From assembly GCA_976226885.1 (NCBI GenBank), contig OZ320314.1:72354001-72418000 (forward strand): a DNA stretch of 64,000 bases, written 5' to 3'. How positions within the stretch are numbered: the first letter of the stretch is position 1; every line of letters starts with the position of its first letter. Position numbers and translations under genes: made by a program. The notes under the pieces are model-generated. The model did no database searches. It was given only the letters and a program-made list of their open reading frames with translations, and was not told the DNA's origin. Origin of the DNA: Iphione sp. A-MEVVRFRX5. Its lineage: Eukaryota. Shown one piece after another: positions 1-64,000 of this stretch.

Positions 1-269
1 CTCCTGTAAAAGTCATGAAAAACGTAACTTTATCACCTGAAAGCGTCAAATTTGTCGTTTAAGACAGCTACCTGTACAACATACTTGATACGTTAGTAAG
101 GCTACCAACATGAATCGAACGTGTAACCATCGTTTATATGCCAGCCCTACGTCGTACCAGTACTTTTACATGTACTTGGGTTTATCATCACCGCAGGTAC
201 AGGGCACCAGTGTTGTATGAAAACACTCACGTGCTGATCATCAAATTTGAATATTTATTTTTCCAGGAG

Positions 270-399
270 ATGGATTCTTCACTCTTGAAAGATAGAGAGC
301 GCTTTAAACAGAGGGCGCTCGCCAACCCGTCAGTAGAAGCACGGAAACCACGACCAGATGAAGGCAAACCCGCCAAAAGACCAAGACCCACGCCAAAAC
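270..399 (+). CDS. GTF2E2: GTF2E2 coding exon 1 ([23 protein letters not shown]...)
   Basis: Acceptor ttttccag at 266 precedes the ATG at 270, implying an upstream non-coding exon. Donor gtaagt at 400, phase 1. Confidence 0.92.
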
Positions 400-3300
400 G
401 TAAGTACAGATGTCAAGTCAGATACATGTACAGTGCTCCCTCGCTATTGCAGCATGGCAGATTATGCTTGCATAGCGCGGTGTTGGAATACTGAACCATT
501 TTTATATCAGAATTATTCATTTGGTGCCAAGGTATTATACTGGCAAATATTAAGACGTTACTGTAACGGTGTGTGAATATCAGTGGCCCTAGGAGGTCAG
601 TTTGCAATTGTGGTAGACGACGGCTAGACTCCCTTAACCCTGCAGTGCTACCGAGTTGTGCAGGTCAGTTTGCGAAACGAAGCTTTTCCAAACAATGTAT
701 CCAGTTGTCTCGCAAGAAATCGATGCTTATCCCTTCGCCTGACTCGGAGATATTCATGAACCCTGGTTATGTCACGTAATGTCTTTGTTGATCGTGAATT
801 TTGTAGTCTCGCTTGATTTTTTTAAAGGATAAATTTACCTTAATGAAGCAGACGTGGATGAATTTAATGGAAAATACATCCATACAGGCGTGCAGTGCTG
901 TAGAATATATGTAAACCATCACTAGAACAAGGGAAAAATTATACAAGGGTATAAAGATCTCAAGCACAAGGCTCAAACCTTGGGCGTTAGAATAGGATGA
1001 ACAGCTTCATGACTTGTTCAAACCTGTGATAATAAATGATCTGTTCTATACAGCAGCCCCGTCAGTTTCCCAGTTGAGTTACAAGAGCCTACCAGGTAGT
1101 TCGCAGTTCAAGTTCGGAATTTTGGCCAAGATCGTCAAGTACATGAAGGTAAAAACAGTCTTAAATACTAGCTCCCAGCTGAAGAAACTTAAAAACTGCA
1201 ACTGTTTCCACCGTAACGAACATTACGTGGTCGATAATTGGAGTGTGGCGCATGTTTCATGTTTTTCTTTGTCGCTTGTAAATCTTCATTCCGTTTAGGT
1301 TTAATCCCCTTCTTTAACCGGAAGTGATTTTCTTCAGGAACTGTTCTCATTAGTTTCCAGATATACATGTTTTTTTTTTATTATCGGTTATCAATAAATA
1401 TTATTCGTTCACCCGTGTACCAGTGCTTTGCTGACACGAAACCTTCTGTCATGGCATCAGTCCGATCCTCCTCCTCCAGCTTGATCCCTCTGATCAAGCT
1501 GCCTGAGTAAGGTGTAAGGCTCCTTGTGCCGAAGGTCATCGGTTCATGTCCCAGTGCAGTCTTTCACAAAATGCGTCCGTGACAATTCTAGTCATCATCT
1601 AAACTGCGCATGTGTTCTGCTGACATGGACAGGTCAAACATCAAGAGGGCGATACATACCCGCTGACGATTGATGAGATTCTGGATGAGACCAACCAGCT
1701 GGACATCGGCTCGCGGTTACGGCACTGGTTGTCCACAGAGGTAAGCTTCGTATGCAAGAGCATTGTATAATTTTTCACGTTTTCGTCGGCACATTAATAT
1801 CATCCCAATAAACCGCCAGGGACTTGTACGAATACAACGTACAGACCTACAGTCTCGCCAGGGCTGCTGGATGCATTGTGAGCTCAAACTCATAGTTGGT
1901 TGGGGTTTCAGGCGCTGATAAGTAACCCCAAGATCGAGGTAGTCGAGGGCAACAAGTTCAAGTTCAAGCCCAACTACAACATCAAGGACCGGCGGGCATT
2001 GCTGCGACTACTTGACAAGCACGACCAGCGGGGACAGGGAGGCATCTTGTTGGAAGATGTCGAGGAAGCCTTACCCCGCTGTGATAAAGCCTTGAAGGTA
2101 CCTTGAATCGTGTGTTGAATCGCAATGAGTGATGTTTGTCTATTTCAGTGATCAGTGAGAAGGACAGGTAAGTGTCTTCTTAGGAAATGCATGCCAACTT
2201 CCACGAGCTCACCAAGCCTTGAACGTTGGTATATATTTATATTGGATGGCAAGAAGTGTTGTCATCAGCTCTGGTGTATATGTGTATACGTGCGTGAATG
2301 CGCGTGCTTGCCCGGGTGTTTTGATGAGCAGTGAAGGGAGACATCTTGTGACAAGATGTCGAGGAGGTCACGAATCCGTAATGGTTTGCCACGTCTATAC
2401 CGTAATGGTGAATTCGTGTGTATTGAAACATAAGGGATGTTGTTTATATGTGAATTTGTGTGCGTTTGTTTTTTTTTAACATATTGGAATGATATACATG
2501 CACATGTATGTACATGTATTTAGCGGCATCCAACAAAGAACATTAACTCTTTAAAAAATACCTAACGGCTTCATGAAGAATCGCGACTATATCCTGTCAG
2601 GCACGATCTAAGTTATTAATATTTATAAAAGTTCCTTTTATGTCCGCAGGTTTCGTTTTTTCTATTAAGAAGCATACATAATCACTTTATATCAGTCTAG
2701 TATTGGCCATAACCATTACGATTTTGCATACACGACTATGGATTATATTCGTGATGTAATATTCGATAAGAAGTGTTACGGAAGAACCTGAAGGTTGGAA
2801 CCATATTAGCCAGTTGAGCTTACGCCTATGCACAAAACTCCATTGCGTCTTTTTTTGCAGCAACTTGGTGATGCCATAATCTACGTAACGCGACCACAGG
2901 ACAAAAAGAAAGTTCTCTTCTACAACGACAAAAGCTACCAGTTTACAGTTGACGAAGGTAAATGCCCTCTGTACTTTAGTAAACGTGACACCAGCAAAAA
3001 AGGTTCCCCGTTTCGTTAAACATGGATATGTATATTATTGTACATAGCTTAAGTTTCTATTACAACTGTCAGAGGACGTTTTAGTGCATCGAAATTTTAT
3101 CCAAGCTGCGGAATGTAGGCGCTTCAGATACGCCCTCTTTAGGAAAATGCTGAGACCTAGCGGTGTGTTCAGCTACCGCTTACAGTCGCCTTGAAAGTTC
3201 CGATATTCTTCCGAGGGAATAACGGAACTGTATGGACTAAATGATGTTATATTTTCATGCAAGGTCACATTTTTGTCTTAACTTGACGCTACTTAGAAAC

Positions 3301-6300
3301 TATTTTTTGCTTAACACTCACAGAGCTGGTGAAGTTGTGGAGGGGCGTTGCGGTGGACGGAATCGATGAAAACAAAATCGAGGACCACTTGGAGAAGCAG
3401 GGCATCACATCTATGCAGGATGTCGGGCCCCGAAAGGTAAGCTTCCTAGCCACGAATGGGACCGTCCTTTAGACTCCGACATTTTTTTCGACGATGAAAA
3501 GATGGCATATTTTAATGTCAGAAAAGGGAGTGCATACAACCGCTTTTTATATATGCACTAATGGTTTACCAGTGTTTTGAGCTCTGGTGTTTCCATTCTA
3601 GCAGTAGACGTATATCTGTACATGTATAGACCATATAAATGTACATGTATTTGCAAGCATATTTATATCGACTTAACCATACAGACAAGAGGCATCATTT
3701 TAAACTGACATAAAAGGGAACAAATGCATAGATATGAAAATAAGGATTCATTAATGATGACACTTTTTAATGAATACAAATATGCAGACAAAAAACATCA
3801 AGTATGAAGTAAATTTTAGCACTTAAAAGGACAAGCTCTAAGATGGATAACCGTAGACTCATTTTTCAAGCAATGGGAACGTTTCGTTATTATGTCTATT
3901 GAAAGTAGATTTTAGTTAACACAAAAACCACCAGAAGGTGCAAATGTGCTCCTGTCAGAACGTCTGGGAACTAGTTGGGTCTCAAATGTAGACAGTTAGG
4001 GAAAGAGTCAGAAATGCTCCCATTTAAGACGTTCACGTTCGCATATTTTACATACATGTATCTGTATATATACATATATGTACACAGTCGGACGTCTGTG
4101 TACATGCACTTAACTCAGAAAGAACGGATTGAATCGTGCATAGATAGATATGTAACCAGCAACGAAAAAAGGGACACCCAAGGCATATGGGTTAAAATGT
4201 CAAATAAACATTATAAATTCATATAAAAGTAATTTTGCGTAATGTGATGAGATATGTAAAGGAGATAATTCACATAATACATAAATAAGGTTACCATATC
4301 AAAAGAATTTAAGGGTCTTTTTAAATACATTAATACTGGGAAAAAATCCAACTGGAAATTAAATCCATTTTAAAATATCTTTTTTAGAACTATTTCTATA
4401 CAGTACTTTTCAAGATGAATTTGTATCCATCCTTTTGAGTAAGTATTTATATAACAACTTTTGGCTGGCATATCTCAGGATCTAGCAGGATCATCTGCAT
4501 TATTTTGCCCAAAATGATGCCTAAAATGTTCTTTGATTTCCTTGATTTTACACTGATGCACCCTTTTTGCCTGCTTGGTCAAATATATCCATTCAATATG
4601 ACATATATTATAGGGCAATGCAACAACAAACAACCCACCAAAGCAGTCATATTTCAATTTCGTCAGTAATCACTTTAAACAAAGTAATCTACAACATGCA
4701 TTTTCTTAAATACATATAGTTGTTTTTTAGACAGTGTTAATGTGTTGAATAAGAAGATTTGTTTGTCAGCTTAACATTCATAGTAGGACCATAAATTCTT
4801 AGTCTGACCTAGTTTGGTAAGAAATAAAAGAAAAACATGATATAGGATATAGAAAGTGAATTAAATTTCGTAAGTAGGGAGCTGTTAACCAGAGAGTATA
4901 CAATAACTGTAGTAAAGCTTTAGTCAAGTGGATGAAAAAATGTATATATAGTGTATGCCCAATTTCGCCTGTAAGTTGGTCGACGAAAAAGAACACATAG
5001 AATATAATATACGTATAATAGATGAGTGCAAGTTGTCTGAAAGGAGCCCAGTTCATTCAGCCGAGTTTTGAGGAGCCAGGAGAGGGAGCTGCCTTTCTTA
5101 TTACGTACCGTAAGTGAATACCTTGGATAATGGACCCTTCCTGCTTGAAACGGTTCTCACGACGCGAATTAAAAATACGAAAGGTACTGGACAGGTTTCG
5201 GTGGAATACTTTACTGGTCGAATCTTCATGCAGTCGGACGAAAACATATGTAACGTGTGTATGACGGAGTAATAACGGTTGGCAGGGCACCACACAGGAA
5301 TTTAGCGCGCTGTAGTACGTCCCTACGGCAATGCAACACCTTGTGAATCTTTTATCTGCCCTAAACCAAAGTATTCTACAGTATTAGAAATGTATGTACC
5401 CATGTTCCATCAAGATATCTTTACACCCAATTTGTGCGTATAAGACCACCGCTAGCCGTGAACCTAGGAATGCTGCTGTCTGACCCTCTGGTCATGCACC
5501 CACCCATGCAGAACTGGTAGCTCTTATCGTTTTTCAAACCAAATAAATTGTAGCCTAGAAACTTGCACATTCCCCGTCTGGTGTGGTCACCTGTCGAGTC
5601 TATTTGATAGTCATTTTTTTCATTTTCGTACGTTATAACTGAGTGAGGCACGGTATACCCTCGCATCCACAGGGCTGCTTGTTATCTGTGTGCGTGTGTA
5701 ATAGGAATAGCGCCATAAGTCAGAATAGGGAGAATCTTCATTTGAATAGAATGCGGAATCATTTGATGATGAGCAGTAGAACTCTATATATCCATGGTAA
5801 TGGACATGTGAACCCCCTTTTGCATCTGGTTGCATTCAAGGCTTCATATCCATGCTTCGGTATTTCTCCTACTTTTAGAGAATACACACGGAACGGCTCA
5901 GAACAGTCTGCACAAGGCCAAACAGACATTGCTAGTTCTGTCTTATCGTAAACCATTTATGATCCGTTCTATAAGTAATTCATAGGCCGGGTGTCCATGT
6001 GCGCATGTTGGCATGTAGCATGTAAGCTTTTCAATGTGTTTGGGGGGGATAATGTTAATAGGAGTATGTCCATTTAAGCATACGTGTCTGTGTGTGTAGC
6101 ATGTCCACATGCTCTGTGTTTATAAAATGGGAACTGTCCCATTTTTCTGTGAAGGTCAGGTGTGTTTGGGGCATGTTTTTTTGAAACACTCATTGTTACA
6201 GACATGTAAACATGTAAATGCAGTGAATACAGTGAATACACATGCCACAGTGTGTATACAACAATCATTGGATTAATAGAAACACCATTACCTGTTCTTA

Positions 6301-9300
6301 CATGCATGCCCCATGCCTACATGTGCACATGGACATCCAGCCATAAAGGATTTTCATAAGTCTGGAACATGTGGTATATAGATGTACATGTATTTTGCTT
6401 TCTATGGAAATGAACTGTAGAAAGCCACCTTATGGACACGTCTGCAATAGGGACATGCCTCTAATAGGGATACCTTGAGGGAGAGCATATATTCTGTATA
6501 CTAATAATTATTGAAGTCTCTACCAGGGATATGGAACAGTTAGGAGGAACCAGGAGTATCTGTATATGTATAATGTGTGTGCGTGAACATTGTATTTTCC
6601 AAGGATATTGTGTGCCTAGCAAAATGAACAGTGTCCATGATACTATGCATCACAGAAAGGAGAGGAAACCTTGTAGTGATGTGGGTGGTGAGGACAGTCT
6701 GAAGCAAGGAGAGAGAAAGAAAGGAAAAAGTTGGGTCTAAAGATGCCTAACTTCATCAAAATTCGGCGAAATTTGTTGGGTTTCCTCAATGATGCCTAAT
6801 TTCAGTGAAATTTGGTAAAATTTGTAGGGTGTTGTAAAGATGCGTAAATTCAGTCTGGTGAAAGCAGTAATGAAGAGAAAGAAAGAGTCAGACAGAGAGA
6901 GTATGTCTGTGTGCATCGATAGTCTGGTAGTATCAGCATCAGGCTGTTCCGGAAATGAGCTGTATACAGTTATTTGCTGTTTTCTTTGCAATATCTACCT
7001 CCACCCTTCTAAAAAAAATGTCTCGTTGTCGAAATCTAGTATAGAACCCCACTGGCGAATATACATTCATCGTTAAGTTTGTTGTCGGTCAGACTCAAAA
7101 TGGTGTCGCATTTACACAATTGTGCTGAACCTCCCGCATTATAGATTATGCCACTTTTTCTGTTGTACTGAGGACCTCAGGATTCCTCAGTGTCTAAATA
7201 AAATGCATGCATATGTATTTTCAATTCTGTTGCTGATAGTTGGGAGGAGATTTAGCTCCGTCGTTTCCCTCATTTTTTGTTGAGCGATATTAGTTTTTAC
7301 ATTTATTGCCCAATCTTATCAGTATGAACTACTGGATAGAGGCATATGAAACAGCATGCATTCTTGTAATACAAACGTGTACGTGTGGAGACTCGCGCAT
7401 ACACACACACGCACGCACTCACGCACGCACACACACACACACACACACTCACACACACTCTCTCTCTTACACCCTCGCACGCACGCGTACATGTACTTGG
7501 TTGACCTGGTCCTCACCAGACTGTGGCGCCGCCACAAAGTCCGTGTACAGGAGGCACCGAATTATGTGCTTTTAATGGACTCCTTTAGCTTTTAACTGAG
7601 TGTGTTATATGTTAGTAAATAATGTACAGGCGGCTGAGTAAACCGGGCGTTCTCAGCACATCGAATACAGTAGTAATACGCCCACTGCTGTAAGGCCTGG
7701 GCATTGCCACAGGATCCCGGCTTGTTCTGCACACTATGCGCCCGCCGCACAATTTTCCTGGAGATCTGCACAAGGGCATTGCGGTGCGTGTCAAGGTGAA
7801 TGTGCCGGGCGCACTGGATGGGCGCCTTGAAATCTCTAACCCAAGGTAACCTTGTCAGGTGAGCTGTGGACGGGTAGTTTTCTGGTGAAGAAGAAGCGGC
7901 CACGCCGCACGCGCCCCAACACCCTCCCTCCCAGCCTCCCTCCCAGGGGACCTTCACCGCCCAGTCACCACCTGACTCCTCCCACAGCACGGTCGACTTT
8001 GATCTTCTCGTCTCCTCGTGCCGCTTCTATCATCATTGATTCCTTTTGTTGTCAAAACAAGACCCGCAGTGAGCGAATGGCTGAGCCGCTGACAGGGGAG
8101 GCAATTTCAGGCCCACGCAGGCTGACAACTGACAGGTAGCGGAGCCGCTGCCTCAGAAGAAGCATTGCGGGCGCCGGTTTGGTAATATAACGGACGACGC
8201 CCGGGTGGGGCGGGGGTCGCCAGGAAGATCGCGCTGGGTGCTGTGAGCACAGGTAGAATGGTCTTTGAGAGAATCGATAACCATTCGCTGGTAGTCGGAT
8301 GATAAGCCGACCACACCCTTCTGGTGCGCTAAGGCAGATTATAAACAAGCTCCAGCCTGCCTCTTAGTAACCTTTCTGTTCTGCGCCGCCCCCCCCCCCG
8401 CCCCGTCCCCACCATGGTCTCCTACTGTTGCCTCTTCTGACATTGTCTGCCTGTGTTTTGTCGTTTTGGCCTGCCGGTTTGTTTGTCGATTTACCTTGAC
8501 TATCTCTGTGTCCTGCAGGAGGCAGGACCTTCATATCATCCGTCTCTGTCTCTCTATCAACATGTATTTACCTTAAGTCATCTACTGTGCTCAGTCTCCT
8601 CTCCCCCCTCCCTACCTCCCCCTTTTCCCGATGTCCCCCTTCTCTTTCCTCCTCCTCCTTCTACTCTCTCTCCTTCTTTGTCACTGTCCCCGTCCCACTC
8701 TCTGTAGGATTAGTTATTGTCCTCCACCTCATAGAATCGGGGGGGGGGGCTTCGGAGGAATACTGCTGTCTGACTGTCCGACCTTCCATCATACTCTGGT
8801 GTGTCATATAACTCTAAAACCATTCAGTTAAATGAAATGATTTTGATATATGATATTTATGTATATGGACCCATGGCACTGGTAATTGTCGTAGTAATTC
8901 AAGTATTCATTAGAGAGACATTATGTCATTTTACTCTTTTGCTTACATACCCACAAACATATGTACCTTATTTTTGGATTTCTAGATCTGATAATGCACT
9001 AACACATACAGACACACTCACTAATACCCTTTCTGCCAGTACCACCTTGTAACAGTCTGACCAATGGAGGTGCAAACAAGCATGAAATTCATGGAGTGGG
9101 AATGATATCACAGTGGCTGATAAGCCTGGTACCCTGACCTATATACAGGGCAGGGTGCCAGGTGTGGAGGTGAAAGACAGTGGACTTCTCTCTTTGAGCT
9201 ATTGTACTGTTTAGTCCCATAATAATTATTTGGCAATGTTTTCAATGCTTGTTCTGACATTATCATGAGCACACATATAGATCTACCTTTAAATGAAGTG

Positions 9301-9803
9301 CCTATGTCAAATATATCATTAATTTGTTTTCTCCAGGCCTTAGAGTTCACATTAGAATATGCACAAACTCCCTGATTATCACCCACTCTTCACCTCTCTA
9401 GTATTTTTGCTAAAATAAAACAGTTATGCAAGGATTTAAATTGATACTCTAATGTGATGATTTAGATTCAGTTTTAATCTATGTTTTTTCAACCATAGAA
9501 CCATATGATGCCATTTAAATCTTTAAAACATCAGCTCTGACAGTTGCTTGTTTACATGGAACTCACTGCAAGTGTCCGGATTGCCCACTCAAAGAATGGC
9601 CACTTGACGATGGGGAATAACAGACTTTGCAGGTCCACACTCGTTTAAACGAGGACTGATCTGCTATGCATGCATTCCCCCTCCTCATTCTATCTCCATG
9701 CATTCCATCACCTCAGTCTGCCATAATCCTTCACTTACTGGCCCTTTTCCCCTAATCCTTCTGCCCATATCTGCCTGTCTGTCTGTCTGTCTGTCTGTCT
9801 GTC

Positions 9804-9852
<49 letters not shown>

Positions 9853-10865
9853 CTCTCTCTCCGTCTCTCTTTCACTCTCTCCCTCCCTCCATATCAGAAG
9901 ACTGGGCCAGAACTCCACACGGTTCCAAATTGACCTCCCACCTATCAACCAATCCTTACCCTTTAAGGAGCATAATGTTGCTACTGGCAAAAGGTCTTAG
10001 GTCATTACTTGCGGAAACATTTAATCTGGTGTTTTGGCCACTGTATCTATAACAACTGCCATTTCCCTTCGCCCGACACGTTAGAACTGGGGACTACCGG
10101 TGCCTTTCTCTGCAGTATGACAGTATAAAGGTAACAGTAGAGAGAGAGAAAAAAACAGTTTAAAAGTATTGGTTTAATGAAGGCTTTGTCCTCGTGCCTC
10201 GACGTGTGCAGTGTGACGTCACGCTCCCTTTAGCTCTTTTCTCTGCCGTTGCATCTTCCTTTTTTTGATGTTTGCGACACGTGAATCCTAAACACATGGT
10301 ATAGGTGCACACTTGGAGAAAACGGGGCTTCGATTCCGTGGACAGCGAGCCAAACGCATTAATTCCTGAAGACGCGCTCGGGCCGACATGCAATCGTTTG
10401 AGTAATATCTTAAGACCCAGATGTATGTGATAGGACAAGACTGTGTATACTGTTATGTGTGTTGAACAGGCGAATAGCTGACCGACGAGACCTAGAATCG
10501 TACGAAATTAGTTTCGTTGTGAGCCATTATTTATGCCGTGACAAAATGTCATCATAAGGACTTTTAATGTCATGAGTTATGGGTGTGAAGTGAAGCGTTA
10601 GTAACTTAGAATCTCACAAGTCCCGCCGTTTTATACAACACCGCCGCCGTTCTCATTGCCTTCTCCCAATGCACACATTACACATCATAGTCACTGCCAT
10701 CGGAACTGCGGATTACCCGTTGCTGATCTAACTTTTTTCTATAAATTTCCCTTCCAGGCTGTCAATCCGAAGCGCAAGAAGACGAAGGCCAAGAAACGTC
10801 AGTTCAAATCGCATAACGAGCACATGGGGGATATCCTTCAAGATTATTCCGACATGCAGAAATAG
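270..10865 (+). CDS. GTF2E2: General transcription factor IIE subunit 2 (TFIIE beta), 7 coding exons, 278 aa
   Basis: Hand-spliced exons 270-399, 1054-1148, 1633-1740, 1912-2097, 2861-2957, 3324-3436, 10758-10865. All introns are GT-AG with consistent phases (837 nt total). The protein contains the TFIIE-beta motifs [93 protein letters not shown] and [12 protein letters not shown]. Confidence 0.97.
1054..1148 (+). CDS. GTF2E2: GTF2E2 coding exon 2
   Basis: [24 protein letters not shown]; CAGCAG acceptor at 1051-1056; donor gtaaaa at 1149. Confidence 0.92.
1633..1740 (+). CDS. GTF2E2: GTF2E2 coding exon 3
   Basis: [36 protein letters not shown]; acag acceptor, gtaagc donor. Not in the ORF track. 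Confidence 0.93.
1912..2097 (+). CDS. GTF2E2: GTF2E2 coding exon 4
   Basis: [22 protein letters not shown]...[12 protein letters not shown]; tttcag acceptor, gtacct donor. Confidence 0.95.
2861..2957 (+). CDS. GTF2E2: GTF2E2 coding exon 5
   Basis: [32 protein letters not shown]; ttttttgcag acceptor, gtaaat donor. Confidence 0.95.
3324..3436 (+). CDS. GTF2E2: GTF2E2 coding exon 6
   Basis: (E)[37 protein letters not shown]; cacag acceptor, gtaagc donor. Not in the ORF track. Confidence 0.94.
7395..7490. repeat. Compound (CA)n/(CACG)n/(CT)n microsatellite
   Basis: Visible cacacacac/cacgcacg runs; these produce the spurious HTHTHT and CVCVCV ORFs. Confidence 0.9.
9085..9530 (-). repeat. Dispersed repeat, copy A (about 440 bp), family unidentified
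   Basis: The reverse complement aligns by eye with 19685-20125, e.g. gataatcagggagtt..gcatattctaatgtgaactctaaggcctggagaaaacaaa and taccaggcttatcagccactgtga..tcattcccact. Confidence 0.8.
9768..9890. repeat. (CTGT)n followed by (CT)n microsatellite
   Basis: Directly visible; explains the ERERER and SLSLSL ORFs. Confidence 0.95.
10758..10865 (+). CDS. GTF2E2: GTF2E2 last coding exon
   Basis: [35 protein letters not shown], which matches the conserved C-terminus; cccttccag acceptor, phase 0. Confidence 0.93.
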   Translation, partial: AVNPKRKKTKAKKRQFKSHNEHMGDILQDYSDMQK

Positions 10866-13856
10866 TCTTCGGCACGGCACGGTGAAGCTTTAAAAAAACA
10901 AGTCAGCAGACGGAGCAGATCGTCATACATAAAAGGGCTGTTGTTCGGAGCAGTGGTCCGAGGAAATTCTAAGATATTTATGAGAACAACCTGCGGCCTT
11001 TTTCCACTAATTGACAAAATTACTTCTGACTGTAGACATATAGGACATAAACAATAAGTCGTTTAACCAGATATTTCTACTGGTCTCGGATTTTCGTCAC
11101 GTGAAGCTATTAGTAAATGGTGCCTATATGTACATTTATGCTTCGTTCGACCGAGTCGAAGTGCATATATATATACATCCATTCTTACGTGCATTGCAGC
11201 ACGAAGAGTGCGTCATTGTTTTTGAAAGTCACTGTGGAGATTTTAAGGACGTAATTCATAGTTTAACATGGAGTCAACGTCTGTGTCATTTCATCTCCAT
11301 TGGAGATGCATATTGCGAAGGGGAAGGACTTTGTCCGGGTTGTTTTGTGCAATTATTTGAGCACTAAATCCTTCTTTCTACGTTATTGTTTCGAAATTGT
11401 AAGGTAGGCGGAGGATGTTTGGCCATGGGCCCATCGAAACTCAGATCAAATGCCAGTAATTGTCGGAACCTAATGGAATGAAGAGATGTTTATTTTATTT
11501 TAAAGAGAAACGAATTACAATTAAAGGGATCAGTGTCCGTATTTTGGATATAATCGTGTTTATTAGCATTGTGATGTCAGCTGTAAATGAAACATTTTAT
11601 AAAGCATCAGTTATGTTTATGTTGCAAGTCCTTCGAATCCAGGCTCAAACCCCCAATTAGGATTGTAACATGTAGGTATCGTGTTCAGGGACTGTTGATG
11701 GTGAGTCACAGGTAACAACCAGACTATATATTATATTTAATATTGCTGTCACAATTTCATTATGTCAACATGACAGCCATGATAAAGGGAAAATTACCCA
11801 GTCTGTGGTGGTTTCATAATCACATGATCACACATGTCATTCAGGGGATGAGATGCGCACAGTCAAGTTAATTTATGCTTTATGCTTGGAAGGAATGCAC
11901 AGTTCATACCCTTCAGTGAACCAAGTCTGTTATGCCCTTATTTCTGTTGAAATCTGTGGAGAACATGTAGGGAGTGTGCAAGGATTGAGAATGCCCTCCA
12001 TGCTGGCACATGAGATTTGTTGGCATTTGAGGCCAACCTTTCACAAAGATTAACTGGTCTCCTCGATATTCACTCTGCCATCCTACAGAAGGTATGAACG
12101 AGGAACAAAAGATCAAGCGAGGTTAACATTTACTTTTCTTCTAAGTCGCCTTAATAGTAAGTCCTGTTGAAAATGGCTATACCTCCCAGGACAGAGGTGC
12201 TGGTTCAGCCCATATTTCAGTTCTGGGTCTTCCATGAGTTACGAGATCAGTTTGGGTCTGGAAACACCCGTGCTTGGCAAAACAAATGTTGCAGGCCTGG
12301 TCCACAGCGTCCTATATAAATCCTGGAAAGGTTGGAACCAGTTCAAGTCCACATTTTTTCCTCTGGCCTCAGAAGGCTGAAAATTGGTAGAAATGTTCTA
12401 AATATGATCTGGCTTATATCACCAGATTAACTATAGTGAGAACTTCAGCTCATTCAGTGAACCAAAAAATTGTGTATGCAGGTGGCCCCTCTCAACCGCC
12501 CACCACTCAACTGTTTCCTACCAGAACCGCCCTGGTTTCAATGTAACCTTAATTTGTTCTTAATTTATTGCCTAACTGACACATCACCTTTCGTCAGATT
12601 CCGAACGGTTGAGAGAGGGTCAGTTTCATATTTAACCATTGTTTTGGTACTAAACTTCTTTGAACGGAAAGAATCTGACCATGTCCACGTCGAGGAGCAC
12701 AAGACTGGACTGATGGAAAGCTGAGCTTGGGATGAAGGACTCTGGTATTCCAGGGTTCACCACCAAAAGGATTTGACTTGTAGTTCAAGACAGGATTTCT
12801 CATATGAAAGGAATATTGTCACACGGTAGACTTCAAAAAAATCAAAAGTAGTTGTAGATATTGCACAACGCCAGAAGGGAATCACACCATGCAATGGTGC
12901 ACTGCGGCGGCACAGTCGGCTGCGGATCAGACATACATGTATAGATGCATATGTAGGTGACAAGGAGCTTCACCTGTGCACCTCCTGTACAGTTAATGAA
13001 TACATGTATGTGAGTGAGCCCTGATGCCCCATAAATATTAAAAGATCTGAATGAGAATTTGTCCATGTCTAGTTTTTCTTACGTTAGCGTTCAGTAATGT
13101 ATACGGGCTGTTTGAAGTTATGAAAGAGTTTAACTAGTGCACTCTGATGATTGATAATCATTCTCTCTCCTTCTGCATTCTCCCCCATCACACAGTTTAG
13201 ACTGGTCTCTTACTCCCCTTTTATTCTTACTGAGTCTGTGTAAGTGTTGTTTTCCTTGTCTCAGTACTGAATCTCTATAAAGTAGGACTAAGATCGGTGG
13301 TAATAAATACGGGGTAAGTATCCATTTCTCTTAGAAAGGCGCAGTGGTCAGGCTTTGCCGGTGTGTGTGTGTGTATGTATGTGTGTGTGTACGTCTGTAT
13401 GTACTGGGGAGCGGGTTCTCCGTCCGCTGATCTGTCATACCAGGCTGACCAAACCTCTTTAAGGCCCGCCTTCGACCCCGGCACCTTTGACCCGAATACC
13501 CCGACAGAAGATTGCTTAGGGCACAGAACAAAAGGAAACGATCGGTCAGTTAACGATGTGAATGGGTCGGACCATAGTGATTTTCTCGGTATTTTCCTCG
13601 CAGTTATTTGTCTTTGCCACTCCGCTTTAGAGCTTCCACCAGAAGTGATTCTAATTGAGGCCCTCTGTGTGGGCGAATGCATAAAATACGAACACATGCC
13701 TTCGATAGAGGAGAAAAATAGTAGAAAATTAGTTTTACAGGAATGGTCCTCTCAATTTATGTATCTGTTACGCCAGTATATATTTTATACTCCATACTGG
13801 GAAGCTTTCCTGAGTGATCTGAAAAAATATCATTGTAGGTCTTAACATGCATATAA

Positions 13857-13940
13857 TAGTGGAAACCTTCAAATACCATCAAACATAGGACCGGAAAGTT
13901 TTGGTCCATTCAATGAGTTGGTCTTTTAAGAGATTTACTA
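13857..13940. mobile_element. Possible degenerate pogo-type MITE remnant
   Basis: Ends tagtggaaacc... and ...agagatttacta resemble decayed CAGT-type inverted repeats; internal ggaccggaaagttttggtcc. The match is weak. Confidence 0.25.
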
Positions 13941-15800
13941 ATAGAGGCTTTAGCACTATGCGCAGATATGCCATTTCTTAGACATGACATACCAGCTATC
14001 AATAGATCCTCTGTTAAGTGTTGCTATCAGTTATATGCATGACTTCTGTCCCTGTGTGGTGATTAACTCATGCACACATCCCACCCACTGCAACATTTGC
14101 CTCTATCCCCAAGCAGTGACTCACTTTTACATATATGCTCATCACATGCACACACCATACGCCCCACAACATTTGTTGGATTATGAGTATGTCACACGTG
14201 CCTTTTAAACCCGAGGAAATACAGAGAAACACTTAAAATGGTGAATTAGCAACAAAGTACACAGCAACTGAAGAGAGAAAATACGGAACAAAAAATAACT
14301 ATAACACTTGAAACTCCACCCGAAATGTGTCTTTCATTCAAAGAACACAATTTTAGCAAGTCCTCTTTTCAAAGACAACTCCAGTGTTATATTCTAGCAT
14401 TAATATCCCAGAGTAAAGCCATTATTCAAAAGGTGCCTGAGTATTGGTCCTTCAAAAAGTAAAGTCCATTCAGGAGTAAGGTTCTAGCCACACAAAGTAG
14501 GCAGTGTTTATTCAGGTTTGTCTGCTTTGATACAATTCACTCCCAGTGGCAAATGCTACTGATGACCGGAGATGAGTAACATTTCATAACAGTGTAACAA
14601 TCATCTTTCCAATATTTTGCAAGGGGCTTGGAATACGCATCTGTCCCAGAGTGTAGAAGAGCAATTCTAAACAACAGAAGACTATTTATTTCCTCTGGAG
14701 AACATAGTAATAATGTGTTTATTGTCCATTATTTACATTGAAGTGAAACAAAGCATTGTATACAAATGATGAGAGACCAAAAATATGGTTTTATGTGATA
14801 CAGGAAGTAATAATGAACAAAGGAATTGGTGTGTACATTGTACTTGATTCATGAAAGCAAGGCCGATTTGGACTCAATTTTGTATATACTTCTTTGAAGT
14901 ATACCATCTAATTGTATTAAACTAGTCTTAATGACAATGCATCTTACGTACTGTGCTCCACTCTGGTCAAAATGTAATCATTTTCAATACAAATCAAGCA
15001 TCATGTAAACTTATCTTAACACAATAAGTAACAGCACTTTGCCGGGAGTGTCTGCTAAGTGCTTCGGATAAAAGAGGTGTGTGCAACCTGTTATGAAATG
15101 GTAGGAGGTCCTGATAAAATATGATGTTATTAACTCAGTAAGAATTTCCAAGCGAAGCTGAAATCAGCTGAATATTCTTTTACGCGACCACTCAGATATT
15201 CTAAGAAGTTCTATAAAGTTGAACCGCGTTAATTGAAGGGGGTGCATTATACATATTTTTGTATGGATAATGGATTATCCAGTTGACAAAATCACTACCA
15301 ATGGATCTCCTGGCAGGGAAAACTCGCAAGTAAATTTGCAACCCTTTAACCTATGTTAGTTGCTCTGCCTTGTTGTGTTTCTTCCTGTAGGAGGTACTAG
15401 CCAACTTTTTGCATGTGTGTATGTTACTTTTAACCATTGTTGGTCACTCTGCGCTGTGTTGTTTCTATCTTTAGGATGTCCTGGCCTGGATCTTGCACTT
15501 ATGTAACAGTCGCTTTGCACTGTCTATGCATGCCCTAATGCCTGATGGTTCCTTTGTTGTAGTGCCTTCGATTAACTATTTCCTATAGAAATAATATATA
15601 AATGGCTTGAGAGACACTCTGGTTACAGTTAACAAATTCCGGTTAAGTAATACAATTTATAGCGAAAGTTATTTGGTAATTCTATTAGGGTCTGGTCAAA
15701 GCATTTCTCTTGCTGTTGTGACTCTGGTAGGCAAGTTTCGACTGTATTTAACATTAGTCAACTCTGATGGCAATGTTGACCACAACAGAAAGTTCATATA

Positions 15801-18231
15801 CAGGGGAGTCTTAATTTCTGACCTATGCGATTACCAACCAAATTGCCCATTCCGACCATTTTACCTTGGAACAAAATTAATTTTAATACATAACCTATAT
15901 GATTGATTATGGATTACCAACCAAATCGATTACCGACCATATTCACCCTCCGACCAATCGATAAAGGTTCAATATTGGTATATTTTACTATCAATTACCA
16001 ATTGCAACCTCTCTGATGTGTCTATCTCACACCCTGGAGAGGGTGGCTGGAGAGGTTGGAGTCATCCCCGTCGACTTCTCTGATGAACCAACACCTTGGA
16101 GAGGGTGGCGGGAGAGGTCGGGGTCATCACCGCCAACTTCTCTGATCTGCCCACACCTTGGAGGCATCAACAGCAACCTCTCTGATGAGCTCGCACCTTG
16201 GAAAAGGTGGCGGAAGAGGGTGGTGGGAGAGGTCAGAGGCATCAACAGCGACCTCTCTGCAGCGTTTCCCGCCAAACTAGGAGCAGCTCGCCTACATAAG
16301 GGGTCCAGACAGCTCCAGAAATCACTCTTCTCCTGGATTCCAGTGAAGACACACCAGCCACTCCAGACCTCTCCAGCCTTCTTCAGAACTCCCCAGCCTT
16401 CTCCAGCCTTCTCCATACACCAAGATGCCCAGAAACGAGCTTTCCCTTGGAGACAAGGTGAGGTTCATCAAGGTCTCCACATGTAGGAGCCAGAGGAGCC
16501 TTGCTGAAGAATTTGAGTTTGGCAAGACCCAGGAGCAGTGCATCCTGAAGAGAAAGAGAGAGATCATGGAGGAATTTGAAAAATGCCCAAACCCTTCAGC
16601 CAAGAGGCACCACTACTCTCCTGACCTCTCCCCCCTAGATGAAGCTGTTTACAATTGGTTTTGCAGAATGAGGTCCCTGAACATCCCAGTCTCAGAGCCC
16701 ACCATTCAGGAGAAGGTGCTTACCCTGAGAAAGGAGCTCAACCTCCCTGACTTCAAGGCCTCATTGGGGTGGCTCCAATGCTTCAAGATCAGACACTCCA
16801 TTGGGGCCCTCAAGGTGTGTGGGGAGAGTGGTGGTGTATCAGAACTGGCAGCGGAGGACTGGCTTGAGCAAATCCCTGAGAAGCTGAGGGGATATGCCCC
16901 CAGGGACATTTACAATATGGATGAGACAGGTCTGCTCCATAGGATCATGCCTGACAAGTCCCTTGCCCAGACAGGAGCCACAGCAAGTGGGGTCAAGAAA
17001 TCCAAAGAAAGGATCACTCTCTCTCTGTGTTGCAATATGGAGGGAGAGATTGAAAAGACTCTGGTGATAAGAAAGGCCGAGAAGCCCTGGTGCTTCAGAC
17101 ATGTTGACATGTCTGCACTCCCAGTCACTTGGAAGGCTAACTCCAGGGCCTGGATGACAGCCTCCATATTTCAGGAATGGATCCAGAAATTTAACCACAA
17201 GATGAAGAGGCAAGGGAGGCATGTTCTTCTATTGGATAATGCCCCCTCACACCCACATGATATGAAGCTCAGCAATGTGGAGATGGTCTTCCTCCCTCCA
17301 CATGCAACTTCAAGACTGCAGCCCCTGGATCAGGGCATCATCCAGAATCTCAAGTCCATCTACAAGAGGAAGCTCCTCAATTATTTCATCCAGAAGGCTG
17401 ACTCCATGGAGGGTCCCATAGACCTTCAGTCCCTGATGAAGTCTGTGGATCTGCACCGGGTGGTCTACTAGGTGAAGGACTCTCTCCAACAGGTCAAACC
17501 TGAGACAGTCAGGAAATGTTTCCTCAAAGATGGTGTGAAGAATTAGTGAAGAAGGCACAGAGAGTCCTCCCTGTGGTAGAGCCTTGCCTACCAGATGATT
17601 ACTGTAGAATGGATGCAGAACTCCCAGCCCACAATCAGGATGTGGACTTGCTGCCAAAGAAAGATCAACAAGAAGATGAAGAAGAGGAAGAAGAAGACAC
17701 ATCACCACCTACAATCTCCCATGCAAAGGCAATGGACATGATAGAGCAGCTAAGGCATCACTTCCTCTACCATGGTGCCAACACCCCTGGAAACCCTACT
17801 GGCAACCATGAACTCATTTGGGAAACATCTCCAGCAGTCCTAGAAGAAATAGGCCACTATTGATTCTTCTTTTAAGCCACAGTGATTACAGTGATTTTTA
17901 AACATTTATATGTATTTCATTTATTCATACATACCATGTACATACCATACTAATTTATTTGTCTGAATAAATGAACATTTCAGTCTGAATTATTTTGTTT
18001 TTAAATGTTTTTCCTTTATTGAACCTTTAATATTGATTATTGAACCTTTTTTCAATTGGTTTCTGTATGGCAATGATTAACTATGAAGGCAGAATAGATT
18101 ATAGAGAGAGAGGTAGAACAGGATATGGTTTCAAGCCCCAGACCCTCTACAAAATTGATTTCCGACCATATTCGCCATTTGGACCATTTTGGGTCGGACC
18201 CGACCAATGGTCGGAAATCGAGACTGTACTG
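15801..18231 (+). mobile_element. pogo/Tigger (Tc1/mariner superfamily) DNA transposon, 2431 bp, TA target duplication
   Basis: TA|CAGGGGAGTCTTAATTTCTGACC at 15801 versus the reverse complement of the right end, TA|CAGTACAGTCTCGATTTCCGACC (17/23 identical). Encloses a CENP-B-like HTH plus DDE transposase. Confidence 0.9.
16425..17863 (+). pseudogene. Disrupted Tigger-like transposase (HTH-psq, CENP-B HTH, DD30D catalytic domain)
   Basis: Motifs LDEAVYNWF, FKASLGWLQCFKIRH, IYNMDETGL, SKERIT, KANSRAWMT, LLLDNAPSH, LQPLDQGII. In-frame TAG at 17469-17471 where homology continues (VY*VKDSLQQVKPETVRKCF), then a frameshift near 17540 into the acidic tail ORF ending at 17863. Confidence 0.88.
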
Positions 18232-19684
18232 TAATATGGGGAATTCCTGAAGGCCTGTATATTTAGGTTCTTGAAGTTTTTAGGCTTAATTTCCACGAGC
18301 ATGTGTTTTTATGGGGGTGTCACCTTGTTGTCACCATAATTTTTGTGACATAGGTAACAGCTAAATTCTTTCCATGTAGCCAAGCAGCTTACAGTCTTTT
18401 GAGATTGGAACATGACCCAGTTTTCAGGGTTGTGTTTCCATGTTTAGCCATAGAAGTGCATGAATCGGGGCCTGTGCAGGGGCCTAGGCCAGTAAAGCAT
18501 GTTAAGAGTCTACTTAATTTGCATATCATTTGGATAAAAACGACAGTGCCGCACATTTCATTATAGAGAGAGATTTAAACAAGGTCGTGGACACATGGAA
18601 ACCATGATACAGTCTCTCTGTGTTTTCTGGTGGAAACATGATGGCATGTACACGAAAACACAGAGTACATATAAATTAGGCCTAGACCAAGGGTTGCTTC
18701 CTTATATGAGTTGGCCCTCAAATAGGTTTCTACTGTAGGGAAAAATGTTTCGAGGGTTGCCAAGTATGAGAGATCGGACTGAAATTTAACGGGGACACTG
18801 GCTTGGTCTGTATGTGCCTGGATCCCTCTGTTTAGATATGGTTTTCTCTGTCCTGCAACTCTGCTTCTCTTATTGTCCCCCTTGTATTTCTCGGGGGAGA
18901 TATCACGCTAGATAATGATAATGCTCGGATCCGTGGAGATACAGAGATGGGGAGGGGGGAATAGCTGGAGAGTGAGAGAGAAGGCAGAAAAAGGAGGAGT
19001 AATAAAGAGTAGGGGCCAGAGAGGTACAAATACTGATTCACGGGGTGACTTAAACTTTGTCGGTTCATCTATTGGCTTATTGAAATTCTTCACCACGAAA
19101 AAATAGCCTTTTGTTTGAAAAAAAAATACTTCGGTCCTGAATCTTGAGTTAAATTTTCAACGAGTGGACTCCTCCTTGCTATGACCAAATCCACGACCAG
19201 GAACAATTGAATCGGTTAATACATGCCGTTTTTCCTGAGAAATATAGCATGTCAAGGTAGTCATGTAGTACGCATGATAGTCAAATTATTCATAATTGGG
19301 AACCAATGAACGAAGATCTTGAAGATTAATGCTGTCGGGTAGAATGACCCTCATATCGTGTGCCCCATGCATACATTTACATCAGCATGGGCGAAACAGC
19401 TGCCAGAGATTTCCCTGGTAACAAAGGGACATTGTACAGAAAGGCCTAGATATTTTTACTGGGAAAGCCCTGTGTATCCATGAAAGAAACTAGCATAGGA
19501 CTCATATATAATATTATATACAAGTATATTACTGTAAGACGTGGATGAATAAAGATGTGAACAAACCAGAGTCCAGTTTCAAACTGTTTATTTCCTTCCA
19601 AAGCCAGTGTTTATATTCTTGGAATGGGGAATCTGGGCACATTTTGCAAGCAAGGTGTAAACAAAGAGTTGTCAAGCCTAATTT

Positions 19685-20125
19685 GATAAGGATTTCAAAG
19701 GTGTCATAGGGTATCATTGTGATAAATGTATAGGTTTAGTATTAATCTAAAGGACCACATTAGTGTTTAGATAAAAATCCTTTGCTAAAATTTCTAATCT
19801 AGCAAAAACATTACAGAGGTGAAAAGTGAGTGATAATCAGGGAGTTTCTGCATATTCTAATGTGAACTCTAAGGCCTGGAGAAAACAAACTAATGATAAT
19901 TTTGACATATACACTCTATCTATAGGTAGTTCTAGGTGTGTCTTCATTATAATATCAGATTTAGCATTGGAATCATTGCCAAATGATTATTATGGACATA
20001 AACATTATAAAAGTTCAAAGAGAGAAATCCACTACCTTTCAACTCCACCCCAGGCAGACTGACCCACATTTGACTAAGAGTACCAGGCTTATCAGCCACT
20101 GTGACGTCATTCCCACTTCAGGAAT
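19685..20125 (+). repeat. Dispersed repeat, copy B (inverted relative to copy A at 9085-9530)
   Basis: See copy A. The ORF track also shows the paralogous translations [18 protein letters not shown]...YYG.K.Y.SSKRE.H. Confidence 0.8.
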
Positions 20126-21437
20126 AGTCTGTATGAGCCACAGTTAGCCAATCAGAGATCTAGTTGTATGATCTGACCAATCAGGGGGTAGCTCTCTCAA
20201 TAGCAACAAAGTATCATTTTTATAGAACCTTTCTGACCAATGAGTACACTTTCACTAGTGAAGGATACATGGTAACCAGTCATAGAATACCTTTTACCCA
20301 ATCATGGAGCTTCCCCCACATTAGGGAGTGTGGGATGATTTTCCAGTAAACAATCACAGTGAAACAACCGATGGAGGAATTTCCATAAAGATAGCAGTGC
20401 GGTGTGTGATGTAAGAAACACTCATAGAGCGGTGTGCCATATCTGAAAGGTGTGGTGTGCCGGTCACAAGCTGGTGTGCCAGCCCACTATTTGAATGCAC
20501 CTGATGATGACCTCTTCTCAGCCCACTAATGAGGCCAAGAATCTAAAACTTCACATTACAGACTATCAACTTGAATATCTAGATAGAACGAGCTTCATCA
20601 TTTCCAGAGAAAGTTGATAGATATATGGTGGTGACAGATGGAGCCAGCAGAAAAGCAGCTTGGTGTGGGGATAGTAACTTAAGTTAATTACCGAAATTGC
20701 TGTTACTTTGATAATATAATGAGACAGGAGGCAACAATCTTGGCGACCAGACACAGACCACTTGAATTTGGTTTAAATTATCAGACTCGTTATCTCAAAG
20801 TAAATTTTTATATTCTGCAATCTTTATTGGAAATACAGACCGTCTGTTCACCAATTGTATACCGTGTTTATATGTGCGACATTATGATTAATGTTTTAGA
20901 AAGAGAAGCTGCTAAATTTACATGATGGATAATTTAAGTCATGCCAACATATACCCTCGATGTGGGAATTCTCGAGAGAAACTGTTGGTTGATAACGGGA
21001 TTATTGCTAATATATTTCCTGAATTGGACAGTGTATTTTTCAAATCGAGGAGAATGTGTTTTAGTGCTTTAGCCTAGCATCGAGCAAGTTTATTGCAATT
21101 ATATGAAATCAATTTCATTATTATCATGCCATCAGAATTTGGTGATAACCAATATTTCACTTTTTCGCGGTAAAAAGTTACTAGAAGTGGCTTGACTGTA
21201 GTTGCAATATAGTTAACAAACAGTTAATTTCCAGGCATTAATGGCTTTGTTCTCACATCTTGAATTCTATTTTCTGTAACCTGGTAAATCCTAAGTGGAG
21301 AGTATCGTTTTATGCACCTTTAGAACTTAACCCATCTCTGAGCATACCACCAGCCTTTGCAGCTGTTGGTTGCATTGTGGAGTTCTATAGACATGTAATT
21401 GATAGTTATTATTCCGTTTTCATTGTTAACCCTATCA

Positions 21438-21533
21438 GGCCGGCTTGTATCTCCAGAGATACATCCGTACAGGCCGGCTTGTATCTCCAGAGATACATCC
21501 GCATGGGGCCGGCTTGTATCTCCTGAGATACAT
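21438..21533 (+). repeat. Three 27-bp subterminal direct repeats GGCCGGCTTGTATCTCC(A/T)GAGATACAT, period 34-35 bp, each with an internal palindrome
   Basis: Copies at 21438, 21472 and 21507; TGTATCTC-nn-GAGATACA is self-complementary. Confidence 0.95.
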
Positions 21534-21802
21534 AACGCACATTCTATCTTTGAGAGAAGTTATTGGCTTAAATTTAAGTATTTTTCCATGCTTTTGGGGG
21601 GAAGAGTTAAGAATGAATGTTAATATGTATTTATTTATGATTTTTTAGCTAATTCGTTTAATTTTGATGGGGTCAGGGAGCAGAGAAAATTACATTTTAT
21701 CCCAACGGGACGTATGTCGTCTGCTAGCCGACAACAACGCATCGCGGGTTACCGCTCTGTTTTGACGCTACGTAAGAAAATCACTTTTTCATCAATTTGA
21801 CC

Positions 21803-23893
21803 ATGGAGAATGGCATGGAAATGGACTCTGATGATGATCTTAATGTGGAAAATATTCCTGATGAGATCAATCGAATTATAGATGGACAAGATGATGAGAC
21901 TGATGATGATACTGACAATGAATGGGAAGACGTGCCGGATGACGAGATTGACGATGACGTTCCATTAGGAGAATACTTGGATGTCACAGCAGAAAGAAAG
22001 GAACTAGATGGATGGAGGAAGATGAAATCAGGTACAGATGATCCTGTGGCACAAGTTATTTTTGATGAAACGAAGGCAGGAGTTGATGAAAGTGCCAATC
22101 TCAACAAAAATTCCAAGCCTCTTGACATTTTTTCACTTTTCATGTCTCTGGATATCTTCAATCTCATGGTTAGACGAACAAATGAAAAGGCAGCCAATGA
22201 ACCAGGAGTGGGGCCTAGATCCCATATGAAGAAATGGTTTAGAGTGTCAGTTCGAGAAATTATGAGATTTGTAGGCCTTGGAATGCTCATGGGAGTTGTA
22301 CGAAAGCCTTCACTGAAGAATTACTGGTCAGATATTCCAGAATTGGCAACCCCGATCTTCCCTGCAATGATGGCTCGAGATAGATTCCTCAGCATTCTGA
22401 GGTAAGAAAATAATTTCTGATTATTCCTGCTTCTCCCCTGTTATTCTAATTTACTTAGAAATGAAATCAGAACTCTCATTATATATTGTTATATTGTTAT
22501 GAAAAACAACTAATTTATTTCAATTGTGGATTATGTTTCAGAAATCTCAGGTTCTATCAAACTGAAAATGCTCAGGATGGTATTAGACGACCCTTCAACC
22601 CATTGTGGAAGTGCTTGCAACTAGTCGATCATTTCAACCAGATTGCCAAAAAGGTTTACCACATGGGACGTGAGTGTTCAGTAGACGAAAGCATGGTGGC
22701 CTTCAAGGGTAGAACCCAGTGCAGACAGTACATGCCGAAAAAACCACATAAGTGGGGCCTCAAGTTATGGACACTGGCTGAATCCACCACAGGTAAATAT
22801 CAATATTCACCTACCCATCTGACTTCCTCCTCCCCCCAAAAATCTCATGTATTGGGCTCTTTGTATGTTGTAATGCATACCTATCCATATCAATATCAGT
22901 CAGATTTGATATTTGTTGAGAACAATTATTGGGGGTGTGTATTGAAATTATTTAACATTGGTTTCAGGTTATGTATCCCAGATAATCCCTTACGCTGGTC
23001 GAGCTCAACGTGGTGGAAAGCCCCTGGCTGAGTACGTTGTTGTCAAACTCGTGGAGATGGCAGAACTAGCAAATAGTGGTGTTCATCTGTACATGGATAA
23101 TTATTTTACAAGTGTTCCTCTTCTGACAACCCTTTATAACATGGCAGTATATTGTTGTGGTACACTACGTAAAAATAGGAAGCATGTCCCTAAACGAGTA
23201 ATGACTAAAAATCCTGCCTATCTCCCCAAAGGGAGAGGTTCGAGTTGTTTCTTCAGCAGAAAAGCCCTCAGATTAATTGTTTGGAGAGATACTCGTGTTG
23301 TGCACCTCTTATCTACAATTCATGGTTCTGGATTAACTGATGTGAAACGAGGAGGCAGAGATAAGAAAACTGGCAAATATTCAAAGGTTACCCTGAAATG
23401 TCCTAAGGCTGTTGTTGATTATACAAAATTCATGGGAGGGGTCGATCTTTTTGACCAATATTTACAATATTACCAGCACAATAGGAAGACGGTACGGTGG
23501 ACAATGAAAATGTTCTGGTACCTGCTTGAATTAGCCAAAGTAAACTCATTTGTGATCTATAAGGCTCTGGACCCCAATAATGCCAAGACAACATTTCTGC
23601 AATTTACATTGAAGCTGGTGGGGGGATTGCTAGGTGATGCTGACACGACCACTGTAAAAAATAAGGAAAATGCAACCAAACTAACCAGGTTGACAAGTAG
23701 GTGCATGCCAACCACTCTTGATCGTAAGGCAAGGTGCAGGGTATGTTACTTGAGAAGTAGGAATGGATTGGAAACTAAACAAGGGCAAACGAAATACGGA
23801 TGTACTGGTTGTGAGGTCCATTTATGCCTCCCCACCTGCTTTACGCTCTATCACACGAAGCGTAATCTCATTGCTGTAGACCTGGAGGAGTAA
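21803..23893 (+). CDS. piggyBac transposase (PGBD-like), 3 exons (21803-22401, 22542-22792, 22968-23893), 591 aa, uninterrupted after splicing
   Basis: Junctions read MARDRFLSILR|NLRFY and WTLAESTTG|YVSQIIPYAG. Catalytic SVDESM, YMDNYFTS and MGGVDLFDQ are present, as is the C-terminal Cys-rich domain CRVC..YGCTGCEVHLCLPTCFTLYH. Introns are 22402-22541 (gtaaga..tttcag) and 22793-22967 (gtaaat..tttcag); exon lengths sum to 1776 nt. Confidence 0.92.
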
Positions 23894-24759
23894 ATAAGAT
23901 CATGTACACCCAAGAAAATGTATCCAGATAATCTGAACATGTTATAAAAAAAAATGAACCATACCTCTGTTGTCCTGTTATTCGTAAATCCAATGTTTTC
24001 TATTACAAAGAGAGAATCACTCACAAGCGTACAGTTGCCAGTTACGACTGACAAAATGAAGCGTAACTGTATTTCGGCATCTACATTAATTTTTACACCC
24101 CTTTATTCTTATAAACTCTGAATTAAATCTGCTTTCAGGCTTGGCAAAATACAATATTCATTAATATCTATAATTGTTTTATTCATAAACCTCTCTAAAT
24201 ATGCTTATTTCTATCATTTTCGTGAGTCTCTATAGTCCGAAACGTCATGCTCGTAATTATCCCCGGCCGCTGCGCTATGTGACGTCATAATCATTACCGG
24301 CCTGTAGTGCGCATACATTCCGCTAGATGCCGGCTCGATAGGGTTAATATATCAGTGAGTGAAACTTTAAAAAACAAGGGAGAGATTGAGAGTTAAGTAC
24401 AGTATTGAGTTAAAACGATATTCCGTGAATGTGATTTTCGTGTCCTAATCTCTCTACCCTCTTTCTTCTATCTTCTTATTTCCTTCTGTTCTTTCAGCTC
24501 TCTTACACATCTCACTGCTTTCTTCCTCTCGCCTCTATATCTATTTCTCAACATTTCCTGCAATATGTCAATATTATGTACACAGCATATATACATGCAT
24601 ACCTCATGTACATAAAATGTACATGCTGTGTGCTCATCCTGCATAATAAAAGGTATTAAACCACCGCTGCATCCTCTCTCTCTATATTTTCCTATCATCC
24701 CTCCAAGTACATTTTATCCAGTAATCGTCCTGTTAATCTGTGTTGTTGTCTTTAACTGG

Positions 24760-24900
24760 TGAAATGTGGACAGGGATTGGTGGGGATTCGAACCTGGGTC
24801 CTCAGCATAAGCAGTCTCTCCATACATAGCCTGTGTAAAGGCTGGCATTCCTATCCACTGCGCCACAGATGCTGCACAAAGGCCACAGCATGTATAGCCT
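24760..24900 (-). mobile_element. tRNA-derived SINE head (Pol III A and B boxes), degenerate
   Basis: The minus strand carries A box TGGCGCAGTGG (24855-24865) and B box GGTTCGAATCC (24784-24794). The acceptor, D and T stems do not pair, so this is not a tRNA. Confidence 0.6.
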
Positions 24901-24905
24901 ACTCA

Positions 24906-25942
24906 TGGCCGGTTTCCCATTCGACCCATCTTATCAGTATAAGTGCTACCTTGGCTTAGGTCGACCTCAACTTGGAGTTGATCATTCAACCACTTATCTT
25001 CAAGACCCAGAGATAAAGTGAGGCAGAGTTAAGGTGTAGTAGTATACTAGTCAGGACAAATGTCACTGGGAAAAAAGCATAAAAACTGGAATGGAATGTC
25101 TCAGGACATTATCTATTTTATGGCCGGTTTCCCATTCACCCGTGGACCGACTGAGGCTGTGCGCAAGACCCCACCCCCGACTTATTGTTTTCCCATTAGC
25201 GCAGCTTATCTCTGGGCATTATGTCTGCAGCTCATGGTTAAGATAAGAAGTTTCTCATTTGCCAGGGAGGGTAGATAAGGCAGCTAAAAATAATCCAGGT
25301 CCCGAGGAGTCTTGGGGCTGTGCTTAACAGTTCTAGGTGGTCATTTGAAAATAATAATTCTTTGCATGTATTGCAATGATAATACAGACATTTAGATACA
25401 CAGTCCACTTAATTTTTATTACCTTTCTGCTTGATTTTGGTGTATCTTTTCCTGAGTGCTGCCTCCTCACACTTGGTAGTGACCATGGTATTGTATTCTA
25501 CTGTTACATGTATTTTCTTCCATGTCAGGTTCCTCTTCTCCTTTCCTCCCAAAGTGTCTATTGGTATCTGGCTTAGGGGTATCTTGTAGGTGGGATATCC
25601 AGCACGACAAGGACCAGGGCAACACTGACAAGTCCTCTGTTCCCAGGAATGTGTCAGGCAAACTTCACAAGGAGGGGGGGGGGGTTCCTGATACAGTCCT
25701 GTCACCCCTAATTTTTACCAGAATATTTGCAAATTAATCATATAATTTGCAGTCGAGATCATTAACAATTATAGTGGGACCATAGCATAACCCCTAGTTA
25801 GTATACTACTACACCTTACCTAGGCCTCAACTTATCTCTGGGTCTCGAAGATAAGTGGTTGAATGGTCAACTCCAAGTTAAGGTCATCCTAAGCCAAGGT
25901 CGGACTTAGACAGATAAGGTAGAGCGAATGGGAAACCGGGCA
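24906..25942. mobile_element. Non-autonomous foldback element/MITE with about 145-bp terminal inverted repeats, PIF/Harbinger-like
   Basis: 24906-25052 matches the reverse complement of 25795-25942 (ccggtttcccattcg..ccttggcttagg..aacttggagttga.cattcaaccacttatcttc.agacccagagataa..aggtgtagtagtatacta). Flanks TCA/TTA resemble a 3-bp TWA duplication. No transposase ORF. Confidence 0.65.
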
Positions 25943-26437
25943 TTAGACTACCCCTCCAGAACTGACCGATTTGCCAGTTCAGTCAAAAGGATCGGGTCCA
26001 CCAAGGCGAAGCCAAGATGGCTTTCAAGCTCCCTCCCTTTTAGTCAAGTCAAGGAGTACCCAGTAAACAAAGTTTGATTGGGTCTGCCAAGGCAGAGCTG
26101 AGGCAGCTGTTCTCTTGTATATTTTGAAAGGCTAACAAGAATAATATACAACTCATTTATAAAGGAAAGAAGAATCTATAATGCAAGAGAGATTGATGTA
26201 ATTGTGAAAAAAGGAATTTAGAAAGAGAAGAGAAAGAGGAGTGGAGGGAGCGGGAGTCTCACCCCACATCAATTAAAGGAAAGAAAAGAATATTTTTGGA
26301 GGCTATGTTAAAGATACCTTTAATTTATGAAAAAGCAGCAAAAATTTCTTGAGGTAGTGCTAAAGATGTGTTTCATTTGTGAGAAGTGACAAATTTTACA
26401 AGGGTTTTGGCTAAAGATACATTGAATTTATGAAAAA

Positions 26438-26870
26438 ACCTTCTGTAGAGGTGTCCGTTACCTGTAGTGTGTCCCCTGTAACCCTCTGTAGAAGTGTCTG
26501 TTACATGTAGCGTGTGCCCTGTAATCCTCTGTAGAGGTGTCTGTTACATGTAGTGTGTGCCCTGTAACCCCCTGTAGAGATGTCTGTTACCTGTAGTGTG
26601 TGCCCTGTAACCCTCTGTAGTAATGTCTGTTACCTGTAGTGTGTGCCCTGTAACCCTCTGTAGAGGTGTCTGTTACATGTAGTGTGTGCCCTGTAACCCT
26701 CTGTAGCAGTGTCTGTTACCTGTAGTGTGTGCCCTGTAACCCTCTGTAGAGGTGTCTGCTACCTGTAGTGTGTGCCCTGCAACCCTCTGTAGAGGTGTGT
26801 TACATGTTGTGTGTCTACTGTAAACCTCTGTAGAGGTGTCTGTTATCTATTGTGTTTCTCCTGTAACCCT
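26438..26870. repeat. 43-bp tandem minisatellite, about 10 copies
   Basis: Consensus CCTCTGTAGAGGTGTCTGTTACCTGTAGTGTGTGCCCTGTAAC; period confirmed (tgtctgttac at 26538 and 26581). Units abut with no unique spacers. Confidence 0.93.
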
Positions 26871-29800
26871 TTGTAAGAGTGTGTGTTTGTGTGTTGTGTC
26901 TGGGTATGTGTGTGTGCTGTGCTTTAAGTGAGATACGCACCTTGTAGAGCATGTACTTGATATATTCCCATAGCAGAGATATACGCACTCGCTGTGCCTC
27001 ATGCTAATCCCTTCTGTGGGAATATATCGCATACTCGGTATGTATCTATCACACACAGGACGTTAAGGGTGGTTTAAACATCATTCAAAGTATCTAAACA
27101 ATTGCAACAGGCGCGAGTCCACTGAGCTAGCTTCTACAGTAATTAACACTATTAGACTCGGGATAGGATAGGGAATATTTAATGCTTTATACTATTTTGA
27201 AGCCTATGAATTGAAGCATATTTTTCCAACATATTTGTCCTTTCCCTTTCATTACCATGGCAACAGGATCAGAATAAACATGAGACATCTTTGAAAGATT
27301 TATGCAATATTAAAACAAGTTTATACAATATGCAGGAAAACACCATTAGATATTGTTGCTAGGAGAAAATGTTCAGTTAAGAAAATGCTAACCAAGTGAT
27401 TTCCATCACTGACATATAATTTATTTTCATATATGAATTCAAACAGTTTTTATATCAGTTTGTGTTCATAGTTGTTGACATCCATAAATGATGTGACTGG
27501 TGAAATCCAAAGGAATGAGCTGTTGTATGGTAACAATATTTGTAACAAAATGCTTTTATCTTAAAAAGTGTCTCATTATTTGAAATGTTTATGTTGTAAC
27601 TATGATTTTTCTTACGTTCAACAATGAAAATAAAATATTTATAATGTAGATATGGTTTGTATGGATATTGTATTATAGGATATGATACTATTATTTGCAC
27701 ATGTACAAACTTCCTCCACATAAGTTATTGGATTGAACATTCAGCATTTCTAAAATAATTAAAGAAATCTTTTAATTTAAAAGTCATTAAAATGATGAAG
27801 CTGATAGGCTGTCATGATGGATTACAAAGATTTCTTATAAAGTGCCATGCAGTTCACTTGTTGTAAAGAAATACTAATAGATGTCACATATACTAACTAT
27901 ATGTAACTTCTCACATTGGCTAGCCCATAATTTATGCACAAGTGACATAACCCTTTTGTTAGTTACCCATTATGCAATTCTGTAGATTTTGACACAGTGC
28001 ACTTCTTATGACTTGTATTTTCCATTTACCTAGGAATTTATGATTAATATACCACAAAATGTGGAGGATAAGCCCATGGCAAATCAGGAAGGGGGTTAAA
28101 GGGATGCCGGGGGGCGGGGGTCTCCCTACAAAAATATAAATGAAAAAAAAACACAGTGGAAAAGTAGGAGGGATACCTTCAAATTGAAAAAATATTAATC
28201 AATCAAAAAAACATATCCGGAACATATGTTCACTACTTTATACAGATTCGATGCCTATCACGTACATATACCACATCCACAAAATACGCAAACATATTAC
28301 TCATACGTATTCCATGTACATAATCACGTACATGCTATGTATACACAGGTATACACAGAACGCATCAGGCACAGACCATCAAAATGCATCTGAACTCCAC
28401 AAATCAACTAGAGCTGCTAATGTTCACTGAAAGCAACAGCAGTGCACGCCTATCCCAAACTGAGGTTATATCTGAAAGCACCGCGTTCCATGTTACCCCA
28501 CATAACCCGTCAAAGATTAAAATGAATTCAAAACGAATCATTCTCCCCTATATTGCAGTTCCATAACGATCAGATTAAAGAAGTTGGTCAGTTAAATAAC
28601 AGGTATATAGCTCACATACTAACCTAAAAATTGATTGCTTTGAAAATTACTTTATTAGCTAGTGACACATTTTACTGAACGATCTAATTGGAAAAAAACT
28701 CGTGGATCTAATGTGGATGGGATTTTGAACACGATACCCTCATCAGATCCATCCTCTTCGGCCATGCTCTCATTAATCAGGTCGTCTTTAGTCGCGCGGA
28801 CGTGAATAAAAACAAGGTCAGAGGAAATCAATTTTACACTTTTATTAAAGTATAAAGAACAATAAATTCCAGATAAAAATAATTGCTATTTTTCTAGCTA
28901 TTTCCTTCTTTTAATCCATTGTTCACCCTCTGGATACAGATGACGATTTTATAGGCAATCTCAACCATGCCACGGGCAACGATGGTAAGCACGTTTATAC
29001 ATATATATAAATACCATCTTCTAGTACAAGGCGTTTTCCGTCTATCCCACAAGCCATTCTGCGATATATATGTACACTGCACATTAGTTGATAGTTGAAA
29101 GCAGTGAGGCAGCTATTGCCAGTCCTGAAGGTTACTTTCCACTAGAGAATGGAACAGATTTTGGTTGCTTACCATTATGCTGTTTAGCATGCAAATTCAC
29201 ATCTTCATATTGCACTGTACTAACAGAAGGCCCGTGGCATCGCTAGGAAACTAGCCTATGAGCAAATACCATCATTTTGAGCAAAAATTTGGATTGCACA
29301 ATCATCCTTGTGGCAAGAAATAAGATTTTGAAATAAAATTACGCGTATTTTTTAATCATCTATGTATCCTCACAATGATTTAAACCAAATTATCGAACTT
29401 CTTTTTTAAACACTTTACGAGTATGTCCCCCTCTCCCTCTGCCATGTATCCTGAGCTAACGCGCCAAAGGCCTCTTGCGTACATGAAGATCTAAGTATAA
29501 CAATTTGACTATCCAGCCTTCATGGTTCACCGCAGGATTGCATTTTAAGGCCTTCTGTTTACACTAAAGAATGGATTTCACTGACCCTTAATATAGGAGA
29601 CGAGAGAGCCTCAGGAAGATATATATATATATGTATGCTATGTATGCATGTAATGTAGATTCTACAATATATTAGCTATGACAAGAAATGATATGTTATT
29701 ACACATATATGATTAAATGTCGAATGTTTGATTATCGTATCCGTAGACAACACTAACACATCTATCTGAGAATATCGTCTCTAGTATGCAAGTACTTTAA

Positions 29801-32800
29801 ATACCAAGATTGTACAAAACACGGCTATCACAAGTAGTCCCCGTCAGGTTCATCTGATAGTTATGCGACACAACCACAGCACCGCTCTAAACTGGTCCTA
29901 GCTTTGTTATCAGATATTGTTCTTTTATATTAACTGCATCATTTCAATTTGTCCTCTGATATGCATATCTCGATTATAGAGACGACCTCTCTGAGATACA
30001 CACGTTTTGTGTAGATAGAATTCTATGTGAGCACATCTCCAGAGAGCAGAGATTGTGTAAGGCCACCTAAGCACACAAAAAACTTGCTTCAGTTGAGCAT
30101 GTACGCAGGGGGCCCTTGCACTTCTGTTCCACTGTAACATGGCAGATGGGTCTATAGGGGCCGTACACGGGCCATTAACTACCCCTCTTCACACCACGCT
30201 CTCTCAACACCCGCCTCTTGCAACAAGACGAAGTTAAGAGAGTATACACATTCAACTGTTGTCACCATCGAGCTCAATTCATCCCATTTGGTCTCCTCCA
30301 AACCTAATTTATTACTTATTTCTAATTCAAGTTGTGGTCAGCCATACACATTCCATATATGTACTATGCATTCCCGCCTGTTGCGTCAAGAGCGTCAAGA
30401 TATCGTCTGGAATAATCTCAACTGGCAGACAGAGCTGAATTTGGTTGGGAAAAGTAGATGTAGTCGTAGAGGAGAGCTTGATATGAAGACAAGAGGCCCG
30501 CACACCGACCCCTTATCACAATGGGTGCTTGGAATTTGCATACCATATTTGTGATGTCCACGCAACATTGCTCATTAGACGATATATTCACACATGATAA
30601 TTCTGTGCACTTTGAAAAAGTGTGGGCGACTGACTTTACAATTACCTTCCAGAATGAACGAAAATCCTATCTACTGTACTGCAACGTACGGTATACAGTA
30701 TAGTGTCTTTTTTAAACTTTCTTTGTCGTGTTTTAGTCCTTTCACTTATGACCCATTGATATCCAAAGAGCTTGGAATGCAATGACTGATCGTCAGAGCC
30801 CTCGGTTGAGTTCTTCAAAGTCAACCAAGGTCTTGAGATCTTCGGGAGAGGCGTATCACATCAGCTTTGTTCTGGAAAACCATTAGGAGAAAGGAGGCAT
30901 CATTGTACGTTAGGGGATCGTCATAGGCAAATATGGCATGCACCAGAAAACACCCTCATTTTCTAGCATCGAACTACGGACTACTGAGTATGTACAAATA
31001 CACCAAGCCGAACCAAGGAGGTATGAGCATTTTAAACACAGGCGTGGACAGGAGGGCTGGCTCCCATTTTCGTCTCATCTAATCGATAAATTGATAAGTA
31101 CCATCTTATGATATCATAGCACATATTACTGACAACAAAAATAGGATGGCTAACGCGGATTGTCCTTGTTAAGTGTCGTCCCTGGATAGATATACCTAAC
31201 GAGTAGGCGATTTGTATTACAACAGGTAATCTCAACATACGCATAAAAATTCTTGCCATCACAAGGGCTCAGGAACTCCCTAAATGGGCCTACAACTAAA
31301 GCTCCGAGTGTTTTACATTATTCATTCTCATATGATCAGCTCACTAGGCAAGCTGCATAGACCAAGCCCTCAAGGGCAGCGAGCAAACAACCTAAATGGG
31401 CCAGAACCCCGAATAAGGTAGTAGTAGTCTCTCCGCAGAGGCTTTGCCCGGCAGAAGACACACTGCAAGAGGCTGAGCCACGATAGGGATTTTACCCTGT
31501 GTTCGTACAATGAGGAAGTTGATTCTTGTCAGTTACCAATGACTAATATATCTAGATAAAGGGCTACGACTTTATTATCAATTTGTTTTTTTTGTCTTTG
31601 CATAATGCCAAATGGGACTACACACCAACAACAAAACAGTCTACTACCAATATTACACACATTTACAATTATTTATCATCATATTATCATCAATATGTAC
31701 CATTTCCTTCACGATAACTGGAATGTTCCAAGCGCTACCAGGGAGTTTAGAGTTCTCTAACAACACGTGGCTTAACTAAACAACCTTTAAAACCCAACAG
31801 AAAGTACAGTTGTCTGAGCTTCTAGGGCTCCCTGGTGTGATATATCGCCATTGCTGCCAGTAATATCTTCGTTGTAATGAATCCCGCTTAACTAAAACTA
31901 TACGAGTCAAAAAATCGCAGGTTCAGTCCCTTCGTAGTACAAAACAAAATCAAGATTCGAGTCGATTTACCTGCTTTCGCGATAATAATGTCATAACAAA
32001 TCCTTTATGTCACAGACATGTAACAGATATGCAATAGATTACAACTGTATTAACACATCAAATATCTTAAATCGATATTTACTCTAATTGTCAGTATGTT
32101 TTTGTTTCAAACGTCTAAGAAAAATCGACAATCGACACATGCCGAGCTCGCTACACACAGTTAGCATGTAGGAAGCAGGCTCACCAAGCAACCAACTGTA
32201 CAAAAGTCATACTTGCTGAATCCCAGTGAAAAAGAGATATGTGCTCAAGTTGGACGGACGGAGCTCTTTCTGTCCAGAAATGTATTTTTTTTGCACAAGA
32301 ATCACAAAATATTCACCCTATTATCTAGCCAATACAGAGACAGGTACAGAACGACAGGCATTAGCTACAGGTACTTTGCATTATTTGCTTTATCTATGTA
32401 GTTCTGACAAACACACAGAAAGAGCATATAACTTAATTAGTCATCCATTTATCTATACACTATATTGTAATAGTCTGTCTCCTACACAAAACATGACATT
32501 TCCCCACCAAATAATTTACACAATAATTTAAACTCGACAGTTTGTTCTGTAATATATCTCAACAAACCAGGATTTTCATGTGAGTCCATGAATGGTGCGC
32601 GCGTTTATGTGCTGTCCTTATTGCTCTTTTCATGGCTGTTAATACGGCCACTGTTTTTCGGTGTTCAGGAAGGGGCTAACCGTCGGTGGAGGTATACAAG
32701 TGCGGACCGGACGGCACCTTTTCTTATCTTATTTTTATCAACTAGTACATATGCACAATACAGATCAACATTCGCGAACCGTTATAAAAAAAGACCCTCC

Positions 32801-33595
32801 CGCCTCAGACGCGTTCACACAGAGGGCGCTGCGGTCGCCCTCCCATCATGCCTTCGTCGTCTCCATAGGAACACCCCTCAGGTCGACTCGATCACCAGCA
32901 GATCTCGACCACACGAGACAGCGAGTTTTGATTTGAGACAGTGAGACGTCCCAATAACATTACAAAGACCGGATGATCCAATGCACAGTATCAAATATTA
33001 CTTTCTGTAGATCAGTAAGCTGTACAATATTTTATAGAATCGGCAAAATACCAACGTACGGTTATCAACATATGGTACTGACATGTGTAAGATTAACAAC
33101 GATGAGCACGAAAAGTTTCAAAATATTTCATTTTTTGTACAAATATTAGTCATTACCTACGGGGCCAATGCAACAATTTAGCTTGAGGCAAGAAAGCAAC
33201 ACACACTGTAATTCGAATTACTTAGATTTCCCGACGCATCTAGTCAGAGTAAATACACGTAACCAGGTATTTCGAGAAACGATAGGTTTCTGGCCTACCT
33301 AGTCATAGTACATGTAATAAATAACATGTTGATTAAATGCATTACGAATTTACAAAGTTATCATCTGTAAGAACCCATTAAATTGCTCTAAGATAACTGT
33401 ACTGTTACGTCCTGTCTCATGATGTTGCTCAGACTGTGTATGGGAGGGATGTAGAAAATCAATTACAAATCAATTACGTCGGCTCCGCTCAGTCACCCGC
33501 CCTTTCGACTGGCTGAGTAAGTGTTCGGGGCTGTGTTGAGTGAAGTGGTGAGCGACGAGCCGGATCGGCGACGGCCGGAGTGGGTGTCGGCGCCT

Positions 33596-33907
33596 CTATG
33601 GCGTCAGGCCGGGGCGGCCGGTGACGATGGTCGGAGACTGGCTAGAGTGTGGCAGGGCTGGGATGAGGAGAGATCCACATGGTGGCTGGGGGTGCGGCGG
33701 CGGCGGCTGCTGCTGCTGCGGCTGCGGCTGCTGCTGCTGTTGCGGCGGCAGCAGTGCTGGCTGGGCGGGGTGAGGTGGGGGAGGCGGGGGCATGACCGCA
33801 TCGCCCATCTTATTCCTTGCATACTCGATACGGATGCCCCCGCGATCGGAGGAGAGGAGAACTATTCCTTGAAGACGATTCATGGCCTCACTGGCGTAAC
33901 GAAGATC
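33596..33907 (-). CDS. cpo: cpo terminal coding exon (end of RRM2 plus Pro/Gln-rich tail)
   Basis: tttttgctgcag acceptor; [35 protein letters not shown]...; TAG at 33598-33596. Confidence 0.92.
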   Translation of the reverse strand, partial: DLRYASEAMNRLQGIVLLSSDRGGIRIEYARNKMGDAVMPPPPPPHPAQPALLPPQQQQQPQPQQQQPPPPHPQPPCGSLLIPALPHSSQSPTIVTGRPGLTP

Positions 33908-36900
33908 CTGCAGCAAAAAAAACAAAAGAAGCCATTAACGAAAAGAAATACACTGACATGAAACTATTCAATTACTATATGTATAAACAGGGCTCCAACG
34001 GAAGAGCGGATATATTCTAAAATAGATCTATGTACATGTAGGCCTATATACATGTACAATGAAGTTGCGTCAATAGCGCGGCTAATCTGGCTGATGCAAA
34101 AAGTTCCACAATCAAGACAAGGTGATCATCAGTTACTGAAAAAGTCTCAACCATGACAACACTACTGAACCTACAATACACTGCGTCATTCACTATAGGC
34201 ACAAGAGCAAATGTGATAGTGCACCGGGTGGATATTTCACCTAACTGCACTGGAACGAGCATACTCACTGAAAGGAATTGGTGTTGGTGCGCCAAGGACA
34301 AACATACCTGGTATTCAACGAAGGCGACCGGCGATCCACCCTTATTATGCATCCTAAGTCTGCTAAATCCATGGAAACTGGAACCAATCGACAGTGCAAC
34401 ATGAGTCATGGCGACTTTAGCTTTCATTGGACCGGCATCCCCCTTATAAAAGTGTTACTGAAGGTTTCGAAAGGATGTTAATTCAAAATGCAGCCAAGAC
34501 AGCCATTCCATTACCGGCTAATATTAAGCACATCCAAGGTAAAAAAACGACACTTATTAATCTATGTAAAGCAGGTCGAAATAAAGGCTTAGTGTTAGTC
34601 TTTCCATGTAACGTAGATTCTCTCTGCATTCGGTTAAATATCTCGCGTTTTGAAACGTTGATAATTATGGCCTTGACTGTTTGTTTTCTCGATTATGGAG
34701 GGAATACATAAAATGGAATATCAAGCCACTCCTCGTACACCACCGACACTGTCAGTTAGCACCAACACCAAGCCAGACTACGTTCACTACAACAGGTATG
34801 TCACACTTATTTCAGCTGACCAACGAAGTGGCTCAGAGGGGAGGAAATTCAAGCAACTGAAGCCAGAGGCAAAAATGGTTGCTGCGGCAAAATGAAGCTT
34901 GACGTTTTTCATTGTAACATCTTTTATCGATTAGTCCAAAACGTTGAAGCCTTCAGTGGTTGATCAGCTAGTTAGATAAGTTTCAGGGGTTAGGTGAAAT
35001 TAGGTTACCAAGGGTGCCTACAGATGGAAGGTGAGGGACAGGGACAGTCTTAGGGGTCGCGGTAAAAAGCACTGTTGAAACACCACAACTACAACCTGTT
35101 AGATTGTCCACAATCTCCCTTCTGACAATGCGAAATACAGTGGAAACGTAAACCCTGGGAGGATTCTGGTGTAGCGACACTATCGAGAGCATAATTTTTT
35201 GGGAAGATCAGCTCACTAAATTAACTTGGTTATAGCAATGCAATCATTAAAGGCATGTTTACGTGGGTGTGATGGAGGTCAAGATTACATGTGTATTAAA
35301 GATGAATTGCCATGGAGACTGTGGACAGTTTGGTGCAGCACCGCAGGAGACAAGGGACCTCAACTCCGAATCGTGCAATGGTCGCCACGTCACTGTGTAC
35401 TCGCCAAGCGAGATGCTAAATTTCATTCCATTACGCTGAACCTCTTTGTGCTGACCAAGACATCAGTTGCGTAGATTATATAAAAAAATACATAGCACAG
35501 AAAGAAGACTCTGGGATGGTGTTGCATTTTGTTTGCTTTATACAAGTACATCCAAAATCATTTCATGGTGGCAGGAATTTGCTGGCGTCGGTCGCCTGCT
35601 GTGCAGGAGTTGCAAGCTGCGCACAAAATACACAGCGGGCAATTGTTGGGGTCTCCTGGGGCCTGGTGGTGTAGGAAGTGCAGCGAATAGTACCTGCTGA
35701 AGAGATCCTTTAGTTCTTGCTCGGAGCAGAACGGGCCAAGGTTGGCCACAAACAGAGTGGAGCAGGGTGCATTCGACGTGGACGTGCTGTTGCCGATAGG
35801 GCTGCCGAGCATGGGACTAGCAGCAGCCAGGTGGGGGTGTGGCACCACGGTGGGGGTCACGGCAGCGGGGTGGGTCATGTTCATGGGAGGAGGGTGTACC
35901 TGTGAAAACAGCCACGCCCGGCGCTCAGTTTCAAACAAGCAGCAAAGAGACACGCCTATAAAGAGCGGCGTAATCAAGGAGAGCTCTCTCACCACCTCTT
36001 CATTCACCACGGCTGTAAGAGGACGACGGTGAGGTCGAGGAGTTACATAGCATTTTTTTCTGCCTTTCACGCAAGGGCTGGCGCAGACCTGGCTCCAACC
36101 TCAGCCCTTCAGCAGCAATACCCTCTGTGCTGCCACACGCACCGCCGTGCTTTCGGCCCCACCACAGGGATCAAGAATCGCCAAAAGTTCCCCGCCCCCT
36201 CCCATATTTCTTTACTCAAGCAGCCACGGCTGGATTCTGTTTACAAAATTATGCACGGATTGCCGAATGCTTTAAATTCAAATCTCACTTACAAATTCTT
36301 CCATAATTTTGGATCATGTATACCATTAAATACAATCCTCACCAAAATCGTGCTGCTATGCATTGTCTGAGAGCCAGAATGTCGGTTTTGACTGATACCC
36401 GTCCAAGCTCGGCTTGAGAGGGCAAGCGATTTGTGACTACTTTTCAGATTAGTCACTTTAATTACACTTAACAACTATCACTGGTTAGTAATCGGTATTT
36501 TACACCTGCATCCAGGGGACAGGAAAAGGGGTACAGAGAGAATAAGGAATTTAGATACTATTCAACAACTATGGCTTAATATTAAACGTACTCAGAAACG
36601 TTTCGAGAGGTTCCTTGTTTCGTTTGGCATGCAAGGAGTGCGACTCTGGTGAATGAGAAATAATATCAACAGGGACACCTAGGGAAGATGTCTATGCAAT
36701 TGCCAAGGCGTGCAAGGACGCCAAAGCAAAGGCCGACTTCCCGTGGGCGATCTGACCAGGGGGATGCAGACATTTACATCTACGACAGTTGTGGTGACGG
36801 GTGCCAGCATACGGCAGAAAGAGGTTTAGTATTTTAAAAAATGGCAGGGCACACTTACTCCTGGCTGACTTCCCAACATAGCTTGCTGTTAAGGGAAAAA

Positions 36901-37503
36901 AAGAGATAAAACAGTAGGTTTAGTTTCTGGCGTTTGGGGCAGGAAGTAGCGCTAGTCTACATTTGTTTGGAGCAGTCTACTATGCCAATCAACTAAAGTG
37001 TTAAATGGTCATTCACCTGACAAGGTGGGAGAGCAAATGTTATTTGATCTCATACCTTCCTATGTGAGGTAAAGGTGGAATATGGCACATAAAGGAAGCG
37101 CGGGTAGTTAGCATTGTACAAGTAGTTGAGTATATTTGAACATACGCTTGTATTCATATATATGTGAAGAGCAGCAAAGTTTGCAAGATCGGAAACCAAA
37201 CGCATCTTTCACTCGCATATATAATGATAATTTTGTTCTTAAAGCAGTGTATGCTTTCATTAGCAATTCTAAAGGAACGCAGGCCAGGAGGATGCCTTCC
37301 TGGCCTGTGATCTGAGTCACGTCACCCCGAATGGCATGGCATTTGCTGATCTATCACCGACAACTGCTCCCGAGAGGCAAACTGATGAAGGTACCATTAA
37401 ACCCTTAGGGCAGTCTGACCTAGGCTAGACCCAAGGGGCTCACACACTGTTGTAATATGCTAGTTTTTTTCATTTTCCACATGTAACGTCTGTCTACGTC
37501 TCC

Positions 37504-37563
<60 letters not shown>

Positions 37564-40500
37564 GAGCTCCTCTCTAATTCTCTCGCAATCTTTGTTTTCC
37601 TTCAAGCATGCCAATGTCAGGTTTTACTAACTGTACTGATAAAGCATTAAAGCAGCTAAAAGAGGCCTTTAACTAACTTCGACTAAAAAAATCCAAAATA
37701 AAGCTACCTAAAAGCACCATGTTGTCGAGTTTTCGTGTTCTGCTACAATTTATCCTAAAAAAACTCATGCAACCTAATTGCAGAGGTGTCGTATGGTACG
37801 TGAATCAACACACATGCACCCGTACTTCTATCAAGGGTCACGACTATCAGGTTGGGTTAATCCATCTGATTTGACACCTTCACTGGTCTGATCCAGTTTA
37901 AGATGGTCTGGTCGGACCTGTTCACCAAGAAATGTGGCATAAGTACAGATCTCTTGAATAACAATATGATATTACCAGCTGGGAAACTAGAGAAGGGCAG
38001 TATCACATATGCTATGGATGCAATGTTATGCTATCGATAGTTGCAAGCTCAGTGTATACGTTCTTTCCTCATGTGGTGTACTATGACATCCTACTTCTCT
38101 GTGTGAGCTCAAAGAAACAATGACCTGCCAACCTTTTCCCGTTAGATCCTTTAATAATGCTTCCCGTTGTTCGGGCCAGGTGTATGGTGTGACTCTCATG
38201 CAATCCCGCCATAGTTAGCCAGTTGCCATGGGGTCTCCAGTCAACTAATCACTTACCTTTGACTACTCCCATTAATAAATTAAACAGAAGTTAAACCTAG
38301 CATGAGGTCACGCTACCTATAGCTTGGTGTATTAAATGTTCATTCCATTCAACGGCTGTGTGAATACAAATATTGGCTGCTCTTCACATACAAATTGCGA
38401 AAACTAACAATTCTGTCACACTCTAAACATGCTGAGAGCCATTATCTGTTACTGTTATTATGGTATTTCAAATACGATATGATACATCTTTATATCGTGG
38501 CACCTGCGTATAGCACTCTTACTGCAAATACCTACTGCCACCGTTCCGTTATAAAGTGTGTGCGGTGGGAAAATTGGTTATACTGTCCATAGGTTACCGT
38601 TTAAAGCCATCGTCTCGAGAAAGACCAGCCGACCTACACACACGTTTATGCGTGTCTTATATCACGCATTTCTTTAATATATCTCACAAAAGATGACATT
38701 TACCCCTATATTGGAACCTTTAACGAGCGGTTACGAGATCATGTTAACACCACAGCCGTCCTGTGCACAGATGCACTCGGAGAGGCGTTATAAAGACCAA
38801 TCCGTACCGATACCTGAGCTAGCGCCGGGTGCTGGATGAGCGTTGGGTGATGGTGCATCTGCGGGTTCAATTCGGTGTACGCTGCCAGCGGGTGGGTTGC
38901 CCACGTCTCCGGCATACCTGGGAAAAAGGCAGCACCTAACTCTTCTGAAATTAGGAAAAGGGGCGAAAAGAAACACACACAATCAACACACTAGTAGGGT
39001 GAGAGGCACACTAGGTCGGAGAGTGAGTCAGACTACGCAGCCGCGCGCCGGCCGCGCCGCCGTCGCGTCGACTGCTGGCGCCTCCTCGTGGGCGGTCAGC
39101 GGTCAGAGTGCGGCGCGGGCGGCGCGGCAGGAGGACGCTGCGGCCAGTCAGTGCAGACTACTGGATGAGAAGGGAAAAGGCGGAGGAGGAGCAGAAGAGG
39201 GTAAAGGTTGGACCATATTACAACATTACCAGACGGTAGAACGGAGGAGGCAGAGGAGGCGCAGGAGGAAGAGGAGAAAGAAGACCGGTCAGTCGGGGCA
39301 CGCAGTTTATCTATAAATATACAAGGGTCGTTTTGGCCCATACTCATCCCAGGGATCTGTTGGATAAATCAGAAGCACTATAAGGGATACTATCGAGGTT
39401 ATAGACTGGTGCTACACTTAAGTGCAGACAATATGAGCTCAGAGATGACCAAAACACGAAAACCAGCAACACGATACACAGCAGACAACACCATTCCCAA
39501 TACAATCGTTCTAATTCATCAATGTCATTTTTACATAGTCATTTCCCAAAGAAGTGTGCCATCAAAACCCAATCGGTACTGCTGTTTCAGACAAGGAGAT
39601 AATTATAATGGTAAAACATAGTTGCCTGCGGTGTGCCTGTTGACTGTTAATAAAGCATTTATCCGAGCGAAAAATACAGTCTTATATACCCCAATACTCC
39701 ATCTCAAATCAATCTCAAACCCAACACAATGTTAGTTCTAAGGCCAATATCAAGCGTTTAATTGCTATTTTCAAGACTTCACGGAAACGGTCAATGGATC
39801 CCATAAACATACATCATGAATTCTCTGCCTTGAACATTCATGCTAAGTCTCTCAACATATTTTCGGTTATCTCACTAGAATACTGTATATTTCCGAATTA
39901 AATAGCCATTGAATAATACGCATTTAACCTAAACAATCCGACATTAATCATTTACACATACGCAAGCTTCAAATGCAGTTAAACAATTTTTCTAAAAATT
40001 TTCATGGCTATTGCCAGGTACATCTATCGAGTGTAAAATACACCTGTTTACAATGCACCCATCAGAAATGAAGACGGAGAAGTTGAAAATGAATCTACCA
40101 CCAAATACGTGGGTGGAGAAACTAAAACATACAAGCATTCATCCCGTGTACGAAGGTTTATCACAAAGGACCCCCAGGGCTCCTGGTGCAGACCGAGCAC
40201 AAATTGATCGATTGACCTTTATACAGATTTTTTAATTGACCTTTACGTACAGGGTCACCTCCTGGAGGGCACCACAAGTACTGCACCAGCTAGACTACTC
40301 GCACCATGCAGCCCACACCCATGGGGGCTATCTTTACCTCTTAAATCAGGCGAAACATTGCCAAAGAGTCGCGAAGGTGGATGCAGGGAAAAAGGTAATG
40401 ATCTAAAGGATCCTCTTTCGATTGATATAATAGCACCCATTTATACTTGCATAAAACAATACCAAAAGAAAACCTTTACTTTAAGAGAGGGCTACCCTTT

Positions 40501-43500
40501 TGACTTGGCTGACTAATAAAATTTTATTACTATTCCGCCAATGTTGATCTATATATGGACTGCCGGCCTTGACCTAGCAACCGACCAAACACACCATCAG
40601 AAAGCCTCGAATATTCCTCACAGAACCGTATTAGTCACCGGTAACGTTAGAAAAACCTCTTACCGTCGAAAATGAATATTTGACATGGCCACATGTTCAT
40701 GTAGTATTGTGTTAACTATCGTGACAAGAAAAAAAAGATAGAAAATGATCTATATTTGTATAATGCACTTTGGAAGAAGCAACATGCTGGACCAGGGAGT
40801 AACAAAAAACTATTGCATCTAATTTTAAGAGACCAGGCACTTGAATTGCTGTAGCTAGGGAAATTGTCAATTTGCGTGTCGTGCCAAAGGTGTTTTAACT
40901 CGCTTTTCTAAAGCGGTGTAGAGGTGGACGTGGCCTGTGTTGGGGTGGACGTGGCAATAGAGGATGGCATGGCTAAAGGTGGTGTGTTATGGACGGAACC
41001 TTCGGCTGCAGAGGCGGCACAGGACTGGGCACGGGCGATGCGGCGGCGGCTGCGGCGACGGCGGCTGCTGCTGCAGTGGGCATGGGGGAAGGGGAGAGTT
41101 GTGCAGGGGTGTACTTACGTCCAGTGATCGGGTGTACAAGTGTCGGGTGAGTGGCGGCGGGCTGTGGGGACTGCTGCTTCGGCTTCGTCACCTTTGTGTT
41201 GCTCTTAGCAAACTCTAGCCGCAGCGTCTGTGGCAGGTCCGGGTCGAACCGCACGCCCTGCTGGGGGAAACCACCTGTCAGTCATCGGCTCGTCGTCGTG
41301 AGACACGTGCGCGTGCACGGATCAAACAGGTCATCAAGCAGCTAAAGGCAAACATTCTGGACTTGGGCGCAGGGTCCGCCCAGCGTTTGAGTGACCCCGT
41401 GCAAGTCCACCGAGCGAGATTTCCCTTCGCTATTGGCCCGGAAAGACACCATTAACACAGCCCAACCCAGCAATACCCAAGCCTTCTGTTCGTAAGAAGT
41501 CCAAATAGAGATCCAAAATATGTTGTTTTCTATAGAAATGACAAGGGCAAGCTTGCCACTAGCTACTAAGCCATGCATACCGTTTTAAATTCATACTGAG
41601 AACATAATGCATTCAGAGATGATTGACTAATGCCGGGGATGCAATCAAATGAGGTCAGTGATGAGAGGCTGTTAGGTAAGGTCTCCGCTTTGGAAGCGGG
41701 AGAGCGCTGGGTTGAGGTTCCCTATGTTTAAGGAAGGTTTCCCAGGTCAGTCCTTTAGTGAGCTTACAGAAAAGTGCTTTACTTATCGCAATTTGTATTG
41801 ACAGGGTGTCAAGGCACCACGAGGTGAGGGGACGATGACGGAGAGGAGACAGGCAAGGGATTTGCTGGGACTTGGTGCCGTGGACGTCACCAGAAGCTAA
41901 TTAAGGCAGCTGCTGCCCTCCCGGCCCACCCATCGTCCCCCCTATGGAATGGCCCAACTCACCTGAAGGTCTTGCTTGGCAGCCTCCGCGGCACATCTCG
42001 AGCTGAACGTCACAAAGCCTACGGGCTGCAAGAAGCAGAGGGCAACACGTGATCACCACAGGGTCGGCACCCATAATGAAGCAACCATGTCAGTCTCAGC
42101 CTGCCATGGCAGTCCTTACTAAGGACCCGTAGGCATATTTCTGAACACTCTGCTGCTACCCCAAACCCCTACCAACCTCTTACGGCGTTTAGGTGACCTA
42201 TAGTGTGCGTGTTATGAATCGGTTGCTTCACTATGGATGAACATAATAAGTTTGCTCTTCTTACCAGACAGGACCAACATGGTAAAACAGTTCTCCTTCC
42301 TTTAACCTTGCAAATGACGCGTTGTTTATTGTTGTTGATGTCGTTTGATTCATGATGGTGTTTAAATGTAATGAGAGGCAGAGTATTTGTTTAAAAGAAG
42401 AGTAAAAATCAAATATTGTCTTTATTTTTTTGGATGTAGACAGTTTTTTTTTTGAAATTTCAAAACAAAAACTCAGAAATGTGCCCAAGCTATGTCTAGC
42501 TTGAATAGAAAAAAACGCTGAGCAACAGCAGTTAGTCAAAACTAAATTTTAAAAGGACCTTTCACCAAAGCTGAGTTAAAACGATGATTTAATGCGAAGG
42601 AGTAGCATTAGTGGGGTTATGCACCACCGACTAACTTCCCAGAAGATATGTAATGATTTTCAAAATGACTGATGCGGCAAACGTGAGTTCCAGACAAAAG
42701 GAAACGATTCTTCATCAAATGATTAATTATTCGAAAAGTCGATGAAAATGAGAGATGTTGTTTGAAAGGAAAAGAACCAAGTGAAATTTTGAAGAACAAT
42801 TGATGATTAGCCACAGAAACAGTATCCCCATGTTGCGGGAAATTTCATCGACCGATGAAAGGAACGTAAAGAAGTCAAAATTTATCCTGTGTATGGACGG
42901 ATATCATGCAACTGTATTGACAGTCTTCCAGCTGTTGTAGTGAGGCATTTCATTCTCATGTCATGCACCCTTGACCCAAGCAACAAACTGACCTCAACCT
43001 CTATAGAAATTACTGCAATACGATTCCATACTTATTTAAGAAAATTGAACATCTTAGTGTACTTGTCTTAGAAAGATTTTGTCTCGTGAACAGCGCCTAG
43101 AACCTATCAGAAGAAACACGTCGGGCATTCAGACGCTTGCTGATGGGGTGTTGATGTCTTTGGCTGATGGCTTAATCGGCGTTAAGGTCAGTTTGTATGG
43201 TAGACGCCCGTCTTGGCTCGCTCCCGTACCAGTGGTGGCTGTAGCATGCGCCAGGGAGGACGAGCTGACCTGAGATCGGCCTTGGCTGAACCTTGGCACG
43301 ACCTTACAGCCACGGGCGCAGATTATTGCTGGATAGGTATGGTGAATTGGACGCTTGGATGGCAGCTGAATATTGGGGGTAGTTTACATGGAAAGCAAGA
43401 GATAAGGAGTAAAGAAAGAAAAAAATGTTCTCATGGAGCTGGACGGAAATAAGTCGGTGGTGATTAGCATTGGATGATGGTGAATGTGGCTGTCAATGGC

Positions 43501-46500
43501 TTTTTGTTTTTACCTTATGCGAAGTGTTGAAACCAGTGACCCAGTTGTTCTATACAATTTGGGTTTCGCCTACTCACACACACCCTAAAAAATCACCTTC
43601 ATCTAAACCCAGCAGCGTCGGCAGCAGCCGTATGTAAAGGTGATATAGACCATTATCAGCCGTGAACTTGTTATTTTGTACGCCAAGGTCGCCTGAAGGT
43701 CATCTAAGATGGCCTTATGACCTTATGGTAGTGCATATTCATTGTGTCTGTGTGAAACGTAGTGCCGTTGGGATACCTTGGGTGAGGCTCCCGCAAAACT
43801 GAAGCAAACTGAATGGGATATTCTGTGACGACACGTTTGTGACTGTTACGTAAAGTTCATGGGCATTCTCGCAAGGGTCATGAAAATGGCAAGAAAAATA
43901 CGTACATTTCGGATTTTGGGGGGCATTTCCTGAAAACAACAGCCAATGTGGTCAGTATCATACAATATGTGGTATACCTGGGCTTGCTTATCGGGATATG
44001 TCCGGCCTCCAGGGTTCACTATGGCAAGCGGCGCCATCGTGCTAAAGAAACATCAATGAGTCAATACCTGCTACAACAATATGAAACAGGAGTGGAATAC
44101 AAATATATAGACTTTTAGTTTCAAAGTATTTAATCGCCTCTAAACGTGATCGGTTGCACTGTGACATCTGGTGAAAATTTGCTGCTTTATTTAAATACGT
44201 TGCAGTTCTACATTACGTTCAGTGAATGTGAAAAATACAGATATGCGTTCTTAACTGCATGTCTAATTTGGATAAAAGAAATGTTTACAGCGAAAATAAT
44301 ATCTATTGAAATTTTACAACACAAGATACATTGCTTTGCGTTGGTGTAGAGATGTAAAAGACCTAGGATTTACACTAAATAAAAAGTTATTGTAGATTTC
44401 GTGCGACTTATACTGTAAATGTAAGATCAGAAACTGCATGACCTGTTAGAATGTAAAAACAGTGTCCGTCTATGGTATAACGTGTGGAAGGCGATTCAAA
44501 ACGGCTGTAAAACAAATTTGCCGCATAGATAATGTAAGCTAGGTGTGAATCGGTTGGTTGGCCTGCCACTCCCTGAGGGCTGATGAAGTAGGCGTGGTCA
44601 GTGAGGAGAGTGACAGGTAAACCATGTGTGTGGGGTTGCCGGGTGTGAGGGGGATATAACTGGCCGGATAGCTGGATGCTTGTCTTTAGTTGTGTGCCTC
44701 GATAATAAGTGTGAAGTGTATTGGCCGCCTACGAAGGTGACTCATGTCCACACGCGTGGTCATAGAGATGTCATATAAGGTGGGTGAAAGAGCCGACAAG
44801 GCCTGGCAATATGGCGAGTGATTCGAATCAGGGTGCCTGTGAGAGTGAAACCCAAGCACAGTCTAGGGCTGGTAAATTGTAATAATTGTTAGTGAACTGT
44901 CCTCTACAAGATACCAAACAACATCACCATTCATTGTAAACCACTCCCCATCCGGGTTGTACGACGGTAGGAGCTTAACCGAAAACAATATCATTGAATA
45001 TTATTTGTGATTAGTGACTCCTTTCTGGTGACCAACGCACAAAAGTCCTATTTCAACAGTGTTTTAAATCTTATAGTGAAAATTCAAAACGTCTCTTCAT
45101 ATTTGAATTCAATTAATCCACTTCATATTAAAATTATTTTTTGGCAAGAAAAAAGAGGTATGCTGTTGTGGTCGGGGTTGCCTTACGTAAATTAATATAA
45201 AATCGCCAGACTTTCCAATCAGACTCTGGGAGGGGGATCCCGTTTTCATAGCCTATCCGAATGACTGATTTAATTACGGCTTTCATAATCAATAATTTCC
45301 TGCAGAACAGAGCTGGATAGCATTAAACTTTCACGAGGGTCGCCTTGACCTTGTTGCCAGCACGCCGGTGCCGCATGAGAAGAGCGGACAGAAAACACCA
45401 CCCATTCCATCCCACCTTTTAAAGCAGTTTGCCCGTGGCAAAGCCTTGCAAAATCAAATGTTTAATACTCTTCGACGGCCGTTAAAAAATCCTAATTACT
45501 GACGTGCTGAGTTTAACTTATTTTTCAAGCATTCCCCCAAACGGGACTTGCCAACGTCAGAAAGGGCTTTTGGAAAATAAAGAAAAAATCCGGCTGTCGA
45601 TTACCAAAAAAAGGATTGAAGCTATGACTATCAGTAGATTGACTGACCCCAAAATTTCTTGTGTTGGTCACCAGAGGGAGTACGTGAACCATGCAGGTGA
45701 AGGGATACTTACTGAGGTGCTTTTGCCATTTTTGCCAGTGACTTTCAAGAGTGATCCTTCATAGCCCTGCAAATAGTGAGCAGAGAGCGGCAACAGTGCA
45801 GTGCACTCTCAATCATTGGTCCACTCTACTTACATTGGTATTTTTTCCCTGCTTTCCCATCACTTTTAACAAGGAATTTTCATACCCCTAAAAACGGAAG
45901 CAAAACATTTTCAGCAAGGTAATAACATGGTAATGGGTCATGAACACATTTGGTTGTGATCATAGGACATGCAACTGTGAACAACTATGTAGCAACACGG
46001 TTAAATGTGAAAATTATTTTCGGTAAAAATGTCTACCATTCATGCTTTGTACAACAAAAGGTGATCTAACAAACAAGCCACACTGTGTTAATTTTTCTTT
46101 GTTAGGATATATTGTGAAGAATTTGATATCATTGGAAGGGTCGTTATAATAGAAACAGTACACTTTTTGTATATGTTCACAGTTTTATGTTGTCCATGCG
46201 GTCCCTGGGTAGGTGGCCGTGAGGCCCATTTCAATTTTCATGGTGGTTTGAATTTGTGGCTTTTTAAAGTGTGCTGGACCGACCAGATCTTTAAAGAAGG
46301 AAGTGTAAAAGTGTGACTTAATTCATTCAAATTTTGGCTTAATCGAAGAAAAAGGTGAACATTCTGAAAGTATTAAAGGAGTATCGTTTTGATGCTACAG
46401 GAACAAATTAGGGTAATTTCAGCCACTCTGTCTGAATATATTTGCCCTTCAGGTATTCTGCCCTTTCATTGGAATCTCTCTCCGAGAGTTTTCTGCAATA

Positions 46501-49500
46501 ATGTGTGAAAAAGCAAGAGTTACAGATGCCAGCAGTGTCCACCAGCAATGGTAGCAATGGCATCGTAGTTGATTGATCAAATGTTATCGGTCTAGACAGG
46601 GAAAGAATGCCAACAGAGGACATGGGACGGAGTGGGCAGATGAAAAGATATCAAGTACAGAGTGGAAGTAGCGAGCCAGAGAGAACCGGAAAAGTCGACT
46701 ATTCGCGATAGGAATTTGGAAAAGGCAGCCCAGAAAACGGGAAAATTGGAAGGTAGAGAAAGAAAGGGAATGACGGGAGGGAAGTAGAAAGGACGGGAGG
46801 GGGGTGGAAAGGAGTGTGGAGAGAATACGCAACGGAAGGGCAGGTTTGTAGACTAAACGGAAGGCTGGAAACTGCCAGCTTACCCAGGCACACAGCTTGG
46901 CCCATCTATTACCATGTTGTCGCCGGGAGGGCCACATCGACACCACTAAATCATGATTAGCCGTGGTACATGTCCTCGCCCCGTGCTGATTGACTTTCAA
47001 AGACGACAGGTAAGACTGCCTGCCATCAAATCAGCTTAGCTCTACCTGTTCTCGTACAGTTGCTGTCTGCTGTAGTCCCTATAGTCCTCTGTTAAATACG
47101 TGGGGAACACATCAACGCCGTGTGTACATGAGCAGCTCTAATCAAGTGAACACGCGCTAACTTATGTCATGTCATGGCAGAAAGTTCCTCTTTATCTTCA
47201 TTCGCTCGCAGCGGCTTACGAACAAAACATGACAAATGCTGTGCCCAAATGTCACATAATCTTCACAGACGATATCCTCTTAGGCTAGTCGCCAACTGCC
47301 ATTTCCTATCCTATTTATTTCTATTTGGGATACTTTTTTGTATGAAAAGTCAAGAAGATGTGTTAGGCTTAATTAAAAGGACTTAAATCTTATCTGTTCG
47401 CTCCATGAAGACAGTTATTTTGAACAGAATTTTGTTATTACAAGAGAGGCATTCCAATCTTCCCCGCCACGTGCTACTCTACAACCTGGCTTCAGTCTTT
47501 GTTTTTGGTTGCTGTCATTTTCTCAGACGGCATTTTCGTTGCTGTGCAAGCCGATCGGGGTTGATAGCCTTGTGAGACGCCCTGGATTGCAGCATGAGCG
47601 TTGCCGGAGATATGTGGGCAAGTGGCATCGGTGGGCGAGCAATCCTGGACCGGAAAGATCTCATGTCGTATATGTGTACACACTAGGAGGTACACTGGAG
47701 ATGCTGCTCGACCTAACAGCTACAGTGGAATGTAGATGTTTGGCGCTGTTCGGCCGACAAGGACAGAACCCCGGAAATAAGGGCATCGACTTTGAGCCTA
47801 GCTGCCGCTTACAGCAAAGCCCTGGGCCTTGACAGCATGGGAAAGACACAGCATACACGGGCGTCTGTAACCGGCTCCTAATTTCAATATGAGATCTCCA
47901 TGAAGTAGGGAAGCCATCAATCACGTCCGGGAAGCCACGCCCTCGCTACAATGTGATCGCCACCAATCTTTGCCCGCCTTTAATCCGTCGTCGAAGCAGG
48001 CCGTCAAAATGCTATGAAATATTTCACACGGAAATTGCCGAGCTCCTTTAAACACAAATTTCTTTGAGTGATGGAGGATATGGATAGAGCCCGGCAACAC
48101 CGGCGATGTGGAAAGCTATAAATAATATAGCAAGCTTTTCAATGCTTCCGCTGACTTTCAACAGTCTAAATCCCAGCTTTACTCAACGTGGACAATAAAA
48201 GTGCGATAAATCATATCTAGTTGCGATGTTTATTGGTTACATTTACTGCCAACGTCGGTCACTTGTCGATATGACAAGCCGGTGGATGGGGACAGGCACC
48301 AAAACACTCTGACCTGCTGATTACTGACAATAATTTTGTCATGACCTCGTGTTTTAACCATGTTCATCTGGAAGGGGACCTTTGTGATATTGGTCGGTTG
48401 AGACTGTCAGTCCTTTAGCTGCCTCACCCCGACCTCTTCCCCCTCCTCCCCACGGACAGTGTGTGAGCCATTATTGACCACTGGGCCCGGCCCATTGACC
48501 GGGAAGGCACGCCCGGCACTGCAGCAGCCATCAATCTACAGGAGCACCAGGCCGACCTTATGTGGAGGCCGCTGCGGCAACAGACTGGCGAGCCGAGCGC
48601 GCAGCCTGGTCCAGAAGGCGCTTGTCATTAAATGGGGCCAATTTGAAAATGTCTTCTGTCAAACCTGACAATCATGCTCCAGTATACAAGTGGTTCCCGC
48701 TGTGGAGATGGTTAGCGCGCGGCTGATACGTGCCACAGTGCACAGATCCGACTCTGACCTGCTCAGTAGATGGTGCCAATGGCTTCCTCTAGTCTCATGG
48801 CTTCAAGCCGGGCGCACTTAAGTGAACGTGCAACTTCTAAGTTAGGCCGCTCCAGTGTAAAACGTATGTATCTTACAAAATGATTTTTTTTCAGTTATTG
48901 GTGTAATAGAGATCATAAAGCGTGAAGGCCTCTTATGGCATCTCATTTAAAGGCAGCCGACTCAGAGCGTGAATCACGTCTAAATAATTCCTGAAATTAT
49001 TTCTGCCTCATCATTTGTGAAAGAAGTGTTCCAGAGAAAACGAGAGGTCTCATTATTACAGAATGACATACACCGTGGATATATTACATCGATGAAGAGG
49101 CGAGCGAGCGAGACACGCAATAATTATTATATAAAGTATGCACTGTATGCAGTACATGTATATTGTATCGTCAAACTACAAGAAAACTATGAAGAAAGGA
49201 AAGGCATCGAGAAACAAAGTGCCAGGCGAGGAGAATCAGCGACGGAGCGAGCGTGTCGGCTTGAAACTGGAGCTTGTCGACCAGAACCGTGTCCCTCGTC
49301 ATCCAACTAGCTAGCAAGGACTGTTTGGCTCTGCGCCAGGTGGCCAGGCCTTGCGCTACCACTAGTTTGATGGAGGCTTCATTACCCGACCTTGGCACCA
49401 GGCGCCACGCTGATCTCACTGGAGGTGCCCACCTCCACCCTGAGTCCTCAGAGGGGGAGGGGTGCGTACGTGCCGCACATCGCTTTCTACTTTTAAACTT

Positions 49501-51437
49501 GAGCCTGACATTATTCACCAACATTTCGGCAGAGGGCTGAATCCAATTAACTGTCTTACGCATCTAATGACTGATATTTGCTAGACACCATTCGTGTTAC
49601 TTACAAAACGTTTTAGCATCCAAAACGTGTCACTGTCAAGCCCTTCTCTGTATGATCACATCAGGAACTTCCTTGTTCACACCACCAGGAAGGGCAAGTG
49701 GGGAGGGGGGAAGTTAATAATAGCATTACGAATACCTAGCCGCTGCCAGGGAACATGACTAATGCAGTCTTTTTCCAACCGATGCCTGAGGGTGAATCAG
49801 CGAAATGCTTTACTATCATGACAAGTAAAAGCGGGTAGTAATTAAAGCTGGTGTTCCAGTGATTTGTTTCCTCCAATACATATATCGTCACAATTTTTCA
49901 CTAATATCCTGGCCTATATCTAAAGAATGACTGGTAGATTATATCAAACAGTACGACTGAGCATGCATTGCTTGAACACGTATTTAAATTATTGCAGGAA
50001 CCCGCTAGATCCTGCATCTAGATAAGGATCTATCGAGAAAGAAATTGGGAGCTCCCCCCCAGCTTGTTGACAATATAAACATTTATCACGGCCAGTGCTA
50101 CCAAAGATCATATCCTATAATTATGAAAAGTATGCACTGTATATTTCATCGAGTACCGCCACACGCACTGGAAAGAGGTATATTAATAGCCATGTATGTT
50201 TACATGCCTCAGTGAATTCTGCGTAGAAAACGATGAGATGTATTCTCTTTGGGAAAAAACGCATCTGCAGACATGAGGATATCCCAATAGAAACACCATT
50301 TAATATCTGGACATGTGATTCGGCCTTCGATCAGTTCCAGAAGGCTCCAAGCCGCGATTCCCGCGCCCTCTGTCAGCCCACTGTCTGCCCTCTGCCGTAC
50401 GCAGCGGCAAGCTAATCCTCTGTTTTATTGCCCGCCGTATCTCGGCGGCGGTCGGACACAAATCGCTCGTCGAAATCTCCAGCTGTCCGAAGCCGGTTCG
50501 CACTCATAACTCCGCATCCCGCCTGATTTATAAAGACAATCAATCCGTCCGCTAATTCCCCGTAACGACAATTTATGCTTGCCGCCGCCATGTTTATTGA
50601 TGATGGTTTACGTGTAGAGGGCGTTGCGAGCGTTGATCTATGCTGCGTCCGTCCCATTTGACATCAACGTCATGATCAAATCCTCTCCGCTCCAGGTCCA
50701 TGCGAAGAAACACTATTGTGTTACAGGTGGAGGAATGGCTTTCTTTATAGCCCACTAATAGATTCCGCTAACCGAATATATTGTCTTTTCCGCTGCTCTT
50801 TCGGGATGTGTTGGATGTGCTCCCAGTCAATGCTTCCAGCAGTGATCTGATGACACTGTTACTATAATGTTCTCATTTGGCAATTTCCAGCAACATTCAC
50901 CGTAAGAGGACTTTGCTATTACCCTCTAAAAGGAAGACAGACCAACTGCGTAGAGAACCCTAGAACCAATCTGTTGAATGACAAGTTAGGCAACCTTATC
51001 TGTCGTCATATTTAAAAACAGTTTTAACAAGGAATAGTACACTGCTTATTATTTAAACAATTATTAAGAGCAACACATAATTCTGGGCACAACATAAACA
51101 TCAATTGTACATGTGAATTAGTTCGATGTGAAAGTGCTAAGCCCATAGCTGCTTAAACTGCTATTTCCTTAGTGAACGAAGTGGGTTGGTTGCCACTGTC
51201 ACACTGGTGGTGCACTCAAGCTTATGTAGGTAGTGAGCTCGAAGGCGCCATGTTACAGTGAAGAGTGATACTTTCATGTGACTTAATTTTGAGCGAATAT
51301 TGCCCATGGCCAAATTGGCTTTTGAGACACATTTAGGTAAAACAGGTTTTTGTTCCTACCTTATAGCCACGAAAGAGAAGGTAAAGCTCCCTTGGTTTCG
51401 CATCCATGGGGAGTCCGCTGACGAATAACGTCCGAAC
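33596..51437 (-). CDS. cpo: Couch potato/RBPMS/MEC-8-family RNA-binding protein with two RRMs; 8 coding exons in the window (350 aa), 5'-partial
   Basis: Exons 51437-51360, 45766-45713, 42025-41963, 41257-41119, 38944-38814, 35899-35694, 34377-34308, 33907-33596. All are GT-AG with consistent phases (1053 nt). RRM1: [35 protein letters not shown]...PVGFVTF...[32 protein letters not shown]2: [22 protein letters not shown]...[12 protein letters not shown]...[21 protein letters not shown]. Confidence 0.96.
34308..34377 (-). CDS. cpo: cpo exon (RRM2 middle)
   Basis: (S)[23 protein letters not shown]; ttccag acceptor, gtatgt donor. Confidence 0.93.
35694..35899 (-). CDS. cpo: cpo exon (linker plus start of RRM2)
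   Basis: [10 protein letters not shown]...[26 protein letters not shown]; ttttcacag acceptor, gtacta donor. Confidence 0.93.
37503..37562. repeat. (CT)n microsatellite, about 28 units, in a cpo intron
   Basis: Directly visible. Confidence 0.97.
38814..38944 (-). CDS. cpo: cpo exon (post-RRM1 region)
   Basis: (Q)[43 protein letters not shown], which resembles RBPMS PEVWAPYPLYPAEL...ALHAQ; ctaatttcag acceptor, gtatcg donor. Confidence 0.9.
41119..41257 (-). CDS. cpo: cpo exon (end of RRM1)
   Basis: [27 protein letters not shown]...HPITG; cagcag acceptor, gtaagt donor. Confidence 0.95.
41963..42025 (-). CDS. cpo: cpo exon (RNP1 of RRM1)
   Basis: [21 protein letters not shown]; ttcttgcag acceptor, gtgagt donor. 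Not in the ORF track. Confidence 0.95.
44533..44987 (+). mobile_element. Possible solo LTR (about 455 bp) in a cpo intron
   Basis: Starts TGTAAG and ends ACA, with near-duplicated flanks ATAA/ATAT. Internal TATA-like gatataac (about 44653) and a composition that differs from the AT-rich flanks. No partner LTR or internal domain is present. Confidence 0.35.
45713..45766 (-). CDS. cpo: cpo exon (RRM1)
   Basis: [18 protein letters not shown]; tttgcag acceptor, gtaagt donor. Not in the ORF track. Confidence 0.94.
51360..51437 (-). CDS. cpo: cpo exon (RNP2 of RRM1); most 5' coding exon found
   Basis: [26 protein letters not shown]; gctcgcag acceptor, gtagga donor. Not in the ORF track. Confidence 0.95.
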
Positions 51438-54400
51438 CTGCGAGCAAAACAAGTAAACAGATATAAGACAAGGGCAGCGATGCAAATATCAAAACGGAAC
51501 AAATACCTATCACTTTCATGACGGAAGCAATCCAAAATGAACTGGACGAATTCTCAGATGAACGGATAAAGGTTGATTATGAAAAGGTCAACATGATCTG
51601 TCATAAAGCTGATGCTGTGTTTCGGTAAGCCCTATCGACTGGGTGCTCGGGGGCTTGGATCAGACCCCAACTTTGCGTGTTCATTCGGGCTCAGATAAGT
51701 GGCGGGAAGCCAGGTGTGGTGTCTAGGTGCAGTCGGTAGCCGGCTGCCATTACCGTAATTGCTTTTATGTCGGCTTTATCGACGGCCCATTTCTGCCTGA
51801 GAGACAAGTAATGACACCAGCCCATACATCTTCATTGTGCGCCGACGCGCCCAATCGGCCTCTTCAGCGTCGGCTTTCGAGCTGGCTACTCCAATGCACT
51901 GCCGCCGACACTCCATCGCCAAGACTGCGGTCATTACCGATCATAGTTGCAAATATCAGCTAAGCCTTGGTTAAACTACTGTATATCTACAGCTCCCCTT
52001 ACCCACCCAGCCACATGATACAAGTGCCTTTTGATGATGACTTATTTTAAAATCTTTTATGAGCTATAAATATTGATGTGAGGCTGGGCGGGGAAACACT
52101 TACTGATCTACAAGCCATGGCCGCTAACGAAAAGCGTGTTTACAAGAAAAGAATTGTGGCGGTGCTCTTTGTAAAACGTCAGTTGCCCTTCCATCTTGAC
52201 CGCAATGTCCTTCACAGACCGCCCGCTGACCAGGCGGACTATCAAGTCAAGTTATGGTGCCATTATTTAGTCACTAGTTTTATTTCCAACTCGCCGCAGA
52301 GTATGTCCATAGATCAGTGCCAGTAGCGCCACCGCCTGTAGCGGCTGGGGCAGTGTTTAGTCGCATGGTTAACCTTGCCCACCGACTGCGTGCGACCTTG
52401 ACGCCGACCTTTCCAATAGATCGTCATTATCGGAGCTTTTATCTGTACATGAAAGATAATATGACGTGGAATGCTGTGCCTGGGCTCTGGATGGGAGGCA
52501 TGCCAGGTCTTCAGCCGGCATCAACGTCAGCCGGCTGCCATGGAAACACCATCTGAAGGGCTGCGGCTGGTCCACCGCTTACTGCACCTGCTCCACCCAT
52601 ATGGCCGCCAGGAGGTGCAAAGGTCAGCCCATCTCAGCGATAGCCATCTCTTCTATGTTGCTTCCTGCAGGTCCATCGGCGGCCTTTCCACAACCATTAC
52701 TCTTGCTCGCCGTCCCCGCTACTCTCTCCGTATTTGTTTCAGGCTAGCTTTTGCACCAGTTCTGTACAGACGGCTATGTCTGGCCGCTGCATAGCGCCAC
52801 CGGTGAACACGTTGAGCCATCCATGCATCGACCATTGTGCTGGCAAGGGTCACCTTAACCAGCAGCTGCCAAGACGGCATAGTCGCTCCTGCCGGCCTGT
52901 AGGATGCCTAAGAGTCGTGGGACTGGGTAAAGGTCAAACGATGCCCGACTAGAAGGAATGGTGAGCGGGCAAGGCGGAGGACTAGGGGAGCGGGCAAGAT
53001 GGGGAATACAGGGAAGGGCCCTGTCAACCACTGGCCAATACTTCCCAACTCCTCTCCTCTTCTCCTCCTCCTGCTTGCCCTGAAGGTCAGCGACGACACA
53101 TACACATATATATATATGTGTGTGTGTGTGTAAATCACCCGATAAATAAACTATGACAATGCTCTCGGCTTCCGACTGATGTCGCCGGAACCATAGATCA
53201 CAATAATACGATTTTGTGGCATCACCGACCGGGGCAATGAGTCACGACATACGAATCATGATTCTCATGTCTTTATGAATAAACATGCACATGGGGACCG
53301 GAAAGACTAAAAAAAGTACACCGATGGTAAGACGCAACCTTCTGAGTTTTGCATCCTTGTGTGCCAAGCAGGGGAGCGGGTTGGGTCGAAAGACAGAAAG
53401 GGAAAACATGCAGGAATGCATAATAGCACAGGTCATGCAAGCGCAAGTCGTAACATATGAGCCACTGACACTCAAAACCAACTACGCCAACTATACTCAT
53501 CACAAAGTTGCGCGGGTCTTAATGAGACCTGACGCTGGCGCCTCCTTATAAAGACAAAGGAGAACATTCTATGCGGTAGGGGACGGCAGGGGGTGATCAG
53601 GGCGAGGGGTTACTCGACAGGCTCACCAACCAACGCGGTCCAGGTCATGTTGTATGGGAAGAGGCCGGCTGAGTGCCTCAGTTACCCATCCCCCTTTGAT
53701 CCTACGCGCTGACCTATTCCTTTGGCGCCTTTGACACAAATCAAGATGTCGGTCGTTCAGCCATAATCCTCCTTAAATTTAAACCACGACTAAAAAGTAT
53801 TACGATGTTTTCATAATCCTGATAAAGGTGTAAGACCGTAGCACAAGCCGGGGATAAACGATTGCCTTTGCGCAACATTGCGAGCACAGGTTGCTTGTCA
53901 ACGGATATAGTAATTATCAAATGAATTGCAGTTTGGAAAGCTGCTTATGGTACTACATTTGTAAAGGCCTACGTCAAATTGCAAATCATGTCCAAATATT
54001 TTTCAGTGTGCTAAGGAGTCTCTTCTTATACTGACAGTTATTTTATGTTTGTTACAAATGTACATGTAGGCCTACATATGTAAAACAAATATGATAAATA
54101 CTTCTTTGGGAGGGAGGTGTGTCTGCGAAACTACCAAGGTCATAACGTGAAAATGTGTAAACGTAACAGGAAGTTTTATTGAGTAAATGTGATATTTTGA
54201 AAGAATACCCAAAGGATGGGGAATGTGAGGAAAATCACGATATATCTACAAAATGCTAATGAATGGCGCATGTAAAAGGGTCTATGCTAAAATTTGACTG
54301 ATAGCAAGGCGTTCAGTGGCATCTACAGCTTTCAACCCTCAACTTATCATGAGGGTTTCCTGTCAACAATTCTCGAGTACCTCTTTCCTATTAAGAGCTT

Positions 54401-57400
54401 AGCTTAATGTCAACTGAAACGCCCAAACTCACCACCATGTAGCGTTCTCGAGCCAATCATCGCCCTCATGAGTGGTCGTTTGAAAGGGATTTCCTCAAAA
54501 TAGACGGTAGTAGTAGATAGCGTTGGGCCACATGTGCAGGCGATCAGTCCGCACCTCTTTTTCCACACTTCCTAATCTGCGGAGGATTCAGCTAATGGAA
54601 ACGTCCTCGGAGTGAAATTATTGGCGGTAGGCAAATGAAGAATAGGATCAAAGCGCACCCGAGTTGAAGCCCATTATGTCAGTTGTCTGTAATCATTAGA
54701 ATTATAACGGGCGAGAGCTGGTGTGAGACCCTGCCGTTGGTCGGGAGATTGACACGGCGAAGGCGGCCTCGACAGAGCGAGGCCTCTAGATGATAGATCA
54801 TCACAGGCCGCCTAGTCATCACCGAGGCCCGTATCATTCCTCCGATGGCGCGATAAAAGCTTCATCCTCCTGCTGATCCTCTATCTTGCCTGTCGCCTCA
54901 GTCCCTTAACCTGACTTAATCCTTGGTAGCGCTGACTTTAAGGTAACTAACTTTTAGAAGAAAGTATGTACGGTGGATTGGACGAGAGCATTGGCTGAAC
55001 TGATTCAAGTCGCGTGAAAAACGAGTTCACACTGTTGGGCTTACATTACCGGCAGGAATAATAACAAGGGAATATCGCCACCGTTTTATTTTCGATTTTT
55101 CTTTCCGCAGAAGTGCATCTTTTTTTTTACATATGCCATATGAATAGCCCTGACCGGGACGTGCCATGTCCTGCCAATTAGTGGGTCAATGACAGGTCGG
55201 CTCCCCTACGGCGTCGAGAGAGGCGGGGGCAATACCTAAGGTCAGAGGGCCAGCTAGGCGGTTGGCCGCCTCCCCGTGCCGGACCAAGGTGTCGACAGAC
55301 GCCCGATCCATCACCAACGATCTGCAGTGAGGGCAACACATGCACCACTGCTCGACCGACAATCCTTCCACCCAGCTCTGTGTGGCTGTGTGGACTGGGC
55401 ACAGCGGGTGGAAGACGGCACAGAAAGTAGTGCGGCGGCAGCCCTTTTTACCTACGCCCCACCACCATATCATACAACTATTCAACCTTAATAGCGCTGA
55501 GATATTCGCAGCAGAGGAAGCAGATATTCCTCTCTACATGGGCGGTCTTGATTCATGGAGCTCCCTTTATGCACGGTGACGACGTGCACTGGATGTAGAA
55601 GACTGAGAACTTATGACCCGTCCGATCGTTGTCGCAATACTGGCGGCATACTATTACTTGGAGTATGTCCCGCAACCCTAAAGCCCAATCTATTGACAGC
55701 TGCCGTGGAGTGGTGGTCGGCGGGAAGCAGCGAAGGCTGCCTTCAAGGTGACAGTAAGCAGATGTCTGCATGCGAGTCACAGAGCGGCCAATTACAGGTG
55801 CCTAAATGATGCCAGGTGAATGTTACCCAAGAGACGACGAGTACCAAGGCCTTCGCTTCGCACACAGCAGCCGAAAATGGAAAGCCCCGACGTTATGCTT
55901 CACTTTAACTATTGCCCAAGACAGCTTATACTTTTCAGGTCTTTACGATCTCCCCTTGAAAATTACAGTGTGTGAATCGGTTAAGGAGAGCATTATGTTA
56001 CCTAGGAGAGGTTATTTTTCTGATCTATGGTAGATGTCTGCCTGCTAGTCACAAACGTGCGGTGGAGAATGACCCCTGTAAATCTGAAGGCAAGCTCGTA
56101 TTTTCCTTGTGAGTAACTTCCACAAAATATTTTACAATTACAAACAAAATTGTCGCATGTCGCCTCTAATCACTGAAGGGCCTGTGGCCCCATTCACAAC
56201 CTCTAGAAGGAAATCGCCGTTTGAAATCACCTGCAATTACAAAACGTCAGCTTTCAGTTTAGCAGGGTCTTTTTAAGTACATGACATCCTGCCTGTTCGG
56301 CTTTAAATGACCTATTACAAATGGGCAACTTGTCGTCTTAGACACGGACAACCCACTACCAGTATTCCACTACATGAAAACAGGGGGAAAAAAAAGACTG
56401 CGATGTTATTAATGGCAGTGGATTTATACACAGGGAAGCCTTCCCAATTACGTCAATAAACGGCAATTCTTTTCCAGAAACATGGTCCCAATCACACATT
56501 AATAATTCACACATGTAACCAGGATGGAATGGGGCGACTGGCAATGGGGAGACGCCTAATTATAAATGCTAATTGGTATCGCTTTAGAGCCTGATTTAGT
56601 CGAGTTAAATTCTTAACAGGCTTTCAACAAAGCCTAACAAGTTGTGGTTCTTCTGCGAGGTTGAATCCTTCACTGGCTCTCGAGTAAAGAAAACTTCCCT
56701 TGTTCTTTTTGAAAGAACTACTTGTTTCAAAAGGCAGTGGTTATTGTTTGAGGCTCGCGTGCAGTTAAAAAACACCGTAGGAACTGAGCAGTTTTTCCAC
56801 GCACGCTGAGGACAGCATATGAACGCAAGCACCTAATGATTTGACTGGCAAACATAGTCAAGATGTAGGAGATACCGCCTGCTAATACAGCGGCATCGAT
56901 TGCCACCACATAGCGCAGACAGACCGGGTGGTACTGAAGGCGGGGCTCTCCTTATCTCAGGGATCCAGGTCTCGTGTTCTCGTACACTTCGTTTGATCAC
57001 TGCAAGCTGGCCATTAAGCCAGTAGCTTTTTCCTGCCAATTAACAAGAAGATGATGAGAGAATTAATGGCTGCTGGAGTCACATCAAGGGATTATTGTAA
57101 AAATAACCCATTCCTCGTAATGATTATTAACTAATTCAAATTTTATCTGTTCTACTTAAGGACTGGAACCAGGCAGTCTTTCAAATGTTTTATTAGGGCA
57201 AAATATGTTTGTGACGATTCTTTGGCGACATGTCCTCCTTAAACTAGCGTTTATCAACAGAGGCGGAGCTTCCACATCCACTGTTAAACGGCCGTCGGGG
57301 GAAGTTTCATGTCATATCGATTGGTTTGGAAGAAAGCGTCTAGCGCTTCATCACCGGCTGTTAATTTGCCCGACACCTCTCTTTGTATGGCGCCCGAGCG

Positions 57401-60400
57401 CTCAGGCGTGGCTGAGACAGTCGACGTTATTGAAGCTGTTAGCGAGCATATGGGCGGAGTCGGCCGCCAGCGGCCGCTGACGGGTGCTTGGGCGCGGCTG
57501 CCGGGGCTGGTGACGGTGGCGCACGGCGAACCGCTGGCTCCTCCGTCTCAATGATGAGCTCCTTCTGACGGCTCCTCCCGCGGGACTTTAAAATACCCAC
57601 GCCGACGGACCGCCGCCAGAGAGAACAGAAGCGATACGTGGGCTGGCGTAGCCAAGGAGTGAGCAGGGCCGCCTCTAACCACTTGGTGGCCATCTCTTTA
57701 GTCCTTCCGGATGCCACATAACACCGACCCGACTTCCTGCCATGAGAGCCTGACAAACGCCAACCATCCACCAGCTGAACTATCCCTCATAAACTCATAT
57801 TCTGGCTGTCATTTACCCATCTACAATTCCCTCCTAATTAAGGAATAACGAACTCAAAGCTTGATCAGATCACGGATGACACTAAATAGACCTCATTAGG
57901 GTATCGCCTGAGACACTTGAGCTGGCAGTTATACATGGGGATTGGGCTCAAGGTGAAGCTCAGCCGACCGCTCCCGGTTGGGCTGCACCCCATGCCATCA
58001 CAGGAGAATAGCTGCATGGGCTCCCTCTGCCACACAGCTCCCTCTGCCACACAGACATGCACACCTAACACGAATAGAGCCTGGGGCTAACAGAGCCAAC
58101 CACTAATAAGGTCCTACTGAAATAGCCTATTGTTGACAGTCTTCATTTCTTGTAATGAACTGGGCCTTGCTATCTATTGCTTACATAGAAATGCAGCTAG
58201 ATGTTTTTTTCATGATCCATGATGTACGGTGTTCAAATTTACAAAGCACAAAACGTTGGTATTTAATGGCGGGGTTAAGCACGAATCTCGTACTTTATAC
58301 AGTTTGCCTAAGTGGCTTCGTATGTGGCTTCCTCTAATAAGTTTCATCAGCGATGGCCATTACTATTGCCTGCTGCCCCTGTCGGCGTCATCAATAGAAC
58401 CTCGACCAAGTTGAACCAAGGTCCTCCGGATGATATAACCTTACCATATTCCTTCATCAGCATGTAAGGCTATGCAGCATACTCTCCTCCCAAATGACAT
58501 ACTAGACAAATCAATAAGGGCCCGGTCAACTCCGCGATAAAGCAATCACCACTCGCTTCGCGGAGGCCTAACGACATGACCGCAGGGACCCCGTTAAAAC
58601 AATTCATTATGCTTACAAAACAAGCTCTACAAATATATCCCTGTCTCAGTCAAATACACCGCCAGCACTGCAGTCCATCCTGCGTTCCCTTTCAACTTTG
58701 ATGTTGTCCGCTTATTTCGTTGATCGAGTTTATCAGAATCCAATTTCCTGAAGGACGTGGAGTCTGAGGGCCAGCTCCCTCGGAGTGAAATTAATAAGCT
58801 TCCGATTGATTGGGATGAATAATGGAGGCTCGGATTAATGAGCCTGGTAGGAACAGGCCCTCCCATCGTCAGAACAAATACGTTGCCCGTACGGCTGTGC
58901 CTGGGGTGCTTTGTTGTGACATTGTACCACAGTGACAGGGTGCACAGGACATGACACGATAAAACTCTCACCTCGCACCGCTAGTTCTATGAATAACGGA
59001 TTAAAGACTTCCGGCCGCGACATTAAACCTACAGTCAATGGGGCCGACGATGTAATGTCCGACCTCCCTATATGGATCATTCAAAGCAGGTTTGTTTTGC
59101 TGTTTTCTTTTACGTCGAAGGATCTGCTTTTTGTTCTCATGATACCACAGTGGTGGGTTATAACGACGCCTGCTTCTCCATTCGATGATGTGCGAGGGAA
59201 ATCGATCAGTGCACCCTCCGAGAGGGCAGTCTAATTAGGCCAATATCTCCAGATAAATCAATTACTTATTCCGGTGAAATCAATGACTAAATACTAACGT
59301 ACAAATCGGTCCCGCTTACCCGGTTTAAATCTAACGTGATGTCCTACTCGCCTAGGCTGTCGCTCATAATCTGCTACATGTATGTAAAAAAACTTAGGTC
59401 AGGTTGTGCAGTCTGAAAAGGGCAACAGATAGACCGTCAACGTGTGCTCTAGGAAAACCAAAAACCGGCTTACCATCATCTACTTAAGACAACGGGCCCA
59501 AAAGGCCTGTCAGGGATGCCTGAAATTCACCGGGATATGTATCTCAAAGCGCCGCCCTTGGCGGCTCTTGGATGAGAGATCTCAAGAGGGCCTATTTTTC
59601 TCGGGAGCCACCCTTTGTTGTCTACATAATACTAATGCGTTGCCATATCTGGCATCCAATTCAATATTTTGCAGTCGCTACTTTGTCAAGTGTGACAAAT
59701 CCCTACAGAAGGACCACTCTGTTATTAACAGACACTATGGAATACAATCTCGGAATCAAAGGACGCCGGACTACAGTAACCGTCTGCACTTGCCGGTGCT
59801 ACTAACCTTGGATCCTATGGCTTGATTAAGCCCCAGGGCAGCTGCGGAAGGCGATTGAAAAGAAATGTCTACGCTAACAGGAGTAAGGTCAAAAGTAGGA
59901 CTCTAGCCATTTGTCTCATCAAATTACTGAATCCATATTCTAATGTGAGAATTTCAGGGCAATAGTGTACTGCCTAGAGGAGGAGTTATAAATGCATCGG
60001 GTCAGACATGGTTCATGAATAGGTATTTGTCGAACTAAAATGCCCTCTGAATGCCTGCAATGGTGTAAGAGAAGCTTTGCGGGCGATATCCTACTAGTAT
60101 TGCTAAGAAGCCCAGTCGATCGTGACAGGAAGCTCCTCGACCATTGATTGATAACGCAATGTCTTGCATAACGTGCTCAGGCCGCATGTGACCGCATGCA
60201 CTGCGTTTTCCAGCCGGCAGCATCGATGTAACGTGTTCTTCATGTTGTCCTAGGAGAGACGCCCGGACACGCTATATCCTCAGCTGGTTTCAATCTGCAG
60301 CGTACTGGTGGCTTCACGATACAAATCGACCAGTCTCTAAAGTTTCCACATTCCAGTATATATCAGCGTAGACATTATGTAACGATTATAATGAGAAATG

Positions 60401-63400
60401 CGCGTGCAGTTTATTGCAGAATGAGGTATGTTCCTTCTTTTGCTAAAGATACTACATTCACAATTTGAAAACACTTGTCCTATCTTGGCACGGCTTTCTA
60501 TCCTCCACTTCTTTCGTGCAAGATCCACACGAAGATCTGAAATGTCATCTGGCGATGATTTATTCCTCTGTCATCGTTTTCCCAAATGGCTGGCACTGTA
60601 TTCAACGTACGCCTGAGAAGCTCATAGTGCCCATAACCTTCGCATTGAACCGCGACGGGTACCTCCGCGGAACGCAAAGAAGCGAGGATTTCGTCGAGGC
60701 ATTCAAACCATAACAGGTCAACTGTCTGTCAATAGGGAAGCAGCTTAACACCGGTGACGTCGTTTTACGGAGAGCAATGACGAGCATCTTTTGTTTCTAG
60801 CAAATGAGATTTCAGATTAATTCTCAAAGTACACCGGTTGGCCGCGGGAGGCGTGCTGACGGTAGGATTATCTGGTAGAAGCACAAAACATAGCCGTGAC
60901 CGCTTTTTTCTTATCGTGACACTGTCTATTTCATCTTCCATCGTATCGATCAGGCCTAACGTGGATGTCCTTCTTGCCCGCAGGTCGACTGTCAATCACA
61001 ACTCAGTCTCCGCCCCAAGGGCGTGTTTCTTTACGGAGCCTATCGTCCTGTTTACAATGATCAGCATAAAAAGTCTCCAGAGGCTTGGAAGCATCGCAAG
61101 GGGAGACTGCCTTTCAAGTGTACCCAGAGGACCAACGTATTGGGCGAAGCAAATTGCTTTGAAGTTGGGTACAATTAGCACGGGCTATAGAGACTGTTTA
61201 ATATTGCATCATATTCGCGGGGACTGCCGTCGCCAAGCTGTGCCAATGCCTGAGAGACAGGGCACAGCCACGCGAAGCCACTCAGGCATGGGAAGCCAGT
61301 CACACATCATCAATGAACCCGGCGACTGCCTCTCTATCGGTAAGGTTAGCCTAATCCTTCAAGACTGCCTCATCAGTGATGATAGCCACTTCATGCTAGG
61401 GCGGCAAATGTCGCACAATTTGCACGACTAATATATCCTCGGTGGGGCCTTGTGGGGGTATCAGACTCCGAACAGAGGGTCCGTTTCTGTGTTAATCGCC
61501 TGATTATAAAATTACTGACGAGATGTTATTAAAGAGAAATGGGTGCATATCAACGCTTGTATTTACTCAGCTTAACATGTACGCAGAGAGAGGAAAAAAA
61601 CAAATAATCCATTAATCGAGTGCTACATGTGTGTACTCCCTTTCTGACGGTGTCATGAAAATGTCTAATAAACCTTACTGATGACACTGGTAATTTCTGA
61701 CTACATTACAGTAAAAGGGAAGCAAGACTAAAACATGAGCATAGAGAGAGTAGTCCTACGGAGGAAAAAAACGAGTGCGTGCTGACAGTAGCATACTGGA
61801 ACACTGTGCGGGAACGAAATGGAAGGTACTAAGTAATGTGTCGAATTATGTTTCGAAACAAATCAATATAACAGAGCAATGATGGAGCTATAATGACCCG
61901 CAATATGGTACTCGCCGCCGCTGGGTCTTTCCCATGCTACTCTATCTCAGTCATAACGCTCGGGGAGAGGCGGGCGAATATCGTGTCCGCATCAGGGGCA
62001 CTCTGTTTATCTGTGGGCTTGTCGATGCGCCGACTGCCTGTAGGTCCCGGCGCCGGGTAGCCAGCCTGCCTGCCACGTCCGTAAACCTGAACCTTCCCAT
62101 AGCAGGTACTAATGCATTACCATCCACCTTTTCATGGCACCTCCACATGCGGGTATGGTGTAAAGGAGGAGCGAGGATGGGGCGGTGGGTGAGACTTCTC
62201 TTGCATGCGCTCGTGCAACCGGCAACGGACCGAGGCAGGGCGGGCCAGGGCGACCGTGCCATCAGCCTAATGGCCTGCTCGTGTAGGAGCCCACAGACAG
62301 CCGGTGTGCCTGGCTCTACAATAGATCCCCATCCCGTCGGCTGACCGGCCCACAAAGCGACCTCCATTAACGAATATTAACATCTCTCATCCACCCATCG
62401 AGATCCAAGGCCCGCCGACACTACTTTATTCTCGTAATCATATTGCCCCAGCTTTATTTCATGGTCTTAGCATTATCCCGCCTCGTGATTTGGACGCTCC
62501 CTTTAAAATGGCGATGATTAGATCTTCACAGTGAAAACACGATCTTCGCATCCTGGTTGGTATAGAACTGGATTCAAAGTCAACACGACCATGAGCATCG
62601 GTACGGGGGATCCCGTCGACCACACTCTTCGCTCTGGTCAGGGAATAGCACTGCGATGGTTCACTTTTGATTCAGGCGAAGAGCCCTTAGGGCCCTTCCT
62701 CGGCCTGAGAGAACGTTATCCATTTTCACGAACCTATCTGTGCAGCAATGTAAAATGCTTCACGGCACAAAGGCATGCGAATGATTAATCATTTCTATTA
62801 TTTGCACGGCTGTTCGAGGTTTATCAAAGGGGTGGTATCGGTGTGTTTGCGTGACTAAGTAGCGGCAGCACATCTACTCGCAGCCGCCGTCTCGCTGGCA
62901 TCCAAAACACAGCACATAAACACCATCCCCGTTATATCCATTAGCCCGGCTCCCTCTGTTCCCCTCGTGCTGGTGGAATAAAGCTAGTTTAGAGGCAGCG
63001 CTGTCACAAGTCGATTGGCTGCTACTTCGCAACATTCCCTTGGCGTCGTCACAATAAAATGCACAAAGGCAGATTGCGCTATCACTAAATAAATACGTTT
63101 ATATCGGTATGGACCTCACAGAAAGAAGGTCCTCCGAGCTGCGAGGTACGGCTGAGTAAATAGTGGGGAGAATTCATGTCCTTCGATAGGGGTTCGTTTT
63201 ACCCCCTAGTGCGCCTTCTGCATGGGAATGTTGCATGCTGCACTTGCCTGGCGCCTCTAGCAAGCTACCTTGGCTGAGGTGCTAAGAGAGGCTGTTCTCA
63301 TGACAAGCGTCACTGTACAGCATTCATTACCGGCCTGACAGAGCAGGGGACCCGCCGAGAGACCTTATCGGCTATTCGGAAGAGATAAATTTAGGTCATT

Positions 63401-63934
63401 CAGTTCTGGTGCAAACAAATAAAACATATTTCGGCTCTATTTGCGCTAACAGTTTGAAAAAGAAACATTATCACGCTATGGGTGCGTTAAAGGACCGTCC
63501 AATAGACGAATGCAGAAACTAATAGGGTCTACACCGCTCTTGACGTCCTTTGTGCGGGGCGAGGGTCCTCGTTTTGTAAGGCGCTGGCAGAGAGCGTCAA
63601 GGTTCACATGACGGTGAAGATTACAGCGCCGACAGGCGCTATGGCCCGGCAAAGCTGTCGTCACCGCACAATTACCCCTACCCATTTTTGAGAGGGTAGA
63701 AACAGGCCACATAATGCTTGAGAATATCTCGCCCCATGCGGTTGCCTGATTGTACAGGAGCCCTTCCCCTCTTTTCTTTACGTTCATTTGTACCTGTGTA
63801 TTGGAGCCAAGCCAACAAGAAACCTCACGCTCGTTATAGAGGGCTCCAGAATATAGAAGAGCGCGGACAGCCGGGGACTTCATGGCCACTCAGGCGGAAC
63901 CACTGAAAGCAAAGGTGTGAAGTAGCACTGACAC

Positions 63935-64000
63935 ATAGAGAGAGAGAGGGAGACAGAGAGGGAGACAGAGAGAGCAAGAGGGAGAGAGAGAAAGGGGGAG
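63935..64000. repeat. (GA)-rich microsatellite at the window edge
   Basis: agagagagagggagacagagag run is visible. Confidence 0.85.

What the first reader, a model, noticed from the sequence alone, without database searches (positions are those of the whole stretch)
270..51437. GTF2E2 and cpo/RBPMS are convergent neighbours, as in human 8p12: candidate ancient microsynteny or genomic regulatory block
Seen in the sequence: GTF2E2 (+) and a cpo/RBPMS-family gene (-) are tail-to-tail, and no other convincing protein-coding host gene lies between them. Established: human RBPMS and GTF2E2 are adjacent and convergently transcribed on 8p12 (recalled, to be verified). Inference: the linkage may be very old and may be held in place by regulatory elements for the developmental RNA-binding gene lying in or near the housekeeping bystander gene.
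Basis: partly seen in the sequence, partly recalled or inferred. Interest (0 to 1): 0.7.

Follow-up and report, generated by a model that had tools for sequence, protein, structure and literature searches.

The report
GTF2E2 and cpo/RBPMS tail-to-tail neighbours
In this worm genome a housekeeping transcription-factor gene (GTF2E2) and an RNA-binding developmental gene (cpo/RBPMS) sit tail to tail, as they do in birds and humans; this is probably an old inherited neighbourhood, it is missing in most other animals I could sample, and nothing shows that shared enhancers hold it together.

Summary
An intact 7-exon TFIIE-beta gene lies on + (270-10865). Eight frame-consistent exons of a two-RRM cpo/RBPMS/MEC-8 orthologue lie on - (51437-33596). 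The two genes are convergent, and only transposon remnants and repeats lie between them.

The same tail-to-tail pair occurs in:
- the tubeworm Lamellibrachia satsuma;
- an unidentified metagenome contig (L036);
- a galliform bird;
- human, according to a paper.

I did not find it within the 10 kb I could inspect in Capitella, Lottia, Tubulanus, Tegillarca, Daphnia, Nematostella or Trichoplax.

Only two major lineages (vertebrates and annelids) are verified. Shared ancestry is likely, at about 0.75, but the published four-lineage criterion for ancient microsynteny is not met here.

The regulatory-block idea gets no support. GTF2E2 introns share no detectable sequence among the three worm loci, and the L036 gene is only 1.9 kb long.

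The single conserved non-coding block is the end of the roughly 4.5-kb cpo 3'UTR. In the two compact loci it sits 0.43-1.3 kb from the GTF2E2 stop codon. Abutting 3' ends, which leave a small target for breakpoints, are the more economical explanation.

The parts
270..10865 (+). GTF2E2 (TFIIE beta) coding region. Seven exons: 270-399, 1054-1148, 1633-1740, 1912-2097, 2861-2957, 3324-3436, 10758-10865. The last intron is 7.3 kb.
   Evidence: All exons have AG/GT borders and sum to 837 nt. Pfam PF02186 and PF18121 hit exons 3 and 4. Exon-wise tblastn matches orthologous loci.
33596..51437 (-). cpo/RBPMS/MEC-8-family gene, 3' part. RRM1 exons: 51437-51360, 45766-45713, 42025-41963, 41257-41119. 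Linker exon: 38944-38814. RRM2 exons: 35899-35694, 34377-34308, 33907-33596 (stop codon). The 5' coding exon lies outside the window.
   Evidence: Searches give the borders, phases and the 1053-nt sum. Searches give the PDB matches to RBPMS, RBPMS2 and MEC-8. Searches show the best named relatives are 'couch potato' proteins of molluscs, annelids, nemerteans and arthropods. Searches show the same exon pieces in eight other loci.
28807..33595 (-). Inferred cpo 3'UTR of about 4.7 kb. The only part conserved across species is its end, 28807-28931, which carries AATAAA on the - strand (TTTATT at 28841).
   Evidence: blastn matches to Lamellibrachia L002 26878-27010 (76% over 136 nt, E 2e-15) and to L036 3238-3296 (84%, E 6e-8), collinear in both. 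A 36-nt match lies 7.1 kb past the stop codon in Lottia. Poly(A) signals are. No RNA data are available, so the transcript end is inferred.
16425..17863 (+). pogo/Tigger-type transposase remnant in the intergenic region.
   Evidence: Pfam DDE_1 (E 7e-36) and HTH_Tnp_Tc5 (E 1e-14).
21797..23893 (+). piggyBac-type transposase in three open pieces.
   Evidence: DDE_Tnp_1_7 profile positions 2-87, 86-167 and 165-349, plus zf-Tnp_2.
24902..26887 (.). Repeat-rich filler: an inverted repeat with 148-nt arms (24902-25946) and a 43-nt minisatellite (26394-26887).

Best explanation
The window holds two ordinary, intact host genes: TFIIE-beta and the annelid orthologue of cpo/RBPMS/MEC-8. Their tail-to-tail adjacency is most likely inherited from the last common ancestor of protostomes and deuterostomes. 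It has survived in vertebrates and in some annelids, and has been lost or loosened in many other lineages.

The most economical reason for its survival is structural. In the compact versions of the locus, the long cpo 3'UTR ends within about 0.4-1.3 kb of the GTF2E2 stop codon. The two transcripts therefore abut or overlap, and almost no neutral DNA is left in which a rearrangement breakpoint could fall.

In the window's own species, transposons and repeats have since pushed the two ends about 18 kb apart. This shows that tightness is not required for function.

Shown: the gene models, the orientation, the adjacency in four further loci or species, and the conserved UTR-end block.
Inferred: common descent, the transcript ends, and the small-target argument.
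For: - Gene models.
- Lamellibrachia: cpo (+) 10001-23578, then TFIIE_beta (-) from 28273.
- L036: GTF2E2 (+) 922-2811 and cpo (-) 12382-7579. It is a separate species, with 70-86% DNA identity in exons to both the window and Lamellibrachia.
- Bird. Human: PMC4654475.
- The conserved cpo UTR end lies 430 nt from the GTF2E2 stop in L036 and 1.3 kb from it in Lamellibrachia. Facing poly(A) signals sit about 20-65 nt apart (3247 and 3266 in L036; 26968 and 27032 in L002).
- Chance expectation: with 8000 shared genes scrambled within 20 conserved linkage groups, about 41 shared adjacent pairs arise genome-wide, of which about 2.6 are convergent in both genomes. PMC3514665 reports several hundred true ancestral pairs.
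Against: - Only two major lineages are verified.
- Seven sampled animals lack the pair within the stretch I could see, including the annelid Capitella, where other genes follow cpo.
- The flank limit of 10 kb means that 'not adjacent' is not the same as 'unlinked'.
- No deuterostome invertebrate could be sampled.
- The window's own 18-kb gap shows the junction can be opened without loss of either gene.
- Transcript ends are inferred from signals, not from RNA data.
Confidence: 0.6

Rival explanations
1. Genomic regulatory block. Enhancers of cpo/RBPMS lie in or beyond GTF2E2, so any break between the genes would cut the developmental gene off from its regulators.
For: RBPMS-family genes are tissue-specific developmental regulators, and GTF2E2 is a housekeeping gene, which is the usual make-up of such blocks (PMC3514665). 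The pair is kept in two distant phyla.
Against: - blastn finds no non-exonic similarity in GTF2E2 introns between the window, L002 and L036. The same searches do detect the non-coding cpo UTR end.
- The whole L036 GTF2E2 gene is 1.9 kb, with introns of about 80-380 nt. That is the opposite of the long bystander introns expected.
- The window's 7.3-kb last intron is not matched in size elsewhere (1.5 kb in L002) and holds microsatellites.
- The genes meet at their 3' ends, far from the cpo promoter, which lies beyond the window.
Confidence: 0.08
2. Chance convergence. The two genes belong to the same ancestral linkage group and became neighbours independently in vertebrates and in an annelid lineage.
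For: - Scrambling gene order within conserved linkage groups yields about 41 shared neighbour pairs per genome comparison by chance.
- The pair is absent in 7 of the sampled animals, including the annelid Capitella.
- In Palaemon carinicauda both genes list the same 338-Mb chromosome, which fits a shared linkage group.
Against: Matching convergent orientation in both lineages is expected only about 2.6 times per genome comparison. True ancestral pairs are reported in the hundreds. The close 3'-3' spacing (stop-to-stop 4.8, 5.6 and 7.5 kb in L036, Lamellibrachia and the bird) is similar in both phyla.
Confidence: 0.2
3. Selected sense-antisense coupling. The overlapping 3' ends, or a shared two-way termination and polyadenylation region, give a functional link between the genes, such as antisense regulation or mutual termination. 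Selection keeps that link.
For: - The UTR-end block is the only conserved non-coding sequence. It carries poly(A) signals on both strands in L036, L002 and the window.
- It is recognisable even in the mollusc Lottia.
- Human transcripts of the two genes overlap (PMC4654475).
Against: - In the window the block is 18 kb from GTF2E2, which has its own AATAAA at 11520.
- In Lottia the block exists without a GTF2E2 last exon in the following 2.9 kb. The block therefore serves cpo on its own.
Confidence: 0.12

Closest known systems
Conserved ancestral microsyntenic pairs (CAMPs) of Irimia et al. 2012 (PMC3514665)
   Same: Two unrelated genes that are immediate neighbours in distant animal phyla, one a developmental regulator and one a housekeeping gene.
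   Different: CAMPs need linkage in at least four major lineages; here only vertebrates and annelids are verified. Most CAMPs are head-to-head, and 3'-3' pairs keep their orientation in only 15-25% of cases. I could not check whether this pair is in their lists, because the supplements are not held.
Ancient genomic regulatory blocks such as Islet-Scaper and Otx-Ehbp1 (PMC3514665, PMC7530604)
   Same: A tissue-specific regulator sits next to a broadly expressed bystander gene, conserved across phyla.
   Different: In those blocks the bystander has long introns with conserved non-coding elements that act as enhancers. Here the bystander's introns are short in the compact loci and show no conservation.
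Conserved convergent overlapping gene pairs (cis-natural antisense pairs). This rests on my own recollection of work on human-fish comparisons and was not checked here.
   Same: Tail-to-tail genes whose 3' ends abut or overlap and which stay linked over long times.
   Different: The overlap here is inferred from poly(A) signals only, and it has been broken by insertions in the window's own species.

Membership tests
TFIIE beta / GTF2E2 | TFIIE_beta core winged-helix domain and second winged helix (TFA2_Winged_2) | tested here: met
   PF02186 hits exon 3 (E 7e-4) and exon 4 (E 4e-6). PF18121 hits exon 4 (E 8e-6). Each score lies just under the whole-protein cut-off because the domains are split by introns.
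TFIIE beta / GTF2E2 | Collinear match to orthologues over the full length, including the C-terminal basic region and the NEH..L.DYS tail | tested here: met
   Exons 1-7 match orthologous loci exon by exon. The tail motif is seen in the window, L002 and L036. The exon sum is 837 nt.
RBPMS / couch potato / MEC-8 | The family's N-terminal RRM, the only domain conserved in all members (PMC5311487) | tested here: met
   Exon 1a matches MEC-8 5bjr (E 8e-12) and RBPMS 5det/5cyj (E 2e-9). Exon 1d matches RBPMS (E 8e-8). Other RRM families score E about 0.5 or worse.
RBPMS / couch potato / MEC-8 | Second C-terminal RRM, present in MEC-8 and in some isoforms (PMC5311487) | tested here: met
   Exons 2a-2c align to the second RRM of the Lottia, Lamellibrachia, Tubulanus, Capitella, Tegillarca and Daphnia genes. 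Pfam RRM_1 hits exon 2a (E 1.5e-3).
RBPMS / couch potato / MEC-8 | Homodimeric RRM that binds GCAC motifs | not testable with these tools
   This needs protein and RNA-binding assays. I made no fold because that would need the exons joined.
Conserved ancestral microsyntenic pair (PMC3514665) | [quoted passage not shown] | tested here: inconclusive
   Verified in vertebrates and annelids (window), plus one unidentified contig. Not seen within 10 kb in a mollusc gastropod, a bivalve, a nemertean, Capitella, Daphnia, Nematostella or Trichoplax. Longer-range linkage could not be examined.
Genomic regulatory block | [quoted passage not shown] | tested here: not met
   L036 GTF2E2 spans 1.9 kb for seven exons. 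L002 introns are 0.8-1.5 kb. Only the window has one long intron, of 7.3 kb.
Genomic regulatory block | Conserved non-coding elements in bystander introns | tested here: not met
   blastn of the window against L002 and L036 finds exon hits, one simple-repeat hit and the cpo UTR end. L002 covers only exons 4-7 of GTF2E2.
Genomic regulatory block | Enhancers in the bystander that contact the target promoter | not testable with these tools
   This needs chromatin-contact and reporter data.

The most novel reading that the evidence does not exclude
The conserved block at the end of the cpo 3'UTR may be a two-way polyadenylation and termination module used by both convergent genes. It would date back at least to the common ancestor of annelids and molluscs. 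Sharing this terminator, rather than sharing enhancers, would then have kept GTF2E2 and cpo/RBPMS together from worms to humans.
Probability: 0.12. Interest if true: 0.55.

Novelty: new member of a known kind. Interest (0 to 1): 0.3.

Why it matters
If the pair is ancestral, it adds one more convergent, non-paralogous gene pair to the several hundred ancient neighbour pairs already described.

It is also a useful counter-example. Conservation here can be explained by abutting 3' ends without any regulatory block. That warns against reading every regulator-plus-housekeeping neighbour pair as a block held by enhancers.

In practical terms, the pair is a small landmark for aligning annelid and vertebrate chromosomes. 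The conserved cpo UTR end is a candidate regulatory or termination element that can be tested directly.

Tried and rejected
- Literature. No paper in the library links RBPMS, GTF2E2 and synteny beyond a note on human piRNA loci. The supplements of PMC3514665 and PMC7530604 are not held, and neither main text names the genes. The supplements of PMC8851819 and PMC9023564 do not name the genes either.
- Three context look-ups were lost because the chosen isoform is not on record: gar GTF2E2 X2, Lingula cpo X2 and Owenia cpo.
- My full-length GTF2E2 word search was seeded with a representative that turned out to be a bird. It returned only vertebrates.
- The cluster look-ups named no amphioxus, echinoderm or hemichordate protein. 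Deuterostome invertebrates are therefore untested.
- The first metagenome scan failed because the alignment was too diverse. The second gave 60 loci, mostly contigs of about 1 kb; only L036 held both genes.
- A search for the UTR-end block after GTF2E2 in the other metagenome loci gave nothing significant.
- The upstream cpo exon was sought in 51.5-64 kb and not found.
- ORFs in the intergenic and upstream regions have no Pfam hit apart from transposases. Rfam finds nothing.
- No contig that I take for human was fetched.
Full report
**What is in the window**

The + strand carries an intact TFIIE-beta (GTF2E2) gene. It has seven coding exons with canonical AG/GT borders: 270-399, 1054-1148, 1633-1740, 1912-2097, 2861-2957, 3324-3436 and 10758-10865. 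They sum to 837 nt. Pfam TFIIE_beta and TFA2_Winged_2 hit exons 3 and 4. Each exon matches the orthologous exon in other animals.

The - strand carries eight exons of a two-RRM gene: 51437-51360, 45766-45713, 42025-41963, 41257-41119, 38944-38814, 35899-35694, 34377-34308 and 33907-33596. They sum to 1053 nt and have consistent phases.

Two separate exons of the first RRM find the RBPMS, RBPMS2 and MEC-8 RRM structures as best hits, with E between 8e-12 and 1e-7. The next family, Sxl, scores E about 0.5. The closest named proteins are 'couch potato' or RBPMS-like proteins with two RRMs from annelids, molluscs, nemerteans, a brachiopod and arthropods. PMC5311487 defines this family by the N-terminal RRM and notes a second RRM in MEC-8 and in some isoforms. 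Both gene identities therefore hold, and the genes are convergent.

The conserved upstream coding exon (motif SQSMDSVNT in orthologues) is not in the window, so the cpo gene runs off the right end.

All searches were made exon by exon.

**Between the genes**

Pfam hits in 10.9-33.6 kb are limited to two elements:
- a pogo/Tigger transposase at 16425-17863;
- a piggyBac transposase in three pieces at 21797-23893.

The rest holds a 43-nt minisatellite, an inverted repeat with 148-nt arms, and microsatellites. Rfam finds nothing. Long ORFs upstream of cpo have no domain hit. The caveat is that genes made only of short exons could escape this test.

**Which organism**

The best named match for the cpo exon is the tubeworm Lamellibrachia satsuma. 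Other notes of this scan treat the genome as an annelid. I did not verify that further.

**Synteny test**

I could see at most 10 kb on each side of an anchor gene.

Adjacent and convergent:

| Locus | Arrangement |
|---|---|
| Lamellibrachia satsuma (L002) | cpo (+) 10001-23578; TFIIE_beta (-) from 28273 |
| Unidentified metagenome contig JAAUXT010060176.1 (L036) | GTF2E2 (+) 922-2811; cpo (-) 12382-7579 |
| Galliform bird assembly (L006) | WRN (+); GTF2E2 (+) with an SMIM18-type gene in an intron; 194-aa RBPMS (-) starting 7.5 kb downstream, its exons matching my pieces 1a, 1c, 1d and the linker |
| Human | PMC4654475 describes overlapping GTF2E2 and RBPMS transcripts on opposite strands |

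L036 is a third species. Its exons are only 70-86% identical in DNA to both the window and Lamellibrachia. I fetched no human contig.

Not found within the visible stretch:

| Species | What follows the anchor |
|---|---|
| Lottia | No GTF2E2 in the flank |
| Tubulanus | No GTF2E2 in the flank |
| Capitella | A 396-aa gene and a Kelch gene follow cpo |
| Daphnia pulex | No GTF2E2 in the flank |
| Tegillarca | No GTF2E2 in the flank |
| Nematostella | GTF2E2 is intronless and is followed by a CAP-domain gene |
| Trichoplax | URB1-type and WD40 genes as neighbours |

In Palaemon carinicauda both genes list the same 338-Mb chromosome. That suggests shared large-scale linkage only. No amphioxus, echinoderm or hemichordate could be sampled.

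**Is the shared adjacency more than chance?**

I simulated 8000 shared genes scrambled within 20 conserved linkage groups. This gives about 41 shared neighbour pairs per genome comparison, of which about 2.6 are convergent in both genomes. Without conserved linkage groups the numbers are 1.9 and 0.1.

PMC3514665 reports about 600 ancestral pairs, with 448-492 retained in slowly evolving genomes. It requires four lineages to call a pair conserved.

A pair that is adjacent, convergent and similarly spaced in annelids and vertebrates is therefore more likely inherited than coincidental; I put this at about 0.75. However, the published four-lineage criterion is not met with what I could test, and Capitella and Lottia, both in that study's species set, do not show the pair nearby.

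**The regulatory-block inference**

PMC3514665 lists what such a block predicts: long bystander introns, conserved non-coding elements in them, and enhancers there.

- blastn of the window against L002 and L036 finds the exons, one simple-repeat hit, and a single genuine non-coding block. None of these lies in a conserved GTF2E2 intron.
- The L036 GTF2E2 gene spans only 1.9 kb, with introns of about 80-380 nt.
- The window's 7.3-kb last intron corresponds to 1.5 kb in Lamellibrachia.

These two predictions fail in the annelid-type loci. Enhancer contacts cannot be tested here.

**The one conserved non-coding block**

Window 28807-28931 matches L002 26878-27010 (E 2e-15) and L036 3238-3296 (E 6e-8). 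In all three loci it is collinear and lies in cpo sense orientation 4.3-4.7 kb past the cpo stop codon. It ends in AATAAA. A 36-nt core is also found 7.1 kb past the stop codon in Lottia. I read it as the end of a long cpo 3'UTR.

In L036 the block lies 430 nt from the GTF2E2 stop codon. The first + strand AATAAA after that stop (3266) falls inside the block, next to the - strand signal (3247). In Lamellibrachia the facing signals are at 26968 and 27032. In the compact loci the two transcripts would therefore abut or overlap, as reported for human. This step is inferred from signals, not from RNA.

In the window the block is 18 kb from GTF2E2, which has its own AATAAA at 11520. In Lottia no GTF2E2 last exon follows the block within 2.9 kb. 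The block therefore works for cpo alone, and the tight junction is not essential.

**Verdict**

Passive retention helped by abutting 3' ends is the best-supported mechanism. This is a new member of a known kind of feature, and it is of modest interest.

Noticed in passing
window 28807-28931 (-); L002 26878-27010; L036 3238-3296; L001 27951-27985: The end of the cpo 3'UTR, 4-7 kb past the stop codon, is a short AT-rich block that is conserved between annelid-type loci and recognisable in the mollusc Lottia. It carries poly(A) signals on both strands.
   Followed up: partly
L002 20917-22185: In Lamellibrachia, the intron after cpo exon 2b holds about 18 tandem copies, spaced about 64 nt apart, of a piece that repeats the last ten codons of that exon. 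It looks like a minisatellite seeded from the exon-intron border.
   Followed up: no
L003/L004 10001-10867: The Nematostella GTF2E2 gene is a single 867-nt exon, whereas the annelid, bird and Trichoplax genes have introns. It looks like a retrogene-type replacement, which by itself would erase any old neighbourhood.
   Followed up: no
window 21797-23893 (+): A piggyBac transposase in three open pieces that together cover the whole DDE_Tnp_1_7 profile plus the zinc finger.
   Followed up: partly
L070 14387-14602: In Tegillarca, two partial copies of the 3' half of cpo exon 1d (the [15 protein letters not shown] part) follow the exon in tandem.
   Followed up: no
L006 14836-15129 (-): In the bird, a 97-aa SMIM5/18/22-family gene sits inside the first GTF2E2 intron on the opposite strand, and WRN lies directly upstream. 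The window has no counterpart of the nested gene, and only 270 nt lie upstream of its GTF2E2.
   Followed up: no
window 52120-52143 (-): A short NTLFVSG match to the start of cpo exon 1a lies 700 nt upstream of that exon, in an open frame that soon stops. It is probably chance, or possibly a decayed exon copy.
   Followed up: no

What the first reader, a model, noticed from the sequence alone, without database searches (positions are those of the whole stretch)
21803..23893. Complete piggyBac element whose transposase is split by two spliceosomal introns and is intact after splicing
Seen: the ORF track shows three disconnected pieces. Removing GT-AG introns of 140 bp (phase 2) and 175 bp (phase 1) gives one 591-aa frame with an acidic N-terminus, the full DDD triad and a complete Cys-rich C-terminal domain, inside terminal repeats and a perfect TTAA duplication. 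Established: model piggyBacs (T. ni piggyBac, piggyBat) have single-exon transposases, and regulated splicing restricts P-element activity to the germline. Inference: a possibly active, ORF-finder-invisible piggyBac lineage whose activity could be splice-controlled, and a candidate new genome-engineering transposase.
Basis: partly seen in the sequence, partly recalled or inferred. Interest (0 to 1): 0.78.

Follow-up and report, generated by a model that had tools for sequence, protein, structure and literature searches.

The report
Two-intron piggyBac transposon, structurally intact
This is a complete piggyBac jumping gene whose enzyme gene is split by two genuine introns inherited from its lineage; it is a tidy example of a known kind of element, and nothing shows that splicing switches it on or off.

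Summary
A 2,914-bp piggyBac element (21430-24343) lies between TTAA duplications, with CCCTATC... terminal repeats. Its transposase is in three exons, separated by GT-AG introns of 140 bp (phase 2) and 175 bp (phase 1). The exons match Pfam DDE_Tnp_1_7 positions 2-86, 90-165 and 168-349 in order, followed by the Cys-rich tail. All three catalytic aspartates are present.

Both introns sit at the same codon and phase in relatives only 40-44% identical, found in other assemblies and themselves TTAA/TIR-bounded. Each intron is also precisely absent in some relatives. They are therefore inherited spliceosomal introns, not later insertions.

No sequencing run was listed, so splicing, expression, copy number and activity remain untested. 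The 'splice-controlled' idea has no support here.

An intron in a piggyBac transposase is already documented: Daphnia Pokey, confirmed by RT-PCR (PMC3849761). This scan has also noted several intron-bearing piggyBacs on other DNA of this same genome.

Verdict: a new member of a known kind, of modest interest. The most useful addition is the pattern of intron gain and precise loss across the lineage.

The parts
21426..21429 (.). Left TTAA target-site duplication
21430..21444 (+). Left terminal inverted repeat, CCCTATCAGGCCGGC
   Evidence: Inverted-repeat pair I1. The pattern search gives 2 hits in the window against 0 expected.
21434..21533 (+). Three 34-bp subterminal direct repeats. Each holds GGCCGGC and the 18-bp palindrome TGTATCTCCAGAGATACA. 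They are putative transposase-binding sites (inference).
   Evidence: TRF reports period 34, 2.9 copies, 90% matches. The palindromes are I5-I7. GCCGG motifs show ~34-bp phasing at both ends.
21534..21802 (+). 5' non-coding region. Promoter and 5' UTR are presumed but not mapped.
   Evidence: No ORF here; CpG o/e is 1.06 over 21430-21802. The ATG at 21803 is in an accATGg context.
21803..22401 (+). Exon 1 (599 nt). It encodes the acidic N-terminus and the first part of DDE_Tnp_1_7, and ends inside the Arg codon after RDRFLSIL.
   Evidence: (profile positions 2-86)
22402..22541 (+). Intron 1: 140 nt, GT-AG, phase 2, GC 25%. If retained, a TAA stop follows immediately and the product ends after 200 residues.
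   Evidence: The donor sits at the same codon and phase in L004, L003, L009 and L010 (the acceptor was also read in L004 and L009). The intron is precisely absent in L005.
22542..22792 (+). Exon 2 (251 nt). It carries the first catalytic Asp, in the SVDES motif.
   Evidence: (profile positions 90-165)
22793..22967 (+). Intron 2: 175 nt, GT-AG, phase 1, GC 35%. If retained, the frame shifts and a stop follows at 23029.
   Evidence: Same codon and phase in L004 and L005 (both splice sites), and in L006, L007 and L008 (acceptor only). Precisely absent in L003, L009 and L010.
22968..23893 (+). Exon 3 (926 nt including the stop). It carries the second and third catalytic Asp (YMDNYF, GGVDLFDQ) and the Cys-rich C-terminal domain.
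   Evidence: profile positions 168-349 plus zf-Tnp_2; piggyBat 9c0f at E 1.7e-29 and piggyBac 6x67 at E 5e-17.
23894..24328 (+). 3' non-coding region. ATTAAA at 24122 is a possible poly(A) signal. Two internal GGCCGG motifs lie at 24263 and 24297.
   Evidence: sequence
24329..24343 (-). Right terminal inverted repeat, CCCTATCGAGCCGGC on the minus strand
24344..24347 (.). Right TTAA target-site duplication

Best explanation
Window 21430-24343 is one insertion of an autonomous-type piggyBac (PBLE) DNA transposon from an unnamed lineage.

Shown:
- It has TTAA duplications, CCC...GGG terminal repeats, and three phased GCCGG-containing subterminal motifs at each end.
- Its three-exon gene reads as a 591-residue DDD transposase with a C-terminal Cys-rich DNA-binding domain.
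- The introns are inherited lineage features. On the tree, intron 1 was already present before the nearest sister lineage (L009) split off. Intron 2 arose after that split.
- Each intron has since been lost precisely in some sublineages.

Inferred:
- The element is transcribed from its 5' end, and both introns must be removed by the host spliceosome to give the enzyme.
- The enzyme would then bind the ends through its Cys-rich domain and cut and paste the element at TTAA sites, like characterised piggyBacs.
- The introns are most likely ordinary, constitutively spliced introns that are neutral or aid expression, not a regulatory switch.
- Whether this copy is active now is unknown.
For: The exons match consecutive Pfam profile ranges. 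The catalytic residues and Cys-rich domain align to solved piggyBac and piggyBat structures.

Intron composition fits real introns: GC is 25% and 35% against 42-46% in the exons, with consensus-like donors and pyrimidine-rich acceptors.

Comparative evidence:
- Intron 1 donors sit after the same two bases of the same Arg codon in L004, L003, L009 and L010. L005 reads straight through.
- Intron 2 splits the same Gly codon in L004, L005, L006, L007 and L008. L003, L009 and L010 read straight through.
- The intron sequences and lengths in these relatives differ from the window's: hundreds of bases to 3.8 kb where both ends could be placed, against 140 and 175 bp, with no DNA similarity outside exon 2.
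- L004 and L005 are themselves bounded by TTAA + CCCAKTC terminal repeats; L010 has candidate TTAA + CCCTTT ends.

Tree: the window sits in a 13-row clade (support 93/92). Every more distant relative is continuous across both intron positions. At least 3 state changes are needed for intron 2.

Precedent: the Pokey transposase intron is spliced, shown by RT-PCR (PMC3849761).
Against: - There is no RNA evidence. No sequencing run was listed, so the junctions 22401/22542 and 22792/22968 are predicted, not observed.
- Only one copy is in the window, and no close relative (above 44% identity) is in the protein collection. Age, copy number and insertion polymorphism are therefore unknown.
- Exon CpG depletion (o/e 0.37-0.49) is like that of the flanks. 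This could mean long residence under methylation.
- The zf-Tnp_2 score is just under Pfam's cut-off (23.6 against 24).
- The promoter and poly(A) site are not mapped.
Confidence: 0.8

Rival explanations
1. Splice-regulated transposon. One or both introns are retained in some tissues, as with the third intron of the P element. Full-length transposase would then be made only in the germline, and intron-1 retention would give a truncated 200-residue N-terminal protein acting as an inhibitor.
For: Retaining intron 1 gives an immediate in-frame stop. Retaining intron 2 shifts the frame to a stop at 23029. Either event would therefore abolish the enzyme. The analogy with the P element is established knowledge.
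Against: - There are no expression data.
- Both donors are close to consensus, so neither looks like a weak, regulated site.
- Sublineages lost one or other intron precisely, and two of them (L005, L010) keep open transposase exon frames; the third (L003) has a degenerate second catalytic motif. Neither intron is therefore indispensable to the lineage.
- A product truncated after exon 1 lacks the C-terminal DNA-binding domain that recognises piggyBac ends.
Confidence: 0.1
2. A dead copy. The two interruptions are junk that entered after insertion, or assembly noise, and merely look like introns.
For: Only one copy could be examined, and no transcript was available.
Against: - Removing the two stretches restores the frame exactly, and the Pfam profile continues within 2-3 positions across each junction.
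- The same codon and phase are interrupted in relatives at 40-44% identity, from several other samples, by unrelated intron sequence.
- The stretches have no terminal repeats or target duplications of their own.
Confidence: 0.03
3. A domesticated host gene (PGBD-like, with introns as in PGBD5), not a mobile element.
For: Published surveys discuss introns in piggyBac-derived genes mainly for domesticated ones: PGBD5, PGM and TPB2 (PMC5381638).
Against: - The terminal inverted repeats, TTAA duplication and subterminal repeats are intact.
- The catalytic triad is intact, unlike in PGBD5 as tabulated in PMC5381638.
- Relatives sit at unrelated loci with TTAA-flanked ends of their own, clear in L004 and L005.
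Confidence: 0.03

Closest known systems
Pokey (piggyBac superfamily, Daphnia)
   Same: An autonomous piggyBac-superfamily element with TIRs. Its transposase gene is interrupted by a short spliceosomal intron that must be removed to give the full DDD enzyme. Splicing was shown by RT-PCR and excision in yeast (PMC3849761, PMC3315735).
   Different: Pokey has one intron of 68-84 bp, is 4-10 kb long and targets rDNA. This element has two introns (140 and 175 bp) and is a compact 2.9 kb. Whether the intron positions coincide could not be checked because no Pokey sequence was on hand.
T. ni piggyBac and piggyBat (model, structurally solved transposases)
   Same: TTAA target, CCC...GGG termini, DDE_Tnp_1_7 core with the DDD triad, C-terminal Cys-rich domain, acidic N-terminus, and a similar length (591 aa against 594 and 578 for the PDB chains). 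Matches: E 5e-17 to 6x67 and 1.7e-29 to 9c0f for exon 3.
   Different: The model elements have single-exon transposase genes (established knowledge). End architecture also differs: here there are three GCCGG motifs at ~34-bp phasing on each end, instead of the 13-bp terminal plus 19-bp internal repeats of T. ni piggyBac (recalled from memory).
PGBD5 (domesticated piggyBac gene of chordates)
   Same: A piggyBac-derived coding sequence interrupted by several spliceosomal introns (PMC5381638).
   Different: PGBD5 is an immobile host gene without TIRs, and its canonical aspartates are not retained according to that paper's table. This element keeps its ends, TSD and triad.
P element (splice-restricted transposition)
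   Same: A DNA transposon whose transposase needs intron removal. Retaining an intron would truncate the protein.
   Different: The superfamily is different. Regulated retention is demonstrated for P, and nothing of the kind was tested or indicated here.
Unnamed intron-bearing piggyBac relatives found here (L004, L005, L003, L009, L010; proteins P0001-P0006, P0037-P0042)
   Same: Same clade on the tree. Intron positions and phases are the same where present. L004 and L005 have clear TTAA + CCC... termini.
   Different: Only 40-44% protein identity to the window. Some have introns bloated to 1.5-3.8 kb by tandem repeats, and some lack intron 1 or intron 2. L004 and L005 carry an extra 1.5-2 kb 3' module that the window element lacks.

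Membership tests
piggyBac superfamily (PBLE) | TTAA target-site duplication | tested here: met
   TTAA at 21426-21429 and 24344-24347, directly abutting the terminal repeats.
piggyBac superfamily (PBLE) | Terminal inverted repeats beginning 5'-CCC and ending GGG-3' | tested here: met
   CCCTATCAGGCCGGC and CCCTATCGAGCCGGC, 13 of 15 identical; 0 matches expected by chance.
piggyBac superfamily (PBLE) | DDE_Tnp_1_7 (PF13843) transposase core with the DDD triad | tested here: met
   The three exons match profile positions 2-86, 90-165 and 168-349, with E 1.7e-19, 1.2e-16 and 1.6e-34. The aspartates align with piggyBac and piggyBat.
piggyBac superfamily (PBLE) | C-terminal Cys-rich domain (PF13842) | tested here: met
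   zf-Tnp_2 at E 7.7e-05, 23.6 bits against a cut-off of 24. The CxxC...CxxC...H.C...C...H pattern aligns with the piggyBat tail. The Pfam score is marginal, but the pattern is complete.
piggyBac superfamily (PBLE) | Precise cut-and-paste transposition | not testable with these tools
   Needs an excision and integration assay.
Spliceosomal introns in a transposase gene (as in Pokey) | GT-AG borders, frame restored, and homology continuous across the junctions | tested here: met
Spliceosomal introns in a transposase gene (as in Pokey) | Position and phase conserved in diverged relatives, with unrelated intron sequence | tested here: met
   Intron 1 is shared with 4 relatives and intron 2 with 5; both are precisely absent in others.
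Spliceosomal introns in a transposase gene (as in Pokey) | Spliced junctions observed in RNA | not testable with these tools
   No sequencing run was listed for this stretch, so no reads could be laid.
Splice-regulated transposon (P-element type) | Tissue-specific intron retention that limits transposase to the germline | not testable with these tools
   No RNA runs were available. Indirect evidence is against it: donors are near consensus, and each intron is dispensable in some sublineage.
Two-gene piggyBac with a KolX-like accessory gene (earlier notes; PMC9587614) | A second small spliced gene, tail-to-tail with the transposase | tested here: not met
   Only 450 bp follow the stop codon. 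The only minus-strand ORFs there are 67 and 41 aa, and the longer one overlaps the transposase stop. There is no DNA similarity to the 3' modules of L004 and L005.

The most novel reading that the evidence does not exclude
A whole piggyBac lineage has carried spliceosomal introns through many rounds of transposition and across host genomes. It has repeatedly lost single introns with base-pair precision. This would imply that DNA transposons undergo cDNA-mediated (reverse-transcriptase-dependent) intron loss like host genes. Intron content might also tune the element's expression or help it escape silencing. In the boldest form, splicing restricts this element's activity to particular tissues.
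Probability: 0.12. Interest if true: 0.6.

Novelty: new member of a known kind. Interest (0 to 1): 0.3.

Why it matters
Surveys based on ORF finding, and the main piggyBac review held here (PMC5381638), discuss introns only for domesticated piggyBac genes. Intron-bearing mobile lineages like this one are therefore likely under-counted when people mine genomes for intact piggyBac transposases.

The comparative result gives a small, clean system for studying intron gain and loss in a DNA transposon: two introns at fixed positions, gained stepwise and then lost precisely in sublineages.

As an engineering candidate it is one more intact PBLE. Its value depends entirely on an activity assay.

Tried and rejected
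- RNA test: the look-up of sequencing runs (kind any) on the whole element listed no run. Read laying therefore could not be used, and there are no junction, depth or copy-number data.
- All searches were exon by exon. Length and junction codons were checked by arithmetic only.
- Big profile search (search of protein representatives): not used. The family scans left no doubt about the protein.
- Second accessory gene: rejected for lack of room and of similarity.
- Other copies: none in the window. The findings index gave a blank by sequence, which means nothing.
- 'ORFs' in the long introns of L004 and L005: these are translated tandem repeats, not genes.
- Identity of assembly GCA_029979725.1, which holds the sister lineage: not found in the paper library.
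- Literature: searches for a general statement on introns in mobile piggyBacs found only Pokey.

Full report
**What is there.** The + strand of 21600-24100 shows three ORF pieces. The sequence gives these bounds:

| Part | Coordinates | Length | Notes |
|---|---|---|---|
| Exon 1 | 21803-22401 | 599 nt | |
| Intron 1 | 22402-22541 | 140 nt | GAG\|GTAAGA...TTTCAG\|A, phase 2 |
| Exon 2 | 22542-22792 | 251 nt | |
| Intron 2 | 22793-22967 | 175 nt | CAG\|GTAAAT...TTTCAG\|G, phase 1 |
| Exon 3 | 22968-23893 | 926 nt | includes the TAA stop |

The exons sum to 1776 nt, which is 591 codons plus stop. The split codons are AG|A (Arg) and G|GT (Gly). Each exon frame is free of stops.

The joined product has no reference.

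**Is it more than chance?** Yes.
- The three exons match Pfam DDE_Tnp_1_7 in consecutive profile ranges: 2-86, 90-165 and 168-349 of 349, with E 1.7e-19, 1.2e-16 and 1.6e-34. zf-Tnp_2 follows at the C-terminus (23.6 bits against a cut-off of 24).
- Intron 1 falls inside the conserved RDRF..ILR|.L.F motif. Intron 2 falls inside AES.TG|Y. Removing each intron restores the motif.
- Exon 2 aligns to T. ni piggyBac (6x67) across the first catalytic Asp (SVDES against TIDEQ).
- Exon 3 aligns to piggyBat (9c0f, E 1.7e-29) and piggyBac (E 5e-17) across YMDNYF and GGVDLFDQ. Its tail aligns to the piggyBat Cys-rich domain.
- The first 60 residues hold 28 D/E and 1 K/R.

**The element.** The finding's coordinates cover only the coding span. 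The element runs from 21430 to 24343 (2,914 bp).
- Ends: TTAA|CCCTATCAGGCCGGC... on the left and ...GCCGGCTCGATAGGG|TTAA on the right. The end pattern occurs exactly twice in the window, against 0 in 100 shuffles.
- The left end has three 34-bp direct repeats (21434-21533). Each holds GGCCGGC and an 18-bp palindrome.
- The right end also has GCCGG motifs at about 10, 42 and 76 bp from the tip, mirroring the left end. I read these as transposase-binding sites; that is inference.
- No other copy, tRNA-like unit or Rfam family lies in or near the element.
- Only 450 bp follow the stop codon. There is no room for the tail-to-tail accessory gene that earlier notes describe in other piggyBacs of this genome.

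**Are the interruptions introns?** RNA could not be consulted: no sequencing run was listed. The case therefore rests on composition and comparison.

*Composition.* The introns have GC 25% and 35%, against 42-46% in the exons. The donors are near consensus.

*Comparison.* A word search with exon 3 found only unnamed ORF fragments. The best hits, at 40-44% identity, start within a few residues of the exon-3 boundary. I fetched their DNA, ran tblastn with each exon, and read the borders.

| Locus | Intron 1 | Intron 2 |
|---|---|---|
| Window | present | present |
| L004 | present | present |
| L005 | absent (reads ...CTA AGA TAC... straight through) | present |
| L003 | present | absent (reads straight through) |
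| L009 | present | absent (reads straight through) |
| L010 | present | absent (reads straight through) |
| L006, L007, L008 | not covered by the contig | present (acceptor only) |

- Where intron 1 is present, a GT donor follows the first two bases of the same Arg codon.
- Where intron 2 is present, it splits the same Gly codon in phase 1.
- Intron lengths in the relatives run from hundreds of bases to 3.8 kb where both ends could be placed. Outside a short exon-2 stretch there is no DNA similarity to the window.
- L004 and L005 are complete elements with their own TTAA + CCCAKTC... ends. L010 has candidate TTAA + CCCTTT... ends.

This excludes post-insertion junk and a domesticated host gene.

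**History of the introns.** A maximum-likelihood tree of the exon-3 region gives:
- The window sits inside a 13-row clade (support 93/92).
- P0042/L009 is sister to the window plus an 11-row group (95/88*, and 100/99* for the 11).
- All more distant relatives are continuous across both positions.

The simplest reading has three steps. [quoted passage not shown] Intron 2 arose after L009's lineage split off. Precise losses followed: intron 1 in L005, and intron 2 in L003 and L010. The minimum is 3 changes for intron 2.

The root is set by outgroup choice, and the inner polytomy is unresolved. The number of losses (one or two) is therefore uncertain.

**Mechanism.**
- Shown: the anatomy of a complete PBLE, and inherited introns.
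- Inferred: transcription from the 5' end; removal of both introns; translation of a 591-aa DDD transposase that binds the phased subterminal motifs through its Cys-rich domain; cut-and-paste at TTAA.
- If intron 1 is retained, the protein stops after 200 residues. If intron 2 is retained, the frame shifts to a stop at 23029. Splicing is therefore obligatory for the enzyme.

Obligatory is not the same as regulatory. The donors are strong, and each intron was dispensable in some sublineage. Two of the three intron-loss sublineages (L005, L010) still have open transposase exon frames, whereas L003 has lost its second catalytic motif. A product truncated after exon 1 would also lack the end-binding domain. 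I put the splice-switch idea at about 0.1.

**Known or new?**
- Model piggyBacs have single-exon transposase genes (established knowledge).
- The main survey held here discusses introns only for the domesticated PGBD5, PGM and TPB2 (PMC5381638).
- However, Daphnia Pokey, a piggyBac-superfamily element, has a 68-84-bp transposase intron confirmed by RT-PCR (PMC3849761). Its transposase excises the element in yeast (PMC3315735).
- This scan's earlier notes list several intron-bearing piggyBacs elsewhere in this same genome, with one, two and six introns. Those are unchecked AI notes and are used only as leads.

This is therefore a new member of a known kind.

**Limits.**
- There is no transcript, no second copy, no empty site and no activity data.
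- Exon CpG depletion resembles that of the flanks. The copy may not be very young.
- The promoter and poly(A) site are not mapped.

Noticed in passing
window 16425-17471 (+): A 348-aa ORF with DDE_1 (E 6.6e-36) and HTH_Tnp_Tc5 domains. This is a pogo/Tc5-type transposase about 4 kb upstream of the piggyBac.
   Followed up: partly
window 21434-21533 and 24263-24336: Both ends of the element carry three GCCGG(C) motifs at ~34-bp phasing. On the left they lie in three 34-bp direct repeats, each with the 18-bp palindrome TGTATCTCCAGAGATACA. This end architecture differs from the T. ni model.
   Followed up: partly
window 21430-21802 and 23894-24343, compared with the exons and flanks: CpG o/e is 1.06-1.23 in the non-coding ends of the element. 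It is 0.37-0.49 in its exons and 0.40-0.53 in the flanking DNA. Both introns hold no CpG at all.
   Followed up: no
L004:11101-12548 and L005:11100-12519: The 1.45-kb regions downstream of the transposase stop in these two relatives are 83% identical in DNA, although their exon-3 proteins are only 57% identical. This may be a shared or exchanged 3' module, possibly the accessory-gene region of earlier notes.
   Followed up: partly
L004:6087-7590 and 7845-10030; L005:6226-9992: The introns of these relatives are bloated to 1.5-3.8 kb by tandem repeats shared between the two elements. Gene callers translate these repeats into spurious 150-210-aa 'proteins'.
   Followed up: yes
L009:1383-1947 (GCA_029979725.1, JARPNT010033372.1): The sister-lineage copy has a further break and frame change inside the exon-1 region, with a TTTCCAG|G acceptor. 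This is probably a third, lineage-specific intron.
   Followed up: partly
window 21781-22290 (-): A 169-aa antisense ORF lies opposite exon 1. It is Ser-rich and mirrors the acidic GAT/GAC-rich coding strand, so it is most likely spurious.
   Followed up: no
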